Assembly: GCA_022009935.1 (NCBI GenBank)
Contig: CP091731.1
Coordinates: forward strand, 1,222,212-1,286,211
Direction: 5' to 3'
Length of the DNA: 64,000 bases
Source of the DNA: Candidatus Melainabacteria bacterium
GTDB lineage: Bacteria; Cyanobacteriota; Vampirovibrionia; Gastranaerophilales; Gastranaerophilaceae
In this document: in pieces, positions 1-64,000 of the stretch
Layout of the letters: the number at the start of each line of letters is the position of its first letter
How positions within the stretch are numbered: the stretch's first letter is position 1
Made by a program: the position numbers and the translations under genes
The notes under the pieces: generated by a model
Told to the model about the DNA's origin: nothing
Databases searched by the model: none
The model's input: only the letters and a program-made list of their open reading frames with translations

Positions 1-443
1 TGAACATCAGCCGCGTATACTTCCTTAAATTTTTCAGGCTCTTCTTTTGCTAGGATAACTACATTGCGAAGCCCTGTAATATTCCCCTCATAAACTTGTG
101 CATCAATCCCCAACTCATTATTTTCTATGTACTTAACAAGTTGTTTTGTATTCATAGTAGCAATGCTACGGGTGTTTATTTCTTTACCGCTTAAGTCTTC
201 AATATTAGTAACAGCATAAGTTCTGACAGTTTTAAAGTTTGGATACTTCTTTTTCATCATGTGATAAATACTATCGCATTGTTTGATAAGGCTGGTTTTA
301 AAAATTGATAGGGCGTTTGGATACACTTGTGGAAAAACTACTTGTAATTCATAGTCTTTCACTTGCTCTGATTGTTCTTTGTTGCCTGTGTAATATTGTC
401 CGGCAAAAGTGTATTTTACACCATTATTTTTCGTACTTGTCAT
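1..443 (-). CDS. hypothetical phage protein (N-terminal part; gene runs off the left window edge)
   Basis: Uninterrupted minus-strand frame from position 1 to ATG at 441-443 (MTSTKNNGVKYTFAGQYYTGNKEQSEQVKDYELQVVF...). AGGAG lies about 9 nt upstream. Missing from the ORF track only because no stop lies inside the window. Confidence 0.5.
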   Translation of the reverse strand, partial: MTSTKNNGVKYTFAGQYYTGNKEQSEQVKDYELQVVFPQVYPNALSIFKTSLIKQCDSIYHMMKKKYPNFKTVRTYAVTNIEDLSGKEINTRSIATMNTKQLVKYIENNELGIDAQVYEGNITGLRNVVILAKEEPEKFKEVYAADV

Positions 444-460
444 TTTTGAGATCTCCTAAT

Positions 461-476
461 TTTTTGTGTTCGACAA
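461..476 (-). promoter_or_regulatory. phage 16-nt box TTGTCGAACACAAAAA (copy 1, minus strand)
   Basis: Exact 16-mer, 17 nt upstream of the ATG at 443. One of five copies, all just 5' of start codons in the element. Confidence 0.5.
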
Positions 477-1225
477 AATTATACTTTTATTTTCATTATT
501 AAACTTTTTAAAAAACTTATCAATATTTTTTTAAGTTTCTTTGAGTTACGTTCATTAGCGTGATATTAAAGTTTAAATTTTTTTGGTGGTGTTTTTTTAT
601 TAAGTCCCCAACCTACTTTTGTTCTAAAAATAACATGGTTATAAAAAACAGAGGGGCCCCCACCTGATAAACGGCCACGAGGCCACGGGGTCGCTATAGG
701 GGTAAAAAACAAGGGGCCCCTTAGCATTTCGGCATTTTTTCTTTAATAAACTGTTCACGTTTTTGCATCCCATTTTTACATAATGGGAAAAATAACTAAA
801 AACCTTGTTACACAAAGATTTACACCGTTTATATGTTTTTAGATATATAACAATTGTTCTAAATAAAAAGCGCTGTTTTATGGCATTTTAGTAAATATTT
901 TCTATCATTAAGAATTATACCGATAATAAAAATTATGTAATACAAAGAATTGGGGTTAAAAACATATAACAAACCATTTTAAACCTGTTAAAACGGATTT
1001 TGAAGCGCGCAATTTTTTAACAAGCGGCTAATACTATCAAGTATGTATATACTAACAATACACATTTGAAAGCAAAACTATTTTTTAAAAAGATAAACAT
1101 AATCAAGGCAAAAAAGTTAAAAACATAAAAACGTGTGAAAAATTATTTTCAACCTTCAACGATTAAAAAAGCAACAATAAAAAAATAATCGCATAAAGAA
1201 AACATCACTTTCAAGCCTTAAAAAA

Positions 1226-1576
1226 TTTTCTTACCTCATTACCCCAAGTAATTTTAAGTGGGTGTAAGACCTAAAAACCAATAATATTAAGCATTTATTA
1301 TAGTTTCTTACCATCTTACCCCTGATATATAAAAAATAAAAAATAAAAAAATATATTTATCTCTCTATATATAATATACTATATAATAATATATTATTAT
1401 ATATAATATAATGTAAGATAGGTAATATATATATATAAATAGTTATTATTATTGGGTTTCAGGTCTTACCCTTTTTCTTACCCATTGGGCTATTTCTCAC
1501 CCGATTTTGGGGTGAGATTTGATTAATATCAAGACATATGTCTTTACACAGTATGCGGGATGAGAAGGGTAAGAAT
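1226..1576. other. candidate replication origin / iteron region of the element
   Basis: CTTACC(C) iterons at 1230, 1307, 1315, 1465 and 1477 (forward) and 1264 and 1568 (reverse). They flank a ~120-bp pure A/T block (about 1325-1450). Hairpin TCTCACCC-N6-GGGTGAGA lies near 1494-1516 and palindrome AAGACATATGTCTT at 1531-1544. Confidence 0.35.
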
Positions 1577-1706
1577 GTTAAAACATAACTACCATTTTTT
1601 AACAAGGTTTAAAATTACAAAAACACAAAGGCCATCACCCCCAAGGTCCTTTACTTTATATAAGTTTATATAAGTTTATATGCGTTTATCAGAATTTATA
1701 AAAGTA

Positions 1707-1735
1707 TTGACAATAAACAAATGTTTTTGTATTAT
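1707..1735 (+). promoter_or_regulatory. sigma-70-type promoter (TTGACA-17-TATTAT)
   Basis: TTGACA at 1707-1712, 17-nt spacer, TATTAT at 1730-1735. No ORF follows before the terminator at 1851-1915. Confidence 0.45.
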
Positions 1736-1741
1736 AAATTA

Positions 1742-1915
1742 TGTTATAAATAAAAATAAATATAATAAAATACAAATTGTGTGTTTGTTTTATGCTTGGT
1801 GTAATCGGTTATAATCCGGCTAGTGTGAAATAAACAGGTTAAATAAATTTAAAGCACAAAGTTATTTTATAATCGGTTATAATCCGTTTATAGTATAACT
1901 TTGTGCTTTTTTATT
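1742..1915 (+). ncRNA. candidate phage small RNA (promoter-to-terminator unit without ORF)
   Basis: About 170 nt between the consensus promoter and a 15-bp stem (1851-1865 / 1895-1909) followed by a T-run. Contains two copies of AATCGGTTATAATCCG. Prediction only. Confidence 0.3.
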
Positions 1916-1973
1916 ATATAGTTTTTTATTAATAACAAAAAAAGTACGCAGAGTAAAACCCCACGTACAAAAA

Positions 1974-1989
1974 TTGTCGAACACAAAAA
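1974..1989 (+). promoter_or_regulatory. phage 16-nt box TTGTCGAACACAAAAA (copy 2)
   Basis: Exact 16-mer. Followed only by a 9-codon ORF (ATG 2001). Confidence 0.4.
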
Positions 1990-2070
1990 AACGAGAAAAA
2001 ATGGAACAAGCCCATTTTTTGCGCTTTTCGTGATTAATTACATAATAGCATGCTTATATTAAAAAATCAA

Positions 2071-2100
2071 CGTTAATGAACGTTAATGAACGTTAATGAA
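2071..2100. repeat. 3 x 10-nt perfect tandem repeat CGTTAATGAA
   Basis: Three exact head-to-tail copies in the non-coding region downstream of the XRE gene. Confidence 0.8.
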
Positions 2101-2267
2101 TAATAAAACATGTTGTATGTATAAAGTGCAAAAATTATGATAGTGCTGTTTGTACATTGAAAATTTAATAAAAGTAAGAACATACATATAATGAATTTGT
2201 AAAAAAGCTTGTGTAAGTGGGAAAATATTCACACACACTTGCGCAAGCTTTTTACTCACACATTAAT

Positions 2268-2510
2268 TCAGTTAACTATTTTATCCCATATAATTTTATA
2301 GTTTAATAACTCAGCTATTTCTAACACTTCCGCATACTTAATTGAGCCGCGTTTAAGTTTTTGTGAAAAGCTTTGCGCACTTTCAGGGCGACCACATTTT
2401 TTTGTTATCAGTTCTGCTAACTGCGTTGCACTTAATCCAGAAGCCGCGATAACCCCTCTTAGTTGATTTTCAATAGCCTTTGCTCTTTCGGGTTGTGTAA
2501 TAGGTTTCAT
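2268..2510 (-). CDS. XRE-family helix-turn-helix regulator (repressor-position gene of the element)
   Basis: Intact 80-aa ORF with GAGGA SD. HTH-like segment SATQLAELITKKCGRPESAQSFSQKLKRGSI. Divergent from the early + strand operon. Confidence 0.65.
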   Translation of the reverse strand: MKPITQPERAKAIENQLRGVIAASGLSATQLAELITKKCGRPESAQSFSQKLKRGSIKYAEVLEIAELLNYKIIWDKIVN

Positions 2511-2526
2511 TTGTCCTCACTTTCTA

Positions 2527-2544
2527 GGTGATAACTTAATCACC
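2527..2544. promoter_or_regulatory. palindromic operator candidate GGTGAT-N6-ATCACC
   Basis: Perfect 6-bp arms just upstream of the XRE gene SD, in the divergent control region. AACATTATC is also repeated at about 2603 and 2635. Confidence 0.35.
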
Positions 2545-2623
2545 TTTATATTTATAGTAAATGATAAAGTTTAAAAAGTCAATGCTAATATTAAGATTTG
2601 TAACATTATCATTAATGATACGC

Positions 2624-2652
2624 TTGACATTTTAAACATTATCGTTTATTAT
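2624..2652 (+). promoter_or_regulatory. early rightward promoter (TTGACA-17-TATTAT)
   Basis: TTGACA at 2624-2629, 17-nt spacer, TATTAT at 2647-2652, 22 nt upstream of the ATG at 2675. Confidence 0.5.
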
Positions 2653-2674
2653 TTAAACATAAAGGTTATTAGGA

Positions 2675-2848
2675 ATGCAAAAAACTAATTTAAAAGAGTT
2701 AATAAAGCAAGTAAACCGGTACTCGATAAAAATCACGACAACGACCGGACAAACAACGGTCAATGCATCGGATTTTCTCCGAACCGGATTGATTAACCTT
2801 GGTAAAAAAGAAAATGTTTTAAATATTAGTTATTACAAAAAAAAGTAA
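2675..2848 (+). CDS. small hypothetical protein in the cro position (57 aa)
   Basis: ATG at 2675 and TAA at 2846-2848 (MQKTNLKELIKQVNRYSIKITTTTGQ...). First ORF after the rightward promoter. Below the ORF-track size cutoff. Confidence 0.35.
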   Translation: MQKTNLKELIKQVNRYSIKITTTTGQTTVNASDFLRTGLINLGKKENVLNISYYKKK

Positions 2849-2871
2849 AAAAGGAAAGTGAGGAAACAAAA

Positions 2872-3129
2872 ATGGTAAACTATTTTACGAATTGCAAAAA
2901 CGAAACAGAATTAAAAGCAACTTACAAACAACTTGTTAAGAAGTACCACCCGGACATTTACGGAGAAAAAGGCAACGAAATTTTAAAAGAAATTCACAAT
3001 CAACTCGAAAAAGCCGTTAAAACTGCTATAAAAGACAGAAACACATTTTTTTCTGATTATATTAATACTGATATAGCGGAAACTCCGGAAGAGTTGGAAC
3101 GTAAAAAAAGAATTATTGCAAGAGGCTAA
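2872..3129 (+). CDS. J-domain (DnaJ-like) protein
   Basis: ELKATYKQLVKKYHPDIYGEKGNEILKEIHNQ contains the HPD tripeptide of J domains. GAGGA SD. Confidence 0.7.
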   Translation: MVNYFTNCKNETELKATYKQLVKKYHPDIYGEKGNEILKEIHNQLEKAVKTAIKDRNTFFSDYINTDIAETPEELERKKRIIARG

Positions 3130-3603
3130 AAATACACGTTCCCGGAAGGTGCCCTGTTTGCTTTATATTGGGAAAACGGTTTAAAGCCTGCAAACCACCG
3201 TAACCCACTAACTAAACATAATTTTAGCGGCTGGAACGTTTGGAATTTTGAAATAAAAAAAGACTTGAAAGCGGTTATACTTCCTGCTTATGGTCAACTT
3301 TTGCTCAATACAAAACCGCTAAAAATTCAGTTAAAAAGGGCGAAAAATCAACTTATTTAACTTTAGCTATTTTCAGCAAGCAAAAAAGAAGACGACGAAA
3401 GCGACGAGCCACAAAAAACAAAAGTTTATTATAAAGGTTATAGCGTTTTTAATTCTGAACAAACTAGAACAAGCGAAAGCGACGAACCCGCAGCAATTCC
3501 AGAAGTTAAACAAATCCCAATGAAAAGACTTCAAAAGATTATCAACAAAAACATTAAATCTATGGCAAGAAAAATATCAAACAATAGCGTAAACGGGGCA
3601 TAG
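3130..3603 (+). CDS. ArdC-like (DUF1738-type) ssDNA-binding domain protein, frame-disrupted, no start codon of its own
   Basis: NPLTKHNFSGWNVWNF... then, after a frame change, GYTSCLWSTFAQYKTAKNSVKKGEKSTYLTLAIF...YKGYSVFNSEQT. This matches the ArdC N-terminal pattern as I recall it. The first part is in the same frame as the J-domain ORF across TAA 3127-3129. Confidence 0.45.
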
Positions 3604-3639
3604 CTCCCACCCTTACGGGGCCGGAAAGGATTTTAAAAA

Positions 3640-4294
3640 ATGTTTGAAAAAGAAATAAACGACATCATGAGCAAATACAAAGAGTCTTTAAAACTCGTTA
3701 ACAAATTATAAGAAATCTATAACCCGTATGAATACGGAACCAAAAAATGGGACGATATTTTTTATCTTGATATAAGAATTGAAAGCCCCGAAAATGTTAA
3801 AAATAGAGCGTTTAACCTTTTAAATAGTATTATGACTTCAAGAGAATTAAACTATAATTTAAAAGAAAAAAAGACACTTCAAGAGCCGGAAGAATTAGCA
3901 AGAATAATAAAGCGTGTAGGCGTGCAAGATTTTTTGAATCAATAACACGATATAACGCATGGGGTGAGCAACGCGGCAAAGAATGGGAATTTATAAAAAA
4001 CAGATATATTGAATTGCGTAGCAGCTCATATCGTAATATTAGAATTTTAGAGGCTTTACAAGTTCTTAAAACGGGTGAACCTTTGATCGTGCGACAAAAA
4101 ATAAAATTGATAATGTTGATGCCGGGACCTTTATTTTTCACGGGTGCAAAATTCAATTATTTAAAAATGGGAAAATGATTATAGAATTTTCTGACGCTGA
4201 ATTTTTAAAAGAATTTAAAAAGCAATATGAAAAGGGCGTTACAAAGTCCCGCGAGCGTTACGAACTTGAAAGAAAAGCAAGAATGGAGGCATAA
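3640..4294 (+). CDS. hypothetical phage protein(s), several frame changes
   Basis: ATG at 3640 after GGAAAGGA. Coding-like segments in three frames (MFEKEINDIMSKYKESLK..., YNAWGEQRGKEWEFIKNRYIELRSS..., GTFIFHGCKIQLFKNGKMIIEFSDAEFLKEFKKQYEKG...) end at TAA 4292-4294. Confidence 0.3.
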
Positions 4295-4295
4295 C

Positions 4296-4444
4296 ATGAA
4301 AAGACTTGAAATAAAATGTATATTGACATTGACGAAAGCAAAACAGACGCGGAAGACATTACAAAAGCATTACAAAATGATTTTGAATTTTTAATAGAAT
4401 GCGACGTTAAAAGAGTTGATTTAATAGACGAAACAGAACAATAA
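4296..4444 (+). CDS. small acidic hypothetical protein (frame change)
   Basis: ATG at 4296 directly after the preceding stop. The reconstructed reading is ...DIDESKTDAEDITKALQNDFEFLIECDVKRVDLIDETEQ*. Confidence 0.25.
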
Positions 4445-4473
4445 AACCGCTGATGAGTCTTTGAAAATTAAGA

Positions 4474-4500
4474 CGAAACACCCCTCGGGGTGTTCGGTTT
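4474..4500 (+). terminator. intrinsic terminator candidate
   Basis: GAAACACCCC-TCG-GGGTGTTC stem followed by GTTT. Confidence 0.5.
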
Positions 4501-4527
4501 ATAAAATGTAAATAGGAGAATGAAACA

Positions 4528-5097
4528 ATGGCTAAACAATACGTGTATAAACTTAATAAAGGAGCAGATTATTTTATTAATCAAAAATGGTTGACGGATA
4601 AATCTATGATAATAAATAGATATTTATTGACAACTAATTCTGAACTACTTAACGATAGGTTGAAAACCAATGAAAGTTTTAAATATACTAGTTTACATGG
4701 GATAAATAAAGATATTCAAGTGTCCGACTTAGATAAAATTGTGTATCAATCAAAATCACTAATCAAGGATGACAATAAATTAATAAAAACAGATTTAAAA
4801 CTTGATATATGCAAAACAACATGTAATATATTCTTTAATACAGTTCAAAAACATTTTATTTTTGTTGATATCACTTATATAAATCTATTTGAAAATATTG
4901 CAAAACAATTAAAAGCCGATATAGCATTTTATAACAGTACCCCATTGGGTACCATTGCTGTTTTATTCAACCAAAAACAAGTGGGTATTATTATGCCTGT
5001 ACAAAAGAAACAGGGTATTCTACCTTCGGATTTGGTTGTAATATCGAATGGGGATATTAAAGATAGTGACTTAAAAAATAAAATTATTATATTATAA
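4528..5097 (+). CDS. hypothetical phage protein (189 aa)
   Basis: Intact ORF with AGGAG SD. No family recognised. Confidence 0.55.
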   Translation: MAKQYVYKLNKGADYFINQKWLTDKSMIINRYLLTTNSELLNDRLKTNESFKYTSLHGINKDIQVSDLDKIVYQSKSLIKDDNKLIKTDLKLDICKTTCNIFFNTVQKHFIFVDITYINLFENIAKQLKADIAFYNSTPLGTIAVLFNQKQVGIIMPVQKKQGILPSDLVVISNGDIKDSDLKNKIIIL

Positions 5098-5110
5098 GGA
5101 GAAGGAAACC

Positions 5111-5269
5111 ATGTATACTATTTATGACTTTGAAATTGAGTACGATACCGCACAAGGTAAATATTATTTATTAAAAAATTGTGGTGATTTAATTAAATCT
5201 TTTTATGACACGTGGTCATTAAAAGAGTTTTTAATGGATGAGTACGGGCTAATAGATTGCACAAGTTGA
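5111..5269 (+). CDS. small hypothetical protein (52 aa)
   Basis: ATG at 5111 after AAGGAGAAGGA. MYTIYDFEIEYDTAQGKYYLLKNCGDLIKSFYDTW... Confidence 0.35.
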   Translation: MYTIYDFEIEYDTAQGKYYLLKNCGDLIKSFYDTWSLKEFLMDEYGLIDCTS

Positions 5270-5297
5270 AAGCGCAATATATAACGCTTAGTATAAA

Positions 5298-5313
5298 TTG
5301 TCGAACACAAAAA
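5298..5313 (+). promoter_or_regulatory. phage 16-nt box TTGTCGAACACAAAAA (copy 3)
   Basis: Exact 16-mer, 21 nt upstream of the ATG at 5335. Confidence 0.5.
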
Positions 5314-5334
5314 ACGAGAAAAGAGAGGGAAAAT

Positions 5335-5475
5335 ATGAAAAACGTTGTAATTTTTATTCTATTGATATTTATTTGTTATTTAGTTATAGGACTCGAAAAT
5401 GTGAATAACGAGTTAAAGCAGGTACAAGAAGAATGTTTAAATTTGCGTATATGCATAGAAGAGGGTATTGTTTAG
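5335..5475 (+). CDS. small membrane protein (46 aa)
   Basis: MKNVVIFILLIFICYLVIGLENVNNELKQVQEE... has one hydrophobic helix. SD GAGAGGG. The ORF-track start at 5257 lies upstream of the box and is less likely. Confidence 0.4.
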   Translation: MKNVVIFILLIFICYLVIGLENVNNELKQVQEECLNLRICIEEGIV

Positions 5476-5507
5476 AATTTATATTTTTTAACAATATCAG
5501 ACGAGGG

Positions 5508-5541
5508 CATCCGTAACAGTTTTTTAAAACTGTTACGGATG
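5508..5541 (+). terminator. intrinsic terminator candidate (perfect 15-16 bp palindrome)
   Basis: CATCCGTAACAGTTTT / AAAACTGTTACGGATG followed by TTTCAT. Confidence 0.55.
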
Positions 5542-5596
5542 TTTCATATTACTATAAAAAATTTACTGGGTATATAAAAGTAATGGAGGAACCAAT

Positions 5597-5954
5597 ATGG
5601 CACAAAAGGATTATGGGGCACAACGACAGGACTATAAAACCCCGACAGGCATTAAACTAGACGGTGGCAAGCCAAGAGTTGCGGAAATGATACAAGATTT
5701 TTCAATCCCGTTGCAATATGTAGCAAAAGTATGGGCTTTTTGGGGCCGATAAATACTCAAAAGGCAATTGGAAATGGGTAGAGAACGGTTTTGATAGATA
5801 CAGTAATGCCATGGTAAGGCATTTAATGGCAGAAATAGACGGTCCCGGAGTTGATAGTGAAAGCAAATTATTACACGCGGGCCACGTTGCATGGAACGCT
5901 TTAGCTAGATTGCATTTTTTACTTCGAGCACAGGAGGTGGATAAATGCGAATAA
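5597..5954 (+). CDS. DUF5664-like phage protein (dNTP pyrophosphohydrolase-like domain), one frame change
   Basis: ...KLDGGKPRVAEMIQDF...VWAF(G)ADKYSKGNWKWVENGFDRYSNAMVRHLMAEIDGPGVDSESKLLHAGHVAWNALARL. The family name is from memory. The break is at the T5 run 5737-5741. Confidence 0.45.
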
Positions 5955-7184
5955 GAAATGTACTAAGTCTCTTTGACGGTATGCGTTGGCGGTGCTATTG
6001 CTCTTGAAAGAGCGGGGATAACTTACGATAAGTATTTTTGTAGCGAAATTGACAAATACGCCAGAAAAAATTGAAACAAGAATTACCCTAATGCTATTGA
6101 GCTAGGGGACGTAAACAACTACGACATGTGGGAGTTTATAGACGGTTTTTCATGGGATTCCATAGATCTACTTATCGGCGGAAGTCCATGCCAAGATTTG
6201 AGTATAGCAAAACAAGATAGAAAAGGGTTAGAGGGCGAACGTAGCGGACTGTTTTGGACTTATGTAAAAAATTCTTGAAAAGGCTAAACCAAAATACTTT
6301 TTACTTGAAAATGTAGCAAGTATGAGAGATTGCGACAGGGATAAGATAAGCGAAATATTAGGCGTTGAGCCTATTATGATAAATTCCGCACTAATGTCAG
6401 CTCAACAACGTAAAAAGGTATTATTGGACTAATATTTGGGTAACACAACCGAACGACAAGAAAATTTTTCTACGAGATGTAATAGAAAGTGGTAACGCGT
6501 GGAGTCATAAAGCATACACACTTACGGCTAGTTATAACGCGTGGAGTCATAAAGCATACACACTTACGGCTAGTTATAACGGCGCGTGTTTCCCGCACGA
6601 CTTTTTAAGAAAACAAAGACAAATGATAGCGGAGCCGATACCATGTGCCATTAGAACATGGCCACGTAAGAAAACAGAGGGCGTTCCTCGAGTATCACGT
6701 CCAGAAATAAAACATGACGGTAAAGCCCATAGTCTTACATCAGTAGATAAAGACGCTATGGTAATGTTTCAATTACCAAGAGGCAAAAAATAAGGGCGGA
6801 ATCCACACAGACAAAGCCCCAACAATGACGGCTAACTCATTGGGAATATAACAATTTGCTATTTGATACACCTGACCGTATAGGGAATGTCGGCAATAGT
6901 AGATCACAGGGTAATCGTGTTTATTCTGTTCGTGGTAAAAGAGTATCCCTTAGTGCGAACGGGGGCAAGGGGCTAAGACTGGTTTATATAAAATAGATTT
7001 ACCAGACGGTGATTATATTGTTAGAAAATTAACTCCGCTTGAATGTGAACGTTTGCAAACTGTACCAGAGGGGTACACAGAGGGCGTAAGTAACACGCAA
7101 CGTTATAGAATGTTAGGAAATGGTTGGACTGTTGATGTTATTGCACACATTTTAATCGGTATAAATTTAACAGATCTTGTTTAA
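5945..7184 (+). CDS. DNA (cytosine-5)-methyltransferase, several frame changes
   Basis: C5-MTase motifs in order: SLFDG...GG, GGSPCQDLS (PCQ), LLENV, SAQQRKR.YW, and C-terminal RKLTPLECERLQTVPEGYT...QRYRMLGNGWTVDVI. Confidence 0.8.
6499..6582 (+). repeat. 42-bp in-frame tandem duplication inside the methyltransferase variable region
   Basis: GTGGAGTCATAAAGCATACACACTTACGGCTAGTTATAACG(C/G) occurs at 6499-6540 and 6541-6582 (41/42 identical). It duplicates AWSHKAYTLTASYN. Confidence 0.85.
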
Positions 7185-7202
7185 CATTTTTAACAAAACC
7201 CC

Positions 7203-7231
7203 TTGCAAAAATTATAAGATATGGGGATAAT
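7203..7231 (+). promoter_or_regulatory. promoter TTGCAA-17-GATAAT ending 8 nt before the ATG at 7240
   Basis: TTGCAA at 7203-7208 and GATAAT at 7226-7231. No SD between the -10 element and the start codon. Confidence 0.35.
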
Positions 7232-7239
7232 ATGTATAT

Positions 7240-7683
7240 ATGAAAAGATGTTTACTTGCTATTTTAATTTTATTGTTATCGCAACAGGTCTTTGCGGATG
7301 GGAAGATACACAGTGCTAACGATTGGAGTGAAAACTGGTGCCAAAAGCATTTAGAAAAAGCGGAAAGTTTAATGGCACAACCTACCAATAACCCTATAAA
7401 AAAGACATGGCGTAAAATTGTTCTTTGGGATGCTAAAAATGCAGTAAAAGCCCAAGGGGTATTGGCGCCGAGCGTTGCAAGTGCAGAAGAATTTAATAAA
7501 ACACTGACAGATAGTATTGGTACCGACACAGGTTTTTACTACTTGCTTTTACAAAATGCTGTTAGTGATGCAATAAGAATGAGCAGGCCTTTATATATAC
7601 CACAAACACGTTATGGGATAATACACTATCCGCATATCGGTGAAACATACACATACGAGTATACCCAATACATACCATATTGA
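7240..7683 (+). CDS. secreted hypothetical protein (signal peptide), moron-like
   Basis: Intact 147 aa. MKRCLLAILILLLSQQVFADG is signal-peptide-like. Sits between the MTase and the replication genes with its own promoter. Confidence 0.55.
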   Translation: MKRCLLAILILLLSQQVFADGKIHSANDWSENWCQKHLEKAESLMAQPTNNPIKKTWRKIVLWDAKNAVKAQGVLAPSVASAEEFNKTLTDSIGTDTGFYYLLLQNAVSDAIRMSRPLYIPQTRYGIIHYPHIGETYTYEYTQYIPY

Positions 7684-7762
7684 TTTTTGTAAATCTTAAT
7701 TTTAGTACTTGACAAAACTTTATGTGCGTGGATAATAGTTTATATAGGTTTTTAAGCCTATT

Positions 7763-7778
7763 TTGTCGAACACAAAAA
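7763..7778 (+). promoter_or_regulatory. phage 16-nt box TTGTCGAACACAAAAA (copy 4)
   Basis: Exact 16-mer, 29 nt upstream of the ATG at 7808. Confidence 0.5.
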
Positions 7779-7807
7779 TAGAATTTAACTTTTCGGAGGT
7801 AGAGAGA

Positions 7808-8023
7808 ATGGCGCGAATTATAAACGGCGTTACCCACTATTTGTCTTCTGAAATGGCCAAACTAAAAGGTGGAACATGTTCTGCATGGAGTCATTATGCA
7901 AGAACAGGAAAGATACCGGCCATAAAATGGATTGACGGCAATTGGTATTTCGATCCACAAAAGGTGGACGCATTAGCAATAGCGAATAAATATGTGGAGT
8001 GGCCAAATGGTGACACTAAATAG
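7808..8023 (+). CDS. excisionase/MerR-type HTH DNA-binding protein
   Basis: ATG at 7808 after GGAGGT. THYLSSEMAKLKGGTCSAWSHYARTGKIPAIKWIDGNWYFD fits the excisionase-family HTH pattern. Confidence 0.5.
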   Translation: MARIINGVTHYLSSEMAKLKGGTCSAWSHYARTGKIPAIKWIDGNWYFDPQKVDALAIANKYVEWPNGDTK

Positions 8024-10144
8024 AAATAGTTTGATAGAAGGGTACATTGATAACCGTTATACTTTAATACCGTTAAACGGCAAAACACCGACTATAAAGG
8101 ATTGGGTAAAAACAGAATATGATCCTCTAGCACAAGCGTGTGATTTTAATGGAAATTACGGTGTGGTTTTACGCAGTGATGACTTGGTTATTGATGTGGA
8201 TCCGCGTAGATTTCCCGATGGTGAAAACCCCTTAAAAACCTATTTAGAGATTTTAATTTTTCATCTGAAAATACTTTTGTTGTAAAAACCGGTGGCAATG
8301 GTTTACATATATATTTAAAAAAACCTGCTAATATCCCTATTAAAAATGCTTTAAAAGAATACCCGGGGATTGAATTTAAAAGCGTTGGTCAACAAGTTGT
8401 AGGCGCAGGCAGTATTCACCCGGAAACGGGGGAAAGTATATAAAGTAGTATCAAATGCCTTTAAGCCTATTAAAGCACCGGAAGCTTTACTCAATGCTAT
8501 TAAAAGGCAAGAAATTGAGCTTACTAAAAAGCAAATAGTTTTTTCTGATGAAGAACAAAATATAAGAAGGTATATAACATATTTACAAACCGCCCCGGCA
8601 GCTATTGAAGGTGAAGGCGGTGACATTACAACTTTTAAAACTGCTTGTCGAGGAAGAGATTTCGCATTATCAGAAATGAAAACTTTTGAACTTATGTCTG
8701 AGTATTGGAACACCCGTTGCCAGCCGGAGTGGGAACTTGAAGATCTTAAGAAAAAAGTCCATAATGCGTATACTTACAATGTTGATAACGTTGGTAAAAG
8801 AACAGCTGAAAACGATTTCGCTGAGTTTAACAATTCTGATGAGGACAATATAGGTGAAAATGCTGAAAAACTTATATGGGATATTGACAAAAATAATGCT
8901 ATCAAACCCACACTTAGAAATGTTGTTAATTATTTGCTATGCAAGGATTACCCATTTTTAGGAATTCTAAAATATAATGAATTTACAAATGATGTAACCT
9001 TTGTTAAGCCTGCACCTTGGCATAATGGTAAAAAAATAAGCGCGTGGACTGATTCTGATGTTATTAATCTTAAGTATTGGTTAAGTAAAAACAGATTTTT
9101 TAATGTTTCAACACCTTTATGTCAAGAAGCGGCTATAATTGCTGCAGAAAAGTTTCGGTATCACCCCGTAAGAGAATATCTAAAATCGCTCACTTGGGAT
9201 TGTAAACCGCGTTTGGACACATGGCTTATAGATTTTGCAGGTGTTAACGATAGCCCATATACAAGAGCCGTCGGTGCAAAAGTTCTTATTGGCGCAGTAC
9301 TCGTGTTTTTAATCCCGGCATAAAATTTGATACAATGCTCGTTTTGGAAGGTGAACAGGGCATAGGTAAAAGTACACTTATAAGTATTTTGGGCGGAGAA
9401 TGGTACGGAGATGTTTCTATAACTGATAGTGACAAAGATACTATAGATGCTATGAGAGGGAATTGGATTATAGAAGTGTCAGAAATGGTGTGCAGTAGAA
9501 AAGTAGATACCGACAGGTTAAAATCCTTTCTTTCAAAAACCACCGACCGTGTAAGATTGGCATATAGAAGAAACGCGGAAGATTACCCAAGGCAAAGTAT
9601 TTTTTATAGGCACTATTAATCCGGAAGATGGTGTTGGGTATTTAAAGGATACTACAGGTAATAGACGTTTTTGGCCGGTAACTTGTAGAAAAATAGATAT
9701 TGAAGGCTTAAAAGTCGTAAGAAATCAGTTGTTGGCCGAATCTTGCGACAGATATTTTAGAGGTGAAAAATTGTATTTAGATGATAGTATCGCAAAAATA
9801 GCTCATGAAGAAACAGAAAAACGAAGACAACAAGACCCTGGTTAGAACCTATAAAGGATTGGTTATCAAAACCGGATATTGAATTGGGAGTCGCAAGAAC
9901 CGTGGTTACAAGCAGGGAAATACTTGACGAGTGCATCGGGATTACGTTAAGTCGAACAACTAACAAAGAATTAAGTAGAGTCTCTCATATTATGGTTAAA
10001 GAATTGGGATGGGAAAAGGGAAAATTTTATCATAAAAAGCAAGGGCGGACTACAAACGCTTTTAGACTTCCAAACTATGCTAAAGAATTACAAGCTTTTA
10101 GGCCTAGACTAATTAATATTGATAAAAAACAGGAAAACAGATGA
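8007..10144 (+). CDS. bifunctional primase-polymerase / VirE (D5-like) helicase-primase, many frame changes
   Basis: PrimPol-like N-terminus (LIPLNGKTPTIKDW...VIDVDPRRF...GGNGLHIYL...VGAGSIHPETGE). PriCT-like middle (GEGGDITTFKTACRG). VirE part with P-loop (FDTMLVLEGEQGIGKST...NRRFWPV). Confidence 0.75.
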
Positions 10145-11483
10145 AACAGTTAAAAGATTTTCAAAAAACAGGTGTAAAATTTATGATAAATAGGAGTACG
10201 GCATTATTAGCTGATGACATGGGGCTTGGAAAAACGGTACAAGCTGCAACGGTAATCAAAGAACTAAAATGCAAAAGAGCCTTAATACTTACACTTGCTA
10301 CATTGAAAATAAACTGGGAAAGAGAACTTAAACGTTGGATTAACGAAAAATTAAAATGTCAGGTCGTTTTACATGTTGCAGATAAAATAGATAAAAGCGC
10401 TGATATTATTATATGTAACTATGATTTGATTATTTATAAAGAAATCCGTAAACAATTACGTGATTTGGATTATGACGTAGTTATACTGGATGAAGCACAT
10501 ACATTGTCAAACAAAGATGCAAAAAGAACAAGAGCTGTCTACGACTCAAAATATGGGATTATCAGAAGTGCCAAAAGAGTTTATCCACTAACAGGTACAC
10601 CGGTTAGAAACCGCCCAAAAGATTTTTTATATTATGCTAAAAATATTGCCTACATTGCATAGAACCATATTTAAGTTATGAGGCATATGCGCAAAGGTAT
10701 TGCGGTGCTTATTATAATAGTTATGGTGTCTTGAATGACAAAGGGGCATCGAATATAGAAGAACTTGCGGAAAAAATTAAACCGTTTATGCTAAGACGTA
10801 CAAAAGATGAGGTACTAACGGAACTCCCACCTTTAATAGAAAAAACAATACCTTTAGAATTAACCTCGGAAATTGAAGGTGTGATAAATAAGGAACAGGA
10901 GCTTTATGAAAATATTAATGGATATAGCGAAAATTGCGAATTAGGAGTGCAGGCAACAACTAGAAGGCTTTTAGGGCTTGCAAAACTTCCACAAGTGATA
11001 GAATATGTACGGAATTTACTTTTAACACAACAAAAACTGGTGATATTTGCATATCATAGAGAGGTTATAAATAGAATTAGGAAAGAATTAAAAGGCTATG
11101 GTGTAAGAGTTGTTGCCGGTGGGCTTACACCTAAATTAAAGCAAATGGAAGTCGATTTATTTATAAAAGATGCTAATAGTCGTATTTTTGTAGGACAGTA
11201 TACAGCGGCAGGTTTTTGGGCTGGATGGTTTACAAAAGCCGCAAGCCATATTGTTTTTTGCTGAAATTGATTGGGTGCCGGGGAATATTGAACAAGCCCG
11301 CGACAGAATAAGACGTATAGGACAAATAAACCCCGTAGTTGCCCACTATTTAATCATACCCAATACACTTGAAGATAACATGCTACAAGCAGTTATCAAG
11401 AAAAAACAAGTTATAGAGAAATTAATCTCAAAAAATGAGAATATATTGTCGGACATGAAAAAAAAAAGGGAGAAAAAGCATGA
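10141..11483 (+). CDS. SNF2-family helicase, frame changes
   Basis: DDMGLGKT (motif I), VILDEAHTL (DEAH), C-terminal QARDRIRRIGQ (motif VI). The end is inferred as TGA 11481-11483 overlapping the next ATG if the A10 run 11458-11467 is miscounted. Confidence 0.75.
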
Positions 11484-11951
11484 CAATCGAAGAAAACTTA
11501 GAAAAAATCGCAAATTCGTTGGAGAAATTGGTTAAAGTCCAAGAGGCTATGATTTGTATGGCTAATCGTACAAAATCAGAATATAGCCCTTCTGTTGAGC
11601 AAGCAAAAGAAGAGCCCAAAAGAAAACAACAAAAAAATCGGCAACTAAAAAAATGAACCACAATCAGAAGTTATCGAGCCGATTGTTGAAGCCGAACCGA
11701 TTACAACTGATGTTGATGATTTTATGGCAGAAGTTGAAAATGTACCGGAACCAACCAGAGTCTATACCCAAGATGATGTAAGAACCGCTTTTAGTCAATT
11801 TATAGCCAGATATAGCCAAGATAGAAACATTTCTATAAGTAAAGCAAAAGAAATCCTTACACAACATGGATGTCAAAAAGTGAATGAAATACCGGAAGAA
11901 AAATTTGAAATTATTATTAAAGAGCTTAATAACACAGGGAGGGATGAATAG
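11480..11951 (+). CDS. hypothetical phage protein (one frame change)
   Basis: ATG at 11480 after GGGAG (MTIEENLEKIANSLEKLVKVQEA...). Continues after an A-run as ...EPITTDVDDFMAEVENVPEPTRVYTQDDVRTAFSQFIARYSQ... Confidence 0.4.
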
Positions 11952-13255
11952 TGCCACCGATAACACATAGTAAAGTTGGTGCATCTTCATGTGAACGTTG
12001 GTGGAATTGTCCGGGGAGTAATGCTTTAATAGCAAAACTCCCACCGGCGGACTCTTCAAAATACGCGGCAGAAGGCACCGCGGCGCATAGTTTATGCGAA
12101 CATGTTCTTACAAATAAAATACATTTTAAAGCAAAATGGGATGCGCTCAATAGGATTGGGGAAAAGCTTGAAGTCGACGACTTTATTTTTGAAGTAACCG
12201 AAGAAATGGCGAACGCTGTAAATTTGTATGTAAAAACTATCATTGAAGATGCCAAACGCATAGGCTGTACTATTTATAAAAAATTTCAAATAGACAGTAA
12301 AATATATAATTCATCCGACAAAGGCATAAGGATTTTCAAGGGATATATATACCATGGGTAAATATTGAGCAAGACTTTCAGCTCACAAACATTGATAAAG
12401 GAAGCAAGAGGAACTAACGATGCTTCAATATTAGTGCCGGGTGAAACGCTTATTGTTTACGATTTTAAATATGGGGCAGGCATCCCGATTGAAGCAGTGG
12501 AAAATAAACAAATGCTTTATTATGCTATAGGAGCTGCAGGGGATAAACTGATGGACTTCAAGACTATTGAACTGGTGATTATTCAGCCAAGAGCAGAGCA
12601 TCCGATCGGCTCTATAAGACGTTGGGTAACAACACCTGAATATGTGGCTAAGTTTGGTGAAGAACTAAAAAACGTATTGCTGAAACAAGAAACCCGAAAG
12701 CTTTAACATTTGCGGGGAAATGGTGTCGTTTTTGTAATGCAAAACTTATATGCCCTTCTATGCGAGATAAGTCCTACGAACTTGCGAAAATAGATTTTCA
12801 AAAGCCCGTTAGTGAAAATAAAGTAAAAGCCCCAATGAATTAAGCAAGGGGAACTTAAATTATTTTTGGATAACGCCCAATTATTAGAAAATTATATTAA
12901 AGAAGTTAGAAATTATGCAGAAAAATTACTTGAAAGCGGTAAATCTATAGAAGGCTATAAACTTGTAAAATCTACTAAAACACATAGAAAATGGAACGAT
13001 AAAGATGAGAATATTGCCTCGATGCTCGAATTGGAATTGGGTGTTGATTATAACAGTTTATTTAATAAAACATTAAAAACCCCTTCTCAAATCGAAAAGA
13101 TGATAAAAGGTTCTAAAGAGATTTTAGCGAGTTATTGGTTTAGGCCGGAAGGCAAAAACATTCTTGTAAAAGAAGAAGACCAAAGAGAAAAGCAAGCACC
13201 GTCAGCTATTGCGGATTTTCAAAATTTTCAAAATATTGAAGATTTAGGACTATAA
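11951..13255 (+). CDS. DUF2800-type PD-(D/E)XK (Cas4-like) nuclease, frame changes
   Basis: GASSCERWWNCPGS...KYAAEGTAAHSLCE N-terminus, DFKYG core and C-terminal Cys cluster GKWCRFCNAKLICP. Usual partner of DUF2815 and PolA in this phage module. Confidence 0.65.
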
Positions 13256-13264
13256 AATAGCTAA

Positions 13265-13280
13265 TTGTCGAACAGAAAAA
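13265..13280 (+). promoter_or_regulatory. phage 16-nt box, variant TTGTCGAACAGAAAAA (copy 5)
   Basis: 15/16 match, 20 nt upstream of the ATG at 13301. Confidence 0.45.
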
Positions 13281-13300
13281 CACAAAAAGGAGAAAAGACC

Positions 13301-13858
13301 ATGGCAAATGGAAGAAAAATTGTTACGCCTGTTTTTAGGGCAAGTTTTGTGTATGTTTTACACCAAGAAAAAATGAACAAAGCGGAAAAGATGAATATTC
13401 AATCAAAATGATATTTGATAAAGACGCGGATTTATCAGAATTGAAAGCTATTATTAAAGAGGCTATCACGGATAAATGGGGCAGTAACCCACCAAGAGGG
13501 CTAAAATTACCGCTTAAAGACGGAAACAACAATGATACAAGCAAGTATCCGGAAGACAAAAGACAAATATGTTGCAAACGCAAAAACTACTATTGCACCG
13601 CCTGGGGTTGTAAATTCGCAAGTTCAACCAATAATGGATCCAAATGAGGTATACAGCGGTTGCTATATGAGAGCTACTTTAACCGCATACGCTTATGATA
13701 AAGGTGGTGGTAAAGGTGTATCTTTTGGGCTTCAAAACCTTATGAAAGTAAAGGACGGTGAGCCGTTATCATCAAGGGCGACCGCTGAAAATGATTTTGC
13801 GGCATTCGTTGGTGAAACCGTTGAGGATGAAGCGGATATCATGGGGGAAATAATTTAA
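13301..13858 (+). CDS. DUF2815-family protein (phage SSB-like), frame changes
   Basis: MANGRKIVTPVFRASFVYV...IFDKDADLSELKAIIKEAITDKWG...VYSGCYMRATLTAYAYDKGGGKGVSFGLQNLMKVKDGEPL. Confidence 0.6.
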
Positions 13859-15893
13859 TGATAAAAGTTCACTTAGACTTTGAAACGCGAAGTGAACTCA
13901 GTGTTGTGGATGTGGGCCTTGGCGTTATAGCCTTGACCCCTCAACCACAGTGCTTTGTTTATGCTACCAAATAGAATATCCGAATGGACAAACCCAATTT
14001 GCTACTATAACAAAGGATTTGTTCAACTGTTGGTTTGATAACTATGTTATGAGTTGTGTATACCCCGACCACAGAGCGGATATCGTTTGTATAGAAAAAA
14101 TTATCGAACTTGCAAAAGATAAAAATGTTAGATTTTTTGCTCACAATTCAATGTTTGAATATTGCATGTGGAATAACATACTGGCAAAGTCTTATCGCTT
14201 CCCTGAACTAAAGGGTTTCAACCGTTGGGAATGTACAGCAAGTAAAGCAGCTGCTCACGCATTACCTAGAGCGTTGGGAAAATGTGCTATAGCTTTACAT
14301 CTTACCCAGAAAAAAGATGAAGCCGGTAAAAGAATAATGATGAAAATGTCTAAACCAAAAAAATCAGTGCTAAAGATAAAACTATTTGGAATGATAAAAA
14401 CGAGGACTACGAAATTTTATACGATTATTGTAAACAAGATGTGGTAGTTGAGTCCGCTATTGATAACGCATTACCGCCTCTTATTCCGCTAGAGCGTGAA
14501 GTTTGGAAACTAGATCAGATTATTAACGCTAGGGGCGTAAATATTGATAGAGCGGCGTTAGATAAAGCAATAAAATTCGTAACGATATTTAAAGATAAAC
14601 TTAATAACGAATTGCTTGATTTAACTAGCGGTGCCGTTTCCAAAGCAACGGAAGTAGCAAAACTCACTCGATACATCAGGGACTTTGTGGACGAAACGGA
14701 ACTACCAAACTTAAACGCTACGAACATTACGGAATATTTAAAAGTCTGTACAGATTCTAAAATACGTAGAATATTAGAAATTCGTCAACAAGCGGGTAAA
14801 TCGTCAACATCTAAACTGGAAACAATGAAATTGTGTATATGTCCCGACGGAAATATACGCGATATTCTCATGTACCACGGAGCCTCTACCGGACGTTGGA
14901 GCGGTAAGGGGATACAAGTACAAAACTTCCCTCGAGGCGATAAGTCCTATGATAGCGACAAAGTTATCGAAGACTTAAAAACTCTTGATTATGATACATT
15001 TGAGTTTATATATCCTAATGTCGTGGACGCGATAAGTACGGCACTTAGAGGCTTTATCAAAGCAGAGGACGGGGAAGACTTAATCGCCGCGGACTTTTCT
15101 GCAATTGAGGCCCGTGTAGTTTTATGGCTTGCTGGGGCAGAAAAAGGACTAAAAGCCTTTTAGAGAGGGGGCAGATATTTATTGTGAACTCGCTTCCGAA
15201 ATATACAAACGCAAAATTACCAAAAGGATAAAGATGAACGACAATTAGGTAAAACCGGTGTTTTAGGTTGTGGGTACCAGATGGGGCCGGATAGGTTTAA
15301 AGCACAAGTAAAGGCGCAAACAGGTTTAGATATTTCAAGAGAAACCGCTGACTTAGTTGTAAAAACATACCGTGCGACGTATCCGGAAGTAGTAGCCTTT
15401 TGGTATACCCAAGAAAAAGCAGCTATAAAAGCAGTAAGAGAAGCAGGGCGTATTATTAAAGAAGGTCCTGTTATGTGGAAAGTTCAGGGCAAATTTCTAT
15501 ATTGCCGACTCCCGTCAACACGGTGTATTGCTTACTATGAGCCGATTGTTAAACCTATAGAAACAAAATGGGGGAGGTTAAAGAACAGCTGACTTTTATG
15601 GCTGAAAATTCCGTAACACGCAAATGGGAACGTCAACACACATACGGCGGTGCTATTGTGGAAAACATTGTACAGGCAACAGCTAGAGATTTAATGGCTT
15701 GGGGCATCTTAATCTTGAAAAACACGGATATAAAATCAGAATGACTGTACATGATGATGAAGTTGTAGCATCTTGTAAAAAAGGAACCGGGGACGTTAAA
15801 GAGTTTGAAAGACTTTTATGTACTACTCCGAAATGGGCGACTACATGTCCAATTGTTGCTGAGGGTTGGATCGGCGAGAGGTATAGAAAATGA
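13858..15893 (+). CDS. family A DNA polymerase with 3'-5' exonuclease domain, many frame changes
   Basis: Exo motifs HLDFETRS and FFAHNSMFEY. Pol motif A IAADFSAIEARVVLWLAG, motif B RQLGKTGVLGCGYQMG, motif C MTVHDDEVV. Confidence 0.8.
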
Positions 15894-16026
15894 TACAACA
15901 ACGTTAGTTTGTAAATCAAAATATTATTAAGAATATAGTAATTAAAAAGATATTTAACTAAACAAATGACACTAATCCCACATATACACTAGCAAGAAGC
16001 ATTAACGATTTTGACAATAGCAGATT

Positions 16027-16084
16027 GCGGGGCATCTCCTTAATATTCTAATACCCATTAAGCGTATACCGCCCCGCTTTTTTA
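16027..16084 (+). terminator. intrinsic terminator candidate after the polymerase gene
   Basis: GCGGGGC...GCCCCGC outer stem with inner CTTAAT/ATTAAG pairing, followed by TTTTTT. Confidence 0.5.
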
Positions 16085-16102
16085 ACAGAAAAGGAAAAAG
16101 AA

Positions 16103-17180
16103 ATGACAAAACCAAAAAAAGAAAAAATAACAGGCTATAAAGTTTTTTAACCACGATTGGACTTGTCGAGGTTTCAAGTATGAAATTGGCAAAACTTATA
16201 CACACGAAGGTGAAATATCCTTGTGTAAAGAAGGTTTTCACTTTTGTAAAAATTTAATGGATTGCTTTGAATTTTACGATTGTGTAACTTGGAACAAAAT
16301 TGCCAAAGTTGAAGCCTTAGGAGAAGTCAAAACAGACGATAAAAAATGCGTAACAAACAAGATAAAAATATTAGAAGAAATACCACTTGACAAAATTGGG
16401 GAGTATGTTCAAACTGATTTAAATACTGCTGTCAACGAGTCTTATGGTGTTAACCAGTCTAATGGTGTCAATTTGTCTGATGGTGTCAATTTGTCTGATG
16501 GTGTCAATTTGTCTAATGGTGTTAACGAGTCTGATGGTGTTAACCAGTCTAATGGGGTTAACTGTTCTGATGGTGTTAACTATTCTTATGGGGTTAGCAG
16601 GTCTAATGGTGTTGACGAGTCTTATGGCGTTAACCAGTCTAATGGTGTCAATTTGTCTGATGGTGTCAACGGGTCTTGTGGTGTCAACGGGTCTTGTGGT
16701 GTTAACAGGTCTGATGGTGTTAACAGGTCTTATGGTGTCAACGGGTCTTGTGGTGTTAACGGGTCTTGTGGTGTTAACAGGTCTTATGGTGTTAACTATT
16801 CTTATGGCGTTAACTGGTCTAATGGTGTTAACTTGTCTTATGGAATATTAAACTCTTATGGAGTTTCAAATGCTTTATTTTTAGCAAACAAACCACAAAC
16901 ATACACAATTTTTGGTAAAAATGTAACAAAAGAAAAGTTTAATGAAGTTTGGCAAATATTTCATAAAAAGCTTAACGGCTGGACACCAACATTTAACAAT
17001 TTAAAAAGTTTATACCTTAAATCCAGTTCTGATTGGAAATTGACCCCAATACCAAACGCAGAAGAGATAAGCAAAAAAGAAGCTTGGAGAAGTATGCCCA
17101 AAGAAGCCATTGAGTATATCAAATCACTTGAAGAGTTTGATAAGGATATGTTTGAAGAGATTACAGGAATTGAGGTATAA
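16103..17180 (+). CDS. phage protein with Cys/His N-terminal domain (DUF7666-like, from memory) and about 20 tandem 7-residue GVNxSxG repeats; one frame change near the start
   Basis: MTKPKKEKITGYKVF(N)HDWTCRGFKYEIGKTYTHEGEISLCKEGFHFCKNLMDCFEFYD, then NGVNLSDGVNLSDGVNLSNGVNESDGVNQS..., then a non-repetitive C-terminus. Confidence 0.6.
16431..16866 (+). repeat. 21-nt coding tandem repeat, about 20.8 units
   Basis: GGTGT(T/C)AAC-NNN-TCT-N(A/G)T periodicity. Variation is concentrated in two codons per unit. Confidence 0.9.
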
Positions 17181-17184
17181 AAAA

Positions 17185-17400
17185 ATGCGTAACCGTTGCA
17201 GAATTTGCCAAAATGTAATTGCAGAGCTGGAAAAATATGAAGATATTATCGAATTTGCAGAAAGAAACATAGAAGGTTGTTTGGGTTATTTAAAAAACAA
17301 TCCGGCAGTTCCCTGTGGTGCAATATATTTGCTTAAGGAAATACGGAAAAGTTTAGAAGAAAATAAAGGAGTAAAATGCAAATATCAAACGAAGTTTTAA
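17185..17400 (+). CDS. small Cys-containing hypothetical protein (71 aa)
   Basis: ATG at 17185 after GAGGT (MRNRCRICQNVIAELEKYEDIIEFAERNIEGCLGYL...). The ORF-track start at 17110 overlaps the previous gene. Confidence 0.4.
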   Translation: MRNRCRICQNVIAELEKYEDIIEFAERNIEGCLGYLKNNPAVPCGAIYLLKEIRKSLEENKGVKCKYQTKF

Positions 17401-17519
17401 TGCTTGGTCAAATAGATGAGCTGAAAAAGCAAAATAAAAGCCTGCAAAAAGAAAATCAAATTTTACGTAAAATGCTGTTTGAAGAAATGAACAAAACGTT
17501 CAATCAGGCAAAAAGTTAA
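17376..17519 (+). CDS. small coiled-coil protein (47 aa)
   Basis: AAGGAG SD. MQISNEVLMLGQIDELKKQNKSLQKENQILRKMLFEEMNK... Confidence 0.35.
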   Translation: MQISNEVLMLGQIDELKKQNKSLQKENQILRKMLFEEMNKTFNQAKS

Positions 17520-17543
17520 GAGAATTATTGGGGAATTGAGAGG

Positions 17544-18025
17544 ATGATTGAGAAATTAGTAATAGGAATAGACCCTGGCAAACATGGCGCAATCTCCTTT
17601 GCTTCTTTAAATGGTGATTTTAGAAAAGTTTTTGGTTTCAGTAAATACACAGAGCATGATATAAAAAACATAATTTTGGAGCATAAAGAATTTTTAGGAT
17701 ACAAACTAACCGCGTTTATTGAAGACGTACACGCAATGCCAAAAGACGGAAAAGTGCAAGCGTTCAGTTTTGGTAAAATTATGGTTTTGGATTGGTTTGT
17801 TAACAGGATTGGGCATCCCTTACCAAAAAGTTACCCCTTTAAAATGGCAAAGTGCACTTAATTTTAAAAAGTAGAGGGCTTGAATATAAGCAAAAGAAAA
17901 ACGTTTTAAAAGGCCATGCTCAAAGACTTTTCCCGGAACTAAACCCCACTTTAGAAACCTGCGACGCTCTGTTAATTGGTGAATACGGAAGACAAACGAT
18001 TATAAAGGAAATTAGAGGTTTGTAA
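17544..18025 (+). CDS. RuvC-like Holliday junction resolvase (phage type), frame changes
   Basis: LVIGIDPGKHGAISF...AFIEDVHAMPKDGKVQAFSFGK..., then in another frame GIPYQKVTPLKWQ...CDALLIGEYG. Confidence 0.55.
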
Positions 18026-18215
18026 TTGTGCATTTGTTAAAAATAAAAATGTATCTTATGAAAATACCTTAAAAGCTTTTCAAACATTTTATGATGAGCC
18101 ATTAAACAAAGATGATGCGCTAAAAATTCAAAAAAAATTTAATCGGGTTTTATATATATTAAGTAGGAGTAAATCTAAAATATCACAAATAAAAGATTTA
18201 TGTTAAAATTTTCTT

Positions 18216-19687
18216 ATGAAAAAAGTAGTTATTTATGCAAGAGTCTCCTCCAAACGACAAGAGGAAGAAGGGTATTCCATCCCGGCACAATTAAAATTTT
18301 TAAATGAATATGCAGCTAAAAAATGGTTTTGCAGTAGTCAAAGAATTTATAGATAGTGAAACCGCAAAAAAAGCCGGCCGCACAAATTTTAACGAAATGA
18401 TTAATTTTTTAAAAAGAATAGAACTGTAAACGCAATACTTGTAGAAAAAACGGATAGACTCTACCGCAATTTTAAAGACTACGTTTTGCTTGATGAATTT
18501 AAAAACCTAGAAATCCATTTAGTCAAAGAAGGTGGGATTATAAGCGAAAATTCCCGCTCACATGAAAAATTAGTGCATGGCTTTAAGGTATTAATGGCCA
18601 AAAATTATATCGATAATCTATCCGAGGAAATAATGAAAGGGCAGAAACAAGCCTGCGAACAAGGAGATTATCCCAGCAAACCACCTTATGGGTATTACCG
18701 ACCTAAAAAACAAATTTTAATCGACCCTAAAACATCAGGATACGTTCTAAGAGCTTTTAATTTATACTCCGAAGGCAATATATCTTTGGATGATTTATGT
18801 CAAAAAATGTTTAATGAGGGGTTTGTATATAGCGAAATAAGCCCCAAAATTCATAAAAAGTCAATTGTCAAAAATACTTAAAACCCTTTTTTATACGGGA
18901 AATTTTTTGTACAAAAATGTATTATACAAAGGTCGGCATGAGCCTTTAATCAGCATGGGTTTATTTGAAAAAGTGCAACTTGCTTTTAAAAAGACGGCAA
19001 GCCTGAAACACGCAGAAAACATCAATTTATTTATTCAGGTCTTTTTACATGTGCAAAATGTGGCTCGGCTATTGTTGGCGAAATAAAAAAAGGCAAATAT
19101 ATTTATTATCATTGTGCTGATAAAACCAAAAACTGTCCAAATAAAGGTATAAGCATAAAACAAGAGCAACTTGATAAGTATTTTGAGGAGTCGATTAAAA
19201 GAATTCAAATAACGCCCCAGCATAAGAAAGCTATTGTGGAAGCTTTAAAAGAGAGTCATAAAGATGAAGAAGAATATAATAAGTCTGAAATATTAAGGCT
19301 TACAAATAGGGCGGAGGTGCTTCGTAGCCGATTATCAAAAATATATGTTGATAAATTAGATGGTAAGATATCAGAAGATTTTGGGTTGAGAAAAATAACG
19401 AGTGGACGTTGGAGCATGCCAAAATTTTACGAGAAATTGAAGCGCATTCAAAAGCAAACGTGAATTACATGGCACAAGGCGCAAATCTGGTAGAACTTCT
19501 CGAAAACCTTTACACACACTACATTGAGCTCGACGACGCAGAAAAAACAAAAATACTAAAATATATCTTCTCGAACTTTTTGATAGACGGCCGAAACGTA
19601 AGCTATGAGTACGAAAAACCCTTTGACATTTTCGCCAAAGGACTGTCTCGTCTATTAAACTGGAGGATAGGAGATTCGAACTCCTGA
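18216..19687 (+). CDS. large serine recombinase (integrase), several frame changes
   Basis: MKKVVIYARVSSKRQEEEGYSIPAQ (catalytic Ser region), VEKTDRLYRN, recombinase domain PPYGYY, zinc-ribbon FTCAKCGSAIVGE...YYHC, coiled-coil C-terminus. The last 27 nt overlap tRNA-Ala in antisense. Confidence 0.8.
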
Positions 19688-19733
19688 CCCCCTGCGTGCA
19701 AGGCAGGTGCTCTACCAGCTGAGCTAATCCCCC
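19661..19733 (-). tRNA. tRNA-Ala (anticodon UGC)
   Basis: GGGGGATTAGCTCAGCTGGTAGAGCACCTGCCTTGCACGCAGGGGGTCAGGAGTTCGAATCTCCTATCCTCCA. Cloverleaf with a G3:U70 pair. CCA is not encoded. Confidence 0.9.
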
Positions 19734-19755
19734 AAGGAATTCACTTACATGTTTA

Positions 19756-19784
19756 ATTATAACATCAGCAAAAAAATTATGCAA
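19756..19784 (-). promoter_or_regulatory. promoter for tRNA-Ala (TTGCAT-17-TATAAT on the minus strand)
   Basis: The -35 element is at 19779-19784 and the -10 at 19756-19761, about 22 nt upstream of the tRNA 5' end. Confidence 0.55.
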
Positions 19785-19811
19785 CACTTTTTTTGGTTTA
19801 TATTAAATCGC

Positions 19812-20395
19812 TTTTTATATAAACCTAGCACAAAAAAAAACAAAGAAGTCCAATGGCTGACACTGCTTTATCTATAGACTTATGTCACAAGTTGCTTGAT
19901 TTTTTCTTTTTTTATATAAACCTAGCACAAAAAAAAACAAAGAAGTCCAAACTTGACTCTTCCTTGTTTTTTCGACTTTCTTAGCTAAATCTTTGCTTTT
20001 CTTCTTTTATATAAACCTAGCACAAAAAAGCAAAGAAGTCCAATGGCTGACACTGCCTTATCTATAAACTTATCCCACAAGTTGCTTAGATTTTTCTTTT
20101 TTTATATAAACCTAGCACAAAAAAAAACAAAGAAGTCCAAACTTGACTCTTCCTTGCTTTTTTCGACTTTCTTAGCTAAATCTTTGCTTTTTCTTCTTTT
20201 ATATAAACCTAGCACAAAAAAAACAAAGAAGTCCAAACTTGACTCTTCCTTGCTTTTACGACTTTCTTAGCTAAATCTTTGCTTTTCTTCTTTTATATAA
20301 ACCTAGCACAAAAAAAAACAAAGAAGTCCAATGGCTGACACTGCTTTATCTATAGACTTATGTCACAAGTTGCTTAGATTTTTTCTTTTTTATAC
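19812..20395. repeat. tandem array C: six 94-97-nt units with a common head and two alternative tails (order a-b-a-b-b-a)
   Basis: TATATAAACC unit starts at 19816, 19913, 20008, 20103, 20200 and 20294. The common head is TATATAAACCTAGCACAAAAAAAAACAAAGAAGTCCAA. The tails copy gene 3' ends (see findings). Confidence 0.9.
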
Positions 20396-20921
20396 CTTAG
20401 TCTTGTTGAAAGGTTGGTTATTGCACAAACAAAAAATCCCATAACACCAATACTAAACATAAATGGAATTAATGTTATTAACGATTTTTGCTTGATAAGT
20501 TTCTTATATTCATTTTTATATCTGTATTATTTTTGTCTGCAAGATTTTTTAGCTAATTTATTAAGTTCTGTAAATTTTACGACTTCTAAATCATTTTTAA
20601 GTGTTTCTTTGCATTTGCCGTTTTTTTTCAATATACGCTTAAATCCATTTTCAAAAAGTTCACTTCCCGATATAACATACAATCCGACAATCGGGTAACG
20701 AAAAGTGTTTCTATAAAATTTTCTTTCCCACGGTCATAAGCAGCACCAAAATATCCTAATCCCCTATTAATACACAAGATGTCAACTGTCCTTTGCTCAA
20801 ATTCAACTTTCCGTTTTCACTTGTATAATCAATACAAAAATATTTATTTATAAAATTTTTATATTTTTATTATTTTTGAAATTTTATCACCAGGTGAAAG
20901 TATAAATTCAGAAATATTCAT
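20374..20921 (-). CDS. hypothetical protein with C-terminal membrane helix, several frame changes
   Basis: ATG at 20921 overlaps the upstream stop (TAATG). Fragments are MNISEFILSPGDKISKII..., GLGYFGAAYDRGKENFIETLF..., ...LIPFMFSIGVMGFFVCAITNLSTRLRYKKEKI*. The stop at 20374-20376 lies inside the last array unit. Confidence 0.35.
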
Positions 20922-21536
20922 TATTGTCTTTGACTTACTTCCTTTTTAGCAAGCAAAATAGCACTCAAAATACTTAAAATCGATGCAATAAAAGCACGAA
21001 TTAAGTTTTTATATGCACTATTTTTTACTTTGTTAATTTTATTTTTATCTTCTTCTTTTTTGTCAAGTGATGCAATATTTACAAAATCACTTTGCTTGAA
21101 TGCTTTAATTGTAAGCAAATTCTTTGAAATAATTTAACGTAAAAACAAGAATTGGTATAATGAGTGATGTAAGTGCAATAGCTGCTTTTATTGGTATGAT
21201 TTTATTTTTAGTCGAAATCTTTTTTAATTTTTCATAACTTTGAGCTACTAATTTTTTTTGTTCAGAGGTTAACTTTTTTGAAAAAAGTTTGCGAAATATT
21301 TTCTCTCCCAATATTTGTGGTAAAAAATAAACAACGGCACTCTCTGCTGTTTCCAAAAATGTATTTTCAAATAAATCAGCCTTGCTTCTTGAAAATGCTG
21401 CTTTGGGAATAAGTTGTGTAGTTGTGTCCTGAATAAATCTTGATGTTGATAAGCCCGATGCACTTTCGTTGTGTGCAATAAATTTCCCAGCAAGTTTTAA
21501 TGGTAATGGTAATGTATTCAATAAATTATTTGTCAT
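20921..21536 (-). CDS. hypothetical membrane protein (one frame change)
   Basis: MTNNLLNTLPLPLKLAGKFIAHNESASGL... starts at the second ATG (21536) after AAGGAAAAAA. The C-terminal part ...FIASILSILSAILLAKKEVSQRQ* is in the adjacent frame. Confidence 0.45.
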
Positions 21537-21811
21537 ATTTTTTCCTTTTTTGTTAAAACTAAAAAACCTGTACATAAAGTGCAGGTTTAATTTATATTAA
21601 AATATAACAAATGTTACTACAGCCTGCACAATAATTATGCCAAGCTACGCCAACTTTTATTGATTTTATACATTACATTACTCATACTTTTATTATAATA
21701 GCAAATAAATATTATTCAATACCTATTTTATATTTATTAAGTTTTTTAAAAGCATAATTAATAAATCTGTCGAATTTAGAAATTCGACTAAAAACTAAGA
21801 CCTATTCTAAT

Positions 21812-22380
21812 ACATGCTTGTCTTCACTTCATCGTTCCAAATTATTGACAACTTTTTAAATAACGGACTTTGTGCGTCCAACAATTTGACTTTATCCACC
21901 AATGTGAATTGACTTTTGTTTGATTATAGCGTTGAAGTTCAATTAATACTTTTGTTAAACATTTTTTGTTTTTTCCGCCTGGGGCAGCGGATTCTACCCT
22001 AAAGGGCACCCTCCCTTGTACGGCTCGATTGCCATCTCGCCTACAAGAGGAGCTGTTGGTAGGGCGGAGTCGAGCGTTAGCGAGCGAGCCCGTAACAAAA
22101 CTAAAACAATGATTAGACTAAGAATTTAAAAAACGGGCTGCAATATAAAAAAAATCCGCTGGAGTGGAGCCTTGAAAAGGCGAAACGGAATGCAAGGATT
22201 GCGCTAAGCCAAATAATTTGGTATAACTAATTTTGAACAAATAACAACCCGACGTAATCCAAGAATCTGCCCTCATTTTATTCGGGCATCTGTCCTACGG
22301 CGGATTTTTTTATATACATGATGGGGACGGCTTCGCCGTCCCCACACTGCAACCCTCTTTGACATTCATAACTGAAAGTG
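21812..22380. repeat. non-coding mosaic of repeat modules (L, family-A core, GC-rich hairpins, K, M, H1)
   Basis: Modules are shared with 26126-27060 and 60224-60388: L 21812-21852, A-core 21897-21968, long GC hairpin 21975-22068, K 22153-22202, M (reverse) 22248-22303, H1 22323-22343. Confidence 0.8.
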
Positions 22381-22386
22381 TGGAAT

Positions 22387-22430
22387 AAAAAAAAGCAAAA
22401 GAAGTCCAAACTTGACTCTTCCTTGCTTTT
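22387..22430 (-). terminator. intrinsic terminator of pnp
   Basis: On the minus strand: AAGCAAGGAAGAGTC...GACTTCTTTTGCTT stem followed by an A/T-run (T8 in RNA sense), 10 nt after the pnp stop. Confidence 0.6.
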
Positions 22431-22439
22431 TCAATTTTC

Positions 22440-24572
22440 TTAGTTAAATCTTTGCTTTTCTTCTTCTGAAACACCTTTGATTGTCAAATTGACACGACCT
22501 TTGTCATCGATTTTAATAACTTTGACAATAACTTCATCGCCAATAGACAATTTGCTTTCAACGGTTTCAATACGTTCATTTGCAACTTGAGAAATATGCA
22601 CCATACCGTCTTTTCCGGGGGCAAGCTCAACAAAAGCTCCGATTGGTATAATTCTTACAACTTTTCCACGGCGAACCATACCCTCAACCGGTTTAAAAGT
22701 CGCATCTTCAATCATACGCATTGCTATATTAGCACCCTCGGCATCATTGCTTGTAATTGTAACATGTCCGTCATCTTGTATATCAATTTCAGCACCGCTA
22801 CATTCAATAATATTTTTAATATTTTTGCCTCCCGGACCAATAACAACACCAATATCATCAACATCAATGTTCATTGAATAAATGCGAGGTGCAAACGGTG
22901 ACATCTCTTTAGCAGGTTCAGTTATTACTTCACGCATTTTGCCAAGAATGTGCAAACGACCTTCTTTAGCCTGGTTTAAAGCTTGACGCAAAGTTTCATT
23001 GCTTATGCCTTTCACCTTCATATCCATCTGTAAAGCAGTAATGGCTTCGTCATTACCTGTAACCTTAAAGTCCATATCGCCCAAAAAGTCTTCAATACCT
23101 TGAATATCAGTCAGTACAACAGTTGCATCATCTTCTTTGATTAATCCCATAGCAACTCCGCCAATCATACATTTAACAGGAACACCCGCATTCATTAAAG
23201 CCATTGAGCTGCCACAAGTTGAAGCCATAGAAGTTGAACCGTTTGATTCCAAAACATCAGATGTAACACGGATTGTGTAACCAAATTTGTCCATATCAGG
23301 CAAAGCAGGAACATTTGCACGTTCAGCCAAGTTTCCATGACCTATTTCACGACGTCCCGGGCTTCTCAATGCCTTTACTTCACCTACTGAAAACCCAGGG
23401 AAAATGTACTTGTGCATATACGTCTTTTTAGTCAATGGGTCAACACCATCCAATTCAAGTGCCATTGAAGGTCCTGCAAGTGTTGCAACAGAAAGAACTT
23501 GAGTTTGCCCACGAGTGAATACGGCTGAACCATGAGCACGAGGAATTACCCCAACTTCACACCAAATCGGTCTGACTTCTGTTATTTTACGTCCGTCTGC
23601 ACGAACTCCCTCATCGATAATCATTCGACGCATTATTTTCTTTTCCAAATATTTAAACTCTTCAGCTATAAAATCAATGCCCGATTCATTTATCATTTTA
23701 TTTATTTCATCTTCTTCGCCTAAGGCTGCAACTTTTTCCTTAACAAGCGTTTTAGCTTCTTCAAGCTTATTTTGACGGTACTCACGGTCAAAATTATGAT
23801 AAGCATCATAAATCATATCATAAGCTGTTTCTTTTATTATTGAAGCCAAACGACTTGTGTCATAAGGATTTACAAATTCAGGTTTTTCAACCCCACACAT
23901 TTTAGCAAATTCAATTTGTGCTTGAACTTGTTTTTTATCTCAACTTGAGCAAACTCAACTGCGTGCATAATGTCATCTTCGGTCACAAAATTGCAACCGG
24001 CTTCAACCATAATAACACTGTTTTCAGTACCTGCAACAACTATATCCAAATCAGATTCTTTTGATTGTTGGTGAGTCGGGTTTGCAATATATTCACCATT
24101 AATACAAGCTACACGAACGGCACCGATAGGGACCTTCAAACGGAGCTTCTGTCAACATCAATGCAAATGAAGCACCCAACATTGCAAGAGTATCTGCTTG
24201 GTTTTCTTGGTCATAACTCATAAGTTGAGCCACGATTTGAACATCATTTCTATATCCTTTAGGAAATAAAGGACGAATTGGTCTGTCTATCAATCTTGAT
24301 ATTAATATAGCTTTTTCACTCGGACGTCCTTCATTTTTGGTAAATCCACCGGGAATTCGTCCAATAGCTGACATACGTTCTTCATAATCAATAAGCAACG
24401 GGAAAAAATCAATACCTACACGTGGTTCTTTTGCAACTGTTGCATGCACAAATAACATTGTATCACCACAACGTATTGTTACAGAAGAGCTTGCACTTCT
24501 TGCATATTTCCCTGTTTCTACTTCAACAACTTTTCCACCTATGGTAAGTTGTATTTTTTTACTTTCAACCAT
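22440..24572 (-). CDS. pnp: polyribonucleotide nucleotidyltransferase (PNPase), two frame changes
   Basis: Three ORF-track fragments (24099-24572, 23870-24139, 22440-23900) give a colinear PNPase: two RNase PH domains, KH, and S1 (GKVVRIIPIGAFVELAPGKDGMVHISQVA). One break is at the T6 run 23931-23936. Confidence 0.9.
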
Positions 24573-24721
24573 TTTTTCTTCTTTCTTTCTTTTTTATTTT
24601 CTACCCTTTTGTATTCATCTAAAATTATACAACAAATTGTTTTTAATGTAAAAAAAGGACGTATTTAATAAAAACACGTCCATTATTTAATTATATGTAA
24701 AATTAGTTTGTTGCTTATTAA

Positions 24722-25016
24722 TTAAGCTGAAGCAAGATTTTCAGATTCTGCTTTATGTTTTTGATAACAATCTTTACAAAATACTTCTTTACCTTCAACA
24801 GGCTTAAAAGGTACTTTTGTCGTAATGCCACAATCACTACATTGAACTTCATACATTTTTTTGTGACGACTTTTGCTGCGGCGACGTTGTTTACGACATT
24901 CACTGCAACGTTTTGGGGTGTTAACTAATCCTTTTTGAGCATAAAATTTTTTCACCGGCTGTAAATACAAATTCACAACCGCAATCTTCACAGATTAGTT
25001 TTTCATCTTCGTACAT
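24722..25016 (-). CDS. zinc-ribbon protein (CxxC...CxxC, zf-trcl-like), one frame change
   Basis: MYEDEKLICEDCGCEFVFTAGE(Q)KFYAQKGLVNTPKRCSECRKQRR...VQCSDCGITTKVPFKPVEGKEVFCKDCYQK. AAGGAG SD upstream of the ATG at 25016. Confidence 0.6.
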
Positions 25017-25240
25017 CGGGTGTTTCTCCTTTTATTTTGTAACTTTAAGCAGATTTATAACAGTCATTTTAGTTTAATTTATTTAAAATGCAATAGTTAA
25101 TTTTTCTACTTTTTTACATTCTAACTTTTTTTTTATTTTTTGGCAAGAATATATATTTATGTTTCATAAAACAATTATACTATTTTAATTATCAATGAAT
25201 TATGGTATAAATAAAATAAATAATTAAAAGGCATTTTAGT

Positions 25241-26002
25241 ATGATAAAGAAAAAAATATTAAGTATTATTTTATTAGTTATATTATGTTTTACGCTAAAT
25301 CCGATTGCTGTTTTGGCAAATGAATATGATAATGATGGGGATTCTAACGGTTATGACCCTGTTGAGTTTAAATTTGAACATATAAACAATGGAAAAACGT
25401 CATCGCCAATGGATTTAATAAAAGTAACAGATGACGGCACACGAGTTATTGTTAAGAATAACCTTATCCCTATTGCCTTTAACGACCATTTTACGACTAA
25501 GAAATACAAGGATTTAAATGTAGTCGAGTTTTACATCCCTTGTGATATAACAACGAATAATGCAAAATGCTTAATTCCTGCCAAATCACTTGTTTTAGGT
25601 GAAATAAGCTGTATACAACAACCCAAATGGGGTAATCGTAATGCAAAAGTTTATATTACTTTAAAAAAGCTTATCTTCCCAAATGGGCGCCAGTTTGATA
25701 TATGCGCTAAACCATATGAAAATGGTGGTGTTTTGAAAAAAAGTGGTTGGACAAATTTTGGAAAAGCGGCAGCATATACAGTTGGCGGTTTTGGATTAGG
25801 AGCCGGTAACGGTGCTTGGATTGGGGCTTGTGCAGGCAACGCTTGGACAGGCACTTGGTTGGGCATGGCTATTGGCGGTGGCGCCGGGCTTTTGCTTGGA
25901 CTTTTTACACCGGGAATGCATTATAAGGCAAAAAAAGGTAAAGTCATTTATATGCGACTCTGTGAAGATATTATTATATCTCCTGATTGTTGTTGCGACT
26001 AA
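25241..26002 (+). CDS. secreted hypothetical protein with C-terminal glycine-zipper segment
   Basis: Intact 253 aa. Signal-like N-terminus KKKILSIILLVILCFTLNPIAVLA. C-terminal GGFGLGAGNGAWIGACAGNAWTGTWLGMAIGGGAGLLLGL. Confidence 0.6.
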   Translation: MIKKKILSIILLVILCFTLNPIAVLANEYDNDGDSNGYDPVEFKFEHINNGKTSSPMDLIKVTDDGTRVIVKNNLIPIAFNDHFTTKKYKDLNVVEFYIPCDITTNNAKCLIPAKSLVLGEISCIQQPKWGNRNAKVYITLKKLIFPNGRQFDICAKPYENGGVLKKSGWTNFGKAAAYTVGGFGLGAGNGAWIGACAGNAWTGTWLGMAIGGGAGLLLGLFTPGMHYKAKKGKVIYMRLCEDIIISPDCCCD

Positions 26003-26040
26003 ACAAAGAATTTGAAGTGAAATAAAATAAATTGATTTCA

Positions 26041-26125
26041 TTCACCATTGTGGATTGATTTTTGTTTACTTTTTGCGTTGAAGTCCAATTATTTTATTTT
26101 CCTCCAAATACTTTGTTTTAGTTTT
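26041..26125. repeat. single family-A repeat unit (degenerate)
   Basis: CACCATTGTGGATTGATTTTTG...GCGTTGAAGTCCAATTATTTTATTTTCCTCCAAATACTTTGTTTTAG, followed by TTTTATATGACGGGCT. Confidence 0.75.
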
Positions 26126-26514
26126 ATATGACGGGCTGCGGATTCGTCGTTGGCCGTCTTGGATTTCTTTCTAGCTCACAGAGCCGTGCCTTATGTGCCT
26201 TGCACAAGCCGGCACGGTCTGTTCGCTCCCCGGACTACGCCCGTTCAGAAATCCGCTTGCCTGATTGTGAGGAGAAAAGCGTTGCATCCGTGCGGAGCTT
26301 TAGACGAGGAAGCGACCCAGCTTCCGAGTATAAAGCGAAGTAGTTAATGACCGCCGTAGGAAAGACGACCGAATGAAATGAGGGCGGATGCCCCAGGCGG
26401 TAAAAAGCGTAAGCCGTGCGTAAAACAAAGCCAAAACGGCTCAGTTTTGGATTTGTTTGTAGCAGTTAATAGGCGACGGCGGATTCGCAGTTGGCCTTGC
26501 CTGATTGTGAGGAA
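26126..26514. other. GC-rich non-coding segment with long imperfect hairpins and module M copy A
   Basis: Much higher GC than the flanks. Extended hairpin 26167-26212 (AGAGCCGTGCC...GGCACGGTCT). M at 26351-26400. TTGCCTGATTGTGAGGA is repeated at about 26258 and 26497. The ORFs here have no SD and implausible composition. Confidence 0.6.
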
Positions 26515-26812
26515 CTGAACGGAGTGAAATAATTTTGTAAAAAAATTATGAAACGGAGTTGCATAGTTCCGAACGCTGCGTAATCCAAGATAAAAGAGTT
26601 TTCTTCGAAAACTCCACAGGAGCGAAAACTGAACGGAGTGGAACAATTTTGTAAAAATTGTGAAACGGAGTTGCATAGTTCGAACGCTGCGTAATCCAAG
26701 ATAAAAGAGTTTTCTTCGAAAACTCCACAGGAGCGAAAACTGAACGGAGTGGAACAATTTTGTAAAAATTGTGAAACGGAGTTGCATAGTTCCGAACGCT
26801 GCGTAATCCAAG
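26515..26812. repeat. 2.7 tandem units of 114/111 nt, each with two perfect 7-8 bp hairpins
   Basis: CTGAACGG unit starts at 26515, 26629 and 26740. Hairpins are ACAATTTT-GTA-AAAATTGT and GAGTTTTC-TTC-GAAAACTC. Unit 1 has the compensated variant ATAATTTT...AAAATTAT. Confidence 0.85.
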
Positions 26813-27060
26813 ACATGCTGTCTTCACTTCATCGTTCCAAATTATTGACAACTTGCAATCCTGCATTCCGTTTCGCCTTTTCAAGGCTACACTCCAGCGG
26901 ATTGCTGCGAACTTACGTGCTGGGTGTGCTGACGCACACACGGCGCACTAGTCAAAATTTGGCTAACCACGGCGGATATTATTTAATGCAGGGGGACGGC
27001 AAAGCCGTCCCCCTGCACCCCTTGGATATTCACAACTAAAAATGTGGAAAACAGAGCCAA
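26813..27060. other. GC-rich mosaic segment (modules L, K inverted, H1)
   Basis: L at 26813-26854 (same as 21812-21852). K at 26855-26905 (reverse complement of 22153-22202). H1 hairpin at 26988-27016, preceded by CCACGGCGG plus an AT spacer. Confidence 0.7.
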
Positions 27061-27096
27061 ACAAATGAGTGAACATTTCACGGGTTGCAAGGGGTT

Positions 27097-27371
27097 TTAT
27101 ATAACGGGCTAACGCGTGACAACTGATGCAGTCATTCACCAACGTGGATTGACTTTTACTTAATTATAGCGTTGAAGTCCAATAATGCTTTTTGTTAAGC
27201 ATTTTTGTTTTAGTTTTATATGACGGGCTAACGCGTGACAACTGATGCAGTCATTCACCAACGTGGGTTGGCTTTTGCTTAATTATAGCGTTGAAGTCCA
27301 ATTATTTTATTTTCCTCCAAATACTTTGTTTTAGTTTTATATAACGTGCCGTGGAATAACTAATTTTCACA
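27097..27371. repeat. family-A tandem units (2.3 copies) abutting the ispG stop
   Basis: TATATAAC / TATATGAC starts at 27097, 27217 and 27338 (120-121 nt period). The core is CACCAACGTGGATTGACTTTT...GCGTTGAAGTCCAAT. Confidence 0.85.
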
Positions 27372-28429
27372 CTACTTCAAACCAACAAGATAATTAGTAA
27401 GTATTGCTTCAAACTCGTTTAATAAATCTTCTTCTTTTACTTTTTTAATTATCTCGCCTTTTTTAAAAATATAACCTTCACCAATACCGCCTGCAATTCC
27501 AAAATCAGCATGTCTGGCTTCTCCCGAGCCATTGACGGCACATCCCATAACCGCAATTGTCAAAGGAGTTTTTATATTTTTAAATCTTTCCTCCACTTTG
27601 TGAGCAAGGTCAATCAAGTTTATTTTACACCTGCCACAAGTAGGGCAAGAGATAAAATTTATACCTTCATCACGAAGTTTTAAAGCTCGTAGTATATTAA
27701 ACCCTGCATAGACTTCTTCAATAGGGTTTTCACTTAGCGAAACACGTATTGTATCACCTATACCGTCAAGCAAAAGCGGTGAAAATGCAAGAGATGATTT
27801 TATTAGACCGTTTTTAAAGTACCTGCTTCTGTCAAGCCCAAGTGTAGCGGGTAATCTACTTTTTTGTCAATAAGCCTGTATGCTTCAATTGTTGTTTTAA
27901 CATCAGAAGATTTTAAAGACACTTTTATTTGGTCAAAATCGTTATCTTCTAATATCTTTATGTGTTCCATTGCCGACTCAACCATTTTTTCTGCAAGCGT
28001 TAAATCGTCACGGTTTGCATATTTTTTATCCAATGACCCCCCATTTATCCCGATACGGATTGGAATGTTGTGTTTTTTTGCACATTCGACAACTTTTTTA
28101 ACATTCTCTTCTTTTCCAATATTCCCAGGGTTCAATCTCAAAGCATCAACACCCATATCAATAGCGGTTAAAGCAAGCCTATAGTCAAAATGAATATCCG
28201 CAACAATTGGTATTGGTGATTTTTTCTTTATATCTTTCAAAGCGCTTGCCGCATCTTTATTTAAAACAGCTAAACGTATTATTTCACAACCGGCTTCGCT
28301 TAATTTAAAAATTTGGTTTAAAGTAGCGTTAACATCACAAGTATTTGTCGTACACATTGATTGGACAGCTATTTTATTTCCGCCACCGATTTTTACATCA
28401 CCTATTTTTATTACCTTTTTCATAGCCAT
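27372..28429 (-). CDS. ispG: 4-hydroxy-3-methylbut-2-en-1-yl diphosphate synthase (IspG/GcpE), one frame change
   Basis: Fragments 27803-28429 and 27372-27773 are colinear: ...HLGLTEAGT / GIGDTIRVSLS...CPTCGRC...GCAVNGSGEA. The break is at the T5/A3 run 27811-27818. Confidence 0.9.
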
Positions 28430-28432
28430 TTT

Positions 28433-29269
28433 TCATCCTTTATTTTCAATCTCAATCGTTTGAGTCGGGTATGCAAATTCTATATTATTTTCATTAAATT
28501 TGTTATAAATATTCAACAATAAGTCACTTTTTACTTTTATATACTCACTATACAAAGTTTTGTTTGAATACGCCAACACAAGCAAATTTACAGAATAATC
28601 ACTTAAACTTTCAAGTACAACATTTATATCTGATTTATCAATATTCTCATTTGATTTTAAAATATCATAAATAATGTTTATAACCTCTATTATTGTTTCT
28701 TTATTTGCCTTATATGTTAAAGTTATTATTTCACGAATAAGTCGTTTGTTTCTTCTTGAAATGTTTGAGACAACTTGGTTGGCTGTCACGTTGTTTGGGA
28801 TAATAATAAGTGAATTATCCATTGTTCTAAGTTTTGTTGAACGTAAATTTATATCAACAACAGTTCCTTCAACATTTTTACCCATTATATCCTGACTTAT
28901 ATAAATATAATCACCAACTTTATAAGCATTATCCAAAATTAAAGCAACTGAACCGAAAAGGTTTGCTATAGTTTCTTTTGCAGCAAAACCAATTGCCAAC
29001 CCCCCAATTCCTATCCCTGCAAGCAAAGATGTCGCTTCAATTCCATAACGTTTCAAAAATATTATCACTATAAAAAACAAAAAAACAACTTTTATTATAT
29101 TATCCAAAAGTGGCATAAATCGCAAAAGAAGACTATTTGTGTCTTTGAGTTTCAATGCGTGAGTTAAATGTTTTGTAAGTTTGCTTATAAAATTTAAACC
29201 TAATGAAACTATAATAATATAAAATATTATTCTTATTATTTCGCTTATATGTGTTTGTAAAAATGTCAT
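28433..29269 (-). CDS. MscS-family mechanosensitive channel
   Basis: Intact 278 aa. TM helices followed by GFAAKETIANLFGSVALILDNAYKVGDYI...GTVVDINLRSTKLRTMDNSLIIIPNN. Confidence 0.8.
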   Translation of the reverse strand: MTFLQTHISEIIRIIFYIIIVSLGLNFISKLTKHLTHALKLKDTNSLLLRFMPLLDNIIKVVFLFFIVIIFLKRYGIEATSLLAGIGIGGLAIGFAAKETIANLFGSVALILDNAYKVGDYIYISQDIMGKNVEGTVVDINLRSTKLRTMDNSLIIIPNNVTANQVVSNISRRNKRLIREIITLTYKANKETIIEVINIIYDILKSNENIDKSDINVVLESLSDYSVNLLVLAYSNKTLYSEYIKVKSDLLLNIYNKFNENNIEFAYPTQTIEIENKG

Positions 29270-29901
29270 ATTGTTTTATCCTTTTTCATTGTTAAGTATA
29301 ACACAAAAAAAGGTTGACTTTTTAGTGTCAACCTGAAGTAAAATAGTTTACGAGTGAGAGTGGAATATGTATTTATAGAATTATTATAGACATTTAAAAT
29401 GGTATTCAAATTCCCCTATTGTTTAGATTGTTTTTCCACATAGGCTATTATACTTTTATAAAATATTAAGAAATTGTAATAATTTAATAAATATTCTAAA
29501 GTTTTTGAAAAAAACATGTCGTAATTAAAAATATAAATAAATAGACAATTAGGGAAAATTAATGTATAAGTCATCAAAAACAAAAATGTTAAACAACATA
29601 TCACAAGGTGTAGAATTCATATTAAGAGGTGCGAAAAAAAGGCGGTCAATGGCTATAGCAGAAGCAAAAGCAGTGAACAATCAAAATTATAAATTGCAAA
29701 AAAAGCCATCTTATCGCTATTAAATAAAAGAATGAGAGTGTCAGTTTTTTTAATTTTATCTTTTAGGTTTCAAAAATATTTTATTTTGGAACCTTTTTTG
29801 TTGTTAAATTTTCGTAACAATTAATTTACATTGTTTCATATATTTATTTATCTGGTAAAATAATTTATATAAGTATTCATGTATATTAATTGTTTATAAA
29901 T

Positions 29902-32900
29902 ATGTTTGAAAATAATGAGGATAATGATAATTTAAATGAGTTTCTAAATGACGATAACTATAACTCGTCAGATACAGAAAAAATAATAAATGCCGTTTCT
30001 AAAGTTGAAGTCGGTATAATTTCTGCAGTTGCAGGTTTTTTTGAAAATATTTCCTTTATTGAAGAAACTCAAGCCATTGAAGATAATATAACTATAAACA
30101 CTTTAAACGTTATAAATGAAATTCAATCCTTGCGTGAAATTCTTATTAAACTGCCTTCAATAAAAAATATTAATTCAAATAGTGAAACTAATGACAACCA
30201 AAGTGAAGTTATTGAAAAATTAAATAATATTATTGAAACTTTAAAAGCTGTTTCAAACAGACCACAAGCACCTATTGAACCTAAAATAAATATTAATATT
30301 AATGAAGCATTAAAACCTTTAAATCAACAATTAGAGTCAATTAATTCTTATATAAATGAAATAAATTCACAAATCCAAACTTTAAAAGCACAAAATACAG
30401 AAAATATTTTAAATAAAGAAAATATAGAAGAAATTTGTAATGTTACCGAGGCAAATGGCAGTAATGGCAATATAATTGAGTCTTTAAATTTTCTTAATAA
30501 AAACCTTAGTCAAAAATTGCAAGAGGTGAAAAGCTTTGTCCAAAGCGAAAATAACAACAAACAAATTAGTGATTCTTTAAGCAATCTTAACCAAAACTTA
30601 CAAGAGGTGAAAAGCTTTGTCCAAAGCGAAAATAACAACAAACAAATTAGTGACTCTTTAAGCAACCTTAACCAGAACTTGCAAGAGGTGAAAAGCTTTG
30701 TCCAAAGCGAAAACAAAAACCAAGAAATTTGCGATTCTTTAAGCAACCTTAACCAAAACTTACAAGAGGTGAAAAGTTTTGTTCAAAGCGAAAACAAAAA
30801 CCAAGAAATTTGCGATTCTTTAAGCAACCTTAACCAAAACTTACAAGAGGTGAAAAGCTTTGTTCAAAGCGAAAACAAAAACCAAGAAATTTGCGACTCT
30901 TTAAGCAATCTCAACAATAATTTGCTTGAAATAAAGGATATAGTTGACACATACGAAAGTCAAACATGCGATAGGCTTAGCAATGATATACAAAATCTAA
31001 TAAAAGCTATTGAAATTAATGAAGATATTTATAACAATCAAACCCAAAATGATATTTTTGAAGCGTTAAATACTCTAAACAGTAAAATTAGTATAATTAC
31101 ACACACATATAATGAAACTGATGAAAATGACGTAAAAAACTTATTTGTAAGTATTGACGAAATTATAAATCATCTAAATTCACTTGATTTAAATATTAAT
31201 ACTATAGAGCAAAACCAAAATTCAATTGATGTAAAATATGAACTTGATAGTTTAAAAGAAGAACTTTCACAAATTATTGACGAAAAAACATCCCTTGTTG
31301 ATGAAAACCAAAGCTATAACGTTAATGAAATATTGACTGCTATAAACAATATAAAAGATAATATATCAAATTTAGATGATAAAATTAATGATGAAAGCAA
31401 AAATGAACAAGATGTCGCTTTTCGTGAAGAAATAAAAACAAATTTGACAAAATTATCACAACTTGTCGAGTATTCTTCCTCAACATCTTCAAGTACAATC
31501 CAAAACGAAATAAAAGAAGTCAAAGATACAATTATTGAATCCGTTGCCGGATTTTTTGCAAACTTTAATTTTGAAGAAGAACAAGAAACAATACAAAATT
31601 TTATTGTTGAAAATAAAAATGATATAAATGACAAACTAAACCAAACATTTATAAAACTTGATGAAAAATTAACACCAATTACATCAACAATACAAAACAT
31701 TGATATACTTAAAGAAAACGTAAGTCGCATTAACGAAATATTTTCAAAATCATCTAATGAATTGGATGACAACAATGACACATACAATTATACTTTTATC
31801 GACCTTGAAAATGATATTATAAAACTCAATATGATGTTGAATGATTTAACAACATCATTAAACCAAAATTTAGACGAAAACAAAACTACAATAAAAAATG
31901 AATTATCCAATGTAACAGAAATAGTAGAGTCATTCAAAAACGAAAATACGTCTTTCATTAAAGACGAAATATCAAACTTGTCCTCGGTTGTTGAGTCAAC
32001 AAATGATGACATTTCAAGCATTTCGAAACGAACAAATAAACTTATAATCTTAGCCGATGAAGCACAAAATGCTTATAATAATAATGTTGAAAAATTCAAA
32101 AATCTTACATCACAAATAATTGCTCAAATCAACAATCTTACAAAATTAGGACAGGATTTTTCAAATATAATAAACAAACAAAACCTAACATTAAACAATA
32201 TTAACAATCTAAACGAAGCTTTTATATACCTTGGAACTTGGATTGATGAAGTTGATGTAGTATTTAAAAATATACAAGAAAACGTTAAAACAACGGTTAA
32301 AAACGAAGATTTAAACCTTGTTCGTGTATCGGTTGAAGATAGGCTTAATAGCATTGAAAATGTTGTTTCAAATATTGAAAACTCCATAAATGATATGACG
32401 TTAAAACTTAATTCTTATGAAGAAATAAATGTTAATGTCGAAGATAAAATAGGCAGCTTTGATGAAATATTTGAAAATATTGAAAACAATATTAACGATA
32501 ATAACTTTAAAATAAATAATTTAAGCGAACAAATCGCTGATGTTGAAAATTCGTTTAATAATAATCTTATCTCAAAACTTGATAGGGTTAATGAAGTTAT
32601 TGAAGAACTTCAAAATTCATACGAAGAAACAAACAACAGCATCAATGAAAAAATTGAAACCATTGAGAATAATCTTAATAATAATGGTGATTATAGCGAT
32701 AAATTCAATGAAATTCTTGAAAAATTAAAAGAAAATGAAGAAAAGAATAACGAAATATCAAGAAAATTAGAAGAAAAAGAACAACTTTTTGAACAAATGA
32801 AAAACGATATGGACAATGTTCACAAGCTTAATGCCAAAGTTAACGGAATTGAAGATGTAATTTTACGCCTTGATAAAAAAATAACACGGATTGTTAATTA

Positions 32901-32916
32901 TATTGATGAAGACTAA
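29902..32916 (+). CDS. giant Asn/Glu/Ile-rich coiled-coil protein (about 1000 aa), hypothetical
   Basis: Single uninterrupted 3-kb ORF (track 29890-32916; ATG at 29902). Heptad-like low-complexity sequence with an internal 27-aa repeat block. Confidence 0.7.
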   Translation: MFENNEDNDNLNEFLNDDNYNSSDTEKIINAVSKVEVGIISAVAGFFENISFIEETQAIEDNITINTLNVINEIQSLREILIKLPSIKNINSNSETNDNQSEVIEKLNNIIETLKAVSNRPQAPIEPKINININEALKPLNQQLESINSYINEINSQIQTLKAQNTENILNKENIEEICNVTEANGSNGNIIESLNFLNKNLSQKLQEVKSFVQSENNNKQISDSLSNLNQNLQEVKSFVQSENNNKQISDSLSNLNQNLQEVKSFVQSENKNQEICDSLSNLNQNLQEVKSFVQSENKNQEICDSLSNLNQNLQEVKSFVQSENKNQEICDSLSNLNNNLLEIKDIVDTYESQTCDRLSNDIQNLIKAIEINEDIYNNQTQNDIFEALNTLNSKISIITHTYNETDENDVKNLFVSIDEIINHLNSLDLNINTIEQNQNSIDVKYELDSLKEELSQIIDEKTSLVDENQSYNVNEILTAINNIKDNISNLDDKINDESKNEQDVAFREEIKTNLTKLSQLVEYSSSTSSSTIQNEIKEVKDTIIESVAGFFANFNFEEEQETIQNFIVENKNDINDKLNQTFIKLDEKLTPITSTIQNIDILKENVSRINEIFSKSSNELDDNNDTYNYTFIDLENDIIKLNMMLNDLTTSLNQNLDENKTTIKNELSNVTEIVESFKNENTSFIKDEISNLSSVVESTNDDISSISKRTNKLIILADEAQNAYNNNVEKFKNLTSQIIAQINNLTKLGQDFSNIINKQNLTLNNINNLNEAFIYLGTWIDEVDVVFKNIQENVKTTVKNEDLNLVRVSVEDRLNSIENVVSNIENSINDMTLKLNSYEEINVNVEDKIGSFDEIFENIENNINDNNFKINNLSEQIADVENSFNNNLISKLDRVNEVIEELQNSYEETNNSINEKIETIENNLNNNGDYSDKFNEILEKLKENEEKNNEISRKLEEKEQLFEQMKNDMDNVHKLNAKVNGIEDVILRLDKKITRIVNYIDED
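30520..30924 (+). repeat. 5 x 81-nt near-identical coding repeats
   Basis: CAAGAGGTGAAAAGCTTTGTCCAAAGCGAAAA... starts at 30520, 30601, 30682, 30763 and 30844. It encodes LQEVKSFVQSEN(N/K)N(K/Q)(Q/E)I(S/C)DSLSNLNQN. Confidence 0.9.
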
Positions 32917-33075
32917 TTTAAAAAAATTTATATATTAAAAAACCTTGAAACATAAAAGCAAGAATCCAACTTAAGTTTCTTTTTTAGATTTAAAATATCA
33001 TTATCATTATTAAATTTTGAGTTAATATAAATGATTTTTGAAATTTTTTCACGAATTGTATAAAATTCATTCATA

Positions 33076-33678
33076 TTAGCACATTTTATTAAAAGTTCTT
33101 TTTAAATCATTATTTAACTTAAGGTCTAAATGACTAAGAGCTTCTAAATTCCAGTATAAAGCAAACATTTGTTTATTTATTTTATAACCTTTTTTTGTTT
33201 CGTTTAAATTTTCATTCTCTAAAATTTCAAAGCTTTTTTTTATTATATTAGTTTGCAATAATTCTTGAAATTTAAATTTATCTAATGTTCCAATAACAAA
33301 ACGACAAATTGATGGATTTATGTCAGTTATTGACTTAAGAATAATGTTTGTAGCATTTTCATTTTCTGTCAAAATTGAAAATGCAGCTTTATTTTTATTA
33401 TTTTCGCATAAAAACTCATCCAGTTTAAAAGCACACGCTTCTCTAATATCATTTGGATAACAGGTCAAATGTTGCCATAATAAATTTGCATCTTCTTTAG
33501 TTTTTAAATCGTTTAAGTTTAAAATATAAATAGCTTTATATTTATCATCATTGGATTTTAACTTTTCAATAACTTCATTATATGAAAAAGTTTTTGAAGC
33601 TAACTTTATAGCAATATTAATTTCATTATCAGAAAGTATAATATTATCATCGTTTATCATACTTTTAAATATTACCAC
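33076..33678 (-). CDS. hypothetical protein (helical repeat-like)
   Basis: 200-aa ORF. A further 52 open codons in the adjacent frame down to 32928 suggest a C-terminal extension lost to a frame change. Confidence 0.4.
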   Translation of the reverse strand: MVIFKSMINDDNIILSDNEINIAIKLASKTFSYNEVIEKLKSNDDKYKAIYILNLNDLKTKEDANLLWQHLTCYPNDIREACAFKLDEFLCENNKNKAAFSILTENENATNIILKSITDINPSICRFVIGTLDKFKFQELLQTNIIKKSFEILENENLNETKKGYKINKQMFALYWNLEALSHLDLKLNNDLKRTFNKMC

Positions 33679-33789
33679 AAACGGGTATAATTAAAAGTTA
33701 AAATAGTTTTAAAAGGTGATAAAATATTTTATTTATGATAAATAATAAGTATTATTAAAGAGATAATAAAAAAGGGAACTAATACATAA

Positions 33790-33963
33790 ATGGAAGCAAT
33801 AAAAAACTTTTTTATGGAAATATTAATGCTCAAAGAAGAAACAAAAACTCACATTGGTCTTTCAAGTTTCAAGTCAAAAAAAAGCTATAAAATAACTGAG
33901 CCCAAAATAGCTAAAAATAAAAAAGATATAAAACTATCGGACTTAATGAAAGGTAATCTTTAA
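33790..33963 (+). CDS. small hypothetical protein (57 aa)
   Basis: [57 protein letters not shown]. Below the track cutoff and convergent with prfA. Weak call. Confidence 0.2.
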
Positions 33964-35047
33964 GCTTCAATTTGAGATAATTTTTCAAGTTTGAGTTTTT
34001 GGTCGTGTTGAATAAGCAACTCAAGCAAGTCATCCAAATCGCCATCAATAGCGGTCCAAACATTTAAATTTTGTCCTATACGATGGTCAGTCAAACGTCC
34101 TTGAGGGAAGTTGTAAGTTCTGATACGTTCAGAGCGGTCACCTGTACCAACTTGTGAGCGTCGAAGGTCAGTAATTTCCTGCATTTGTTTTTGAACTTCC
34201 ATATCATAAAGCTTAGCTTTTAATATTTGAATAGCACGCTCTTTATTTTGAAGTTGCGATCTTTCTTCTGTACAAAATACCATTAAATTTGTAGGCTTGT
34301 GAACTACACGAACGGCTGTTTCAACCTTGTTTACATTTTGTCCGCCTGCACCACCTGAACGACAGGTTGATATTTCCAAATCATTTGGGTTTATTTCCAC
34401 TTCAACATCATCAACTTCAGGCATAACAGCAACAGTAGCTGTAGATGTATGCACACGTCCTTGTGATTCCGTTTGAGGTACCCTTTGCACACGGTGAACT
34501 CCTGATTCATATTTTAAACGTGAATAAACAGCGTTACCACGTATTGAAACTACAACTTCTGAAAACCCACCGGCTTCACATTCTGTTTTTTGAAAGTATT
34601 TGTGTTTGCCAACCCATTTTGTCTGCATATTTTAAATACATTCTCAACAAATCACCGGCAAAAATGTTTGCCTCATCACCACCGGCTGAACCGCGAATTT
34701 CCAACATAATATCCTTGTCATCCATTGGGTCACGCGGAAGCAAAAAGAACTTTCATCTTTTCTTCATACTCTTGAATTTTCTTTTCGTTTGTTTCTATTT
34801 CTGATTTCAAAAAAATCTCTCATGGTTTCATCAGTTTCACCTTTTAGAAGTTCATTTGCATCTTTTATTGCTTCATCAGCTTCTTTAAATCGGTTATAAA
34901 GATTAACTGTTTCTTCCATTGATTTTCGCTGTTTTGATAAATCACGAAATTTGTTATAATCCGCTATTGTCTCAGGTTTTGACAATATCTCACCAAGTTC
35001 ATTATATTTTTTTCTATATCAAGTATTTTATCTAACATTTCTTTCAT
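33960..35047 (-). CDS. prfA: peptide chain release factor 1, at least three frame changes
   Basis: [29 protein letters not shown] (PxT type, hence RF1 not RF2). [21 protein letters not shown] (GGQ). N-terminus [13 protein letters not shown](K)[20 protein letters not shown]. Confidence 0.85.
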
Positions 35048-35092
35048 ATTTTATATAATCGGTTTGTGTCAAACCTTTCCTTTCATTTCTTT

Positions 35093-36232
35093 TTATTCTT
35101 TTTTAGCATCTTCTTTTAGCTGAACAGGCATAATCAAACAAACATAATCATCATCATTAATAGGAGTGAACATTGTCGCAGACAAGCTTCCATTCAAACC
35201 TATCTGTATATTTTCACTATCCATATTCTTTATTGATTCTATAATATACTTGTAATTAAAGGCAATATCAAGGTCATCATCTTGATATTTTATTTCAATT
35301 TCATCATTAGATTTCCCTTCTTCAGGAGTTTGTGCAAGCATTTTTAGCTTATTATGTATAAAACTAAACTCGATGATACTTGTTCTGTCACTCACCATAG
35401 TTGAGACGCGATCTAAGGCGTTTAAAAATTCTTCCCTATTAACTATAGCATTCTTAGGAAAACTCTTCGGGATAAGCTGGCTATAGGGCGGAAAATCGCC
35501 TTCTAATAATTGACTCTCAAGTACAAAATTTTCGGTTTTGAATAAAACTTTTTACCTTCGATATTATTACTTTTACTTTTTTATCCTCGGTTATTTGGCA
35601 AATACGTGCAAATTCGTTGAAAGCTTTTGAAGGGATAATAATAGTTATGTCTTCTTCAATATCTTTCTCAGCTATTGGCTGAATAAGCCTTGTTAGTCGG
35701 TTTCCATCTGTCGCAGCCATTTCTATGTTGTCTTTTCTAACTTTTGTAATTACACCGCTTATCACATTTCTGCTTTCCGGAGATGCACAAGCAAATACCG
35801 TATGCTCTATCCCTTTTATTAACGGCTCTGTTTCTATATCAAATTCATTTACCTGATAAATATCACGAAAGACTTTTGGAAAATCTCCAGATTCCATACT
35901 TATCACTTCAAACTTTGTACTTCCGCAGCTAATTTGCATAATTTGTGTTGATGAGTCAAGCTCAAAAAAGTATTGGTTTGTCCGGCAATTTATTCACTAT
36001 TTCTATAAGCTTTTTTGCCCCCATTGTTGTTGCACCTGCAACTTCAACACTTGCAACCTGTGTTGTTTCAACTGACATATCCATATCTGTTGAGGTTAGT
36101 TTTATTTTATTATCTTCACACGCTTCTATTAATATATTTGATAATATTGGATTTATCCCACGCATTGATGCTATTTTTTCAACGACTTTTTAAACGGTTT
36201 AGTAAATACCCTTTTTCTATTGAAAATTTCAT
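35093..36232 (-). CDS. dnaN: DNA polymerase III beta sliding clamp, at least two frame changes
   Basis: MKFSIEKGYLLNRLK... / MRGINPILSNILIEACEDNKIKLTSTDMDMSVET / ...SCGSTKFEVISMESGDFP...AATDGNRLT / ...LNGSLSATMFTPINDDDYVCLIMPVQL. Confidence 0.85.
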
Positions 36233-36239
36233 GTTTTTT

Positions 36240-36650
36240 TATATCCCTTTCAAAAATATTTTCAATTTTCTCAAATCTAATTCTTATCTTAATTTTAACA
36301 TAAATAAATTTTTGTGTTTTGGATGTTATTTTTTTATTATTAATTATTATTTTATTATATATAAATAATAATAGTAGTAGTAGTGTATGTAGAAACTGTA
36401 GAAAACTTTTTTAAACCCTTTATTTACAATACTTTTCGCTTCTTTTAACATGTAGAAAACTATGTAGAAAGTATGTAGAAAAAAATTAAAAAATGTAGAA
36501 AACTTTTTTATTTTAAAAAATTTTGTGAGTTTTCTACATTTGCCTTAAAGTTTTGAACAGGTTTTATACATAGTTTTCTACATTTTTATCGGAGTTTTCT
36601 ACAATTTTCCATATAATTTTCTACATGTTTATCATTGCTTTGCGTTTTTA
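36240..36650. other. candidate chromosomal replication origin (oriC): ten TTTTCTACA boxes plus an AT-rich stretch, directly upstream of dnaN
   Basis: TGTAGAAA(A/C) at 36388, 36397, 36451, 36463, 36474 and 36494. TTTTCTACA at 36530, 36574, 36595 and 36617. The two sets are in convergent orientation. An almost pure A/T tract lies at 36290-36380. Confidence 0.6.
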
Positions 36651-37093
36651 TAATTATCATAATATTCACAAAAATTGTATAAAGCGTTTAAAAGAACTCT
36701 ACCTGATTCACTTTTTGCAATAAAAAAAAGCAACCAAGATTGTTGGTTGCAATGTATATCTCCTATGTAAAATTTTGTCAATATTATTTACACAAGGCGA
36801 CTCTAATTTGAGTCGTAACCATTGAGTTAATGCAACTATACTAGGTTTACAATCTTTTGATTTATTCGTTTTTAAATATTGTGCAAATTCCTCAATGAGC
36901 ATAATTATATTATATATAAATAAAAAATAAATTACAAGTTATTCAGTTTTTGAATTAAAATTTAAAGATGTATTTTACTAAATTTTATGCTGTAGATATT
37001 ATGCAAAAATTTTAATAAAACCTCTATTAATATTATCTGCAGAATATAACTAAAACTATAATAAAAAAGAGCCTTTCGGCTCTTGATTTTAAA

Positions 37094-37169
37094 TGGTGGG
37101 CTTGGAGGGATTCGAACCCTCGACCAATTGATTAAGAGTCAACTGCGCTACCAGCTGCGCTACAAGCCC
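37094..37169 (-). tRNA. tRNA-Lys (anticodon CUU), CCA encoded
   Basis: GGGCTTGTAGCGCAGCTGGTAGCGCAGTTGACTCTTAATCAATTGGTCGAGGGTTCGAATCCCTCCAAGCCCACCA. Confidence 0.9.
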
Positions 37170-37324
37170 TTTTTATATATTTTTTACGTTTATTTTAGCA
37201 TAATATAAAAAAAAGAACAACTAATTAATAATAAAAATAATGTTTTAGAAACTTTTTTAATGTTTAAAAAAATAAATAAATATGTTAAAATATAAATATA
37301 AATTGTACATTTAAAATTGAATAT

Positions 37325-37729
37325 GGGGACGCTTTTGGATTTGACAGGGCGATTGTTGCATTTAAATTGCGAGTCGAAGCGCTGTTCTTCGTAAAAACGA
37401 GCAAATTAAAATAAACGCTACAGATAATGTTGTAGTTGCTGATTTTTCACGTGCTCGCGCACGTAAAGCTGCTTAATCAAAATAGCAGTTCAGCCACCTC
37501 AATTTGTCCAGCTTGCCGATAGTTGGGGTAAATTATGCAAGTTGCGGTTGTTTGTTTAAAGGGCATTCAGCTTAAGTTTTTTCCTTTAAGCTTGTAAACA
37601 GCTTATAATTTACTTTAAGTTATCCTAAGTTTGAAAGTTTGACATTATAACTTGAACTCTAAACTTTACACACTCGTAGAGGTTTAAGTGTTACCGTTTT
37701 GGACGTGGGTTCGACTCCCACCGTCTCCA
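37325..37729 (+). ncRNA. ssrA: tmRNA (SsrA)
   Basis: 5' GGGGACGCTTTTGGATTTGACAGGG and 3' GGACGTGGGTTCGACTCCCACCGTCTCCA form the tRNA-like domain. Candidate tag frame 37417-37473 reads (A)ATDNVVVADFSRARARKAA, then TAA. Confidence 0.9.
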
Positions 37730-37756
37730 GTTTATGACTTAAAATCAAAGTTAATA

Positions 37757-37795
37757 AAAGCCTGTAAAATTAATACTTTACAGGCTTTATTATTG
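37757..37795 (+). terminator. intrinsic terminator candidate after ssrA
   Basis: AAAGCCTGTAAA...TTTACAGGCTTT 12-bp stem followed by a T-rich tail. Confidence 0.5.
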
Positions 37796-38090
37796 TATAA
37801 ATGAATAACAAAACTTGTATTATTTGTCAAAATCCTTGCCATTATTCTGTTTTATGAGTTTGACTCCCTTTAAGACATTCTCCATAATATTTTATCTACA
37901 ATAGGTTTCGAAAGCCCAACGAGCAAGAGTATTGTAGAATTTCGATTATCTTTCCTCAATTTCTTCGGGTGATGCTTGTTCAGTTGGCATTTTGATAATG
38001 AGTCCGATTTTCTTTGTCATAATTGATTCCTTTCTTGTTAAAATACACAAATACAACTTTTATGCTATAATCCTTTAAAAAGGTAAAAGT

Positions 38091-38944
38091 ATGAAAAAAG
38101 AATTAATTGTTAAATTGAGAAAAACATTTGAAGAAGCTGCATTTGATTATCAAGGTGTGGAATGTTGGTCAGCAAGGGAATTACAAAGTTTATTAAACTA
38201 TAAGGAATGGCGAAATTTTGAAAATGTAATCAATAAAGCTAAAGATTCCTGTAAAACCGCCAAACAAGATATAAACGACCATTTTGTTGACGTCAACAAA
38301 ATGGTTCAAATAGGCTCAGGAGCTGAAAAAGGTATCTCAGACATATTGCTTACAAGATATGCTTGTTATTTAATTGCCCAAAATGGTGACCCAAAAAAGA
38401 AGAAATTGCATTTGCACAAAGTTATTTTGCAATACAAACAAGAAAACAAGAAATTCTTGAAGAACGTATTTTATTAGCCGAAAGATTAGAGGCAAGAGAA
38501 AAACTTACTGCAACCGAAACAGAATTATCCGAATTAATATATGAAAAAGGTGTTGATAATAATGGTTTTGGAAGAATCAGAAGTAAAGGTGATTGTGCTT
38601 TATTTGGTGGAAAAAATACTTCAGAAATGAAAAGAAAATTAGGCATACCTGATAATAGACCATTGGCAGATTTTTTACCTACAATTACAATTAAAGCAAA
38701 AGATTTAGCTACTGAAATAACTAATTTTAATGTAAAGAAAAATGATTTATATGGTGAAAATTCTATCACAAATGAACATATTAAAAACAATAAAGAAGTA
38801 AGAGAATTATTAGGTAAAAGCGGAATAAAACCAGAAGAATTACCACCGGAAGAAGATATCAAAAAACTTGCAAGAAGAGTTAAAGCTAATGAAAAAGAAA
38901 TTGCTAAAACAAATTCTTTCGGCAAAATATCTAAAAAAGACTAG
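38091..38944 (+). CDS. dinD: DNA damage-inducible protein D homologue, frame change(s)
   Basis: Colinear with E. coli DinD as recalled: ECWSARELQSLLNYKEWRNFENVINKAKDSC...DHFVDVNKMVQIGSGAEKGISDILLTRYACYLIAQNGDPKK.IAFAQSYFAIQTRKQE... Confidence 0.75.
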
Positions 38945-39045
38945 ATGGTTTATGTATATTTTCTATATTCACAAATGCGTGAAATAAAGACAAAATCAGA
39001 TAATGAATAAATAAATTGTTGAAGTAAAAATTTCTATTTTTGTGA

Positions 39046-39059
39046 CACCGTCTCCACCA
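39046..39059 (+). repeat. displaced copy of the tmRNA 3' end (CACCGTCTCCA + CCA); att-like direct repeat
   Basis: CACCGTCTCCA at 39046-39056 equals 37719-37729. Here it is followed by CCA, which the resident ssrA 3' end lacks. Confidence 0.5.
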
Positions 39060-39063
39060 TTCT

Positions 39064-39598
39064 TTATACTGTTTCTTCTTTTGTTGTTGTTTTTGTTGTT
39101 TTTATTATTTTATTGCCGTCTTTATCTTTTGTAGCTATTAATATACCATCAAAATTGTCTTCGTCTAAATCTTTGGCAGATTTATTTTCTTCATTATCTG
39201 TTTTATCGTTATTATCTTCACTTATTTCATCAATTTCATCAATTTCATCTTCGATAACTTCTTCTTTTTGTGCTTCTGTATTTTCCTTTTTCTTCTTTTT
39301 CTATTTCTTCAAAAGATTTAGTGCGAGTAATGCCAATATTAAACATAAAAGCAAGTTCATTTTCTTCACCTGAAAAACTTATATCATAAGTTTCTTCTTT
39401 TACGTCCATATATTTTGACAAAACTTTTATCAAGTCGCATTTAAGTTTTTCTGCAGATATTGAGTCAAGTTTCATTCTATCTTGCGTTAAAACAAGTTTT
39501 AATCTGTTATACGCTACATCTTTTGCATTTTCTTCTTCGTTTTCATTTTGGAAGAAATTTACCATTCTATTATAAATATCTGTTAATATATCTTTCAT
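39064..39598 (-). CDS. minE: cell division topological specificity factor MinE, possibly with a long acidic C-terminal tail (one frame change)
   Basis: AKDVAYNRLKLVLTQDRMKLDSISAEKLKCDLIKVLSKYMDV matches MinE. The track ORF stops at 39245, but about 80 more open codons (ENTEAQKEEVIEDEIDEIDEISEDNND...) follow in the next frame to TAA 39064-39066. Confidence 0.7.
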
Positions 39599-39636
39599 TT
39601 TTTTTACATAACGGGCTTGTGCCCCTCATCCTTTCT
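39599..39636 (-). promoter_or_regulatory. conserved intercistronic hairpin element (GAAGGATG..GGGC-N4-GCCC-GTTAT(A/G)TAAAA) between minD and minE
   Basis: Gene strand reads GAAAGGATGAGGGGCACAAGCCCGTTATGTAAAAAAA-ATG(minE). It closely matches the element in front of atpE (62634-62672) and in each family-A unit. Confidence 0.5.
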
Positions 39637-39641
39637 ATCAA

Positions 39642-40445
39642 TTATTTATTACTTGAAACAAAAAAGTGTTTTAATTTGCTTAAAAAACCTTTTTCTTCCA
39701 AATCTAAAAATGGCACATCTTCACCTAAAATTCTTCTTGCCACATTGTTATAAGCAATGCCTGCTTTGGCTTTGGCTTCGTTGACAATAGGCTCACCCTT
39801 GTTTGTTGAAGTAATAATGCCTGTATCTTCGGGAATTATACCGATAATTCCGCAAGATAATATTTCAGAAACATCTTCAACGCTCATCATTTCTTTTGTT
39901 TTTATCATATTTGGGCGAACTCTGTTAATAAGAAGTTTATAAGATTTTATTTCTTCTTTTGCTTCCAAAAGTCCAATAATGCGGTCAGCATCACGCACCG
40001 CACTCATTTCAGGAGTAGTGACTACAATCGCTTCGCTTGCACCTGCCACTGCATTTTGAAACCCTTGTTCAATACCTGCAGGGCAATCTACCAACACAAA
40101 ATCAAACTCTTCTTGAAGTTTTTCGCATATTTCTTTTAACTGGTCTTCACTAACTGAAGTTTTATCACGTGTTTGAGCTGCAGCCAATAAACACAAATTA
40201 GGACATTTTTTATCCTTCACAAGTGCTTGTTTTAATTTACATCTTTCTTCCACTACATCTACAAGTGTATAAACTATGCGGTTTTCAAGCCCCAAAAGTA
40301 AGTCCAAATTACGCAAACCGATATCTGTATCAATAAGTGCAACCTTTGCTCCTGTTTTTGCAAGAGCTGTTCCTATATTAGCACTGCTTGTTGTCTTTCC
40401 AACACCGCCTTTTCCTGATGTTATTACTATTACTCGTCCTGACAT
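39642..40445 (-). CDS. minD: septum site-determining ATPase MinD
   Basis: Intact 267 aa. VITSGKGGVGKTTSSANIG deviant Walker A motif. C-terminal amphipathic helix. Confidence 0.95.
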   Translation of the reverse strand: MSGRVIVITSGKGGVGKTTSSANIGTALAKTGAKVALIDTDIGLRNLDLLLGLENRIVYTLVDVVEERCKLKQALVKDKKCPNLCLLAAAQTRDKTSVSEDQLKEICEKLQEEFDFVLVDCPAGIEQGFQNAVAGASEAIVVTTPEMSAVRDADRIIGLLEAKEEIKSYKLLINRVRPNMIKTKEMMSVEDVSEILSCGIIGIIPEDTGIITSTNKGEPIVNEAKAKAGIAYNNVARRILGEDVPFLDLEEKGFLSKLKHFFVSSNK

Positions 40446-40665
40446 TTATTATTATTCCTTCTTTTTTATTTGTATTTGTTCCCTATTTGTTTTGTGTTAA
40501 ACCGGAGTTATTATTTTATCCTAAAATTTTTTGTTTCACCATAAAAGTATATGCAAGAGTGCAAAGGCACCATTTTAACTCTTTAGAGTTGTTAATTTAT
40601 TGATTTTAACTTCAATTTTTTCATTTTTTACCTTCTTTTAGTTATTGTCAACTAAGGAGAAAAAT

Positions 40666-41550
40666 CTAACTCATCTCGACAACTCGAATTTCATCGTCAA
40701 TAATCATCGCTTCTTCAACACATACTATATTGCGTTTTTCTTTTAGGTCTATATTTACACCATCCGGTTTTCTTGTGTATAAATTAGCTATACGAATTTG
40801 TATGGGATTTAGATTTAAAGCTCGAATGCGTGCTTTTTTATTGCCATTTTTACCGGCATGACAAACACCCAAAAGTTTTCCCCAAACAGTAATGTCACCA
40901 CTTGCTTGCACTTCGCTTCCTGCGTGGCAATCACCCAAAACAAACACATTGCCGTCAAAACTTAAAGATTGTCCGGACCTTAAGGTTTGTTTGACATACT
41001 TTGTTTGCATGTTTAATATTTCCATGTCATCTTTTGTTACGATTTGACGACCAAATGGTTGTTCATTGTCTGAAGTGTCGTTTAATATTTCTTCAAGTTT
41101 TTTTATTGCTGAAGCTTCCAATGCTTCTTCATTATACTCATCAGGTATTGGTGATTGCGATAATTCTTCTGACTTACTCTTATCAACTATAATACCTATA
41201 TTATCAATAGCTTCTTTTGTCTTTATGGATAATGTGTTTATTTTGTTTAATATACAATCATTAGTTTCGATAATTAATTTTATACTTTCAAGTTGATTTA
41301 CATTTAAATCAATATTTGACAAAATCAAATTAATTCTCTTAAACTTATTTTCATTTAGTTCAAGTTTTGAACAAATATGAGCAATTATTGAATTAGCGGA
41401 ATTGACGTCACTTAAGTCGATATCAAGTTCGTCATTGCTGATATTTAATTCTAAATTGTTAGAAGTATTTATTTCATTATTTAACATATCCCGCATATTC
41501 CCCAAAAATTTATCAAAGTTACTTATTTTAGAATATATTAAAAAGTTCAT
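40666..41550 (-). CDS. minC: septum site-determining protein MinC
   Basis: Intact 294 aa. C-terminal beta-helix domain LRSGQSLSFDGNVFVLGDCHAGSEVQASGDITVWGKLLGVCHAG...IRIANLY. Confidence 0.8.
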   Translation of the reverse strand: MNFLIYSKISNFDKFLGNMRDMLNNEINTSNNLELNISNDELDIDLSDVNSANSIIAHICSKLELNENKFKRINLILSNIDLNVNQLESIKLIIETNDCILNKINTLSIKTKEAIDNIGIIVDKSKSEELSQSPIPDEYNEEALEASAIKKLEEILNDTSDNEQPFGRQIVTKDDMEILNMQTKYVKQTLRSGQSLSFDGNVFVLGDCHAGSEVQASGDITVWGKLLGVCHAGKNGNKKARIRALNLNPIQIRIANLYTRKPDGVNIDLKEKRNIVCVEEAMIIDDEIRVVEMS

Positions 41551-41574
41551 TTTACAATAATAGATTAAATAATA

Positions 41575-41896
41575 TTAAGCTTTTTTTATTTTTAAAATTT
41601 TATCATCAACTTCAAGTTCGGCTTTGTCTGTTTCGGGATTAATATCAATTAACTCCAAAATAGTTTGTGACATAAATAAAGAATAACCGCCACCTCTTCT
41701 TGTAAATTTTTTTATTAAAGCATTTTTTATATTTTTCACTATCATCTATGGATTGTATACGGGTTACGTGTAAAACTTTGTTTTTTATTTCAAATAAAAC
41801 TTTTGTGTCAACAGGGTTTATATTTAAAAGTTTTAATATAGGTTTTGGAATATGAATTTCCCAACCGTTGCCGTTTGATGTTAATGACTTTTTCAT
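41575..41896 (-). CDS. AbrB/SpoVT-family DNA-binding protein (two looped-hinge segments), one frame change
   Basis: MKKSLTSNGNGWEIHIPKPILKLLNINPVDTKVLFEIKNKVLHV..., then GGGYSLFMSQTILELIDINPETDKAELEVDDKILKIKKA*. Confidence 0.45.
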
Positions 41897-42186
41897 AAGG
41901 TATACCAATTCTAATAAATCTATTCAGTTATATATTAAATTGACTAGTTGATAATAAATATAGGATATTATATGCACATTAATGGTATTATTTTTGTTGA
42001 CAAAATATTGTTTATTATTATAAAATATAATTATAGTTAATTATTCCGTTAATTAGAGGGGATTTTAATTATTTCATACTTTGTTTATTTTAAGTATGTA
42101 TTTATCAGTACTTAAAATAAACATTTTTTTTAATTGATATCGACGTTTTGTTGTCTTTTGCAATATTTATGATAAAATTAATTCAT

Positions 42187-43178
42187 ATGAATTTTTATTT
42201 GGAACAAATACAAAGATTTGATGAGTCAATAAAATCAGCAAATGATATAGCTATATTTACCCATATATCACCTGATGGTGATGCATTGGGTTCCTCTCTT
42301 GCTATTTTCAAAGTTATACAAGAACATTATAAAAAAAAATGTAACTATATTTATTTCAGATAAAATTCCAAAAGTTTATGAATTTTTACCCTGTTTAGAC
42401 TGTTATAAACGTACGGATGACCCACACTATGAAAACAAGATTTTTGATTTGGCAATAGCGACTGATGTTGCAACTTGTGAACGTATGGGTAAAGGGGTTT
42501 GTTTTATACAAAAAAAGTAAAGTCAAAATAAATATCGACCATCATAAATCAAACAATAATTATGGGGATATAAATATAGTAAATCCTCATTCATCATCGG
42601 CTTCAGAGGTTGTTTTAGATATTCTAAATGACTTAAAAATAGAATTAACAAAAGAAATTGCGACTTTTATTTATGTTGGAATATTGACTGATACAGGTGG
42701 TTTTCGCTATGATAACACATCGCAAAAAGTTCTTGAAAAAGCTGCAAAACTTTTAAATTATGGCGTAAGTCATAGTGAATTGTGTCAAAAATGTTTTATG
42801 ACAAAAGAAAAGAAAGCACTTTTGTTGACAGCCAATGCTATTTTAAATGCAAAGTTTTTGTTGTCTGACAAAATAGCTTATACTCCAATAACCTTGAATG
42901 ATATGAAAAAGTATAATGCTAAAAATGAACACACAGACAGAATTGTTGAAACATTAAGACAGATTGAAACTTGTGAGGTTGCATTGTTATTTAAAGAAAA
43001 TTTAAACCAAACAACTAAAGTTTCTTTGCGAAGTAAAACGTTTGATGTTTCAAATTTTGCTGCTAAATTTGGTGGTGGTGGGCATAAATTTGCTGCCGGA
43101 CTTACTATACAAAAACCTCTTAATATAGCTATGGATTTGGTTTTGGGCGAACTTAGTAAAGCAATGAAAAATGATTAA
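42187..43178 (+). CDS. DHH/DHHA1 phosphoesterase (NrnA-like), frame changes
   Basis: IAIFTHISPDGDALGSSLA, NIDHHKSNNNYG (DHH), GILTDTGGFRY, GGGGHKFAAG (DHHA1). Confidence 0.75.
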
Positions 43179-44013
43179 GAAATACTCAAAAAATATTATA
43201 ACTCGTATTATTGATGACGATTTTCCGGGAATGGCTGCTGAAATGGCTTTTATGTTTGTTTTGGGGATTTTTCCTTTTCTTCTTGTTTTGATGTCATTTT
43301 TTGGTTGGATGGGAAAAAAAAGCATTTATCAACAAGATTTTCATTTTCTTGGATATTATTGCTCCACCTCAAATTTCAAACCTTATTAATTCCGTTATGA
43401 ATGAAATTATGATTTTTTCTCAAGGAAAGCTTGTTGCTATTTTTGGCTTTTGTATCACTTTGTTTCTGGCTTCAAATGCTATTTTTGTGATAATAAAAGG
43501 TCTAAACCGTGCCTATGGCATTATTGAAACAAGAAACCTGCTTGTCACAAGACTTTTATCTGTTTTAATTGTTTTTGCAAACGGGCTTGTTTTGTTTTTA
43601 AGTATTAATTTAATAATTTTTGGTAAGATAATCCTTGAAATGATTTTAAGTTTTATCCATTTGCCTTTAAACGTAGTCAACATGATACTTATTTTTAGAT
43701 GGCCTGTTTCGTTTTTGGCTTTGTTTGTTGTTGCGTATATGAATTACTATTTTTACCTGATATAAAAGAAATGACAAAAGCGCGTCAGGTAAGTTCTTTG
43801 TTTGGAACGTTATTCTTTTGCACTTTTTGGTTGCTTGGTTCTTGGCTTTTTTCTTTGTATGTTGGCAATTTGAATACATATAACTGGGTTTATGGTACAA
43901 TCGGTGCTTTTGCTATGCTTATGGTTTGGTTATATTATACTTCGCTTCTTATTTTAATTGGAGGTGAAATAAATTCACAAATTTTAGATAAACTTACCGA
44001 ACGAAATGAGTGA
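43171..44013 (+). CDS. YihY/BrkB-family membrane protein, frame changes
   Basis: FPGMAAEMAFMFVLGIFPFLLVLMSFFG...LNRAYGI...YYTSLLILIGGEINSQI are typical YihY features. Confidence 0.65.
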
Positions 44014-44025
44014 GAAAGGTTTTTT

Positions 44026-44496
44026 ATGGGACAAATATTAACTAAAAATGTTTTAATTGAGGTAATTAACGATTTAAAAGAAAATAATGTTAAAATAGCT
44101 GCTACAAATGGTTGTTTTGACATTTTGCATGTTGGACATGTTAAATATTTGAAAGAGGCTAAAAAATGTGGCGATGTTTTGGTTGTTGGTTTGAATTCAG
44201 ATGTATCGGTTAAGATGTTAAAAGGCGAAACAAGACCTATAAATCCTCAAAGCGATAGAGCTCAAGTTTTGGCGGCTTTAAATTGCGTTGATTATGTAGT
44301 AATCTTTGACGAAATTTCACCGATTGAACTTCTAAAAAGTATTAAACCTGATGTTTATGTTAAAGGTGCCGATTATACTCTTGAAACTTTGCCGGAAGCC
44401 AAACCGCTTTTGACTTTGGGAATTGATATTAAATTTGTTGATTTGGTTTTGGGTAAATCAACTTCAAATATTATTAAAAAATCACAAAATAATTAA
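44026..44496 (+). CDS. D-glycero-beta-D-manno-heptose 1-phosphate adenylyltransferase (RfaE domain II-like cytidylyltransferase)
   Basis: Intact 156 aa. ATNGCFDILHVGHVKYLKEAKKCGDVLVVGLNSDVSVKMLKGETRPINPQSDRAQVLAALNCVDYVVIFDE. Confidence 0.8.
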   Translation: MGQILTKNVLIEVINDLKENNVKIAATNGCFDILHVGHVKYLKEAKKCGDVLVVGLNSDVSVKMLKGETRPINPQSDRAQVLAALNCVDYVVIFDEISPIELLKSIKPDVYVKGADYTLETLPEAKPLLTLGIDIKFVDLVLGKSTSNIIKKSQNN

Positions 44497-44574
44497 TTTA
44501 CTGCGTAAATTTATATTTTTAACGATTGTTCTTTAGGGAACTTATTTTGTTGTGCAATATTGTATTATTTTAAT

Positions 44575-44851
44575 ATGCAAACAATAAGTCAAAATGATGT
44601 AAAAAAGGTCTTAAAAATTTTTGGTGAAATAATTCGTGAAGAGAGGCTTTTTGCAAAAAAAGTCTCTTCAAACACTTGCCTATGAATATGATCTATATAA
44701 ATCTTTTTTAAGCAGGATAGAAAATGGTAAAAGAGAGCCTAAACTAATTTCTATTTTGACGGTTTGTGAGGCTTTGTGCATTGAACCCGAGTACGTATTT
44801 AAAAAGCTAAAGGAAAAATTGCCCAATGGCTTTTCTTTTATTGATTTATAA
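44575..44851 (+). CDS. XRE-family HTH regulator (one frame change)
   Basis: MQTISQNDVKKVLKIFGEIIREER.., then KKSLQTLAYEYDLYKSFLSRIENGKREPKLISILTVCEALCIEPEYVF. Confidence 0.6.
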
Positions 44852-44889
44852 TTTATATCCTAATCTGAAAAATACAACAGATACTTACA

Positions 44890-44918
44890 CTGATATATAA
44901 ATATATCAGTTTTTTTTT
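44890..44918 (+). terminator. intrinsic terminator
   Basis: CTGATATAT-AA-ATATATCAG stem followed by T9. Confidence 0.6.
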
Positions 44919-44954
44919 CTTTATATTTTAATATTTTATGGTAAAATTTAAAGT

Positions 44955-45616
44955 ATGAATAGTCAAAAAATAAAAAATTTAATAGGTTTAAATGTAATAA
45001 AAAAGTTAGTAGCAATACTATTTAAGATATCTTCACACACAATTGACTTTAGACCTGTGAATGCACCACATTTAGACAATTATATTATTGCTCTGTGGCA
45101 TGCACATCAGTGTTGCCTATATGCAGTTCCAAATCGTGAGAAGGTTAATGTAATGATATCAAACTCGCGAGATGGTGATATAATAGCCCACGCGACCCAA
45201 ACAATGGGGCTTAAAGTAATACGTGGTTCAAAAAGTCAAAAAGCTATCCAAGCTACCATGGGGATGATAGAGTGTCTTCAAAATGGTGAAATAGGGGCTA
45301 TTACGGTTGATGGCCAAGAGGCCAAAAGGCATTGTGCATAAGGGGATAATTTCAATAGCCAAAACAACAAACGTTCCTATTGTCCCTTGTTGCTTATTAT
45401 TCTCCGCAAAAAAACTTTCTTAAATTCAATACTTGGGATGAGTTCAGATTCCCTTTGGGATTTTGCAAACCTGTTGTAAAATTTGGTGAACCTATTTATG
45501 TTGATAAAGATATTACAAATGAAGGCATAAAAGAACTTCAAAATGTCATTGCACAAGCTATTCAAAATTTATACGACGACATTAAAGCAAATTATGATGA
45601 ATATTCAAAAATGTAA
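44955..45616 (+). CDS. DUF374-family (lysophospholipid acyltransferase-like) protein, frame change(s)
   Basis: IIALWHAHQCCLY...MISNSRDGDIIAHATQTMGLKVIRGSKSQKAIQA...ITVDG, then NTWDEFRFPLGFCKPVVKFGEPIYV. Confidence 0.6.
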
Positions 45617-45715
45617 GTAATTAATACTTATGTTTTTTTAAAACATATTTATAAAACCACTTACTATATTTTGTTAAATACATGTTATTATTAACTTTTT
45701 AAGGTTAAATATTGA

Positions 45716-46117
45716 TTAGTTGTTATCAAATTTAGCAAATTCTTTTGAATTTTCAAGCCAGACTTCACGTTCTATTTTTAAAGCATGGTTCCAAAATTTT
45801 TCAAGAGCATACAACTCACGTTCTTCATTATGGAGAATATGGACAATGACATCACCATAATCAAGAAGATTCCATCTGTTTTTTTTGTCGGATTCATCTT
45901 TTGAAACGTTAACATTCAAATTTTTTTTGATATTTTCACGAACATAGTTTGTTAATGCTCGCACTTGATTTTGATTATCTGCTGATGCTATTACGAAATA
46001 ATCGCCCAAAACCGAAATATTTGAAATATCTAAAATTACAATATCTTTGGCTAAGTTATCATCCAAAACACGAGCAACTACCGAAGCAAGTTTTAATGAT
46101 GTTATGTTTCTTTCCAC
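45716..46117 (-). CDS. rsfS: ribosomal silencing factor RsfS
   Basis: Intact 133 aa. LAKDIVILDISNISVLGDYFVIASADNQNQVRAL...WNLLDYGDVIVHILHNEERELYALEKFW. Confidence 0.85.
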   Translation of the reverse strand: MERNITSLKLASVVARVLDDNLAKDIVILDISNISVLGDYFVIASADNQNQVRALTNYVRENIKKNLNVNVSKDESDKKNRWNLLDYGDVIVHILHNEERELYALEKFWNHALKIEREVWLENSKEFAKFDNN

Positions 46118-46546
46118 TTAATTTTCTCCTCAAAATAAAATATATAAACTATTTTACATTAAAAATCAATTTTATTAAAGTTATTGGGGATTTTTGTATT
46201 GTAAAATACGCATTTTCTTTCATTATATATGTTGATACTAGTTTTTATAGTCAAATTTCTTCTTATTATTATAGTTTTTTTTTTGCAATTATGAAAAAAA
46301 ATTGTATTTATTTCCTGATTGTTAACATTTTCTCCGTAAACACACAGTAAACCTGCATTTTGTGCTATTTTTACTGCTTTTCTAATTATGCCAATTGATT
46401 TTTTTTATTTTTCCTTTTTTATATGTAAAAAAGGAATTAAAGGCACATCTTGACTAATATTTTTAACAATCCGTTCATCTTTTTATATTTCATGTTATTA
46501 TATTATAATTTAACTTATAAAAAAAATAAAAAAGGAATTATTTTTT

Positions 46547-46897
46547 ATGACAACATTTGAATTTTCTTTCACAATTTCATCAAAAGGATTTGGGGAAGTT
46601 ATTGATATAACTGACAAAATTGAGTCGTATCTTTTAAGCCGAACTTCTAATAATGGTATAATATATATTTATAACAACTCAAATGATGTTGCAATAAAAA
46701 ACATTGAAATAAAAAAATTTAAACAAAAAATGACAGATGAAAACTTTCAAAAACTTCTTCTGTCCGGTAATAACAACATGCTTATTTTACCTATAATTGA
46801 CAAAAAATTGTACATAGATGAAATGGCAAGAATTTTATTTGTTGATTTTGAAAAAAGTGCTAATATAAGAAAAATTATTGTTATGTGTGTGTCATAA
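46547..46897 (+). CDS. hypothetical protein, weakly YjbQ/UPF0047-like
   Basis: Intact 116 aa. FEFSFTISSKGFGEVIDITDKI...LILPIIDKKLYIDEMARILFVDFEKSANIRKIIV loosely follows the YjbQ pattern but lacks its conserved His motifs. Confidence 0.35.
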   Translation: MTTFEFSFTISSKGFGEVIDITDKIESYLLSRTSNNGIIYIYNNSNDVAIKNIEIKKFKQKMTDENFQKLLLSGNNNMLILPIIDKKLYIDEMARILFVDFEKSANIRKIIVMCVS

Positions 46898-46992
46898 TAT
46901 TTCAAATTTTTATACTAATATTATAATGCCATATTGACAACATTTTTTATTTTTACTATCCTATATTCGTAGAAGTATAGGAAAAATAAAAA

Positions 46993-48468
46993 ATGAATAG
47001 AACATTAACACCTTTAAAATCAAATACAACACCTAAAATTTATGCAAAAATGAATGCAGTTACACAACCTTATTTACCGTGGAATTTAAGCTATGCAATG
47101 CCACAAGATTCTTTTACCAGAACAAATCAAACTCCAACTCAAAAACTAGAAGAGGAATATTATCAAAATTCGGAGATAATTAATGAAACTTCCTCCTTCA
47201 AGTTTAGTAAAAAGTTTAGATGAACTTGAAACAGCTAGAATATTAAAACTTAGTAACACTAAAATAACATCTTTGCCTAATTTAAAAAATGTTAGAGAAT
47301 TATGGGCACCAAGAACATTGAAATATTTAAATAATCTTCAAACGGCTAAAATTATAAATATTTATAACACCAAAATTACATCCTTGCCTAGTCTAACTGA
47401 AGTTAAAAGAGAGTTTTTTGGCCAAGAACTTTAAAACAAATGGATAAGCTTGAAACTGCCGGTTTTTTTACATATTAATCAAACTCAAATTGAATCTTTA
47501 CCTAGCTTGAGGGAAGTTAACGGGCTGTGGGCACCATGGACATTAGGTGAGGATATTTTAAAAGTAGGTTGTCCTAAGTTGACTAACGTTAAGTCAATAT
47601 TAATTTTAAATAAGTCTAGTTTAGCATGTAAAGATTTTCCAAGTTTAATTCAAATTGGTGATGATGATAAATTATTTCAATTTCAAGGAAATCAATATAT
47701 AAAAACAATGGGTAATTTATTGAAAATAATAAATAAAAATCGCCAAGAAAAAGATTTGCTCCCATTAGAAGCTCAGCATATAAAAAAGAGATCAATATAT
47801 AATTATTTATCCTGAAGAAAATCCAAAATATAATAAAAGAACAGATATGTTATCAGAAAGACCAAATATTTCAAATATACAAAAATCGAACTATTATCCT
47901 CAAATGAATTCAAGATTAAACGATTATAGTTTTGATAAACAAAACCCAACATATAATGAAAAGAACAGATATGTTATCAGAAAGACCAAATATTTCAAAT
48001 ATACAAAAATCGAACTATTATCCTCAAATGAATTCAAGATTAAACGATTATAGTTTTGATAAACAAAACCCAACATATAATGAAAGAACAGATATGTTAT
48101 CAGAAAGACCAAATATTTCAAATATACAAAAATCAAACTATTATCCTCAAATGAATTCAATATTAAACGATTATAGTTTTGATAAACAAAACCCAACATA
48201 TAATAAAAGAACAGATATGTTGTCAAACAGACCAAATCTTTTAAATATGCAAGAACTAGATTATAATTTAGAAATAAATCCAAGATTAAACGATTATAGT
48301 TTTGATACAATAAACCCAACATATAATAAAAGAACAGATATGTTGTCAGAAAGACCAAATCTTTTAAATATGCAAGAACTAGATTATAATTTAGAAATAA
48401 ATAATCCTTTTAGTAGAACGTTTGAATATAACAATCAAAATAAAAAAAATATTAATTATTTTGGATAA
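46993..48468 (+). CDS. repeat protein: LRR-like TKI(T/E)SLP(S/N)L segments plus five 41-aa tandem repeats; several frame changes
   Basis: Track fragments 46993-47223, 47183-47434, 47450-47815 and 47932-48468 abut each other. The motif T(K/Q)I(T/E)SLPSL.EV..LWAP.TL recurs three times. Confidence 0.35.
47820..48440 (+). repeat. 5 x 123-nt coding tandem repeat
   Basis: AGAACAGATATGTT recurs every 123 nt. The unit encodes NPTYN(K/E)RTDMLSERPNISNIQKSNYYPQMNSRLNDYSFDKQ. Confidence 0.9.
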
Positions 48469-48623
48469 AATAATTAATATCATAACTTTTAAAAAGTAAA
48501 ATTAAATTTATTTTATGCCCCTATTGATTATAGTTATAAGTAAAGATAGATGTTGCTTGAAATAAAAGCAAAAATAAAGTATAATCACTATATTCAGGAA
48601 AATGGGGGTATAAAATAAAAAAA

Positions 48624-49649
48624 GTGTCAAGTGAACGTTTTTCAATAAAAAATATACTATTGGTTTTGCTGGTTATAATAATAGCGTATTTAATGTATAA
48701 AATAGTTGATATAATGTTAATACTATTTGCATCGTATGTTCTTGCTTGTTCTTTTTAATCCGATAGTTGATAAACTTGAGAAGAAAATGCCAAGAAACGT
48801 TGCAACAGGGCTTGTTTTGACAATAGCAGTAATAATAATGCTACTCATTTTAACACCTGCATTGATTATAGCAATAAAAGAAATGTATGGATTTTTGATG
48901 GATTTGCCTGACACATTAAAACAGGTGAGCCACTTTGTTGAAACCTCAAAAATTGGTGCAATAAGTTTAAAATCGTTCATTGATGTTGATGCTTTAATAA
49001 ACAATGTTTCTGCAACAAGTAAAAAATATGCTTGGTGGTTTTAAGGATTTTACAGCAGCACTTTCTCAATGGATTACGGTTATAATTGCCGTTGCTTTAA
49101 CTACATATTATTGGGTTAGTGAAAAAAGTTTATGTAAAAAAACGGTTTTTGATGTTTTTTCCAAATGAAAATAAAGGTAAAGCAGATAAAATAACTCACA
49201 ATTTGTCAACACAAATTGGTGGATATATAATAGCACAACTTTCTGTCATGTTTGCGGCAGGATTGTTTACATCTATTGGTTTGTTGCTTATTGGAGTAAA
49301 AAGCTGGTTTGTGCTTGGGCTTATGACTGCAATATTTGATATAATCCCTATAATAGGTCCTATAATAGCAGGTGTCATAGCTTTGCTTATGAATTTTCAA
49401 AGCGGACCAATAACTGCAGTTTTGATAGTTGTTGTGTTTTTTGCTGCACAATGGTTGCAAAACGCTTGGGCCAGACCAATTGTCTACAGCAAATTCTTGG
49501 ATATAAATCCCGTAATCATCGTTATGGCATTATTAATTGCTGCAAAGTTTTTAGGCTTTTGGGGCGTGATATTGGCTCCTGCCATGGCGGCTGTCGTTTG
49601 CACCTTGATTGATGAATTATACATTAAACCTATTAATGAGCGAGTATAA
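48624..49649 (+). CDS. AI-2E family transporter (PerM/UPF0118), frame changes
   Basis: LILFASYVLACSFNPIVDKLEKKMPRNVATGLV...; C-terminal part FDIIPIIGPIIAGVIALLM...FLDINPVIIVMALLIAAKFLGFWGVILAPAMAAVV. The GTG start at 48624 is tentative. Confidence 0.65.
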
Positions 49650-49675
49650 GACACATTTTGTGAAGTGGAGAAAAT

Positions 49676-51250
49676 ATGGATTGTGATAATTTAACAACAT
49701 CACCAAATAATAAAGAAAAAAAGAAATATTTCTATATAATAAAAAAATAAAAAACAACACAAATTATAATATTTGGCTTGCGTTTCCTCAAATATACAGT
49801 TTTGGAATGTCATCGCTTGGGTTTGTGTCAATTTTTCAATCCATTGATGAAACGTTTGATGATGTTTATATAGAACGAGTTTTTACAGACAGTAAAACAA
49901 ATCTAAAAAATATTAATGAAATAGACTTAATTGCTTTTTCGGTGTCATTTGAGCTTGATTTTCTGTGTATTTTTAAAATAATGGAAAAATATAAACTTCC
50001 GTTTAAAGCCTCTGAGCGGGATGAAAACTCTCCACTTATTTTTGCAGGCGGCTTTGTTGTAAGTGCCAATCCTTGTGCTTTTGAAAAGTTTTTTTGACTT
50101 TATGCTTATTGGCGATGGGGAAGATATGAACGTCAAAATTGTTGAGTTTTTAAAAGAAAACAAAGATTTAACTAAAAAGAAGCTTTGCAAAACTTTCAAC
50201 ATTTGAAGGTGTTTATGTGCCAAATGTGTCAGAAAAAGTTAATAAAGTGACTTCAAAACTTGATAAGTGCGTTTATAGCGGCATACTAAGTGAAGGTAGT
50301 TTTTTTGCCAATACTTTTATTATCGAGTTAATTCGTGGTTGTGGCAATCGTTGCGGATTTTGCCTTGCTTCTTATTTAAATTTGCCTGTACGTTATATAG
50401 ATTATAATCAGATTGTTGAAACTATTGATTTAGGCTTAAAATATACAAATAAAATAGCATTTTTTGGGAGCTTTGATTGCAGCACATCCAAAATTTAATG
50501 AAATATGTGATTATATTTATCAAAAATCAAACGAAATTGAGAATTTGGAATTGTCTGTTTCGTCGTTAAAGCTTGACAGTTTGAACCCTAAAATAGTCCA
50601 AACACTTGTCAAACTTGGTCAAAAAACACGTTACAGTCGCTATTGAAGCAGGGTCAAACAGGTTAAGAAGAGTTATTAACAAAAATTTAAATGAAGATGA
50701 AATATTAAATGGTGTTAAAATAGCAATTGAAAATGGCTTAAAAGGCATGAAATTCTATACTATGATTGGACTGCCGACTGAAACTTGGGATGATATTTAT
50801 GAACTTGTTAATCTTGCAAAGAAAATAAAAATCTTGACAAAACTTTTGATGTCACCTTTAGTTTTTTCAACTTTTGTGCCAAAAGCCCACACACCTTTTG
50901 AGTTTTGCCAAAGGGAAGAAACCAAATCGTTGGAGAAAAAATACGAATATATAAAGCGAGAATTTCATAAACTCGGGGTGAAAGCAAGGTGTTCAAGTGT
51001 TAAATGGGATGATGTGCAAACGCTTATTTCAAAAGCCGACAACTCTTTTGATGACTATTTTATACAAGTTTATAAAAAAGGTGGAAATTTAGGTGCTTTT
51101 AAATCCTGTTTTAAAGAGTGTCTTGAAGAAAAAACAGGCAAATCCTTTAATGACTTTATTACTTCTAATCCAAATTATGATGATGTTTTGCCGTGGGATT
51201 TTGTTAAAATAAATCATCCGGTTAAGGATGAAAAAAATGTTTTTGGTTAA
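49676..51250 (+). CDS. radical SAM protein with B12-binding-like N-terminal domain, frame changes
   Basis: IELIRGCGNRCGFCLASY (CxxxCxxC), VAIEAGSNRLRRVINK, FYTMIGLPTETWDD. Confidence 0.7.
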
Positions 51251-51343
51251 GGAATGTAAACGACTTTTATCTATCAATTGAAGTGGTATAATTTTTTTAT
51301 ATAATCAGAAATAACAAATATTTAAAAAAGAAGAGGTTAAGTT

Positions 51344-52767
51344 ATGTACAATCCAAAATCAACAAAAGCCAGTGAGTTTATAGACCATCAAGAAATACTT
51401 GAAACATTAAAATATGCAGAAGAAAACAAAAATAATATAGAGCTTATCGACAAAATTCTTGAAAAAGCAAGGCAAAAAAAAGGTTTATCACATAGAGAAG
51501 CGTTATTGTTGTTGGATTGTGAAGATGAAAAGAAAAATGAAGAAATATTTGAGTTGGCAAGACAAATAAAAAAGGATTTTTACGGAAATAGAATAGTTCT
51601 TTTTGCACCTTTATATCTTTCAAACTATTGTGTAAACGGTTGTGTTTATTGTCCTTATCACTTGAAAAATAAACATATACCAAGAAAGAAATTGACCCAA
51701 GAGGAAATCCGAAACGAAGTTATGGCACTGCAGGATATGGGGCACAAACGAATAGCCATTGAAGCAGGTGAAGACCCACAAAATAACCCGATTGAATACA
51801 TTCTTGACTCGATAAAAACAATATATTCAGTTAAAAATAAACATGGAGAAATTCGACGTGTGAATGTCAATATAGCGGCAACAAGCGTTGAAAATTATAA
51901 AAAACTCCACGAAGCAGGTATTGGCACATATATTTTATTCCAAGAAACATATCATAAAGAAAGCTATGAAAAATTACACCCAACGGGTTCCAAAGCACAA
52001 CTATGCATACCACACAGAAGCAATGGATAGGGCAATGCAAGCCGGAATTGACGATGTGAGCTTGGGTGTTTTGTTTGGGCTTGAGTTATATCGTTATGAG
52101 TTTGCAGGGTTGCTTATGCATGCTGAACACCTTGAAGCAACTTATGGCGTTGGACCTCATGCTATTTCTGTTCCGCGGATTAAAAAAGCTGATGATATAG
52201 ACCCCAATGTTTTTGATAATGGGATAAATGATGACACGTTTGCTAAAATCGTTGCTTGCATTCGCATTGCCACACCTTATGTTGGCTTAATCATTTCAAC
52301 ACGTGAAAGCGAACAATGTCGAAAAAGGCTTCTTGAACTTGGAGTTTCACAAATATCAGGCGGTTCAAAAACCTCTGTTGGCGGATATTTTAACCCAATG
52401 CCCGAAGATGAAGACTCCGCTCAATTTGATGTAAGCGATAGACGTCCTTTAGATGACGTTATCAAATGGCTTATGGAACTTGGTTATTTGCCAAGTTTCT
52501 GTACGGCTTGTTACCGTTCCGGAAGAACAGGCGAAAAATTTATGGAAGTTTGCAAAAGTCAGCATATTCACAACTTCTGCCACCCTAATGCCATTTTAAC
52601 CTTGAAAGAATATTTGGAAGACTATGCTAGTGATGAAACTAAAAAAACTCGGCTTGAAACTTATACAAAAGGAACTTCAATCTTTTAATGAAAGCCAAAA
52701 AGTTAAGGATACTGTGGTTGAAGATTTGGTTAAAATCGAAGCCGGACAACGAGACTTTAAGTTTTAG
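51344..52767 (+). CDS. hydG: [FeFe]-hydrogenase maturase HydG (radical SAM tyrosine lyase), two frame changes
   Basis: YLSNYCVNGCVYCPY radical SAM cluster. HydG-specific C-terminal Cys motif FCTACYRSGRTGEKFMEVCKSQHIHNFCHPNAILTLKEYLEDYA. Confidence 0.8.
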
Positions 52768-53151
52768 TTTAATTTAATTTCATTATTCCAAAATTCAAAA
52801 CACTTGCAAAAACAAACCCACAATAAATATGGAATAAGCAATAAAGCTGCTCGTTTTGATACTTTATAAAAAGATATAATATTTAACACTATAAATATTA
52901 AAAGCAACATTATTACAAAAAACTCAATAAAATATTGTGTCTTATAAAAAAAACATAATACCACAAAAAATTCAATAAAATTTGAAACGAGAAGAAAATA
53001 TATCCTGACAATTTGCCTTGCTTTTTGTAAGTATAAAAAATATAAGCGACAAAAATATGAGAAAATATAAAACACTCCAAACAGGTGCAAATATCCCACC
53101 ATTTGGAGTGAAACTTGGTTTTACAAGATTTTGATACCAAATTCTATCCAT
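52764..53151 (-). CDS. tspO: TspO/MBR family tryptophan-rich sensory protein, frame changes
   Basis: MDRIWYQNLVKPSFTPNGGIFAPVWSVLYFLIFLSLIFF... Three overlapping track fragments are all hydrophobic. Confidence 0.65.
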
Positions 53152-53302
53152 ATAAAAATTATTTATTAAGATATAATAAACTACAATAGGCAAGTGGTTA
53201 TATTTTTTGATAATATAAAAAATATTAAACGGTTGAAGTCAAAGTATGTATTGAACTAGGACAAACAGTTGTAATTAGATTAAAGATAAGTTATAATAAA
53301 AA

Positions 53303-53547
53303 GGTAGGGCGTTAAATTCGGTTGAGAGCCGATTTAACATTTAGTTTCTACAATTGTTAATTTTTTAGAGTTTTGATTATCAGTAATATGATAATCAACT
53401 CTATACTATTTTTCTTTGTTAAAAATATTAACAAGATAAAAAATAATAAATCATTAATCATACACCATCCCTCCTTTCTTCATTTTTTATTTAACAAATA
53501 AGATGTAAGAAGAGGAGTTTTTGTGTTTGTAGAAACTAAACCCTACC
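53303..53547. other. 245-nt element closed by a 20-bp inverted repeat, with three internal hairpins (structured RNA or MITE-like element)
   Basis: GGTAGGG (53303-09) plus TTTAGTTTCTACA (53340-52) pair perfectly with TGTAGAAACTAAACCCTACC (53528-47). The left arm is split by hairpin 53311-53338. Further hairpins lie near 53369-53401 and 53470-53517. Confidence 0.5.
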
Positions 53548-53690
53548 TTATAAATCTATTATTAAATTTTGAATGTGCTATAAAATAATTATATCGAAAA
53601 TATGTACAAATGTAAAACAAAATGTGATATAATGATGTGGTGAACAAGCACAATTAAAAATTTTCTTTTATATCTTAGGCTTTCAAAATT

Positions 53691-53779
53691 CGGAGAAAGT
53701 GGGATTTGAACCCACGGTGGAGTTTGAGCCCCACAACGACTTTCGAGGTCGTCACCTTAAACCACTCGGACATTTCTCC
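53691..53779 (-). tRNA. tRNA-Ser (anticodon CGA)
   Basis: GGAGAAATGTCCGAGTGGTTTAAGGTGACGACCTCGAAAGTCGTTGTGGGGCTCAAACTCCACCGTGGGTTCAAATCCCACTTTCTCCG. Long variable arm. Confidence 0.9.
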
Positions 53780-53821
53780 TTATTATTTAATATTATATCT
53801 TAAAAATGCTTATTAAGATAA

Positions 53822-54225
53822 CTAAATAATATTTTCCATTGCTATTTGGATTTTATCTTTTAAACTTTTTTCAAAAAAATTTTTATATTTAAATTTTTTT
53901 GTTTGTTTAAATAACTCCTCTTGTATGTATTTTTCAATATCAAAATCATCATAGACCGTTAAAAGCACTATATCCGGTTTTAAATTTGCAATTTCAAGTG
54001 GAGAAATTTTTTAAACCCAACATCTGTATCAACATTCGGATTTGAAAATTTTTTATCTGCTATCGCTATTATATTCAACTCTGATAAGTCATAATGCTTT
54101 TGTATTGCTTGAAAATATAAACTTGCGCCATATAAAATTATTTTTTTATTCTTGTATTTCTTCTTCAGTTTTATAAATTGCTTTTCATATTTTTCTATAT
54201 GATAATTAATTTGTGTATTTAGCAT
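53822..54225 (-). CDS. hypothetical protein (one frame change)
   Basis: MLNTQINYHIEKYEKQFIKLKKKYKNKKIILYGASLYFQAIQKHY..., then ..PLEIANLKPDIVLLTVYDDFDIEKYIQEELFKQ... Confidence 0.35.
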
Positions 54226-54291
54226 TGTTCCTCTTTTATGTATTTTTCATATTTACTTACAATAAAATCAGTGTTATTGTTAATATAAAAT

Positions 54292-55644
54292 TCACTTTTT
54301 TAATAAAGGTAAATTTTTATTAAAGTATTTATTAAATATTAATCGGTATAAATTGACTAAAGATGTTTCATCTTGATTATATTCCAACTTTTGTTTATCC
54401 GGTGTATAAATAGCAAGTAAGATGTTATGGGCAAATTCTTTTGTTCGCACAAACCCATGATCGCTATGAAGTATTATAATTGAATTTTTTTCATCTTTTT
54501 CATAATTTGTTTTAAATTATTTATTGTTAATTTATTTATATATTTTTGATAAGGTAAATAATATGCAGGATTGGTAAAGTTATTTTCACTATTCAAGTTA
54601 CCTTTTTCATTACAATAGTATGGGGGATGTGGAGCAAGCAAATGTATATAGTGAAAGTTTTTCTTATTTATGTTTAATGGTAATTTTGAATAATGTTCTA
54701 AAGTATTTTTTATCTGACTGGTAAAATTATTACTATACTTTATAAAACAATAGAATAATAATTCAAAAAACTGATTTCCGGTAGTAAAATTTGAAGTATT
54801 TTTAAATAAAAAATTAAAATATTTACTTTTTATAACAGTTTTAACATCATAACCATTTTGCATAAAAAATTCAAAAACACGATTGTTTTTATAAAAAGGT
54901 AATATCATTTCAGGTAAAATAATATTCGTTTTTTCTTTTATTAAATTGTGAACATAATCATAATTTAAAAATGAACTTACAGATAAATTTGTTGTCATAT
55001 AATTACTATAAAAGTTTTCATAAATATTAAATCCCAAATTTATTAAATTTTCTTTAAATTCTAAATCACATAAATCTTTACGACTAAAACCACTGTGTGC
55101 ATCTAGAATAATATGATAAATGTCGGGTGTATCGTCATTATTTATAATAATATTTTTTTATTTTTAATATCATCGGTTTTTAAATGAGTGTTAAATGTTT
55201 TGTGACGTTTTATTGTATCTTGAATAATGATCAAGTTTAAAAAGGCTAGGGTATAAAATCCAATTTTTGAAATGAATGACAAATCAACTTTTCGCAAGAT
55301 GAAAGCTAATAATAAAGAAATAGTAACAGTTATAGAAAAAGTGAGTGCAAGATAAGTTATTTTATTTTTCATTAGGCTTCGTTGATATTTTGAATATAAT
55401 GCAACAAAGATTGTATTAATATTTGTCATAACAAAAATAAAAAAGTCGTTATTAAAGCACTTAAATGTATATTTGAAGTTAGAAGGAAAATAAATGCCAG
55501 AGAAGCTGTAAAGAATAATTCCATAAAAAATAATGTTTTAAAGTAATCTTTCTCACTAATTTCAGTAAGGTTTTGTGCATAAATAGATGTAATATAAATT
55601 AAAACTAAAAGTAACGGGTAAAAAGCAATAAACGACATAATCAT
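54292..55644 (-). CDS. membrane-anchored sulfatase / alkaline-phosphatase-superfamily protein (LTA-synthase-like), frame changes
   Basis: Two hydrophobic N-terminal fragments (55426-55644, 55142-55429), then DIYHIILDAHSGF..., HYIHLLAPHPPYY, IIILHSDHGF. Confidence 0.55.
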
Positions 55645-57036
55645 TTCCTTTTTAACAAATATAATATTCTATCTGATTGATATAGATGTTGTTTTTGTTC
55701 GATATTAAAATATTTAGAAAATTGTAACTCAAAATTTGTTTCACTATAATTTTCAAATATATCTTCTCTAGTTGCCAGCAATATTTTAACTTTTGAATCA
55801 GTTTTGGTACAAATTCGATGATAAGATAATGACATAAATTAGAGAAAAATTCAGCAATGTTTTCAAAAGGTAGATTGTTTGATATTGCAAGATGATGAAT
55901 TAAAGCTAAAGCCATGCCAATATCACATTTAAAACGAGCATTTATGTCATCTCGTTCTTTGTTCATAAAACCGATTGCAGGTGATGGGTTGAGCAAATCC
56001 TGTATTAAGGGCAATATTCTTGGTTCTCGGTTTTCTTTCATTTGTAGATAATTTTTTTCCACTGCTTGAGCATCTATATCCAAAGCTATTGTTGAAATAT
56101 TATTTTTAGACAATAATCTTGAAAAAGTGCCATCATTTGCTCCAAAATCACAACCTTTGCTGATATTTTTATTACTATCAACTATTTGATTAATATAATT
56201 TTCGACTATTTCAAACTTTTGTTTTTGGGATGTTTGTGTGTAGTTTGTATTTGTATAATATTTTCCCCATTCTGTTTTAATTTTTGGGAACTTTAAAGCA
56301 CTAATAGTTGAATATAGAGAGTCAATGAGTGCTTCCAGTTGAATTTTTGATATTTTTTGATTTTTTATATTAATGTTTGAATTAGTTTCATTTTGTTTAT
56401 TAAATTTATTATGCAAAACAAGATGCATAAAAATACCGCTATTGAGCTTTGCTTTAAAAGGTAAAAGCTTGCAACACAAGTCAAGAGGTATGCCATCAAT
56501 GTTAGTTTTTAATAATTGATTTAAAGATATATCTTTATAAGCCATAAGAGCCAAAGGAGCTAAGAAATGTTTACAAAACTGAAAATATGCAATCCAAGGG
56601 CTGCCTTTTTCATATTCTTCAAATGAAAGAGTGTCAATAAAAATAGGCTTACCGTTTCTAAATTGAATATTATATGCATTTGCATCCTTTAAAGTCATTG
56701 AATGTTCAAGGGCAATTTTTGTATTGTAAGAGTACACAATGCAGCATCTTTTAACTGTGAAAAACACCATTCATAAGGATATGTGATATATTCCAATTTT
56801 TCAGGTTTAATGATTTTATACTTATCTTTAGTTATACTATCAGAATTAAATTCTTGACACTCAACATGAGAAACAAGTAATCCTTGATTAACCAATGTGG
56901 TATATAAATTTGAGTTTAATAATTTATCATAATGTTTTTTATATAGATGATTTACTTGTCTATAAATATCATTATTATGCATAAATACAAATCCTGATGG
57001 GTCTTTGTATGAAGTATAATGCATTATTTTATGCAT
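55641..57036 (-). CDS. class I SAM-dependent methyltransferase with N-terminal extension, frame changes
   Basis: GCDFGANDGTFSRLL (motif I), ALDIDAQAV, ALALIHHL. The stop overlaps the next start (ATGA at 55641-55644). Confidence 0.6.
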
Positions 57037-57220
57037 ATTTATCCTTTCTTATTGGTTAGAGCAAAACCAAGTGCGGTTTTTGTCTTATTCAACAACCTTA
57101 AATGTCCTTACTTTTTGTGCTTTTCCCATATTTAGGTAGTAAAAAAACAGATACCTTTGGCAAAACTATAGTAATTAATTTTTAAAATATTTATTTTTTT
57201 TATTTGGAAGAATTAATTTT

Positions 57221-57372
57221 TTAAAGAAATACCCAACGCTTAAAAAACCATCCGATGACAGTTTGCACAATATAACTTCCGGAGCCCGGGTTTATATATG
57301 CATAAGCTTCTTGATTAATCAAAAGACGTAAAGTATTAATAATAAAACCAAAAAATGACAAAACTTATTCAT
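57221..57372 (-). CDS. possible small membrane peptide (frame change)
   Basis: MNKF(L)SFFGFIINTLRLLINQEAYAYINPGSGSYIVQTVIGWFFKRWVFL* is reconstructed across one indel. Weak call. Confidence 0.2.
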
Positions 57373-57522
57373 AGTTTAACTCCTCTCAAATATAGTAACA
57401 TATAAAGCAAACTATAGCAATAAAATGTCCTGTTTCACCAACATGGATTAAGTTAAAAATTGAACATGCGGTAGTCCGTTATAAAAAAATTTAATATGAG
57501 TTTACTCTGGAACATAAAAATT

Positions 57523-57611
57523 CGGAGAGAGAGGGATTTGAACCCTCGGTGAAGTTTGACCCCCACACAGACGTTCCAGGTCTGCACCTTAAGCCACTCG
57601 GACACCTCTCC
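57523..57611 (-). tRNA. tRNA-Ser (anticodon GGA)
   Basis: GGAGAGGTGTCCGAGTGGCTTAAGGTGCAGACCTGGAACGTCTGTGTGGGGGTCAAACTTCACCGAGGGTTCAAATCCCTCTCTCTCCG. Confidence 0.9.
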
Positions 57612-57619
57612 TTGTTTTT

Positions 57620-58565
57620 TTAAATAGCATTTGCACCACTTACAACTTCGTTTATTTCTTGAGTAATGGCACCTTGACGTGCTTTGTTATAGTCAACACT
57701 TAGTTTATATATCATGTCCTCTGCATTTTTGCAAGCTGATGACATAGCTGTCATACGAGAAGCCAATTCAGATGCTGTTGCTTCAAGCAAAGCATGGTAT
57801 ATCATATTTGTAATAAACATCGGAACAACTTTTTGCAAAATAACGTGTTCATTTGGCTCAAATGTCATCAAAGCATCTATTTGTGTTGCTTTGTTTGGTT
57901 TTTGTTCATCGGATTCATTGTTTTCTTTCATTTCGTCTAAGTTCATTGGCAAGATAGTCCAGTCAACAACTTTATATGACATCATATTTTGAAAACGTGT
58001 TGTTATGATTTCAATGTTGTCTATTTTGTTATCAACAAAACAACTTGTCATATCTTCAGCTATAACAATTGCCTGACCTGATGTAGGATTTTGCGGAATG
58101 TTTAGATATTTTTTTTCAATTTCACAATTTAAGCTTTCACACTTGCGACGCAACCCTTGATAACCTTTTTGTCCAACGATAAACAATTTGACTTTAATAT
58201 TTTGTTTATTATATTCTTCAATACGCTTCAAAGTAAAGCGAATAACATTTGCATTATAAGCTCCGGCTAATCCTTTTGAAGAAGTGACAATAAGCATTCC
58301 TGCAGTTTTAAGCTCTCTTGGTTTCAACAACTCAGCATAATTATCCAAAGCTCGTTTCACCTTTAACCCACTCATTGAATATTTGCTTACAGAGCGTAAA
58401 GCCTGCTAAAAACAAACGCAACTTCTTTGGCAAAAGGTCTTGCGGCTTTCACTCGGTTTTCAGCTTTTTTACTTTTGCAGCTGCCACCATTTTCATTGCT
58501 TTTGTTATTTTTTGTGTGTTTTGAATACTTGTTATTCTGTCTTTTATATCTTTTAAATTTGACAT
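57620..58565 (-). CDS. atpG: ATP synthase F1 gamma subunit (one frame change)
   Basis: [36 protein letters not shown]... joined to track ORF 57620-58375 (...[20 protein letters not shown]). Confidence 0.9.
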
Positions 58566-58608
58566 ATTTATTTTAACCTATATTATTTATTCGCCACAAA
58601 AACCCGAC

Positions 58609-60109
58609 TTAAATGAACTTATGTTTTTTCTTTAATGTTTCAATATCTTCGTCATTCATTTTTTCACCGGAATTTAGTTTATCATTAAGTTGAGGCATAT
58701 TGGATTCAAAATAATCAAACCAACATTTTTTAAACTCAGGGATTTTAGTATTTTTTATATCATCTAAAAACCCATTGTTAGCGGCAAAAAGGATAGATAT
58801 TTGTTTTGCGACACTCAATGGTGAATACTGTGGTTGTTTCAAAACTTCAGTTAATTTTTCACCTCGAAGAAGTTGGTCTCGAGTAGCTTTATCCAAATCA
58901 CTTGCAAACTGTGCAAACGCTTCAAGTTCGTGGTATTGTGCCAAATCTAAACGAAGTTGTCCTGCAACTTGTTTAATACCTTTTGTTTGTGCAGCACCAC
59001 CTACACGAGAAACAGAAATCCCTGCATTTATTGCAGGACGTACACCTGAATTAAATAAATTGCTTTCCAGGAATATTTGTCCGTCAGTTATAGAAATAAC
59101 ATTAGTGGGGATATAAGCAGAGACGTCGCCGGCTTGAGTTTCAATAATAGGCAAAGCAGTTATACTTCCACCACCTAATTCATCATTCAGCTTACAAGCA
59201 CGCTCAAGCAATCTTGAATGTAAATAAAAGACATCACCAGGGTAAGCTTCACGTCCCGGTGGGCGTTTCAACAACAAGCTCATTGCACGATATGCTTGAG
59301 CGTGCTTTGTCAAATCATCATATATTATTAAAACTGATTTTCCCTCTTCCATAAACTCTTCGCCAATTGCAACACCCGCAAATGGTGCTATATATTGCAT
59401 TGGAGCCGGTGAGTTCGCAGAAGCGTTCACTATTATTGTATAATCCATAGCATCGTGTTCATTCAACGTTTTGGCTAGTTGAGCAACTGTTGAGTTCTTT
59501 TGACCGATTGCAACATAAATACATATTACATCACGACCTTTTGGTTGATGATTGTGTCAATAGCGATAGCTGTTTTGCCTGTTTGTCTATCTCCAATAAT
59601 CAACTCACGTTGTCCTTTTCCAATTGGTGTTAATGCATCAATTGCAGTCAAGCCTGTTTGAAGTGGCTCTATGTACTGATTTTCTTGTTACAATCCCCGG
59701 TGCAACACGTTCAATGGCTCGAGTTTTTGTATATTCGATATTGCCTTTACCGTCAAGTGCAACCCCTGTTGGGTCAATTATCCTTCCTATCAGGCCTGTA
59801 CCAACCGGTACTGATGCAATTCGTCCTGTCGTTTTTACTTTAGTGCCTTCTTTTATTTCTTTATAATCACCCAAGATTACAACACCAACATTATCTTCTT
59901 CTAGGTTTAACACAAGACCCAAAGTTTTATTTTCATCTTCAAACTCGACAAGTTCACTTTTGCATGGCATCTTTCAAACCATATATTCTTGCTATGCCAT
60001 CGCCTGATTCAAGCACCTGACCTTGTGTGTTTATTTCAACTCGACTTTCATAATTCTCTATTTTTGAACGTATTATATTTGTGATTTCGCTTGGATTTAT
60101 TGTTACCAT
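58609..60109 (-). CDS. atpA: ATP synthase F1 alpha subunit (frame changes)
   Basis: [23 protein letters not shown]..., ...[15 protein letters not shown]..., [13 protein letters not shown] (Walker A region in a shifted frame), ...[19 protein letters not shown]... Confidence 0.9.
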
Positions 60110-60780
60110 TTTTTATATAATCCTTCCTTGTTATATTACATCAAGTCCAATCTTGACACTTCTTCAATCTCTAATTATACTACTAAACCATTGATTTTCT
60201 GTTTTATATAACCCTTCCTTGTTTAATTTTGCTATTGTTTGTTTACTTTTTTGGGGGTTGCAGGGAGGCTTTGCCTCCCCTGCTGTTATAAAATCCGCCG
60301 TAGGAAAGACGCCCGATTGAAATGAGGGCGGATCCCTCAGGCGGAAAAAAGAGTTTGGAATGTTTGTATCTATTTAATTTTTATTTGGTTTATATAACCC
60401 TTCCTTGTTATATTACATCAAGTCCAATCTTGATACTTCTTCAATCTCTAATTATACTACTAAACCATTGATTTTCTGTTTTATATAACCCTTCCTTGTT
60501 ATATTACATCAAGTCCAATCTTGACACTTCTTCAATCTCTAATTATACTACTAAATCATTGATTTTCTGTTTTATATAACCCTTCCTTGTTATATTACAT
60601 CAAGTCCAATCTTGACACTTCTTCAATCTCTAATTATACTACTAAACCATTGATTTTTTTGTTTTATATAACCCTTCCTTGTTATATTATATCAAGTCCA
60701 ATCTTGACACTTCTTCAATCTCTAATTATACTACTAAACCATTGATTTTCTGTTTTATATAACCCTTCCTTGTTATATTA
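60110..60780. repeat. tandem array B: 91-92-nt units (five full, two partial) filling the atpH-atpA intergenic region
   Basis: TATATAAC starts at 60114, 60205, 60391, 60482, 60573, 60665 and 60756. Each full unit carries TTGACA-17-TATACT on the + strand (first copy 60153-60181). Confidence 0.9.
60224..60388 (+). other. 165-nt GC-rich segment (H1 hairpin + module M) replacing most of array-B unit 2
   Basis: H1 GCAGGGAGGC-TTT-GCCTCCCCTGC at 60260-60283. Spacer TGTTATAAAAT. M CCGCCGTAGGAAAGACGCCCGATTGAAATGAGGGCGGATCCCTCAGGCGG at 60295-60344. Confidence 0.7.
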
Positions 60781-61323
60781 CATCAAATTATTCTTTAATC
60801 GTTCATATCTGCTTTTTATACTACCATCAATTATTTTATCATTAGTTTTTATAATTAAACCACCAATGATTGATTTATCAACGGTATAATTTAATAGTAT
60901 TGTCTTTTTAAATTTGTTTTCCAATTTATACTTTAAACGTTCTTTTGTTTCATCGTTTAAAACTATAGCTGATGTTACGCTAACTTTAAGTTTATTTTTA
61001 ATCTCATCATCGAACTCGCAATACCAATGTGCTATATCTTCAAATATATCCATCCGACGTGCTTGAATTAACATTCTTAGAAAATTTAGTGTTTTTTCTG
61101 ATATTTTAGATGCAAAAATTTCACTAATAATTTCTTCAACTTTTTCTTCATTAAATGTTGGATTTATAAGCACATTCTTTAAATCTGAAGATGATTTTAT
61201 TGTTTCATTTATTAAGCTCAAATCATTACGTATAACATCAATATCATTTCCTGCACTTTCAATTAATGCACGTGAATATCGTTTTGCTATTGTTTCATTT
61301 TTATAACTCATGTTTTTCATCAT
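60778..61323 (-). CDS. atpH: ATP synthase F1 delta subunit (OSCP)
   Basis: Intact 181 aa. IAKRYSRALIESA... and C-terminal DKSIIGGLIIKTNDKIIDGSIKSRYERLKNNL. Confidence 0.85.
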   Translation of the reverse strand: MMKNMSYKNETIAKRYSRALIESAGNDIDVIRNDLSLINETIKSSSDLKNVLINPTFNEEKVEEIISEIFASKISEKTLNFLRMLIQARRMDIFEDIAHWYCEFDDEIKNKLKVSVTSAIVLNDETKERLKYKLENKFKKTILLNYTVDKSIIGGLIIKTNDKIIDGSIKSRYERLKNNLM

Positions 61324-61824
61324 AATGATAACCCGTCTATACTATTTATGCATTCATCAATATATTTTTGATGTAATTGTGGATTTTGACTTAGAGTTTG
61401 TTTTATATTTTCATAACTTAATGCTATTGATGCTTTTGATATTGAACTTGTTACATCGTTATATGTATTTTGTACTTCACGGTCAATATCCTTTATTAAC
61501 GTTTTTTCCAAATGGTCTTTTATTTCTTCTAATTCATCTTGAGCTTTTTCTTCAATGTTCTCCAAAGTTTTTTGAGCATTTTTAACTATCATATCTGTTT
61601 CGATATGTACATTCTCCAAACTTTTTTTGCTTTTTTCATATTTTGTTAAAGCAACTTTAACATCATCGTTAGATTTGTTAATTTTTTCAACTATTTTTTT
61701 ATGATTATTATCAATAATACTTTTTTACATCAAGTCTTCTTATAATTAAAGCAATAAAGCCTATCATAATTAGGAAGTTTATTACGTTTGAATGTATTAT
61801 ATTTGTATATGAAAAATCAAACAT
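61320..61824 (-). CDS. atpF: ATP synthase F0 b subunit (one frame change)
   Basis: MFDFSYTNIIHSNVINFLIMIGFIALIIRRL (TM helix), then a charged helix (track ORF 61320-61619). The start overlaps the upstream stop (ATGTTTGA). Confidence 0.75.
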
Positions 61825-62290
61825 TTCTCATTACCTCATCAACTTTATTTTCATCAAATGATATATTGTCAATATTTTCTCCAAGGATTTTTGTTGCAAT
61901 ATAATTGGATAATGATTTAACATCCTCTCGCACATTTTTATATATATCATTTTTTTGGTTTTCTAAGTCATTTTTTGCATTAGTTAATTTATTAGCTATT
62001 TCATTTTTTTTATTTTTTATTTCAACATCTTTTTGGTTTTTCAATTTATCTTTGCCATTTAAAATAATATCATTAGCGTTTTGATTTGCCTTTTGTATGT
62101 TAATATTATGTTGATTAATGCATTCTTTTTCGTTTTGGTTGTGGGTATTAACTTTTGTTTTATTATCATCAAGGAGCATATTACGTTTTTCAATAATATC
62201 ATTAATTGGCTTGTATAATATTTTATTCATAAGCAAAGTAAATATTATAAAGCTAATTGTTGCTATTAAAAAAGTTCCGTTAAATTCCAT
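61817..62290 (-). CDS. atpF2: ATP synthase F0 b-prime-type subunit (second b paralogue)
   Basis: Intact 157 aa. MEFNGTFLIATISFIIFTLLMNKILYKPINDIIEKR followed by a long charged helix. Confidence 0.75.
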   Translation of the reverse strand: MEFNGTFLIATISFIIFTLLMNKILYKPINDIIEKRNMLLDDNKTKVNTHNQNEKECINQHNINIQKANQNANDIILNGKDKLKNQKDVEIKNKKNEIANKLTNAKNDLENQKNDIYKNVREDVKSLSNYIATKILGENIDNISFDENKVDEVMRNV

Positions 62291-62323
62291 TTTATACCCT
62301 TTAACCTTTCATTCTATTTATGT

Positions 62324-62350
62324 GAAAGCAGTTAAAATTAAACTGCTTTC
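62324..62350 (-). promoter_or_regulatory. 10-bp stem-loop between atpE and the b-prime gene (mRNA stabiliser/attenuator candidate)
   Basis: GAAAGCAGTT-N7-AACTGCTTTC, a perfect stem in the 81-nt spacer after the c-subunit gene. Confidence 0.45.
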
Positions 62351-62371
62351 AAGCATAAAAGAACTTTACTA

Positions 62372-62623
62372 TTATCCTATCATACCGCAAAGTTTCATAG
62401 CAATAAATAAGCCATAAATAGCACAAGCTTCAGATAAAGCAGCACCAAGAAGGAAGAACCCCACAGCCTTACCGGCTATTTCAGGTTGACGAGCTATTGC
62501 TTCAAGCAGACCCTTTGTTGCCACACCAATACCAACACCTGCACCTATTGCACCAAAACCGATTGCAATACCTGCACCTAAGTTGCTTAATCCCTGTACT
62601 TCGTTTAACATTTCTGTTACCAT
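62372..62623 (-). CDS. atpE: ATP synthase F0 c subunit
   Basis: Intact 83 aa. GAGIAIGFGAIGAGVGIGVATKGLLEAIARQPEIAGK...LSEACAIYGLFIA. AAGGAG SD. Confidence 0.95.
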   Translation of the reverse strand: MVTEMLNEVQGLSNLGAGIAIGFGAIGAGVGIGVATKGLLEAIARQPEIAGKAVGFFLLGAALSEACAIYGLFIAMKLCGMIG

Positions 62624-62633
62624 ATTTTTCTCC

Positions 62634-64000
62634 TTTTTTATATAACGGGCTATCGCCCTACATCCTTCTTATTCTACCACCAACGTGGAATGACTTTTGT
62701 TTAATTTTTGCATTGAAGTCCAATTATTTCATTTTCCTTCAAATACTTTGTTTTAGGTTTTATATAACGGGCTATCGCCCTACATCCTTCTTATTCTACC
62801 ACCAACGTGGAATGACTTTTGTTTTGATTTTGCATTGAAGTCCAATTATTTCATTTTCCTTCAAATACTTTGTTTTAGGTTTTATATAACGGGCTATCGC
62901 CCTACATCCTTCTTATTCTACCACCAACGTGGAATGACTTTTGTTTTGATTTTGCATTGAAGTCCAATTGGTACTTCCTAATATCGTTTATCATAATAAA
63001 CTTAAATTTGTGCAACCCATACGCAGTCGTGAACAATTATCACTTAACGAAACATCGTCAAAGCCAAGTTTGTTTGAACATTGGGCTTTGCCCAATGTGA
63101 GTTACGCAGGCTCGAGTTGAGTTTAGTGAAAATGTGAACGACAAGTCGGGGACTGAGTTTTTGTGCAACTTTGCCACCAAAAGTTGCCCCGTCCGGAGGA
63201 CATTATATTTAATTTAGTTTTATTAACCTTTAATTTTTTATTTTCCATTTTTTCCTTTTTTATATAACGGGCTATCGCCCTACATCCTTCTTATTCTACC
63301 ACCAACGTGGAATGACTTTTGTTTAATTTTTGCATTGAAGTTCAATTATTTCATTTTCCTTCAAATACTTTGTTTTGGGTTTTTATATAACGGGCTATCG
63401 CCCTACATCCCTTCTTATTCTACCACCAATGTGGAATGACTTTTGTTTAATTTTTGCATTGAAGTTCAATTATTTCATTTTCCTTCAAATACTTTGTTTT
63501 GGGTTTTATATAACGGGCTATCGCCCTACATCCTTCTTATTCTACCACCAACGTGGAATGACTTTTGTTTTGATTTTGCATTGAAGTCCAATTGGTACTT
63601 CCTAATATCGTTTATCATAATAAACTTAAATTTGTGCAACCCATACGCAGTCGTGAACAATTATCACTTAACGAAACATCGTCAAAGCCAAGTTTGTTTG
63701 AACATTGGGCTTTGCCCAATGTGAGTTACGCAGGCTCGAGTTGAGTTTAGTGAAAATGTGAACGACAAGTCGGGTGCCGGTTTTGTGCAACTTTTGCCAC
63801 CAAAGTTGCCCCGTCCGGAGGACATTATATTTAATTTAGTTTTATTAACCTTTAATTTTTTATTTTCCATTTTTTCCTTTTTTATATAACGGGCTATCGC
63901 CCTACATCCTTCTTATTCTACCACCAATGTGGAATGACTTTTGTTTAATTTTTGCATTGAAGTTCAATTATTTCATTTTCCTTCAAATACTTTGTTTTAG
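62634..64000. repeat. higher-order tandem repeat upstream of atpE: 622-bp blocks of three family-A units plus a 289-nt X segment; continues past the window end
   Basis: TATATAAC starts at 62639, 62761 and 62883, then 63261, 63384 and 63507, then 63883. X segments at 62970-63260 and 63595-63882. Block period is exactly 622 nt. Confidence 0.9.

Follow-up and report, generated by a model that had tools for sequence, protein, structure and literature searches.

RESULTS

Organization of the geneX–tRNA-Ala locus

The DNA analysed (hereafter the window) is a 64-kb stretch of a Gastranaerophilales genome. Within it, the intergenic region between a membrane-protein-like gene (geneX) and a tRNA-Ala gene contains a tandem array at 19816-20394, which direct reading of the sequence resolved into six head-to-tail units of 94-101 nt each. 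The features of the locus are as follows, with units numbered in the order of transcription.

18216..19687, + strand: large serine recombinase gene at the end of a prophage-like element, with Resolvase and Recombinase domains; fragmented by frameshifts and outside the array
19660-19734, - strand: tRNA-Ala(UGC), the 3' end of which is the attachment site of the serine-recombinase element
19756..19784, - strand: promoter-like site of tRNA-Ala (TTGCAT + 17 nt + TATAAT), conserved throughout the related species, whether or not they have an array
19816..19912, - strand: unit 6, type a, GACATAAGTC variant minus one T (ATCAAGC); final unit before the tRNA-Ala promoter
19913..20007, - strand: unit 5, type b
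20008..20102, - strand: unit 4, type a, GGGATAAGTT variant
20103..20199, - strand: unit 3, type b
20200..20293, - strand: unit 2, type b; last 8 pnp-like codons (KEEKQRFS*), hairpin of 12-13 bp, T-run and GTGCTAGGTTTATATA
20294..20394, - strand: unit 1, type a, GACATAAGTC variant; fused to the geneX frame and holding the real last codons and stop of geneX (by comparison with assemblies L090-L096)
20358..21575, - strand: geneX, encoding a protein of about 393-405 aa that is conserved in Gastranaerophilales
22389..22465, - strand: native pnp 3' cassette (last codons EEEKQRFN*, hairpin, T-run), the present-day relative of the b units
22440..24572, - strand: pnp (polynucleotide phosphorylase); single-base homopolymer indels at about 24131 and 23937 compensate each other

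On the + strand the units start at 19816, 19913, 20008, 20103, 20200 and 20294 and are arranged a-b-a-b-b-a. Two periods were returned for the array by TRF (period 97, 5.4 copies, score 619; period 190, 2.7 copies, score 797) and, together with the unit coordinates, these confirmed the six units, common head and unit order described in a first-pass annotation of this DNA. All units share one orientation with geneX and tRNA-Ala, and the geneX-proximal unit overlaps the end of geneX, containing its last ~11 codons and stop; this arrangement and the presence of direct head-to-tail repeats in the ~40-100 bp range are both as in MIRU-like VNTRs. The array lies 81 nt from the 5' end of tRNA-Ala, matching the earlier estimate of about 80 nt. 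The tRNA-Ala promoter-like site was read by eye and was not returned by a consensus promoter scan.

The 38-nt segment previously termed the head is genuinely shared by the units but is not a head: as all genes here are on the minus strand, it forms the 3' part of each unit when transcribed (i.e. the descending terminator arm, the T-run and GTGCTAGGTTTATATA). A transcribed unit would thus begin with a purine-rich run and continue through the end of a gene (last codons and stop) and a hairpin and T-run module to GTGCTAGGTTTATATA. The first 16 nt of the segment (TATATAAACCTAGCAC) had six exact matches in the window, all of them within the array; allowing up to 3 mismatches gave 8 matches against 0.86 expected in the window, with the two extra matches located outside the array. 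The segment is slightly altered in the unit at 20008, with AAAAAAGC in place of AAAAAAAAAC. The GGGATAAGTT variant of unit 4 is the first, geneX-fused unit in six of seven other same-species assemblies (L091-L096), the equivalent in L090 being GGGATAAGTC. Differences among the a variants are not confined to adenines.

In the window geneX is split into several reading frames, while an intact 393-aa version (P0032/P0034) was found in other same-species assemblies, indicating that these frame breaks are probable homopolymer errors. The seven other assemblies read GAAAAATC where the window reads GAAAAAATC, and the former gives a geneX end of ...KKEKSKQLV(G/T) with a stop at 20358-20360. The stop at 20374-20376 (...KKEKI), originally considered to be the real one, is therefore displaced in all seven and is probably the product of an extra A in a homopolymer. 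Due to such errors, the lengths of A/T-runs inside the units are unreliable. No Pfam domain was detected in geneX or in the L004 repeat-protein gene.

Origins of the two unit types

A BLAST search of the 64-kb window matched tail b to the end of pnp with 94.1% identity over 68 nt (E=3.6e-25), and tail b alone with 92.9% over 56 nt (E=2.8e-18). Global alignment of the b units with the pnp 3' end gave 93-95% over 76 nt. The nine-in-ten identity first estimated by hand was hence upheld by alignment statistics, and direct reading of the C-termini (KEEKQRFS* in b, EEEKQRFN* in pnp) agreed with the EEKQRFS*/EEKQRFN* pair noted at the same time. For tail a, matches in the window were confined to other a units and the real geneX end, as anticipated from the proposal that this tail copies the 3' end of the adjacent minus-strand gene.

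The pnp cassette of the window species stops right after the T-run and lacks the GTGCTAGGTTTATATA part that is present in L001 and L002. In these two sister species (98% and 97% pnp protein identity, respectively) the sequence after the pnp stop consists of the same hairpin and T-run and then GTG(A/C)TA(G/A)GTTTATATAA. Occurrence of the shared segment in the native pnp flank of both species indicates that the whole b unit is likely to be a copy of an ancestral pnp 3' cassette. The b units are 98-100% conserved within the array and ~86% identical to the L004/L104 arrays of another species. The pnp end retains its EEEK residues throughout the order. The b units and the L004/L104 array units end in FS* (AGC). 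In present-day pnp genes the last residue is N or L in all cases, suggesting that the donor was an older or different pnp allele; units may also have spread between species by horizontal transfer.

Types a and b have in common a homologous terminator module of ~60 nt. This module also lies downstream of pnp in L001 and L002 and of geneX in L003, L102 and L097; all copies align colinearly and are matched by an nhmmer module profile with E-values of 1e-13 to 1e-18. The ending KQLV(G/V/I)* is also found for geneX in species P0028 and P0035, the latter having no module after the gene. On these alignments, type a consists of the native geneX end and, after it, a degenerate version of this terminator module in which the ascending arm has been lost. 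The earlier notion that units arise by capture or duplication of gene ends with their terminators was consequently retained for duplication, while 'capture' overstates the case because a and b carry a homologous module.

Variation of the array within the species

Arrays of a and b units occur in seven independent same-species metagenome assemblies (L090-L096) with differences in unit number and order. From geneX to tRNA-Ala, the arrays read a-b-b-a-b-a in the window, a-b in L092 (99.1% identical to the window over 5.3 kb), a-b-(gap)-b in L091, a-b-a-(gap)-b-a-b in L093, a-b-a-b-b… in L096 and a-a-a-a… in L090. Copy number within the species therefore ranges from 2 to at least 6 units, as in a VNTR, with the counts for L091-L096 being lower bounds, as short-read assemblies collapse or break tandem repeats, and the two-unit array of L092 being possibly collapsed. 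Numerous geneX contigs break off within the array, at a length of no more than about 1.5-1.7 kb. Three mosaic units were identified (L090 unit 1, L093 unit 5 and L096 unit 5) with junctions at AAGG, AAGCAA and the purine run. Variable unit number and order and three mosaics with microhomology junctions fit the earlier suggestion of template switching or recombination at shared sequence. A metagenome scan with a degenerate head (TTTTTGTGMTARGTTTATATA) returned 10 loci, of which nine were chance A/T-rich matches and only L090 was a true relative; relatives were found far better by using the geneX protein as an anchor. These comparisons establish the polymorphism and mosaics, as the alignments do the anatomy and homologies of the array.

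Gene ends in sister species

In L003 and L102, geneX is joined straight to a pnp-type tail (KKEK followed by QKCQ* and AKV*, respectively), and in the P0006 species 2 to at least 5 tandem geneX-end units were present, varying by sample. Both the fusions and the variation in unit number are outcomes expected from unit-level crossover. The geneX C-terminus depends on the fused cassette, with endings of …SKQLVG*, …SKQLVT*, …QKCQ* and …AKV*. No cassette follows geneX in P0014 and P0035; one is present in L003, L102, L097 and the window. An orphan pnp 3' fragment in L004/L104 is located 2 kb from pnp, reaches 131 nt into the pnp coding sequence and is placed between two paralogous genes, indicating that this copy arose by a 2.1-kb segmental duplication.

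Predicted hairpins and transcription signals

Folding of the b units gave -20 to -21 kcal/mol (z about -2) for a stem of 12-16 bp followed by 8-9 T downstream of the stop codon, the arrangement of an intrinsic terminator. The a units had z-values of about 0, folding no better than shuffled sequence, and did not have this arrangement. As type b retains a good hairpin and T-run, these units should terminate transcription. The b hairpins were not returned by a simple terminator rule scan because the stem is interrupted and has few G-C pairs. The hairpin is kept across 14 cassettes from 5 species with only 1-2 covarying pairs. A 9-bp outer helix (AGAUUUAGC/GCUAGGUUU) pairs perfectly in the array units but has mismatches in genuine pnp flanks; its candidacy as a conserved structure was rejected, the helix being absent from L102 and L003 and dropped by RNAalifold.

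A consensus promoter scan detected no sigma-70-like promoter in the array. Rfam searches, at the gathering threshold on the whole window and at E≤1 on 19600-22500, returned tRNAs and tmRNA only, with no match for the array or for a GC-rich spacer element (see below) and no CRISPR family. A CRISPR array was also rejected on the grounds that there are only two 'spacer' types, each of which duplicates the end of a host gene. Of the features of a diversity-generating retroelement, a reverse transcriptase was not noticed among the listed ORFs of the window, and the a variants differ at bases other than adenines as well (see above).

Relationship of the array to the neighbouring prophage

The attachment site of the prophage-like element is the tRNA-Ala 3' end (CCTCCA|CCA changed to CCTCCAGTTT), at the end of the tRNA that faces away from the array. 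The array is 155 nt from this site and was originally placed at the prophage/chromosome junction; the tRNA-Ala gene and its promoter lie in between, and tRNA or att sequence is absent from the units. No second tRNA 3' end or sequence corresponding to that downstream of tRNA-Ala in L092 was found in the window and, with no other prophage end present, the element must extend beyond position 1.

A comparison of strains for prophage and array, as advised in the first-pass annotation, found all four combinations. The three same-species contigs that reach tRNA-Ala (L091-L093) have a/b arrays and no prophage after the tRNA, and L102 and L120-L122 likewise have an array without the element. In sister species, a serine-recombinase element occupies the same tRNA-Ala in contig L105, which is without an array, and in contig L119, which, like the window, has both, although with geneX-type units only. 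Neither is present in L103 and others. This distribution across contigs shows the array to be independent of the neighbouring prophage, which the array probably predates. The tRNA-Ala locus is an insertion hotspot in the clade; L105 and L119 have the recombinase element there, and L103-L109 have defence genes.

Other arrays in the window

Tandem arrays were also present in two atp-operon spacers of the window. The atpH-atpA spacer differs in length between strains, the extremes being 117 nt and about 670 nt. It has a 91-nt array that includes the atpH stop in duplicate form together with a related module (nhmmer, E about 1e-6), so that the module occurs at at least three loci in 64 kb (i.e. 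after pnp, geneX and atpH). Units of three different window arrays end in G(T)TTATATAAA and contain TTGGACTT. A GC-rich element is inserted polymorphically within GGTTAT^TATAAA in the atpH-atpA spacer. Matches to GKTTATATAAA were inside the two arrays in 12 of 13 cases and are not, as such, independent occurrences; TTATATAA was rejected as a genome-wide boundary motif as nearly all of its matches sit within the arrays themselves.

DISCUSSION

Proposed origin of the array

The array is probably a strain-variable tandem repeat (i.e. a minisatellite or MIRU-like VNTR) of a ~95-nt 3'-end cassette that arose through slippage or recombination, a mechanism that we infer, as we do the pnp-to-array direction, from patterns in the sequence. 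Type b would descend from the 3' cassette of pnp, located 2 kb upstream on the same strand. Gain and loss of units would proceed by replication slippage or unequal recombination. Short direct repeats around every unit would serve as pairing sites: on the 5' side TATA-AAAAAGAAAA, and on the 3' side the descending arm, T-run and GTGCTAGGTTTATATA common to the units. Ectopic recombination between the two paralogous cassettes, which are 2 kb apart, is the probable route by which the pnp-type unit was acquired, with gene conversion and template switching as further possibilities. A pnp-to-array conversion would have short homology anchors, with a purine run of ~7-11 nt at one flank and ~22 nt at the opposite flank, lengths that would be marginal for RecA-type gene conversion. 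As the first unit is fused to geneX, reshuffling would also alter the last residues of geneX. The array is predicted to end geneX transcription ahead of the separately promoted tRNA-Ala. Extra unit copies are probably neutral; persistence of the array in several species and the unit-specific outer helix could point to selection for some function.

Alternative explanations

Two alternatives are very improbable. An assembly artefact, chimera or mis-collapsed repeat might be suspected from the clear single-base homopolymer errors in the window, but seven independent assemblies from different samples and assemblers contain the same a/b tandem units at the same locus, and short-read contigs break or hold N-gaps exactly there, as a real repeat predicts. 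These assemblies also dispose of the chimera that had been named at the outset as a threat to the reading. Equally hard to sustain is the earlier proposal of integration/excision scars, in which the units would have been left behind as the serine-recombinase prophage, or elements before it, repeatedly entered and left the site. Proximity to the attachment site (155 nt), the use of tRNA-Ala as an insertion hotspot and the superficial resemblance of the displaced L004/L104 pnp fragment, 2 kb from pnp, to attL/attR would favour such scars. Same-species contigs have the array without the prophage, L105 has the element without an array, the crossover is inside the tRNA 3' end with the tRNA and its promoter intervening, and the units contain no att or tRNA sequence, all of which argue against this proposal. 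Recombinases of the serine family, moreover, leave a 2-bp overlap and not 95-nt duplications, and the L004/L104 layout is explained by segmental duplication with paralogous flanks.

A somewhat less remote, but still improbable, explanation is that the units, or those of type b, are individual small RNA genes, giving tandem ~80-nt sRNAs derived from a 3'-UTR and ending at the terminator. Tandem sRNA families such as LhrC1-5 and Qrr are known, the b units are compact hairpin and U-run modules from an mRNA 3' end with high conservation (98-100% within the array, about 86% to L004/L104), and the TATATA at every unit boundary could act as a -10 box. Set against this are the lack of a sigma-70-like site in the consensus scan of the array (the best -35 candidate, TTGTTT, is poor), of an Rfam match even at E≤1 and of nearly all covariation, the failure of a units to fold better than shuffled sequence, and a copy number that is free to vary, with one sister species lacking any unit. 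Of greater plausibility, while remaining unlikely, is that the units are self-propagating intergenic elements (MITE-, BIME- or NIME-like) dispersed throughout the genome, which inserted at A/T-rich TTATATAA sites and secondarily gave genes C-terminal codons, a stop and a terminator; the likeness to pnp would then arise because pnp ends inside one such element. Presence of the module at at least three loci in 64 kb, the G(T)TTATATAAA ends and TTGGACTT of three window arrays, filled (L003, L102, L097 and the window) and empty (P0014 and P0035) sites after geneX, the polymorphic insertion in GGTTAT^TATAAA in the atpH-atpA spacer and the derivation of the last geneX residues from the cassette in L003 and L102 are all compatible with such elements. 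Within the window, however, the 16-nt head is confined to the array, as are 12 of 13 GKTTATATAAA matches to the two arrays; the L004/L104 orphan copy fits a plain 2.1-kb segmental duplication exactly, the EEEK residues of pnp are conserved across the order, and no terminal inverted repeats, target-site duplications or transposase were seen.

Comparison with known repeat systems

The tandem repeat proposed here is similar to several known systems. Mycobacterial MIRU-VNTRs are intergenic direct repeats of ~40-100 bp with several loci per genome (Supply et al. 1997, as far as summarised in PMC3184786). The likeness to the MIRU-VNTRs of that summary lies in direct tandem units that are co-oriented with flanking genes, overlap gene ends and vary in copy number among strains; it is one of organization, and no sequence relationship is expected. 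The geneX-locus unit differs in being a terminator cassette that separates a gene from a tRNA with its own promoter, rather than a spacer within an operon, in the alternation of two unit types from two genes and in having three related loci so far; the atpH-atpA array is the more MIRU-like of the arrays. For BIMEs and neisserial elements, recombination, mRNA 3'-end effects and termination have been described (PMC3184786, PMC3333891, bioRxiv 10.64898/2026.03.23.713779). Escherichia coli BIMEs and neisserial intergenic mosaic elements resemble the array as 3' untranslated or intergenic mosaics that have a shared motif with alternating segments and hairpins. REP/BIMEs are, however, ~35-nt GC-rich palindromes in alternating orientation with hundreds of copies and RAYT transposases, whereas the array units are 95 nt, A/T-rich, all direct and inclusive of coding sequence. 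The array thus lacks REP/BIME character, and no associated transposase or RAYT was seen in the ORF list.

Intrinsic (Rho-independent) terminators, which are sometimes in tandem, share with type b the hairpin and 8-9 T after a stop codon, but six near-identical copies with coding ends exceed what efficient termination requires, and the ascending arm is missing from type a. Genomic-island att sites can have displaced gene 3' ends, such as tRNA or tmRNA 3' fragments, which are similar to the extra 3' ends a few kb downstream of an intact gene seen here (b units and the L004/L104 orphan). The array differs from these in having no integrase and no correlation with the element next door, and in being tandem with units of only 95 nt; the paralogous genes flanking the L004/L104 copy indicate segmental duplication. 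A literature search found no description of Gastranaerophilales repeats and no specific match for tandem terminator duplications.

Implications

There is a slim chance that the ~95-nt cassette is the founder of an undescribed family of amplifying intergenic elements of the Melainabacteria/Gastranaerophilales that spreads between loci and species. If so, genes at pnp, geneX and the atp operon would be re-tailed with alternative C-terminal codons, stop and terminator, the fast-evolving arrays would tune read-through into tRNA-Ala and atpA, and the outer helix and the cross-species FS* signature of the arrays, found in no pnp gene, would represent selection on the element. On the reading preferred here, the array is an ordinary minisatellite-type repeat that reveals no new biological mechanism. 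The Gastranaerophilales are uncultured, non-photosynthetic gut relatives of cyanobacteria, and the array offers a minisatellite history that is readable unit by unit, in which protein ends shift in small steps as the geneX C-terminus is set by the fused cassette. The variable tandem arrays account for the breakage of short-read contigs of this organism at the geneX-tRNA-Ala and atpH-atpA spacers, and these two spacers are ready VNTR markers for strain tracking in gut metagenomes.

Anatomy of the array

The array at 19816-20394, whose presence in the first-pass annotation was confirmed, consists of six head-to-tail units of 94-101 nt each, belonging to two types (a and b). All genes in this neighbourhood are located on the minus strand.

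Features of the neighbourhood
24572 to 22440, minus strand: pnp
21575 to ~20358, minus strand: geneX, next after pnp in transcription order
19816-20394: array, between geneX and the tRNA-Ala promoter-like site
19784 to 19756, minus strand: promoter-like site TTGCAT-17-TATAAT, preceding tRNA-Ala
19734 to 19660, minus strand: tRNA-Ala(UGC)

Tandem Repeats Finder reported periods of 97 (5.4 copies) and 190 (2.7 copies) for the array, and as the latter scored higher the basic repeat looks like an a+b dimer. Units had been described as a common 38-nt "head" followed by one of two tails. Exact matches to the first 16 nt of this head (TATATAAACCTAGCAC) number six in the window, all within the array; with up to three mismatches allowed, there are eight (0.86 expected). 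Given the minus-strand orientation of the genes, the head is the 3' end of the unit. In the direction of transcription, a purine run (AAAAAAGAAAAA or AAAGAAGAAAAG) opens each unit; after it come a few codons, a stop and finally TTGGACTTCTTTG, a T-run and GTGCTAGGTTTATATA. The head takes in a terminator hairpin's descending arm, the T-run and a further 16 bases.

For the b units the folding energy is -20 to -21 kcal/mol (z about -2), and a 12-16 bp stem stands directly before 8-9 U; folding of the a units was no better than that of shuffled sequence. Across five species, 14 cassettes (each a gene end plus terminator segment) keep the hairpin, and no more than one or two base pairs covary. A 9-bp outer helix around the hairpin was also observed, in which AGAUUUAGC of the copied stop region pairs with GCUAGGUUU of the head. 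This helix occurs in b units of the window (e.g. 19913-20007) and at 13602-13791 of the related contig L004. It pairs perfectly in array units from two species; two positions are mismatched in the genuine pnp flanks of the related contigs L001 and L002, and L102 and L003 lack it.

Origin of the two unit types

The resemblance of tail b to the pnp 3' end held up in alignments, with 94.1% identity over 68 nt (BLAST against the window, E=3.6e-25), 92.9% over 56 nt for the tail alone (E=2.8e-18) and 93-95% over 76 nt in global alignment. The encoded residues are KEEKQRFS* in b and EEEKQRFN* in pnp (asterisk, stop). By its pnp, the window belongs to Candidatus Gastranaerophilales (Melainabacteria/Vampirovibrionia), a group familiar from gut metagenomes. 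The closest species-level relatives by pnp protein identity were L001 (98%), L002 (97%), L003 (96%) and L004 (94%). In L001 and L002, a b-type hairpin and T-run come after the pnp stop, and GTG(A/C)TA(G/A)GTTTATATAA follows them; since these flanks carry hairpin, T-run and head, the whole b unit is a copy of an ancestral pnp 3' flank. The native flank in the window's species is truncated directly after the T-run. Separately, the L001 flank runs on into a unit of the 122-nt type found upstream of atpE.

Tail a was likewise upheld as a copy of the geneX 3' end, its only matches in the window being the remaining a units and the true end of geneX. Two further species (represented by geneX proteins P0028 and P0035) have a geneX ending in ...KQLV(G/V/I)*, and in P0035 the tRNA-Ala promoter directly follows the stop, with the shared ~60-nt terminator segment, or module, being absent. 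Hence, the a tail begins with ~30 nt of native geneX sequence.

A multiple alignment of all copies was colinear across ~95 nt. The module (i.e. the 3' ~60 nt, AAAAAGCAAGGAAG-GTCA-loop-TTGGACTTCTTTGCTTTTTTT-GTGCTAGGTTTATATA) is homologous among a units, b units, pnp flanks, geneX flanks of L003, L102 and L097, and the L004/L104 arrays, all of which were detected by an nhmmer module profile (E 1e-13 to 1e-18). Window a units lack the ascending arm (GATAAAGCAGTGTCAGCC versus GATAAAAAAGAGAGGAAGTGTCAGCC in L003).

The geneX terminus and homopolymer errors

geneX proteins, of which there are >1000 homologues in public data and in which no Pfam domain was found, served as anchors for fetching contigs from many samples; P0032 and P0034 represent the window's own species. 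The geneX stop had been placed at 20374-20376, and this position is probably incorrect: before it, all seven other assemblies of the species have GAAAAATC as opposed to GAAAAAATC in the window. In these assemblies the protein terminus is ...KKEKSKQLV(G/T)* and the stop lies at 20358-20360; the geneX-fused a variant reads ...LVT* in the window versus ...LVG* in six of the seven. In the window, geneX (20374-21575) is split into several frames whereas the other assemblies, at 99.1% DNA identity, encode an intact protein of 393 aa. Compared with three relatives, the window pnp carries one C too many in a C-run near 24131 and one A too few in an A-run near 23937. Single-base homopolymer indels also split the recombinase (18216-19687) and many other window genes into multiple frames. 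This pattern is that of long-read sequencing errors and not of pseudogenes, so that the lengths of A/T runs in the array units cannot be relied on.

Variation within the species and in sister species

Unit number and order differed between assemblies of the window's own species. Many geneX contigs were just ~1.5-1.7 kb, as expected if repeats break short-read assemblies on both sides.

Unit orders, geneX side first and tRNA side last (short-read unit counts are minimum values)
Window: a-b-b-a-b-a
L092: a-b
L091: a-b, gap, b
L093: a-b-a, gap, b-a-b
L096: a-b-a-b-b...
L090: a-a-a-a...
L094, L095: a-b... (contig ends)

Three units were mosaic. Unit 1 of L090 has a b hairpin joined at AAGG to an a-type 5' half, unit 5 of L093 an a tail joined at AAGCAA to a b start, and unit 5 of L096 begins with an a-type purine run and continues as b.

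In the P0006/P0008 species, geneX ends KKEKAKV* inside a pnp-type cassette, which has two sub-variants and varies by sample from two to at least five repeats. In the L003 species, geneX ends KKEKQKCQ* and its flank, in every case a single unit, aligns colinearly with the pnp cassette (the pnp end being EKQ(K/R)C(N/L)*). The P0028 species carries 1.6 a-type units, and these lie in another genomic context.

In L004/L104, two paralogous repeat-protein genes flank an orphan pnp 3' fragment (131 nt coding, ...IIKIDDKGRVNLTIKGVSEEEEEKQRFS*) and three units, at a site upstream of geneX and 2.1 kb downstream of pnp. The order (i.e. pnp, R1 on the minus strand, pnp 3' fragment with units, R2 on the minus strand) is the product expected of a ~2.1-kb segmental tandem duplication of the pnp 3' end, module and R gene (L004 11649-14884; L104 1-2846). 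These units and the window b units have FS* (TTTAGCTAA) in common while real pnp genes all end N* or L*, indicating that the copies are old or have moved between species. The paralogous genes encode highly repetitive proteins (KLKTINDVYINKLTGD... repeats) without a Pfam match.

Relationship to the prophage-like element

The array lies 81 nt from tRNA-Ala (80 nt in the first-pass annotation). To the left of the tRNA are fragments of a large serine recombinase (18216-19687; Resolvase and Recombinase domains) and, farther left, DNA polymerase A, SNF2 and VapE-like fragments, indicating a prophage-like element. No second copy of the attachment site was found in the window, so the element extends beyond position 1. 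An ORF within it (16221-17180, plus strand) contains an 18-nt coding repeat (22.5 copies, 16439-16843) and encodes a GVNxSx hexapeptide-repeat protein.

Of the processes proposed for generating units, duplication of gene ends with their terminators and recombination at shared sequence were retained, and integration/excision scars were discarded. Array and element, each present or absent, were found in all four combinations. In the array-bearing L091-L093, a hairpin and a gene for an ADP-ribosyltransferase toxin come after tRNA-Ala, with no prophage. The sister-species contigs L105 and L119 carry a serine-recombinase element at the same position, where CCTCCACCA at the end of the tRNA (3') is replaced by CCTCCAATTT or CCTCCACATTT, and the element-bearing L105 has no array. 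The attachment site is the tRNA-Ala 3' end, across the tRNA and promoter from the array.

This 3' end is a repeated integration site for large-serine-recombinase elements in at least three Gastranaerophilales species (window 1-19659; L105 3560-5095; L119 2190-3270). The stretch after the tRNA is hypervariable (L103-L109, downstream), with HNH, SNIPE, GmrSD and GIY-YIG genes in sister species and the toxin gene in the window's species.

Other repeats in the window

Two further intergenic arrays were observed.

60389-60786, minus strand: atpH-atpA array, 91-nt unit x4.4, after the atpH stop
62636-64000, minus strand: atpE array, 122-nt unit, at least 7.7 copies, ending in GGGCGATAGCCCGTTATATAAAA

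The atpH stop (TTGATGTAA) is copied in each atpH-atpA unit, which also holds a related module (GAAGTGTCAAGATTGGACTTGATG; nhmmer E about 1e-6) and AAGGAAGGGTTATATAAA, the atpA ribosome-binding region that also precedes the atpA start codon. In the window this spacer measures ~670 nt; across seven other contigs of the species, its length varies between 117 nt (one unit) and ~520 nt. The 122-nt array is upstream of an atpE-like (c subunit) start at ~62624. Strain-variable tandem repeats are thus a general trait of the intergenic spacers of this genome, with the geneX array being one instance.

One further 91-nt unit lies past an inserted element (region 60114-60786), and the atpE array is broken twice by a ~330-nt GC-rich element starting TCCTCCGGACGGGGCAAC. 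GC-rich structured elements form a dispersed family (~21850-22330, 26345-27332, 60250-60370, 62980-63200 and 63600-63820; also L001, L002 and L003) with perfect hairpins such as GGGGACGGCGAAGCCGTCCCC and no Rfam match. The atpH-atpA copy, located within GGTTAT^TATAAA, is present or absent by strain. This family may be MITE-like or IS200/605-derived. Tandem repeats were also observed at 30502-30915 (81 nt x5.1, inside the 1008-aa reading frame 29890-32916), 26513-26813 (111 nt x2.7) and 47818-48375 (123 nt x4.5).

Mechanism and known systems

The anatomy, homologies, polymorphism, mosaics and prophage independence of the array are established observations, to which a model of its formation may be added. 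Replication slippage or unequal recombination would add and remove units, with TATA-AAAAAGAAAA (the geneX RYKKEK codons, repeated after every TATATA) as a putative 5' pairing site and the shared 38-nt 3' part as the 3' site. Entry of the pnp-type unit probably involved ectopic recombination, gene conversion or template switching, with two paralogous cassettes in direct orientation 2 kb apart as the partners; the short homology anchors are a weak point of this proposal. An unequal crossover at the purine run, deleting the a unit and fusing geneX to a b-type unit, would produce exactly the P0006/P0008 and L003 arrangements. The b units are predicted intrinsic terminators that may separate geneX from the independently promoted tRNA-Ala, and extra copies are probably neutral.

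The array is a bacterial intergenic minisatellite. A literature search found none described for Gastranaerophilales, and Rfam contained no matching RNA family. Its closest analogue is the MIRU-VNTR loci of mycobacteria, which are 40-100 bp intergenic direct repeats with ends overlapping adjacent genes, present at several loci in strain-dependent copy number (PMC3184786). BIMEs and neisserial mosaic elements similarly combine a common motif with alternating segments as a mosaic in 3' regions, but are set apart by their size, composition and orientation and by an association with RAYT transposases (PMC3333891). Interpretations as a CRISPR array or an att-site scar were rejected. The value of the array is mainly as a strain marker and as a clear record of the duplication and swapping of gene 3' ends and terminators.

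What the first reader, a model, noticed from the sequence alone, without database searches (positions are those of the whole stretch)
19845..63970. Three array families share one grammar: a TTTTATATAAC box and a GAAGTCCAA core
Seen:
- Families A (26041-26125, 27097-27371, 62634-64000, and the partial copy 21897-21968), B (60110-60780) and C (19812-20395) all start units with TTTTATATAA(A)C.
- All contain (G/C)AAGTCCAA. Examples are 19845-19853, 22401-22409 beside pnp, 26080-26088, 62715-62723, and CAAGTCCAA in every B unit.
- B units and C tail-b units share AAGTCCAA(T/A)CTTGAC(A/T)CTTC.
- On the gene strand the box reads GTTATATAAAA. It sits immediately 5' of the start regions of atpE, atpA, minE and the X-segment ORF.

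Inference: the arrays are amplified gene junctions of one lineage-specific type. Alternatively, the box and core are recognition sequences for a recombinase, nuclease or RNA-binding factor. I know of no described repeat family with this grammar, but I cannot search.
Basis: partly seen in the sequence, partly recalled or inferred. Interest (0 to 1): 0.65.

Follow-up and report, generated by a model that had tools for sequence, protein, structure and literature searches.

The report
Junction repeat arrays in gut Melainabacteria
Three tandem arrays between genes of an uncultured gut Melainabacterium are built from small mosaic intergenic repeats, specific to this lineage, whose copy number differs between strains; this is an ordinary kind of bacterial repeat (like MIRU or BOX elements), seen here in a lineage where I found none described.

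Summary
All three arrays carry the box (gene strand GTTATATAAAA; its core TTTATATAAA is a palindrome) and the core (TTGGACTTS).

- **Host and position.** The window comes from a Candidatus Gastranaerophilales bacterium. Every array lies on the gene (minus) strand in a spacer: atpB-atpE (A), atpH-atpA (B), and between a 393-aa gene and tRNA-Ala (C).
- **No motif outside the repeats.** Outside them, box and core occur at background frequency.
- **Architecture.** Each array reads L(XL)n, where L is a 26-52 nt linker ending in the box and X is a cassette.
- **Family A.** A is a widely dispersed ~122-nt element: 21 metagenome loci, often tandem, mostly co-oriented with the upstream gene.
- **Families B and C.** B interiors and C tail-b are copies of the native pnp 3' end plus its terminator hairpin. 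C tail-a is the 3' end of the gene upstream of the array.
- **Variation.** Copy number and nested GC-rich inserts differ between strains. The window's minD-minE junction holds only one linker. The arrays are absent from the atp operon of the sister species.

Best reading: a lineage-specific MIRU/BOX/BIME-like mosaic repeat system that grows and shrinks by recombination or slippage. How copies disperse is unknown. Nothing here supports a recombinase or RNA-factor recognition site, and nothing excludes one.

The parts
19813..20388 (-). Array C. Six 94-97 nt units in gene-strand order a,b,b,a,b,a between the 393-aa gene (stop at 20358-20360) and tRNA-Ala. The unit nearest the gene (20291-20388) is that gene's native 3' end. 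Each unit ends in TTGGACTTCTTTG(T)n GTGCTAGGTTTATATAAAA.
   Evidence: L096 shows the intact gene running into the same array
19660..19734 (-). tRNA-Ala(UGC), downstream neighbour of array C. By my reading it has its own TTGCAT-17-TATAAT promoter-like site between the array and the tRNA.
22387..22465 (-). Native 3' end of pnp: the last ~9 codons, the stop, a hairpin containing TTGGACTTC and a U-tract. This is the source sequence of C tail-b and the relative of the B unit interior.
   Evidence: 92% identical to C-b units; 98.7% over 76 nt in L096; hairpin -16.6 kcal/mol, z -3.0; C-terminal tail conserved in relatives
21855..21972 (-). Single diverged A-family element downstream of pnp, next to a GC-rich element (about 21973-22360).
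   Evidence: nhmmer E 1.8e-24
26027..26121 (-). Truncated A-family element (model positions 2-96), abutting the 3' end of the convergent 253-aa ORF.
   Evidence: L096 has only this one unit between ispG and that ORF
26126..27094 (.). GC-rich composite insert between A copies. It includes a 111-115 nt MITE-like element with terminal inverted repeats, tandem x2.7 at 26479-26815. Absent at this site in L096.
27095..27345 (-). A-family array (two full units plus the leading box segment), immediately 3' of ispG (stop at 27372-27374).
39599..39641 (-). minD-minE spacer holding one solo A-type linker (AGAAAGGATGAGGGGCACAAGCCCGTTATGTAAAA). Other strains have one or two full A units here.
60112..60787 (-). 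Array B between the atpH stop (60778-60780) and the atpA ATG (60110). The 34-nt linker TTGATGTAATATAACAAGGAAGGGTTATATAAAA occurs 7 times. It separates five 57-nt pnp-3'-like cassettes and one GC-rich cassette (inside 60203-60388).
62636..64000 (-). Array A upstream of atpE (ATG at 62623). It has 122-nt units and a 624-nt higher-order repeat (two blocks 96.8% identical) that includes two GC-rich X cassettes (62978-63257, 63602-63879). The array runs off the window end.

Best explanation
The three arrays are variable-number tandem arrays made from a mosaic family of small, non-coding intergenic repeats specific to this lineage of gut Gastranaerophilales (Melainabacteria).

**Architecture.** Each array reads L(XL)n. 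L is a 26-52 nt linker that ends in the AT-only palindromic box. At the last copy it runs straight into the Shine-Dalgarno sequence or start codon of the next gene. X is a cassette of one of these kinds:
- the ~87-nt core of the dispersed A element;
- a ~57-75 nt copy of a gene's 3' end with its terminator-like hairpin (the pnp type in B and C-b, the 393-aa gene's own end in C-a);
- a nested GC-rich element.

**What box and core are.** The box is the shared 3'-terminal module of the units. The core TTGGACTTS is the 3' side of a hairpin module. The families share them through common descent and module exchange (statistically supported for B/C, suggestive for A). They are not independent occurrences of a genome-wide signal.

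**How arrays change.** Once two linkers flank a cassette, unequal homologous recombination or replication slippage between the direct repeats expands and contracts the array. The same process produces higher-order repeats and can collapse an array to one solo linker.

**Why they persist.** Copies survive mainly when co-oriented with the flanking genes. In that orientation they supply, rather than disrupt, a stop-proximal hairpin and an AU-rich leader for the downstream cistron.

**Shown:** position, architecture, homology to pnp, dispersal of A, strain polymorphism, absence in sister taxa, orientation bias.

**Inferred:** slippage or recombination as the amplifier, selection on orientation, near-neutral or selfish status. 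The way copies reach new junctions is unknown.
For: - **Taxon and gene map:**
- **L(XL)n anatomy:**
- **Strain polymorphism.** The atpH-atpA spacer is 117/306/477/518/586 nt in same-species contigs and 667 nt in the window, with a GC-rich insert present or absent. The atpB-atpE spacer is 164/719/784 nt and at least 1377 nt in the window. The minD-minE spacer is 43 nt in the window (solo linker), 166-167 nt (one unit) and 402 nt (two units plus a MITE) elsewhere. The ispG 3' flank is 157 nt in L096 and 1369 nt in the window.
- **Assembly behaviour.** Contigs break inside the arrays, and k-mer depth there is about 5-10x that of the flanks.
- **Absence in relatives.** Box, core and A elements are absent from the atp loci of L016 (atpA 94% aa identity) and more than 20 other Gastranaerophilales.
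- **Dispersal of A.** 21 metagenome loci in many contexts, several of them tandem.
- **Orientation.** All 11 window copies lie on the gene strand. The upstream gene is co-oriented in 12 of 14 cases, two-sided p 0.013. Copies on both sides of a putative oriC keep the gene orientation.
- **B/C homology:** 0/500 shuffles. The B interior against the pnp 3' end: 1/1000. C-b is 98.7% identical to the pnp end in L096.
- **Direction of copying.** The PNPase tail EEEKxRxN is conserved in relatives. Their pnp 3' flanks lack the hairpin.
- **No background signal:**
- **No coding or MITE features.** Units have stops in all frames, lengths that are not multiples of 3, and no terminal inverted repeats.
Against: - The dispersal mechanism is not identified.
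- No truly empty site was seen. Even the shortest allele keeps a linker homologous to those at other loci.
- Copy numbers in short-read contigs may be collapsed, so the allele series is qualitative.
- The A to B/C relationship rests on two short shared words (p about 0.003), while whole-unit alignment is not significant.
- Modest covariation in three A helices (13 double-change cells against 6.5 expected, 0/500 shuffles) hints at some structural constraint. A purely neutral model does not require that.
- The orientation count includes loci that may be orthologous to each other.
Confidence: 0.6

Rival explanations
1. The box is the target or crossover site of a site-specific DNA system: an HUH/Y1 transposase of the IS200/IS605 or RAYT type, or a tyrosine recombinase. 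That system inserts cassettes next to the box and regenerates it, so arrays of linker-cassette-linker build up by repeated insertion. The core hairpin would be the protein's recognition hairpin.
For: - Every cassette, whatever its kind, is flanked by the box on both sides.
- The box is an AT-only palindrome.
- A units have subterminal hairpins near both ends, no terminal inverted repeats and no evident target duplication, much like IS200/IS605-derived elements.
- GC-rich elements insert reproducibly in or next to the terminal hairpin and box.
- A synteny break, with a xerC/D-like gene whose stop lies in the box, occurs at an A element in L097.
Against: - The repeated linkers are 26-52 nt, far longer than a target site. 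The solo 'empty' allele keeps the whole linker.
- Identical units in tandem are explained more simply by unequal crossing-over.
- Element orientation follows gene direction on both sides of the putative oriC. It does not follow replication direction as expected for IS200/IS605.
- I found no transposase or RAYT in the window. The only recombinase is a fragmented prophage serine recombinase at 18405-19460.
- The L097 recombinase scores as an ordinary XerC/XerD.
- The core differs between strains.
Confidence: 0.2
2. The units are functional cis-acting RNA modules inside polycistronic mRNAs. Hairpins carrying UUGGACUU, and the AU-rich box, would be bound or cut by an RNA-binding protein or RNase. 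This would set the relative stability and translation of neighbouring cistrons (for example high atpE output), and copy number would tune the effect.
For: - Strict placement between cistrons or in 3' flanks, with co-orientation with the genes.
- Predicted hairpins with z scores of -2 to -3.
- In B the Shine-Dalgarno sequence sits in a hairpin loop closed by the box.
- Some covariation in A helices.
- C units are terminator-like (hairpin plus U-tract) and pile up in front of a tRNA gene that has its own promoter-like site.
Against: - Absent from the same junctions in the sister species.
- Zero to several copies at one junction among strains of one species.
- The RNAalifold consensus for A is weak, -2.3 kcal/mol.
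- Non-Watson-Crick cells are mostly A.C (24) rather than G.U (6) on the gene strand.
- The motifs are not found at other junctions outside the repeats.
- No RNA data could be obtained.
Confidence: 0.15
3. The shared motifs are a by-product of AT-rich composition, or of assembly errors that created false tandem copies.
For: - The box is AT-only, and the bare 10-mer occurs at background rate elsewhere.
- The window has single-base indel errors.
- Whole-unit alignment of A against B/C is not significant.
Against: - The same units and arrays appear in many independent assemblies from different samples.
- Repeat regions show raised k-mer depth.
- B/C homology: 0/500 shuffles.
- The colinear A-B words were reached by only 16 of 5000 resamples.
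Confidence: 0.03

Closest known systems
MIRU-VNTR (mycobacterial interspersed repetitive units; Supply et al. 1997, as summarised in PMC3184786)
   Same: - Units of roughly 40-100 bp, dispersed over many loci and often tandem.
- They sit in intergenic spacers within operons and are transcribed with them.
- Ends touch the flanking genes.
- Copy number varies between strains.
- They are missing from orthologous sites of a related species.
   Different: - No small ORF runs through the units here. Stops occur in all frames and lengths are not multiples of 3.
- The host genome is AT-rich.
- Arrays are mosaics of a constant linker with different cassettes, including copies of another gene's 3' end and nested GC-rich elements.
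- Sequence relatedness to MIRUs was not tested and is not expected.
Pneumococcal BOX and SPRITE elements (PMC3184786; Croucher et al. 2011 cited there)
   Same: - BOX is modular, with an internal module repeated a variable number of times. It is intergenic, predicted to fold, and co-transcribed with its neighbours.
- SPRITE is a dispersed repeat that looks like a rho-independent terminator and sits near gene 3' ends. The pnp-type hairpin plus U-tract module of C units is comparable.
   Different: - There is no boxA or boxC-like terminal pair.
- The modules here include real gene 3' ends.
- No mobilising IS is known.
- The phylum is different and there is no sequence similarity.
REP/BIME mosaic elements of enterobacteria and pseudomonads, with RAYT transposases
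   Same: - Intergenic mosaic clusters built from a few short modules, placed between cistrons.
- They can affect mRNA stability.
- Cluster size differs between strains.
   Different: - REPs are 20-40 nt GC-rich palindromes, usually in alternating orientation.
- The units here are 90-125 nt, AT-rich and strictly direct.
- No RAYT gene has been identified; the whole genome was not available.
IS200/IS605-derived non-autonomous elements (PATEs)
   Same: - No terminal inverted repeats and no target duplication.
- Subterminal hairpins.
- New sequence always joined on one side of a short conserved sequence.
- A strong orientation bias.
   Different: - Orientation tracks transcription rather than replication.
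- The repeated linker is much longer than a 4-5 nt target.
- No TnpA was seen.

Membership tests
MIRU-like intergenic VNTR repeats | Direct tandem arrays of 40-100+ bp units in intergenic spacers | tested here: met
   TRF periods of 91, 97 and 122 nt. All arrays lie between annotated genes.
MIRU-like intergenic VNTR repeats | Copies dispersed at many loci of the genome | tested here: met
   - A: five loci in the window (four nhmmer-detected plus the solo linker at minD-minE) and 21 metagenome loci.
- B/C type: only three loci seen, namely pnp, the 393-aa gene and atpH.
MIRU-like intergenic VNTR repeats | Same orientation as the flanking operon | tested here: met
   11 of 11 window copies lie on the gene strand. 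The upstream gene is co-oriented in 12 of 14 cases.
MIRU-like intergenic VNTR repeats | Copy number polymorphic between strains; absent at orthologous sites of relatives | tested here: met
   strains; relatives. Caveat: short-read contigs may collapse arrays.
MIRU-like intergenic VNTR repeats | Small ORFs inside the units whose start and stop overlap the neighbouring genes | tested here: not met
   Stops in all three frames; unit lengths of 91, 95-97 and 122 nt. Only the B linker contains the atpH stop codon.
Classical MITE | Terminal inverted repeats and target-site duplication | tested here: not met
   The best end-to-end complementarity is 3-7 nt for A, B and C units. The nested 115-nt GC-richer element does have ~17-bp imperfect terminal inverted repeats.
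IS200/IS605-type non-autonomous element (PATE) or REP/RAYT | Subterminal hairpins, insertion 3' of a fixed short target, no duplication | tested here: inconclusive
   Hairpins are present and the box flanks every cassette. But 26-52 nt linkers are repeated, and no virgin empty site was found.
IS200/IS605-type non-autonomous element (PATE) or REP/RAYT | Orientation tied to the replication strand; a cognate Y1/RAYT gene in the genome | tested here: inconclusive
   Orientation does not flip across the putative oriC at 36.4-36.6 kb, but that origin is only inferred. No such gene was noticed in the window (reading of the ORF translations; 20 ORFs scanned against Pfam). The rest of the genome was not available.
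Integron-like cassette array | attC sites with RYYYAAC...GTTRRRY core sites, ORF-bearing cassettes, an adjacent intI | tested here: not met
   GTTATAT does not fit GTTRRRY (read from the sequence). Cassettes have no ORFs. I found no integrase next to the atp arrays.
Intrinsic terminator (SPRITE-like module) | Stable hairpin followed directly by a U-tract at a gene's 3' end | tested here: met
   - pnp and C-b module: -16.6 kcal/mol, z -3.0, followed by T8-9.
- Not met for C-a (z +0.7).
- Not met for B or A, which have no T-run.
Known structured RNA family (Rfam) | Match to a curated covariance model | tested here: not met
   No hit in the arrays at gathering threshold or at E<=1.

The most novel reading that the evidence does not exclude
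The box-bounded linker is the crossover or target site of an undescribed copying system. That system captures short pieces ending at transcript 3' ends. The pnp copy runs from about 30 nt inside the coding sequence exactly to the end of the terminator U-tract, as a 5'-truncated cDNA of a terminated mRNA would. The system would install such pieces as cassettes between constant linkers at operon junctions. The arrays would then work as strain-variable dials on intercistronic expression, for example ATP synthase subunit ratios.
Probability: 0.08. Interest if true: 0.75.

Novelty: new member of a known kind. Interest (0 to 1): 0.4.

Why it matters
- **A new host lineage.** Gastranaerophilales are uncultured, widespread gut relatives of cyanobacteria. 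I found no description of their repeat content.
- **Assembly.** These repeats break short-read assemblies at core operons (atp, min, ispG, pnp) and mark synteny breakpoints. They explain fragmented MAGs of this lineage.
- **Strain typing.** The arrays offer ready-made VNTR markers for strain tracking in gut metagenomes.
- **Operon expression.** Arrays sit inside the ATP synthase operon and in front of minE, which raises a testable question about how the operon tolerates or uses them.
- **Origin of such repeats.** Units that are recognisable copies of a gene's 3' end plus terminator give an unusually clear view of where this kind of repeat can come from.

Tried and rejected
- **Alternative genetic codes.** I tested them to explain the fragmented ORFs. 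No stop reassignment restores long ORFs. The breaks are 1-base indels relative to other assemblies.
- **Box and core as -10/-35 promoter halves.** Spacings of 8-40 nt differ between families. The scan gives no gene-strand promoter in the units. It does find an antisense TTGACA-17-TATACT in each B unit, which I noted but did not pursue.
- **Rfam.** No family matches at gathering or at E-value thresholds.
- **RNA evidence.** No usable RNA runs were found. The runs hold contigs only, of unknown kind.
- **B interior as a copy of the atpA 5' end or the atpH 3' end.** Not supported (509/1000 and 61/1000).
- **pnp C-terminal codons as element-derived.** Rejected: the tail is conserved in relatives.
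- **The X-segment ORF as a gene.** Rejected: the GC-rich core of the cassette is inverted relative to its flank in other strains, so the ORF is not conserved.
- **L127's 410-aa gene as orthologue of the 393-aa gene.** They are not related.
- **Exact-protein look-up of the 156-aa ORF at 21105-21575.** Not on record, because it is a fragment.
- **The L097 recombinase as an island integrase.** It scores as an ordinary XerC/XerD.
- **Full Pfam scan.** A scan of all window and metagenome ORFs for transposases was prepared but only sampled.

Full report
**What the window is.** It is about 30% GC. It carries minCDE, pnp, an mscS-type channel gene, ispG, dnaN, prfA, a tmRNA gene and a cyanobacterial-order atp operon (c, b', b, delta, alpha, gamma). 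An AtpA search of one-genome-per-species contigs places it in Candidatus Gastranaerophilales (Melainabacteria). The nearest representative is at 94% AtpA identity (L016) and the next are at 75-80%. Identical proteins occur on many gut-metagenome contigs; MinD is indexed in 188 collection blocks. Many window ORFs are broken. No stop-codon reassignment repairs them. Other assemblies have intact atpA, ispG, pnp and minE, and they differ from the window by single-base indels (for example at 59958 and 61721). The window is therefore probably a long-read assembly with residual indels. That also explains why its arrays are long and uninterrupted.

**The observation.** All three arrays are real and lie where stated. 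The box and core counts (12 against 0.21 expected; 20 against 0.95) are far above shuffles, but only because the motifs sit in repeated units. With the repeats masked, TTATATAAAA occurs 3 times (2.5-5.0 expected), TTGGACTT 6 times (2.7) and GTTATATAAAA 0 times (0.35-0.67). So there is no motif at large in the window.

Sharing between families is still more than chance.
- B and C units align significantly (0/500 shuffles).
- A and B share a colinear 9-mer (ATTGGACTT) and 11-mer (GTTATATAAAA), reached by only 16 of 5000 Markov-1 resamples.
- Whole-unit A against B/C alignment is not significant.
- Box-core spacing differs between families. The core of the box, TTTATATAAA, is a perfect palindrome.

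**Anatomy on the gene strand.** All arrays lie on the minus strand, the strand of the neighbouring genes. Each reads L(XL)n.
- **B.** L is TTGATGTAA (the last two atpH codons plus the stop), then TATAAC, then AAGGAAGG (Shine-Dalgarno), then GTTATATAAAA. The last copy is followed directly by the atpA ATG. X is a 57-nt cassette, or in one unit a GC-rich cassette.
- **A.** L is AGGATGTAGGGCGATAGCCCGTTATATAAAA, a small hairpin plus the box. It appears first right after the atpB stop, and last just before the atpE Shine-Dalgarno sequence. X is the ~87-nt A core or a ~280-nt GC-rich X cassette. Two 624-nt blocks, each of two full A units plus one unit carrying an X cassette, are 96.8% identical, which makes a higher-order repeat.
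- **C.** L is TTGGACTTCTTTG(T)n GTGCTAGGTTTATATAAAA. X alternates between tail a and tail b.

**Where the cassettes come from.**
- Contig L096 of the same species shows that tail a is the native 3' end of the 393-aa gene that runs into the array. It also shows that tail b is a 98.7% copy of the pnp 3' end: its last ~9 codons, the stop, and the hairpin through the U-tract (92% within the window).
- PNPase homologues at 78-91% identity keep a similar C-terminal tail, EEEK(Q/S/A)(R/Q)(F/I)N in several of them. Their 3' flanks have other terminators or run straight into pyrH. The pnp end is therefore native and the array units are copies of it.
- The 57-nt interior of B is also related to the pnp 3' end (1/1000 shuffles). 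It is not related to the atpA 5' end (509/1000) or the atpH 3' end (61/1000).
- The atpA leader in the sister species (GGTTAGAAATAAAATG) resembles the B box region (GGTTATATAAAAAATG). By my reading, the box in B is probably the native translation-initiation region.

**Family A is a dispersed element.**
- A pattern built from its conserved centre found 21 further loci in metagenome contigs. They lie in varied gene contexts, often at contig ends, and several are tandem.
- A profile finds 11 copies in the window, all on the minus strand. It finds none in the atp loci of about 80 other genomes.
- The canonical consensus is ~123 nt. It has a highly conserved centre (AATTGRACTTCAAYGC ... AAAARTCAATCCACGTTGGTG) and ends in GCCCGTYATATAAAA.
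- A related species (pnp 91% identical) also has a copy.
- The upstream gene is co-oriented in 8 of 10 metagenome cases and in 4 of 4 cases in this species (binomial p 0.013).
- A cluster of 11 TTTTCTACA boxes at 36388-36625 upstream of dnaN looks like oriC. Repeat copies on both sides of it keep the gene orientation. That argues against a mechanism biased by replication strand.

**Variation.** The table gives spacer lengths in nt across same-species contigs.

| Spacer | Other same-species contigs | Window |
|---|---|---|
| atpH-atpA | 117, 306, 477, 518, 586 | 667 |
| atpB-atpE | 164, 719, 784 | at least 1377 |
| minD-minE | 166-167 (one A unit); 402 (two units plus a 115-nt MITE-like element in the linker's hairpin loop) | 43 (one solo linker) |
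| ispG 3' flank | 157 (L096) | 1369 |

- The 189-nt GC-rich cassette in the atpH-atpA spacer is present in some contigs and absent in others.
- In L097 the ispG flank leads into a convergent xerC/D-like gene whose stop codon lies in the box. This is a synteny break at the repeat.
- The core is not invariant. Most A units in other strains read TTGAACTTC, and the last B unit reads TTGGGCTTG.
- Short-read contigs can collapse arrays, so these lengths are a qualitative series. Raised k-mer depth in the arrays supports multi-copy status.

**Structure and coding.**
- Units have stops in all frames, lengths that are not multiples of three, and no terminal inverted repeats.
- The pnp/C-b module folds as a strong hairpin followed by a U-tract (-16.6 kcal/mol, z -3.0). 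B folds into two small hairpins, one of which presents the Shine-Dalgarno sequence in a loop closed by the box. A units fold with z of about -2 to -2.6.
- RNAalifold finds only a weak consensus for A.
- A three-helix model I proposed shows 82% pairing and 13 double-change cells against 6.5 expected (0/500 shuffles). The sequences are related and the model was derived from them, so this is weak evidence.
- Non-Watson-Crick cells in that model are A.C 24 against G.T 6 on the gene strand, from few independent events. This is unexplained.
- No Rfam family matches.

**Interpretation.** The simplest account of all this is a lineage-specific mosaic repeat system of the MIRU/BOX/BIME kind. Short modules, some of them recognisable copies of gene 3' ends, sit at stop-to-start junctions and in 3' flanks. 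They are flanked by a common linker that ends in the box. They expand, contract and homogenise by unequal recombination or slippage between the direct repeats. Box and core are then parts of shared modules rather than free-standing signals. The known parallels are described in PMC3184786. They include operon-internal tandem MIRUs that are absent at the orthologous sites in M. leprae, modular BOX elements, and terminator-like SPRITE elements.

Two rivals remain open.
- **The box as the target of an unidentified HUH or tyrosine recombination system.** This is attractive because every kind of cassette is box-flanked. It is weakened by the long repeated linkers, the orientation pattern, and the absence of a candidate enzyme in the sequence available.
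- **A cis-acting RNA role.** This is favoured by position and orientation. It is weakened by absence in the sister species and by presence/absence polymorphism within the species.

The literature searches found no description of repeats in Gastranaerophilales or Melainabacteria.

**Verdict.** This is a new member of a known kind of bacterial repeat. It is of moderate interest for the biology of this uncultured lineage, for MAG assembly and for strain typing. There is a small chance that an unusual copying mechanism lies behind the 3'-end cassettes.

Noticed in passing
window 36388-36625: A cluster of 11 TTTTCTACA-type boxes (six on the minus strand, then five on the plus strand) lies in the ~900-nt spacer upstream of dnaN. 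It is a likely chromosomal replication origin (DnaA-box cluster).
   Followed up: partly
window 1-19600: A prophage-like block on the plus strand: VapE-like primase/helicase, SNF2 helicase, a PolA-type polymerase and a RuvC-like gene. It ends in a large serine recombinase (Resolvase plus Zn_ribbon_recom, 18405-19460) next to tRNA-Ala. Its ORFs are heavily fragmented.
   Followed up: partly
window 59958, 61721 and many ORFs (atpA 58609-60110, ispG 27372-28429, pnp 22440-24590, minE 39100-39598): Genes that are intact in other assemblies are frameshifted in the window. Public contigs differ from it by single-base indels. This is consistent with residual long-read assembly errors rather than pseudogenes.
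   Followed up: partly
window 26479-26815; L001 1846-1960; L121, L111, L097: A 111-115 nt GC-richer MITE-like element with ~17-bp imperfect terminal inverted repeats (GGATT(A)CGTCG...). It inserts into the loop of the A element's terminal hairpin. In the window it is itself tandemly repeated 2.7 times.
   Followed up: partly
window 62978-63257 and 63602-63879; L006 4135-4390; L016 8699-9116: The GC-rich core of the X cassette (ends TGCAACCC...) is inverted relative to its AT-rich flank between the window and other strains. The 'X-segment ORF' is therefore not conserved. Related GC-rich pieces also occur in the sister species.
   Followed up: partly
window 60153-60181, 60430-60458, 60521-60549, 60612-60640, 60704-60732 (+ strand): Every B unit carries a near-consensus sigma-70-like site on the strand antisense to the atp operon, pointing into atpH: TTGACA-17-TATACT (11 of 12) in four units and TTGATA-17-TATACT (10 of 12) in the fifth.
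   Followed up: no
L097 2100-3490 (same species) compared with window 26003-27371: There is a synteny break at the ispG-proximal A element. In L097 and L098 the repeat is followed by a convergent xerC/xerD-like gene (TIGR02224, 331.8 bits) whose TGA stop lies inside the box. The window and L096 have a different gene there.
   Followed up: partly
alignment A1 (A-family copies): In the proposed helices, non-Watson-Crick cells are A.C/C.A 24 against G.T 6 on the gene strand. They would be G.U wobbles on the antisense strand. They come from few independent events, so this is weak.
   Followed up: partly
window 30502-30915, 47818-48375, 16439-16843: Three in-frame coding tandem repeats: 81 nt x5.1 inside a 1008-aa ORF with no Pfam match, 123 nt x4.5 in a small ORF, and 18 nt x22.5 in a DUF7666 protein of the prophage-like block.
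   Followed up: no
window 53685-53788 and 57517-57620: The two tRNA-Ser genes (CGA and GGA anticodons) with their flanks are 84.6% identical over 104 nt. They look like a dispersed duplicate pair.
   Followed up: no
window 6493-6581: A perfect 42-nt x2.1 tandem repeat in a GC-richer stretch of the prophage-like region.
   Followed up: no

Follow-up and report, generated by a model that had tools for sequence, protein, structure and literature searches.

The GC-rich block of 960 nt at positions 26137–27096 of the window (the whole 64-kb stretch of DNA that was analysed) is most probably an undescribed mosaic of repeats related to the intergenic REP/BIME type; a single large gene for a structured RNA is improbable. 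Its modules (P, b, M, a terminator-like palindrome, the 76/111-nt unit, L, K and H1) are part of a system of repeats with many copies in the genomes of gut Gastranaerophilales. With a probability of about 0.6, we read the block as a BIME/NIME/BOX-like intergenic mosaic of hairpin repeats that was reshuffled by recombination and slippage and whose hairpins probably work as terminators or insulators. The preliminary description of this DNA had left a choice between a ‘large composite structured RNA locus’ and a ‘nest of non-autonomous elements’. The second option agrees with our data: the modules are dispersed, they occur in different orders, and the block as a whole is present, absent or rearranged between flanks that are 99.2–99.4% identical (window locus compared with strains L066 and L067). 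The first is not supported: Rfam gave no match at the gathering score, and the unit is not conserved as a whole (homologous pieces of the block in L067 are 85–89% identical versus 99.4% for the adjacent genes).

The block is a chain of about ten hairpin modules in the spacer between two convergent genes, a secreted-protein gene and ispG. Its GC content is 0.39–0.565 (0.49–0.565 at the ends and 0.39–0.425 in the central tandem array), compared with 0.2–0.38 in the flanking genes and 0.315 in the window. The earlier claim of a GC content far above the AT-rich surroundings with no credible ORF was borne out by this profile and by a Pfam scan of six ORFs of the block (71–155 aa, both strands), which produced no significant match; the lone match, to ANF_receptor, was sub-threshold (17.6 bits versus a cut-off of 25.4). 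No tRNA or tmRNA was found in the block. As to the recurrence of protein-coding sequences, the ‘proteins’ of the ORF clusters, the IS1-like element aside (MSSGRGSFYAKAAQ...), are another repeat module in translation and not genes. The region is indeed dense in hairpins: compared with dinucleotide shuffles, a 971-nt stretch folded with z = −7.28 on the + strand and −5.12 on the − strand. Ten terminator-like sites were detected where 3.4 were expected, eight of them in the block. Of the 960 nt, 99.2% are covered by paralogous copies that lie at other sites of the genome or in sister Gastranaerophilales. Frameshifts and homopolymer-length differences with respect to 99%-identical strains are frequent in the window (pnp, ispG, atpA, dnaN and prfA), so single-base details of its sequence are unreliable.

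Family-A units border the block on its two sides, as the preliminary description had it. Directly 3′ of the stop codon of the secreted-protein gene lies an inverted partial copy of the 3′ part of an A-unit (26001–26040), which could pair with 26079–26118 into an AT-rich stem of 40 bp (inverted repeat I1; the arms are 83% complementary and 38 nt apart). Unit A1 (26041–26136; direct-repeat families D2, D10 and D11) makes the left boundary; it ends in box TTTATATGACGGGC (26123–26136) and is identical to the sole A-unit of the empty-site strains L003 and L066. The right boundary is formed by units A2 and A3 (27094–27349) with boxes at 27096–27109, 27215–27228 and 27336–27349, and right after them, at 27372, comes the 3′ end of ispG. 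The box sequence TTTATATAACGGGC has 15 matches in the window versus 0.77 expected. The A-unit end box TTTTATATRACGGGC, in copies of the same orientation, bounds A-units, the block of the window and the block of L067; similarly, CAAGGAAGGGTTATATAAAA bounds 91-nt units as well as a cassette made of H1 and M, and CCCCGTCCGGAGGACRTTAAA bounds the units of the sister species. In general, the arrays around the modules consist of AT-rich 91–122-nt units with a conserved end box, and the block itself is one oversized ‘unit’ within an A-unit array. A role of A-units as sigma-70 promoters is doubtful: the TGgTAGAAT of the atpE-proximal unit is not kept in other units, including the atpE-proximal unit of L061, and a promoter consensus scan showed no notable excess (19 matches versus 11.6 ± 3.5).

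All motifs listed in the preliminary description are present, some of them shifted by 4–10 nt from the positions given there. The block opens with a junction motif, GCGGATTCGTCGTTGGCC, at 26138–26156 (second copy at 26479–26497), for which GCGGATTC matches were found; the repeat GCGGATTCG..GTTGGCC is real and starts at 26138 and 26479, not at 26134 and 26474. Module P (26157–26256) is a long imperfect hairpin in the minimum free energy structure, with an outer stem GGATTTC/GAAATCC, a middle stem CACAGAGCCGTGCC/GGCACGGTCTGT at 26177–26222 (the ‘extended hairpin’ formerly placed at 26167–26212) and an inner stem TGTGC/GCACA. Copies of P in MAG BRZ_DS__bin68 (bin68) are ~75% identical, and in them changes on both sides preserve the inner and outer stems, namely TGTGC/GCACA to TGAGC/GCTCA and GGATTTCT/AGAAATCC to GGATTTGC/GCAAATCC. 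It is the only module with 8-nt inverted termini, and these termini belong to its own stem. A short repeat, CTTGCCTGATTGTGAGGA, follows at 26257–26274 and returns at 26496–26513 (TTGCCTGATTGTGAGGA starts at 26258 and 26497, exactly as claimed); L010 and L067 have this joint too. The ‘b-module’ (26276–26350), with hairpin GCTTTAGACGAGGAAGC/GCTTCCGAGTATAAAGC at 26297–26336, is one of two alternative modules located 5′ of motif M; it precedes 9 of the 55 M copies, and its copies in MAGs bin68 and UMGS1657 are 88–96% identical.

Downstream of M lies a palindrome, AAACAAAGCCAAAAC/GTTTTGGATTTGTTT, at 26423–26458 (inverted repeat I5, 93% complementary), with a run of As before it and a run of Ts after it on both strands; the terminator scan matches 26431–26450 on both strands. 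By its sequence, this palindrome looks like a bidirectional intrinsic terminator. The 111-nt tandem array was confirmed at 26513–26813 (2.7 copies with 96% matches by TRF). Its unit combines a 76-nt core, which carries hairpin ACAATTTTGTAAAAATTGT, with a second hairpin, GAGTTTTCTTCGAAAACTC; a compensatory change in a hairpin of the unit turns ATAATTTT/AAATTAT into ACAATTTT/AAATTGT. In L031, L045, L047, L051 and L067 the core is also present, but only once and next to different sequences (84–96% identity). Modules L (26804–26854) and K (26855–26905) recur as had been noticed, L as a 92% identical copy at 21803–21854 and K as an inverted, 96% identical copy at 22202–22153; in rearranged strains a K-like sequence stands 3′ of the secreted-protein gene. 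The least-repeated segment (26906–26968), with a small hairpin GTGTGC-tgac-GCACAC at 26924–26939, has a single paralogous match (L033, 83%). Finally, the H1 module (26969–27092; inverted repeats I6 and I15) consists of a reversed truncated head of M (ACGGCGGAT), an AT spacer, the hairpin H1 proper, which proved to be a perfect 14-bp GC palindrome at 26987–27017, and a small-hairpin tail. Its copies were found at 22297–22385 and in L011, L022, L041 and L053. Neighbouring modules share short joints (GCGGAT, AATCCAAGA and GCCCGTYATATAAAA; CCCCGTCCGGAGGAC in the sister species). The hexamer GCGGAT, present at 23 sites in the window, six of them within the block, recurs at many module joints.

Motif M, located at 26351–26400 precisely as first described, is a 50-nt nested hairpin followed by a run of As. 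The outer (CCGCC/GGCGG) and inner (CGCCC/GGGCG) stems enclose a conserved 11-nt loop; an unpaired GTAG at nt 6–9 is invariant except for GTGG in two variants. Three stem pairs show compensatory changes in the alignment of copies; informative G-U versus A-C variants are too few for a call of the functional strand. The conserved loop and the GTAG suggest a specific recognition of M. Two more copies are present in the window, at 60295–60344 (+) and 22303–22265 (−), which gives three copies in these 64 kb. In three Gastranaerophilales genomes M occupies 46 loci; copies with the exact pattern were counted in bin68 (44), HGM07904 (6), UMGS1657 (2) and the window (3). Outside Gastranaerophilales no copy was found among 185,579 species representatives, and both M and the boundary motif of the sister species are absent from 2.9 million viral contigs. 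M was never seen inside an ORF. Among 24 fully resolved contexts, 15 lie between convergent genes and two between divergent ones; tandem contexts have no orientation bias. M of the sister species has no U-tract. Most M copies are preceded by H1-type perfect GC palindromes of 10–14 bp, whose loops are TTT (17), AAA (10) and TTC (6), a pattern typical of inversion of a DNA palindrome.

Comparison of loci and strains shows how variable the mosaics are. A second mosaic, at 21803–22385 downstream of pnp, is composed of L, an A-unit, K reversed, M reversed and an H1-like palindrome; a minimal H1-M cassette (60256–60354) sits inside a 91-nt repeat array in the atpH-atpA spacer. The order and orientation of modules differ between these two mosaics (21.8–22.4 and 60.25 kb), L001, L015, L033, L047 and L067. 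Across strains with identical AtpH the atpH-atpA spacer is 118–808 nt long and contains the H1-M cassette not at all, once or in duplicate. Between the secreted-protein gene and ispG, L003 and L066 have a spacer of 157 nt, L002 (A-units alone) and L007 one of 277 nt, and the window one of 1369 nt. Absence or variability among close relatives had been named beforehand, together with a lack of transcription, as speaking against the earlier interpretation; the block is missing from L002, L003, L007 and L066, and L067 has a reshuffled block of 370 nt attached to ispG. Compared with the window, L067 lacks M and the terminator palindrome, a deletion that runs from one ATTAACT microhomology to another, and has exchanged one hairpin module. 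Several strains lose synteny exactly at the spacer, where a HIT gene or an xerC-like gene replaces the partner gene. Any function of the block has to be dispensable, because strains without it evidently do well.

These observations are consistent with a mosaic that would have been built and remodelled at the DNA level rather than encoded as one RNA gene. Because no transposase or recombinase is tied to the modules, we infer the origin of new copies; we propose that dispersed copies underwent gene conversion and recombined, either by homology or by microhomology. The 2.7-fold tandem array, the varying number of A-units and the duplicated cassettes could be due to slippage during replication or to unequal crossing-over. 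Hairpins may be kept by selection or by a protein that recognises them, and the modules may serve as recombination hot spots at which synteny is broken. The mosaic would most likely act as REP-type elements do: it would terminate or insulate transcription and shield the 3′ ends of mRNAs where two genes converge, here the secreted-protein gene and ispG.

A mosaic of this kind might also be made by active mobility, a possible though unlikely explanation: M and the other palindromes would be REP/REPIN-type miniature transposons, cut and pasted as single-stranded hairpins by a RAYT, an HUH tyrosine transposase that acts in trans and has one gene per genome, and the block would be a pile-up of successive insertions. 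The invariant GTAG (or GTGG) beside the imperfect palindrome of M fits this scheme, as do the high copy number, the high identity within a genome and the position of the elements downstream of genes. So does the conservation of modules between species, 91–96% identity versus 76–88% for orthologous core genes at the DNA level, which a constraint on the sequence by a cognate protein would lead one to expect. On the other hand, a phmmer search with E. coli RayT in six frames over ~0.5 Mb of sampled loci (including surroundings of 44 M copies of one MAG) and the window returned nothing at E ≤ 10, and a regular expression for HUH/Y motifs identified no ORF in the same sequences. The GTAG of M is not terminal but has the outer stem on one side and the inner stem, 6 nt away, on the other, and the modules are joined at shared microhomologies. 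HUH transposition leaves no duplication; the cassettes are bounded by direct repeats of 15–21 nt belonging to array units, and recombination fits this arrangement better. No transposase recurs near the 55 M copies except that of an unrelated IS1-like element, the sole IS seen (675 bp, three copies in bin68), whose TIR GTTAACWTTTCATTG is absent from the window. The block is not a MITE either: a search for inverted repeats found no TIRs joining its two ends, and the flanking direct repeats are the 15–21-nt array box, not a 2–10-bp duplication.

The degree of conservation just mentioned is unlike that of passive junk; it points to selection for specific sequences, to a protein cognate to them or to a recent spread. 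A rather unlikely alternative is a lineage-specific system under selection at the sequence level: either a RAYT-less REP-like family recognised by some protein, or functional RNA or DNA hairpin cassettes (terminator, insulator or processing signals) swapped between promoter-like A-unit arrays at a conserved box. If true, this reading would account both for a conservation of the modules between species above that of housekeeping genes and for the tolerance of a cassette in the atp operon. There the cassette stands inside a transcription unit, where a strong terminator is unexpected; this counts against the terminator role that we favor within the mosaic reading, and so does the missing U-tract of M in the sister species.

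That the block acts through RNA appears improbable. Under this hypothesis the A-unit would be a promoter or leader module, and transcription from it through the GC-rich modules would yield a stable ncRNA, or more than one, of dedicated function. Folding does exceed that of shuffled sequences, more so on the + strand; compensatory changes keep the stems, and the modules are strongly conserved between species. Moreover, the end box of the A-unit is located immediately upstream of SD/ATG at atpE and at the gene starting at 39.6 kb, so on the minus strand the block occupies the position of a gene after unit A2. Still, both strands fold well, as DNA palindromes would, M is found in either orientation relative to A-units and to transcription, the order of modules varies, the putative −10 element varies between A-units, and several strains with 99.2% identical flanks have no block at all. 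The Rfam search is a further argument against RNA. Rfam 15 was run at the gathering score on the whole window and in a sensitive mode on the block, the second mosaic and the mosaic of the sister species. At the gathering score the known ncRNA whose presence had been thought worth checking did not appear: no family matched the block, with OLE, GOLLD, ROOL, HEARO, raiA, ribozymes and riboswitches covered, in accord with the preliminary description, which had matched none of the first four classes. The best sensitive-mode matches had E-values of 0.3–10 with scores far below gathering, and the related mosaics behaved likewise. Among them, Fusobacteriales-1 (RF02920) matched the 111-nt array on the − strand with 25 bits versus a gathering score of 52.1 (E = 0.95), and the array is not a member of that family; Hammerhead_3 (E = 1.3) was at chance level, and so were the weak matches to miRNA precursors, which are due to the AT-rich inverted repeat I1.

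Very improbable is a site-specific exchange, in which non-coding GC-rich cassettes would move in and out at the box (GCCCGTYATATAAAA; CCCCGTCCGGAGGAC in the sister species) by means of a dedicated recombinase, in the manner of attC, Xer or dRS3 systems. Direct 15–21-nt copies of the box do bound blocks and cassettes, the boundary of the sister species contains a dyad CGTCC-GGA-GGACG, and a tyrosine recombinase gene adjoins the block in one strain (L067). Yet this gene is a conserved chromosomal gene of the XerC/D type; it is absent from the window (tblastn of the L067 protein gave nothing there), and it is 89% identical in the sister species, where no block adjoins it. The boxes are ends of tandem units, for which ordinary unequal recombination suffices, and the elements occupy >40 scattered loci per genome instead of one array. 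The dRS3 sequence ATTCCCN8GGGAAT has no match in the window with up to one mismatch. An integron cassette array was rejected given the same scatter of blocks, with no GTTRRRY/RYYYAAC cores evident at the boundaries, and a CRISPR array given that the 111-nt units run head-to-tail without spacers and the block has no cas-like ORF. An assembly artefact, in which error-prone long reads would have been assembled into a chimera or a wrongly collapsed repeat, as the frameshifts and homopolymer differences might suggest, is largely refuted by the independent short-read contig L010, where the gene meets the block at the same junction and the block's initial 197 nt are 98% identical, by the related block attached to ispG in L067 and by the occurrence of modules in many independent assemblies.

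If the mosaic reading is correct, GC-rich islands in AT-rich genomes of gut Melainabacteria are not to be annotated as candidate large ncRNAs. The repeats would explain why short-read MAGs of this lineage break at intergenic spacers and why near-identical strains differ in synteny. The spacers would then be very fast-evolving strain markers, with lengths of 118–808 nt or 157–1369 nt between genes of identical proteins. REP/BIME-like mosaics would extend to the non-photosynthetic sister lineage of Cyanobacteria, and, given that no RAYT is seen, the question arises whether the hairpin of M, strongly conserved as it is, has a protein that recognises it, and which one. A search of the literature available to us returned nothing on repeats in Gastranaerophilales or Melainabacteria.

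Several known systems resemble the one described here. In Fusobacteriales-1 (RF02920), as in the 111-nt array read on the − strand, two AT-rich hairpins each follow a (C)CGUUUCAC-like single-stranded stretch; the match to the array has a 73-nt insertion versus 39 in the model. BOX elements of Streptococcus pneumoniae are modular repeats of the type boxA-boxB(n)-boxC. They share with our mosaics a small set of boxes, inner modules in variable tandem number, a stable predicted structure, an intergenic location and the lack of a transposase of their own; there is no sequence similarity, the module types here are far more numerous, and no fixed A-B-C order is kept. The NIMEs of Neisseria are repeat units bounded by dRS3 (PMC1797815, PMC9778887). 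Similarly, we see intergenic arrays of 50–150-bp units, each bounded by a conserved box of ~20 nt, that are hypervariable among strains and serve as sites of chromosomal rearrangement. Unlike NIMEs, the present modules are GC-rich and strongly hairpin-forming, their boundary sequence is unrelated to dRS3, and neither a phage nor an IS110-type recombinase was seen in association with them.

The closest parallel is with REP/BIME, the interspersed palindromes and mosaics of Enterobacteria and Pseudomonas (PMC2817692, PMC3733652, PMC3116915). Several features set the present system apart. The modules are longer (50–110 nt versus 20–40 bp for REPs) and more diverse, lack the regular alternating orientation of BIMEs and are embedded in AT-rich tandem arrays of 91–122-nt units with an end box; the host is an uncultured 31%-GC lineage of Melainabacteria. 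RAYT was not found in the ~0.5 Mb sampled, and the GTAG of M is non-terminal; some REP-bearing strains have no RAYT as well (PMC3733652). A GTAG tag is the hallmark of GTAG-REPs, which occur in Cyanobacteria too, and REPs were reported mainly 3′ of genes, between convergent or co-directional ORFs (PMC3733652). In the present system, as in REP/BIME, GC-rich imperfect palindromes are present in high copy number, strictly extragenic, mostly 3′ of genes and between convergent genes (15 of 24 contexts of M); a GTAG, internal in our case, stands beside the palindrome of M, complementary changes keep the stems, and the palindromes cluster with further short motifs in mosaics that differ between strains in make-up and copy number.

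The GC-rich block at 26137-27096 (960 nt) is not one large structured RNA but a nest of intergenic repeat modules, non-autonomous and hairpin-forming, that make up a new family of a known kind; the nest varies from strain to strain and is recombinogenic. The block lies between two convergent genes, one for a secreted/Gly-zipper protein of 253 aa (25241-26002, plus strand) and ispG/gcpE (28429-27372, minus strand, broken by a frameshift in the assembly), in the AT-rich DNA (window GC 31.5%) of an uncultured gut Candidatus Gastranaerophilales (Melainabacteria); related sequences were found only in MAGs named Gastranaerophilales. GC content is 0.49-0.565 at the block ends, 0.39-0.425 in the central array and 0.2-0.38 in the surroundings. 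A Pfam scan supported none of the ORFs in the block, and the stretch folds far more stably than its shuffles on both strands (z −7.3 and −5.1). The preliminary description of GC-rich, hairpin-dense, non-coding DNA thus holds; every motif named there is present, a few with coordinates wrong by 4-10 nt. An inverted partial A-unit makes up the first 40 nt past the stop codon of the secreted-protein gene (A-units are the family-A repeats flanking the block).

At gathering score, no Rfam family matches anywhere in the block; in sensitive mode the best match was to Fusobacteriales-1, in the 111-nt array read on the minus strand, with 25 bits where the gathering score is 52.1 (E 0.95). Two related mosaics likewise gave no Rfam match. 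Elsewhere in the window the RNA scans gave only one tmRNA and four tRNAs; the tmRNA (37325-37732, 125 bits, predicted tag ATDNVVVADFSRARARKAA) adjoins tRNA-Lys.

The modules are dispersed. In a BLAST comparison of the block with the rest of the window, modules L, K, M (a 50-nt nested hairpin) and the region of the GC palindrome H1 recur at 21.8-22.4 kb, downstream of pnp, reordered and partly inverted; a further copy of M with an H1-like palindrome is located at 60.25 kb. The M pattern CCGCCGTAGGN3GN4CCGN4AAATGAGGG, scanned over GTDB with one genome per species, matched 46 stretches, all within three Gastranaerophilales MAGs and 44 of them in BRZ_DS__bin68 (bin68, a sister species); viral contigs gave no match. 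Upstream of M stands one of two alternative modules, mostly an H1-type perfect GC palindrome and in nine copies the b-module, as in the window block; downstream, too, M has alternative partners. When the block was compared with everything fetched except orthologous loci, 952 of its 960 nt had at least one paralogous copy. Joints between modules recur at short common strings (GCGGAT, AATCCAAGA and the A-unit end box); another joint string, CCCCGTCCGGAGGAC, occurs in the sister species and at 63.19 and 63.81 kb of the window.

A further GC-rich module of ~200 nt, ‘N’ (CAACCCATACGCAG ... GCCCCGTCCGGAGGAC, closing stem CAACCCA/TGGGTTG, no match in Rfam), is found at 62985-63215 and 63610-63835. 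The sister species has multiple copies of it, and there it gives rise to a spurious conserved ‘ORF’ (MSSGRGSFYAKAAQ...). Three N copies (2290-2480, 2760-2930 and 3010-3180) and two M copies belong to a ~1.4-kb GC-rich mosaic downstream of ispG in bin68 (locus L039, 2100-3550), which differs from that of the window in module content and neighbouring gene; it may reflect the same hot spot, or ancient occupancy with turnover.

Conspecific contigs, gathered by exact flanking-protein look-up in public assemblies, have flanks 99.2-99.4% identical to the window, and their spacers between the secreted-protein gene and ispG take several forms: one A-unit (157 nt; L003, L066), two A-units (277 nt; L002, L007) or, in the window, A-unit A1, the 960-nt block and A-units A2 and A3. 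Contig L010 has the same block start as the window (98% identity over 197 nt), followed by a short-read contig end. L067 has a related mosaic of 370 nt whose pieces are only 85-89% identical to those of the window; it is devoid of M and the terminator-like palindrome, with the gap falling between two ATTAACT microhomologies, and one hairpin module is swapped for a different one known from the sister species. Synteny breaks at this spacer in six further contigs, where the gene after the secreted-protein gene is a HIT gene. Absence or variability in close relatives had been named beforehand as part of what would speak against a dedicated RNA locus; the block is absent or variable among strains with nearly identical flanks and, given also the lack of an Rfam match, the initial suggestion of a large composite structured RNA locus is not supported. 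Its counterpart, a nest of non-autonomous elements, is supported by the dispersed modules, their reordered or inverted copies and strain-dependent presence. One conspecific strain (L001, 1-4200) differs from the window ~3 kb beyond pnp, having phage genes (portal, TerL, HNH) with a HicAB pair there instead of the DNA seen in the window; this further variable region adjoins the 21.8-22.4-kb mosaic.

Every A-unit, read in the ispG sense, terminates in GCCCGTYATATAAAA. The block starts directly after one such end box and terminates in another (...CCAACGACGAATCCGCAGCCCGTCATATAAAA), the block of L067 is likewise bounded by end boxes on both sides, and no terminal inverted repeats were found at the block ends. 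Two genes, atpE and the one starting at 39.6 kb, also have the end box directly before their SD/ATG. Between atpH (60778-61323) and atpA (58609-59970), on the minus strand, is an array of 91-nt units (60100-60790), each ending in CAAGGAAGGGTTATATAAAA, a repeat of the atpA ribosome-site region; the last copy provides the atpA ribosome site. An H1-M cassette is present in one unit type. In strains whose AtpH is identical, this spacer measures 118, 307, 329, 478, 489, 519, 587 or ~808 nt, and the cassette is absent, single or duplicated. Judging by the arrays in the atpH-atpA and ispG spacers, GC-rich modules act as variant units of tandem arrays that expand, contract and swap units.

Each 91-nt unit has a perfect TTGACA-N17-TATACT on the antisense strand. 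At least seven tandem 122-nt A-type units, each with TGgTAGAAT, a GGGC-GATA-GCCC hairpin and the box, occupy 62630-64000 upstream of atpE (62372-62623, minus strand) and may be a promoter/leader repeated in tandem; across strains, the spacer between atpB and atpE ranges from 165 to 978 nt. A third array (19831-20450), adjoining tRNA-Ala (19660-19734), has two unit types with periods of ~95 and ~190 nt and only boxes AAGTCCAA and TTTTATATAA in common with the others; throughout the 64-kb window every copy of these boxes points the same way, with at most one weak two-mismatch exception (57474-57487). Tandem repeats that are coding or probably coding lie at 16370-16909 (18-nt period, ORF 16221-17180), 30421-30925 (81-nt period, 1008-aa Asn/Glu-rich ORF 29890-32916) and 47712-48402 (123-nt period).

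Many housekeeping genes are split by frameshifts window-wide, being intact in strains 99% identical, e.g. pnp (22440-24572), ispG (27372-28429), atpA (58609-59970), dnaN (~35093-35939) and prfA (~33960-34628). Homopolymer runs differ as well (e.g. GGG vs GGGGG in the 60.26-kb palindrome); the frameshifts are probably indel errors of long-read assembly rather than pseudogenes.

The hairpins are maintained. M has an outer stem CCGCC/GGCGG and an inner stem CGCCC/GGGCG; two-sided changes keep three pairs paired (CACCC/GGGTG, TGCCC/GGGCA and CGACC/GGTCG), and in one copy the inner hairpin is exchanged for another with the outer stem retained. Two-sided stem changes were also seen in module P and in the AT-rich hairpin of the 111-nt unit. 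The H1 loops read TTT (17), AAA (10) or TTC (6), with fixed orientation relative to M, and these variants are the flip-flop expected for DNA palindromes. M itself occurs in both orientations relative to A-units and to transcription; few variants are informative on the G-U/A-C asymmetry that bears on RNA- versus DNA-level selection.

Both neighbours could be resolved for 24 M copies: convergent genes flank 15 of these and divergent genes two, and none lies within an ORF; the same kind of distribution was reported for REPs (PMC3733652). A terminator scan gave 10 sites in 3.6 kb vs 3.4 expected, eight of them in the block, including a bidirectional terminator-like site (26431-26450) preceded by an A-run and followed by a T-run. 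The role of the block, if any, is probably that of terminator or insulator hairpins between convergent genes. Modules common to this species and bin68 are 91-96% identical, vs 76-88% DNA identity for core genes; pure neutrality does not explain this excess, which points to sequence-specific constraint, a cognate protein or recent spread.

When all ORFs of 100 aa or longer in the retrieved loci were clustered, no gene recurred beside the repeats apart from an IS1-like element of ~675 bp, present in at least three copies in bin68 (L037, 3784-4458; L055, 2193-2867; L023, 7073-7566) and inserted beside repeat blocks. It consists of a 149-aa InsA-like ORF (InsA match, E about 1e-9) and an InsB-like remnant within 15-nt TIRs (GTTAACWTTTCATTG). 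This element was rejected as parent of the modules: its ends are unrelated to them and do not occur in the window. A link with the xerC-like gene that ispG faces in L067 was rejected too: this recombinase gene is conserved in the chromosome, and its 89% identical counterpart in the sister species has no block beside it. In ~0.5 Mb of six-frame translations, neither a HUH...Y regex for RAYT-like ORFs nor phmmer with E. coli RayT (from NC_000913) gave a match. Three points keep their interest: the modules are unusually conserved across species, the boxed arrays extend into the atp operon, and no mobilising or recognising protein was found.

A literature search found no paper on repeats in Gastranaerophilales/Melainabacteria. 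Pneumococcal BOX elements are modular, and in this modularity they are among the closest known kinds to the block. By sequence, membership in none of these families is supported: for REP/BIME elements, the GTAG of M is not terminal and RAYT was not found in ~0.5 Mb; for neisserial mosaic elements, no dRS3 was found in the window. In kind and behaviour, however, the closest known systems include REP/BIME clusters, which are GC-rich tagged palindromes, extragenic and downstream of genes, forming strain-variable mosaics with RAYT sometimes missing (PMC2817692, PMC3733652, PMC3116915), and neisserial intergenic mosaic elements, whose units are bounded by a conserved box and which are hot spots of rearrangement (PMC1797815, PMC9778887).

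Follow-up and report, generated by a model that had tools for sequence, protein, structure and literature searches.

The genes for the delta and alpha subunits of the F1 ATP synthase, atpH and atpA, are separated in the genome analyzed here by an array of tandem repeats, and the question that this locus raises is how such an array came to lie inside the atp operon and whether it serves the adjoining genes or is only tolerated by them. The stretch of DNA that we examined, hereafter the window, is 64,000 nucleotides long and belongs to a human-gut Candidatus Gastranaerophilales species, as indicated by the annotation of the relatives of its AtpH; the Gastranaerophilales are a non-photosynthetic sister group of cyanobacteria. 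A first-pass annotation of the window had described the array as an amplified intercistronic junction and had suggested antisense transcription or a tandem array of small RNAs among its possible roles. A literature search on tandem repeats in Gastranaerophilales found nothing relevant.

Structure of the array between atpH and atpA

Tandem Repeats Finder detects 4.4 copies of a 91-nt period at 60389-60786 (97% matches), and the repeat search adds a further copy at 60104-60235, with spacings of 277, 91, 91, and 92 nt. The entire interval 60111-60786 can be parsed into five cores of 57-58 nt and one GC-rich cassette of 164 nt, denoted G1, separated by seven copies (six full, one partial) of a 34-nt sequence that we denote X (Table 1). 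Read on the gene strand as TTGATGTAA-TATAACAAGGAAGGGTTATATAAAA, X comprises the last two atpH codons with the stop, the Shine-Dalgarno sequence AAGGAAGG, and the A/U-rich leader of atpA. The array thus reads X core X core X core X core X G1 X core X, with core-plus-X units of 91-92 nt, and the atpH stop itself lies within the last repeat copy, TTGATGTAA at 60778-60786 being the start of X. In the X copy at the native junction, ATATAAC and GTTATAT form a hairpin with the Shine-Dalgarno sequence in its loop.

Most of the first-pass description of the units holds. The gene-strand order TTGATGTAA, TATAACAAGGAAGGGTTATATAAAA, CAGAAAATCAATGG is as stated, the last unit does run into the atpH stop at 60778, and the second unit is indeed truncated, its match spanning 21 nt (60203-60223) before 164-165 nt with a GC-rich core. 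Two details require correction: TATATAAC opens the units at 60205, 60391, 60482, 60573, 60665, and 60756, but 60114 reads TATATAAT, with one mismatch; and the middle part of each unit does copy the atpA leader, except that the true leader is one base off (AAGGAAGGATTATATAAAAA).

Table 1 Features of the atpH-atpA array and copies of the G2 element. Positions are those of the window unless a contig is named.
Feature	Position	Strand	Remarks
atpH (F1 delta subunit, 181 aa)	60778..61323	-	ORF list; Pfam OSCP on the identical protein in other assemblies
X copy 1	60753..60786	-	Native junction, TTGATGTAA-TATAACAAGGAAGGGTTATATAAAA on the gene strand
Core 1	60696..60752	-	57 nt; conserved hairpin block GTCAAGATTGGAC at its end
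X copy 2	60662..60695	-	Stop-codon copy mutated (TTGATATAA)
Core 2	60604..60661	-	58 nt; CAAAAAAATC variant
X copy 3	60570..60603	-
Core 3	60513..60569	-
X copy 4	60479..60512	-
Core 4	60422..60478	-	-35-like hexamer mutated (TTGATA on the + strand)
X copy 5	60388..60421	-
G1 cassette	60224..60387		GC-rich; two strong hairpins, GCAGGGAGGC-TTT-GCCTCCCCTGC and CCGCC...GGCGG
Partial X	60202..60223	-	AAGGAAGGGTTATATAAAA part; closes the G1 cassette
Core 5	60145..60201	-	atpA-proximal
Terminal X	60111..60144	-	Working atpA leader; Shine-Dalgarno AAGGAAGG 13 nt upstream of ATG
atpA (F1 alpha subunit)	58609..60109	-	ATG at 60107-60109; four ORFs here via one-base indels, intact 506 aa elsewhere
Antisense sigma-70-like motif, first of five	60153..60181	+	Sequence match only
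G2	63004-63201	+
G2	63628-63823	+
G2	L003 8295-8479
G2	L031 4106-4283
G2	L031 1219-1397
G2	L011 9606-9788
G2	L048 about 2268-2450

The repeat search found no inverted repeats of 15 nt or longer in 59900-61000, and there are no terminator-like sites on either strand of 60110-60780. The predicted fold of the unit is weak on both strands (z = -1.4 on the + strand; z = -2.1, at -13.7 kcal/mol per unit, on the gene strand). The arrays and GC-rich cassettes have no match in Rfam, which was searched at the gathering threshold over the whole window and with an E-value threshold (E up to 5) over 59900-64000 and 19500-27500. We also considered and rejected a coding role of the units: stop codons interrupt every reading frame of each unit, whichever strand is read, and the 91-nt length is not divisible by three.

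The window is rich in one-base indels. A comparison with one conspecific assembly (L010) over 2.49 kb of atpA-atpG gives 5 substitutions and 6 one-base indels, all but one of the latter in homopolymers. Because substitutions are few and the indels mostly homopolymeric, the window appears to be a long-read-type consensus that spans the array, so its cassette count is more trustworthy than those of short-read contigs, with the proviso that small length differences between units may be errors. Five genes are each broken into several ORFs in the window, namely, atpA (58609-60109), atpG (57620-58375), atpF (61320-61619), pnp (22440-24572), and ispG (27372-28429), in each case by one-base indels, mostly in homopolymers, and all five are unbroken in other conspecific assemblies; the breaks are consensus errors, not pseudogenes. 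Short reads cannot resolve the array, as is clear from the scaffold gaps that fall within it in four assemblies (L002, L009, L031, L033); short-read contigs end there or contain runs of N. That the array itself is an assembly artefact is nevertheless extremely improbable, given that the units recur in all ten independent assemblies of the species and in three further species, and that the internal units of the window are distinguishable from one another by point changes.

Variation among strains and related species

The ten conspecific assemblies, all from human gut metagenomes and all encoding an identical AtpH, contain the same cassettes in differing number and order. Against 668 nt in the window, the atpH-atpA spacers in other assemblies measure 117, 306, 477, 488, 518, and 586 nt. 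The shortest layout, X core X, is found in four assemblies (L001, L004, L005, L007); two (L003, L006) have X core X G1 X, L008 has X core X G1 X core X G1 X, L010 has X core X core X G1 X core X, and the remaining two (L002, L009) have scaffold gaps in the array. Thus, G1 is present, absent, or doubled depending on the strain, in the last case within a duplicated core-X-G1-X superunit (L008), and the number of cores, window included, ranges from one to five per assembly; the short-read counts are lower bounds, so part of this apparent variation possibly stems from assembly. The shifting positions of G1 and the superunit of L008 are the outcome that unequal exchange between X copies would give. 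The variation in copy number that the first-pass annotation had proposed to look for at this junction in related genomes is seen among the conspecific assemblies.

Beyond the species, core-plus-X units are found upstream of atpA in three related species and are missing from two more distant relatives. In the first of the latter, L011, a GTDB representative with an AtpH 76% identical to that of the window and the sole relevant species representative returned by an AtpH scan of genome contigs, atpH and atpA are joined by a plain 39-nt junction; in the second, the P0063 species (AtpA 92% identical), the junction holds a G2 element, described below, and no core-plus-X unit. A sister species (AtpH 85%) carries at the same site a homologous array of 89-nt units, which is likewise variable and interrupted by scaffold gaps; its unit is 80% identical to that of the window, within the range of third-codon identity (70-87%). 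In the P0056 species (AtpA 96% identical), core plus X precedes atpA. Given that every unit of the window repeats the end of atpH with its stop and the leader of atpA, and that the junction is plain in L011, varies among conspecific strains, and is homologously expanded in the sister species, the description of the region as an amplified intercistronic junction stands.

The third species, with AtpH 85% and AtpA 98% identical, has the operon split: atpH and atpA reside at different loci, with unrelated genes following atpH (L037-L042), whereas atpA-atpG are preceded by a remnant of an rve_3 transposase and one and a half units (L043-L047, 2564-3000). The breakpoint of the operon therefore lies inside the array. 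The copy of the atpH stop (TTGATGTAA) is retained with atpA in this species, while the real end of atpH has drifted to TTGGTGTAA. In this lineage, the junction that carries the array elsewhere has become the breakpoint that parts the F0 and delta genes from the alpha and gamma genes, which lends indirect support, as far as sequence comparison goes, to the view that the array could be a weak point of the operon.

Across four species, including that with the split operon, the block GTCAARATTGGACTTGATGTAA and the AAGGAAGG leader show little or no change, and the center of the core is the least conserved part of the unit. This distribution suggests that the approximately 55 nt adjoining atpA (hairpin GTCAARATTGGACTTGAT plus X) are probably a functional, constrained atpA leader and that the copies upstream are probably passengers, and we conclude that the array consists of this leader amplified together with a variable piece. 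The hairpin-plus-leader block would be a concrete candidate for the control of alpha-subunit expression in these uncultured relatives of cyanobacteria.

Taken together with the strain data, these observations lead us to favor, with some confidence, the interpretation of the region as an intercistronic variable-number tandem repeat (VNTR), that is, an amplified atpA leader whose cassettes are delimited by copies of the native atpH-atpA junction. The general hallmarks of intergenic VNTRs are all seen: the head-to-tail (X-core)n-X pattern, a partial flanking copy, polymorphism in number, and a higher-order duplication (L008). In an ancestor of the clade, X came to be duplicated around a 57-nt core. 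The core aligns with a module 3' of pnp, and is related to a dispersed hairpin module that is placed 3' of genes in this genome, pnp being one example; G1, the second type of cassette, entered the same site later. Because X flanks each cassette, cassettes can be gained, lost, or reordered through unequal homologous recombination, or through replication slippage, from one X copy to another, and the differences between strains would have arisen in this way. The array is presumably transcribed within the atp mRNA, and would be tolerated there since no cassette has a terminator on the gene strand and the last X always restores the real ribosome-binding leader immediately before atpA.

Some considerations weigh against this account. 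Simple slippage does not explain the first event, that is, the insertion of the core with a 34-nt target duplication and, separately, of G1 with a 19-nt target duplication. In addition, the array has been kept through at least three speciation events, which could reflect selection rather than tolerance.

Promoter-like motifs and possible roles in expression

The + strand does carry the promoter-like motif reported by the first-pass annotation: TTGACA-17-TATACT begins at 60153, 60521, 60612, and 60704, and TTGATA-17-TATACT at 60430. Each full unit in the window thus matches the sigma-70 consensus at 10-11 of 12 positions; these are sequence matches, as distinct from mapped transcript starts. 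Only 10 other matches at the level of 11/12 occur in 128 kb (both strands counted), so that any given 91-nt unit has a chance of about 1.4% of containing one; the repetition of the motif from unit to unit is by descent and not independent. This low chance expectation, along with a 10/12 version at the same place in the species with the split operon, counts to some extent against a purely tolerated repeat. It is also a ground for regarding each unit as an antisense transcription unit, either in an array of promoters directed against atpH, atpF, and atpE or in a tandem array of small RNAs, and the host does use sigma-70-like promoters, for example, TTGCAT-17-TATAAT before tRNA-Ala.

We nevertheless consider an antisense role very unlikely. 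The full motif reaches 11/12 in the window, yet it is absent in the sister species and in the P0056 species despite the presence of the unit. Its -35-like hexamer, TTGACA, is the reverse complement of the invariant hairpin block, its -10-like hexamer falls in the variable center of the core, and the -35 is mutated in one copy in the window. Furthermore, the + strand has no terminator in or after the units and folds weakly (z = -1.4), Rfam offers no match, and the RNA would miss the real atpA ribosome-binding site, which is situated behind the first promoter. The motif is most likely a by-product, its -35 arising as the complement of a conserved hairpin.

The precedent for a tandem small RNA array is NsiR1 of heterocystous cyanobacteria, a 60-nt RNA encoded by 12 tandem repeats that each have a promoter of their own (PMC4030482). 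The array described here resembles that locus in its tandem direct repeats, in the size of the units, and in the promoter-like motif in each, but differs in lacking a terminator per unit and a stable conserved fold, in lying inside an operon and antisense to it, and in that the promoter-like motif is missing in two of the four unit-bearing species. Given that the units contain neither a terminator nor a stable fold nor a through-ORF, the suggestion of a tandem small RNA array is not supported.

A role on the sense strand is a further alternative. The array could be an expression module for atpA-atpG, in which the core supplies a promoter or an mRNA-stabilizing or processing hairpin (GTCAAGATTGGACTTGAT) and the copy number tunes the alpha and gamma subunits relative to the upstream F0 and delta genes. 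The species with the split operon must express atpA-atpG from the retained one and a half units, atpH being elsewhere; a -10-like hexamer occupies the equivalent position on the gene strand in the window (TATAAT), the split-operon species (TATTAT), and the sister species (TATAAA); and the hairpin and leader block is the part that remains invariant in four species. Moreover, a second array, located between atpB and atpE, keeps an extended -10-like motif, TGGTAGAAT or TGGTAGTAT, in two species. The F1F0 complex requires the alpha and c subunits in higher copy number, and both arrays lie directly upstream of such a subunit, alpha after delta in one case and c after a in the other, a placement that could again point to selection rather than tolerance. 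Against a sense-strand module, the best -35 matches at only 3 of 6 positions, the center of the core is the least conserved part of the unit, minimal states with one core were assembled in four samples, and the hairpins have little stability (-13.7 kcal/mol per unit, z = -2.1). We regard the module, taken jointly with the tuning by copy number, as unlikely, though by no means negligible.

Sister arrays, mobile cassettes, and known repeat families

The atpH-atpA array is not the only one of its design in this genome, and it is best read as a member of a lineage-specific family of modular intergenic repeats that includes sister arrays at 62637-64000 and 19814-20419. The first of these, between atpB and atpE, extends to the end of the window and consists of 122-123-nt units interrupted by two 290-nt cassettes with G2. 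Each unit combines the left 84 nt of a 123-nt MITE-like element with a copy of the 33 nt located after the atpB stop. The atpB-atpE spacer, which exceeds 1377 nt in the window, is 164 nt long in one set of assemblies and 719 nt long in another, and the sister species has an atpB-atpE array of the same design. The second sister array, downstream of pnp and upstream of tRNA-Ala, has 94-97-nt units of two alternating kinds. In both kinds, final codons of a gene are accompanied by a T-run hairpin and by GTGCTAGGTTTATATAAA. One kind is a copy of the 3' end of pnp, 2 kb away, with its last codons and terminator hairpin; the other duplicates the end of the gene immediately upstream, and it is the only kind present in L030, a contig from another sample. 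An exact-protein look-up with the ORF at 21105-21575 returned no match. A scan of metagenome contigs for the hairpin motif GAAGNGTCAAGNTTGGACTT gave 8 matches, of which only L030 is from this lineage, the rest being chance matches.

All modules of these arrays end in (G/C)NTYATATAAA, and different sequences are joined there. Complete copies of the 123-nt MITE-like element, whose inverted ends are about 32 nt long, are present at 25999-26121 of the window and at 11937-12059 of L015, and the sites of the element are filled or empty depending on the strain. In the window, it lies between ispG and a convergent 253-aa ORF, to which it supplies the last codons and the stop. The spacer downstream of ispG grows from 156 nt in L015 to 1370 nt in the window owing to insertions at module junctions of this type. 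GC-rich non-coding mosaics of recurring modules, without a match in Rfam, occupy 26122-27095 and 21980-22400, the former with a 111-nt tandem repeat at 26513-26813.

Of the two GC-rich cassettes, G1 resembles a REP element. It is nearly identical in the L011 species, where AtpH is only 76% identical, and related copies lie at 26351-26410 and 22265-22308 of the window and at 9471-9590 of L011. In some copies, another element is nested in the outer stem (L015 15706-15940). G2, about 190 nt long, is found in intergenic arrays of the atp genes in either orientation, varies in presence between strains and species, and occurs in three other species. Its predicted fold is a long irregular hairpin followed by a 3' hairpin, and in an alignment of five copies with 60 base pairs, we count 23 compensatory double changes, compared to 8.9 +/- 2.2 in shuffled alignments (none of 500 reaching this number) and to 2-4 in slid controls. 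It has no match in Rfam, phage records, or viral contigs. A coding reading of G2 was rejected by inspection; indels between copies break the reading frame. The covariation is strong, and we regard G2 as a promising candidate for a mobile structured element of a new type, and both G1 and G2 would count among uncharacterized mobile structured elements. A 34-nt piece of the 5' end of G2 (TGCAACCCATACGCAG..ACAATTATCAC) also appears upstream of atpB (L001 7490-7523), in a 540-nt phoU-atpB region that is present in all strains, beside fragments of other GC-rich modules.

These elements bring up the possibility that the arrays are built by insertion instead of by recombination within a VNTR. A dedicated mechanism, such as site-specific or single-strand transposition, might target TTATATAAA, duplicate 19-40 nt, and assemble arrays by tandem reinsertion. 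Four loci have different sequences joined exactly at the end of (G/C)NTYATATAAA (core, G1, and atpA; MITE half, G2, and atpE; A1, A2, and the tRNA-Ala promoter; MITE and other sequence after ispG). X is tied to the locus and not to the cassette, as expected of a target duplication; G1 and G2 are found in either orientation and recur, highly conserved, in several species; and a GGGC-GATA-GCCC hairpin is located 10 nt before the junction in the atpB-atpE unit. However, no recombinase or transposase is linked to the elements, duplications of 19-40 nt far exceed those of known bacterial transposons, and, the phase of a tandem repeat being arbitrary, information can come only from the mixed junctions. 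The pnp-derived A2 units can be accounted for equally well by ectopic homologous recombination between dispersed copies. A dedicated insertion mechanism is, in our estimate, improbable. Slightly less so, while still rather doubtful, is the broader proposal of an undescribed cassette insertion (of cores, MITE halves, G1, and G2) after TTATATAAA with a 19-40-nt junction duplication, in which G2 would represent a novel structured RNA or single-stranded DNA element capable of self-mobilization. If true, such a process would build strings resembling repeats and spacers inside essential operons of gut Gastranaerophilales. We dropped a reading of ATATAAC-N8-GTTATAT in X as a Xer/dif-like or integron attC-like site, since nothing but the GTTATATAAA half recurs at the other loci, with no inverted partner.

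Returning to the VNTR interpretation, the closest known analogues, by behavior and location, are the MIRU-VNTRs and modular repeats such as BOX. MIRUs, the mycobacterial interspersed repetitive units, are dispersed intergenic repeats of 40-100 bp, often located in operons and co-transcribed with them, with strain-specific tandem copy numbers; they are absent from the homologous site in relatives, and the ends of the unit overlap the flanking stop and start signals (PMC3184786; PMC12548453). Similarly, the 91-92-nt units vary in copy number by strain, are intercistronic and gene-oriented, are lacking in the L011 and P0063 species, and each duplicate the stop codon together with the ribosome-binding site. 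A hallmark of MIRUs, a small ORF translationally coupled to the downstream gene, is absent here because all three gene-strand frames are closed in every unit; moreover, the delimiter is the host junction, which two unrelated types of cassette share. The phyla differ, shared sequence is not expected, and the likeness is one of behavior and location. The BOX elements of Streptococcus pneumoniae and the REP and BIME elements are modular intergenic repeats with variable numbers of internal modules, hairpins, and possible effects on expression or mRNA stability (PMC3184786). The arrays share with them the modular intergenic organization, the variable tandem number of an internal module, and the predicted hairpins, but show no sequence relation, and BOX modules are not bounded by copies of a host gene junction; REP and BIME are GC-rich palindromes and as such are closer to the G1 cassette than to the 91-nt unit.

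The likeness to MITEs is confined to the atpB-atpE array, with its units built from the left part of an element with inverted ends. The 91-nt unit has no terminal inverted repeats, which are found in the related 123-nt element, and MITEs generate target duplications of 2-10 bp, compared to the flanking duplications of 34 nt (cores) and 19 nt (G1) here. With CRISPR arrays and integrons, the similarity is one of architecture only, in that a constant repeat of about 34 nt stands between successive inserts and differing inserts share a delimiter; the inserts are a few recurring ones (core, G1), not unique spacers, and the delimiter is a host junction that varies by locus. No cas or intI genes are present among the called genes near any locus examined. 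What sets these arrays apart is that the delimiter is the host's own gene junction, common to unrelated cassettes, in a design that recurs at several loci and in several species.

An essential, normally compact operon thus carries hundreds of bases of unstable repeats at two internal junctions, maintained across several species of the clade. The arrays explain the breaks of short-read assemblies in the atp operon and are practical strain markers for gut Gastranaerophilales. Further tandem repeats in the window are located at 47818-48375 (123 nt, 4.5 copies), at 6493-6581 (42 nt, 2.1 copies), and within two ORFs, namely, at 30502-30915 (81 nt, 5.1 copies) in an ORF of 1008 aa and at 16439-16843 (18 nt, 22.5 copies) in an ORF with DUF7666.
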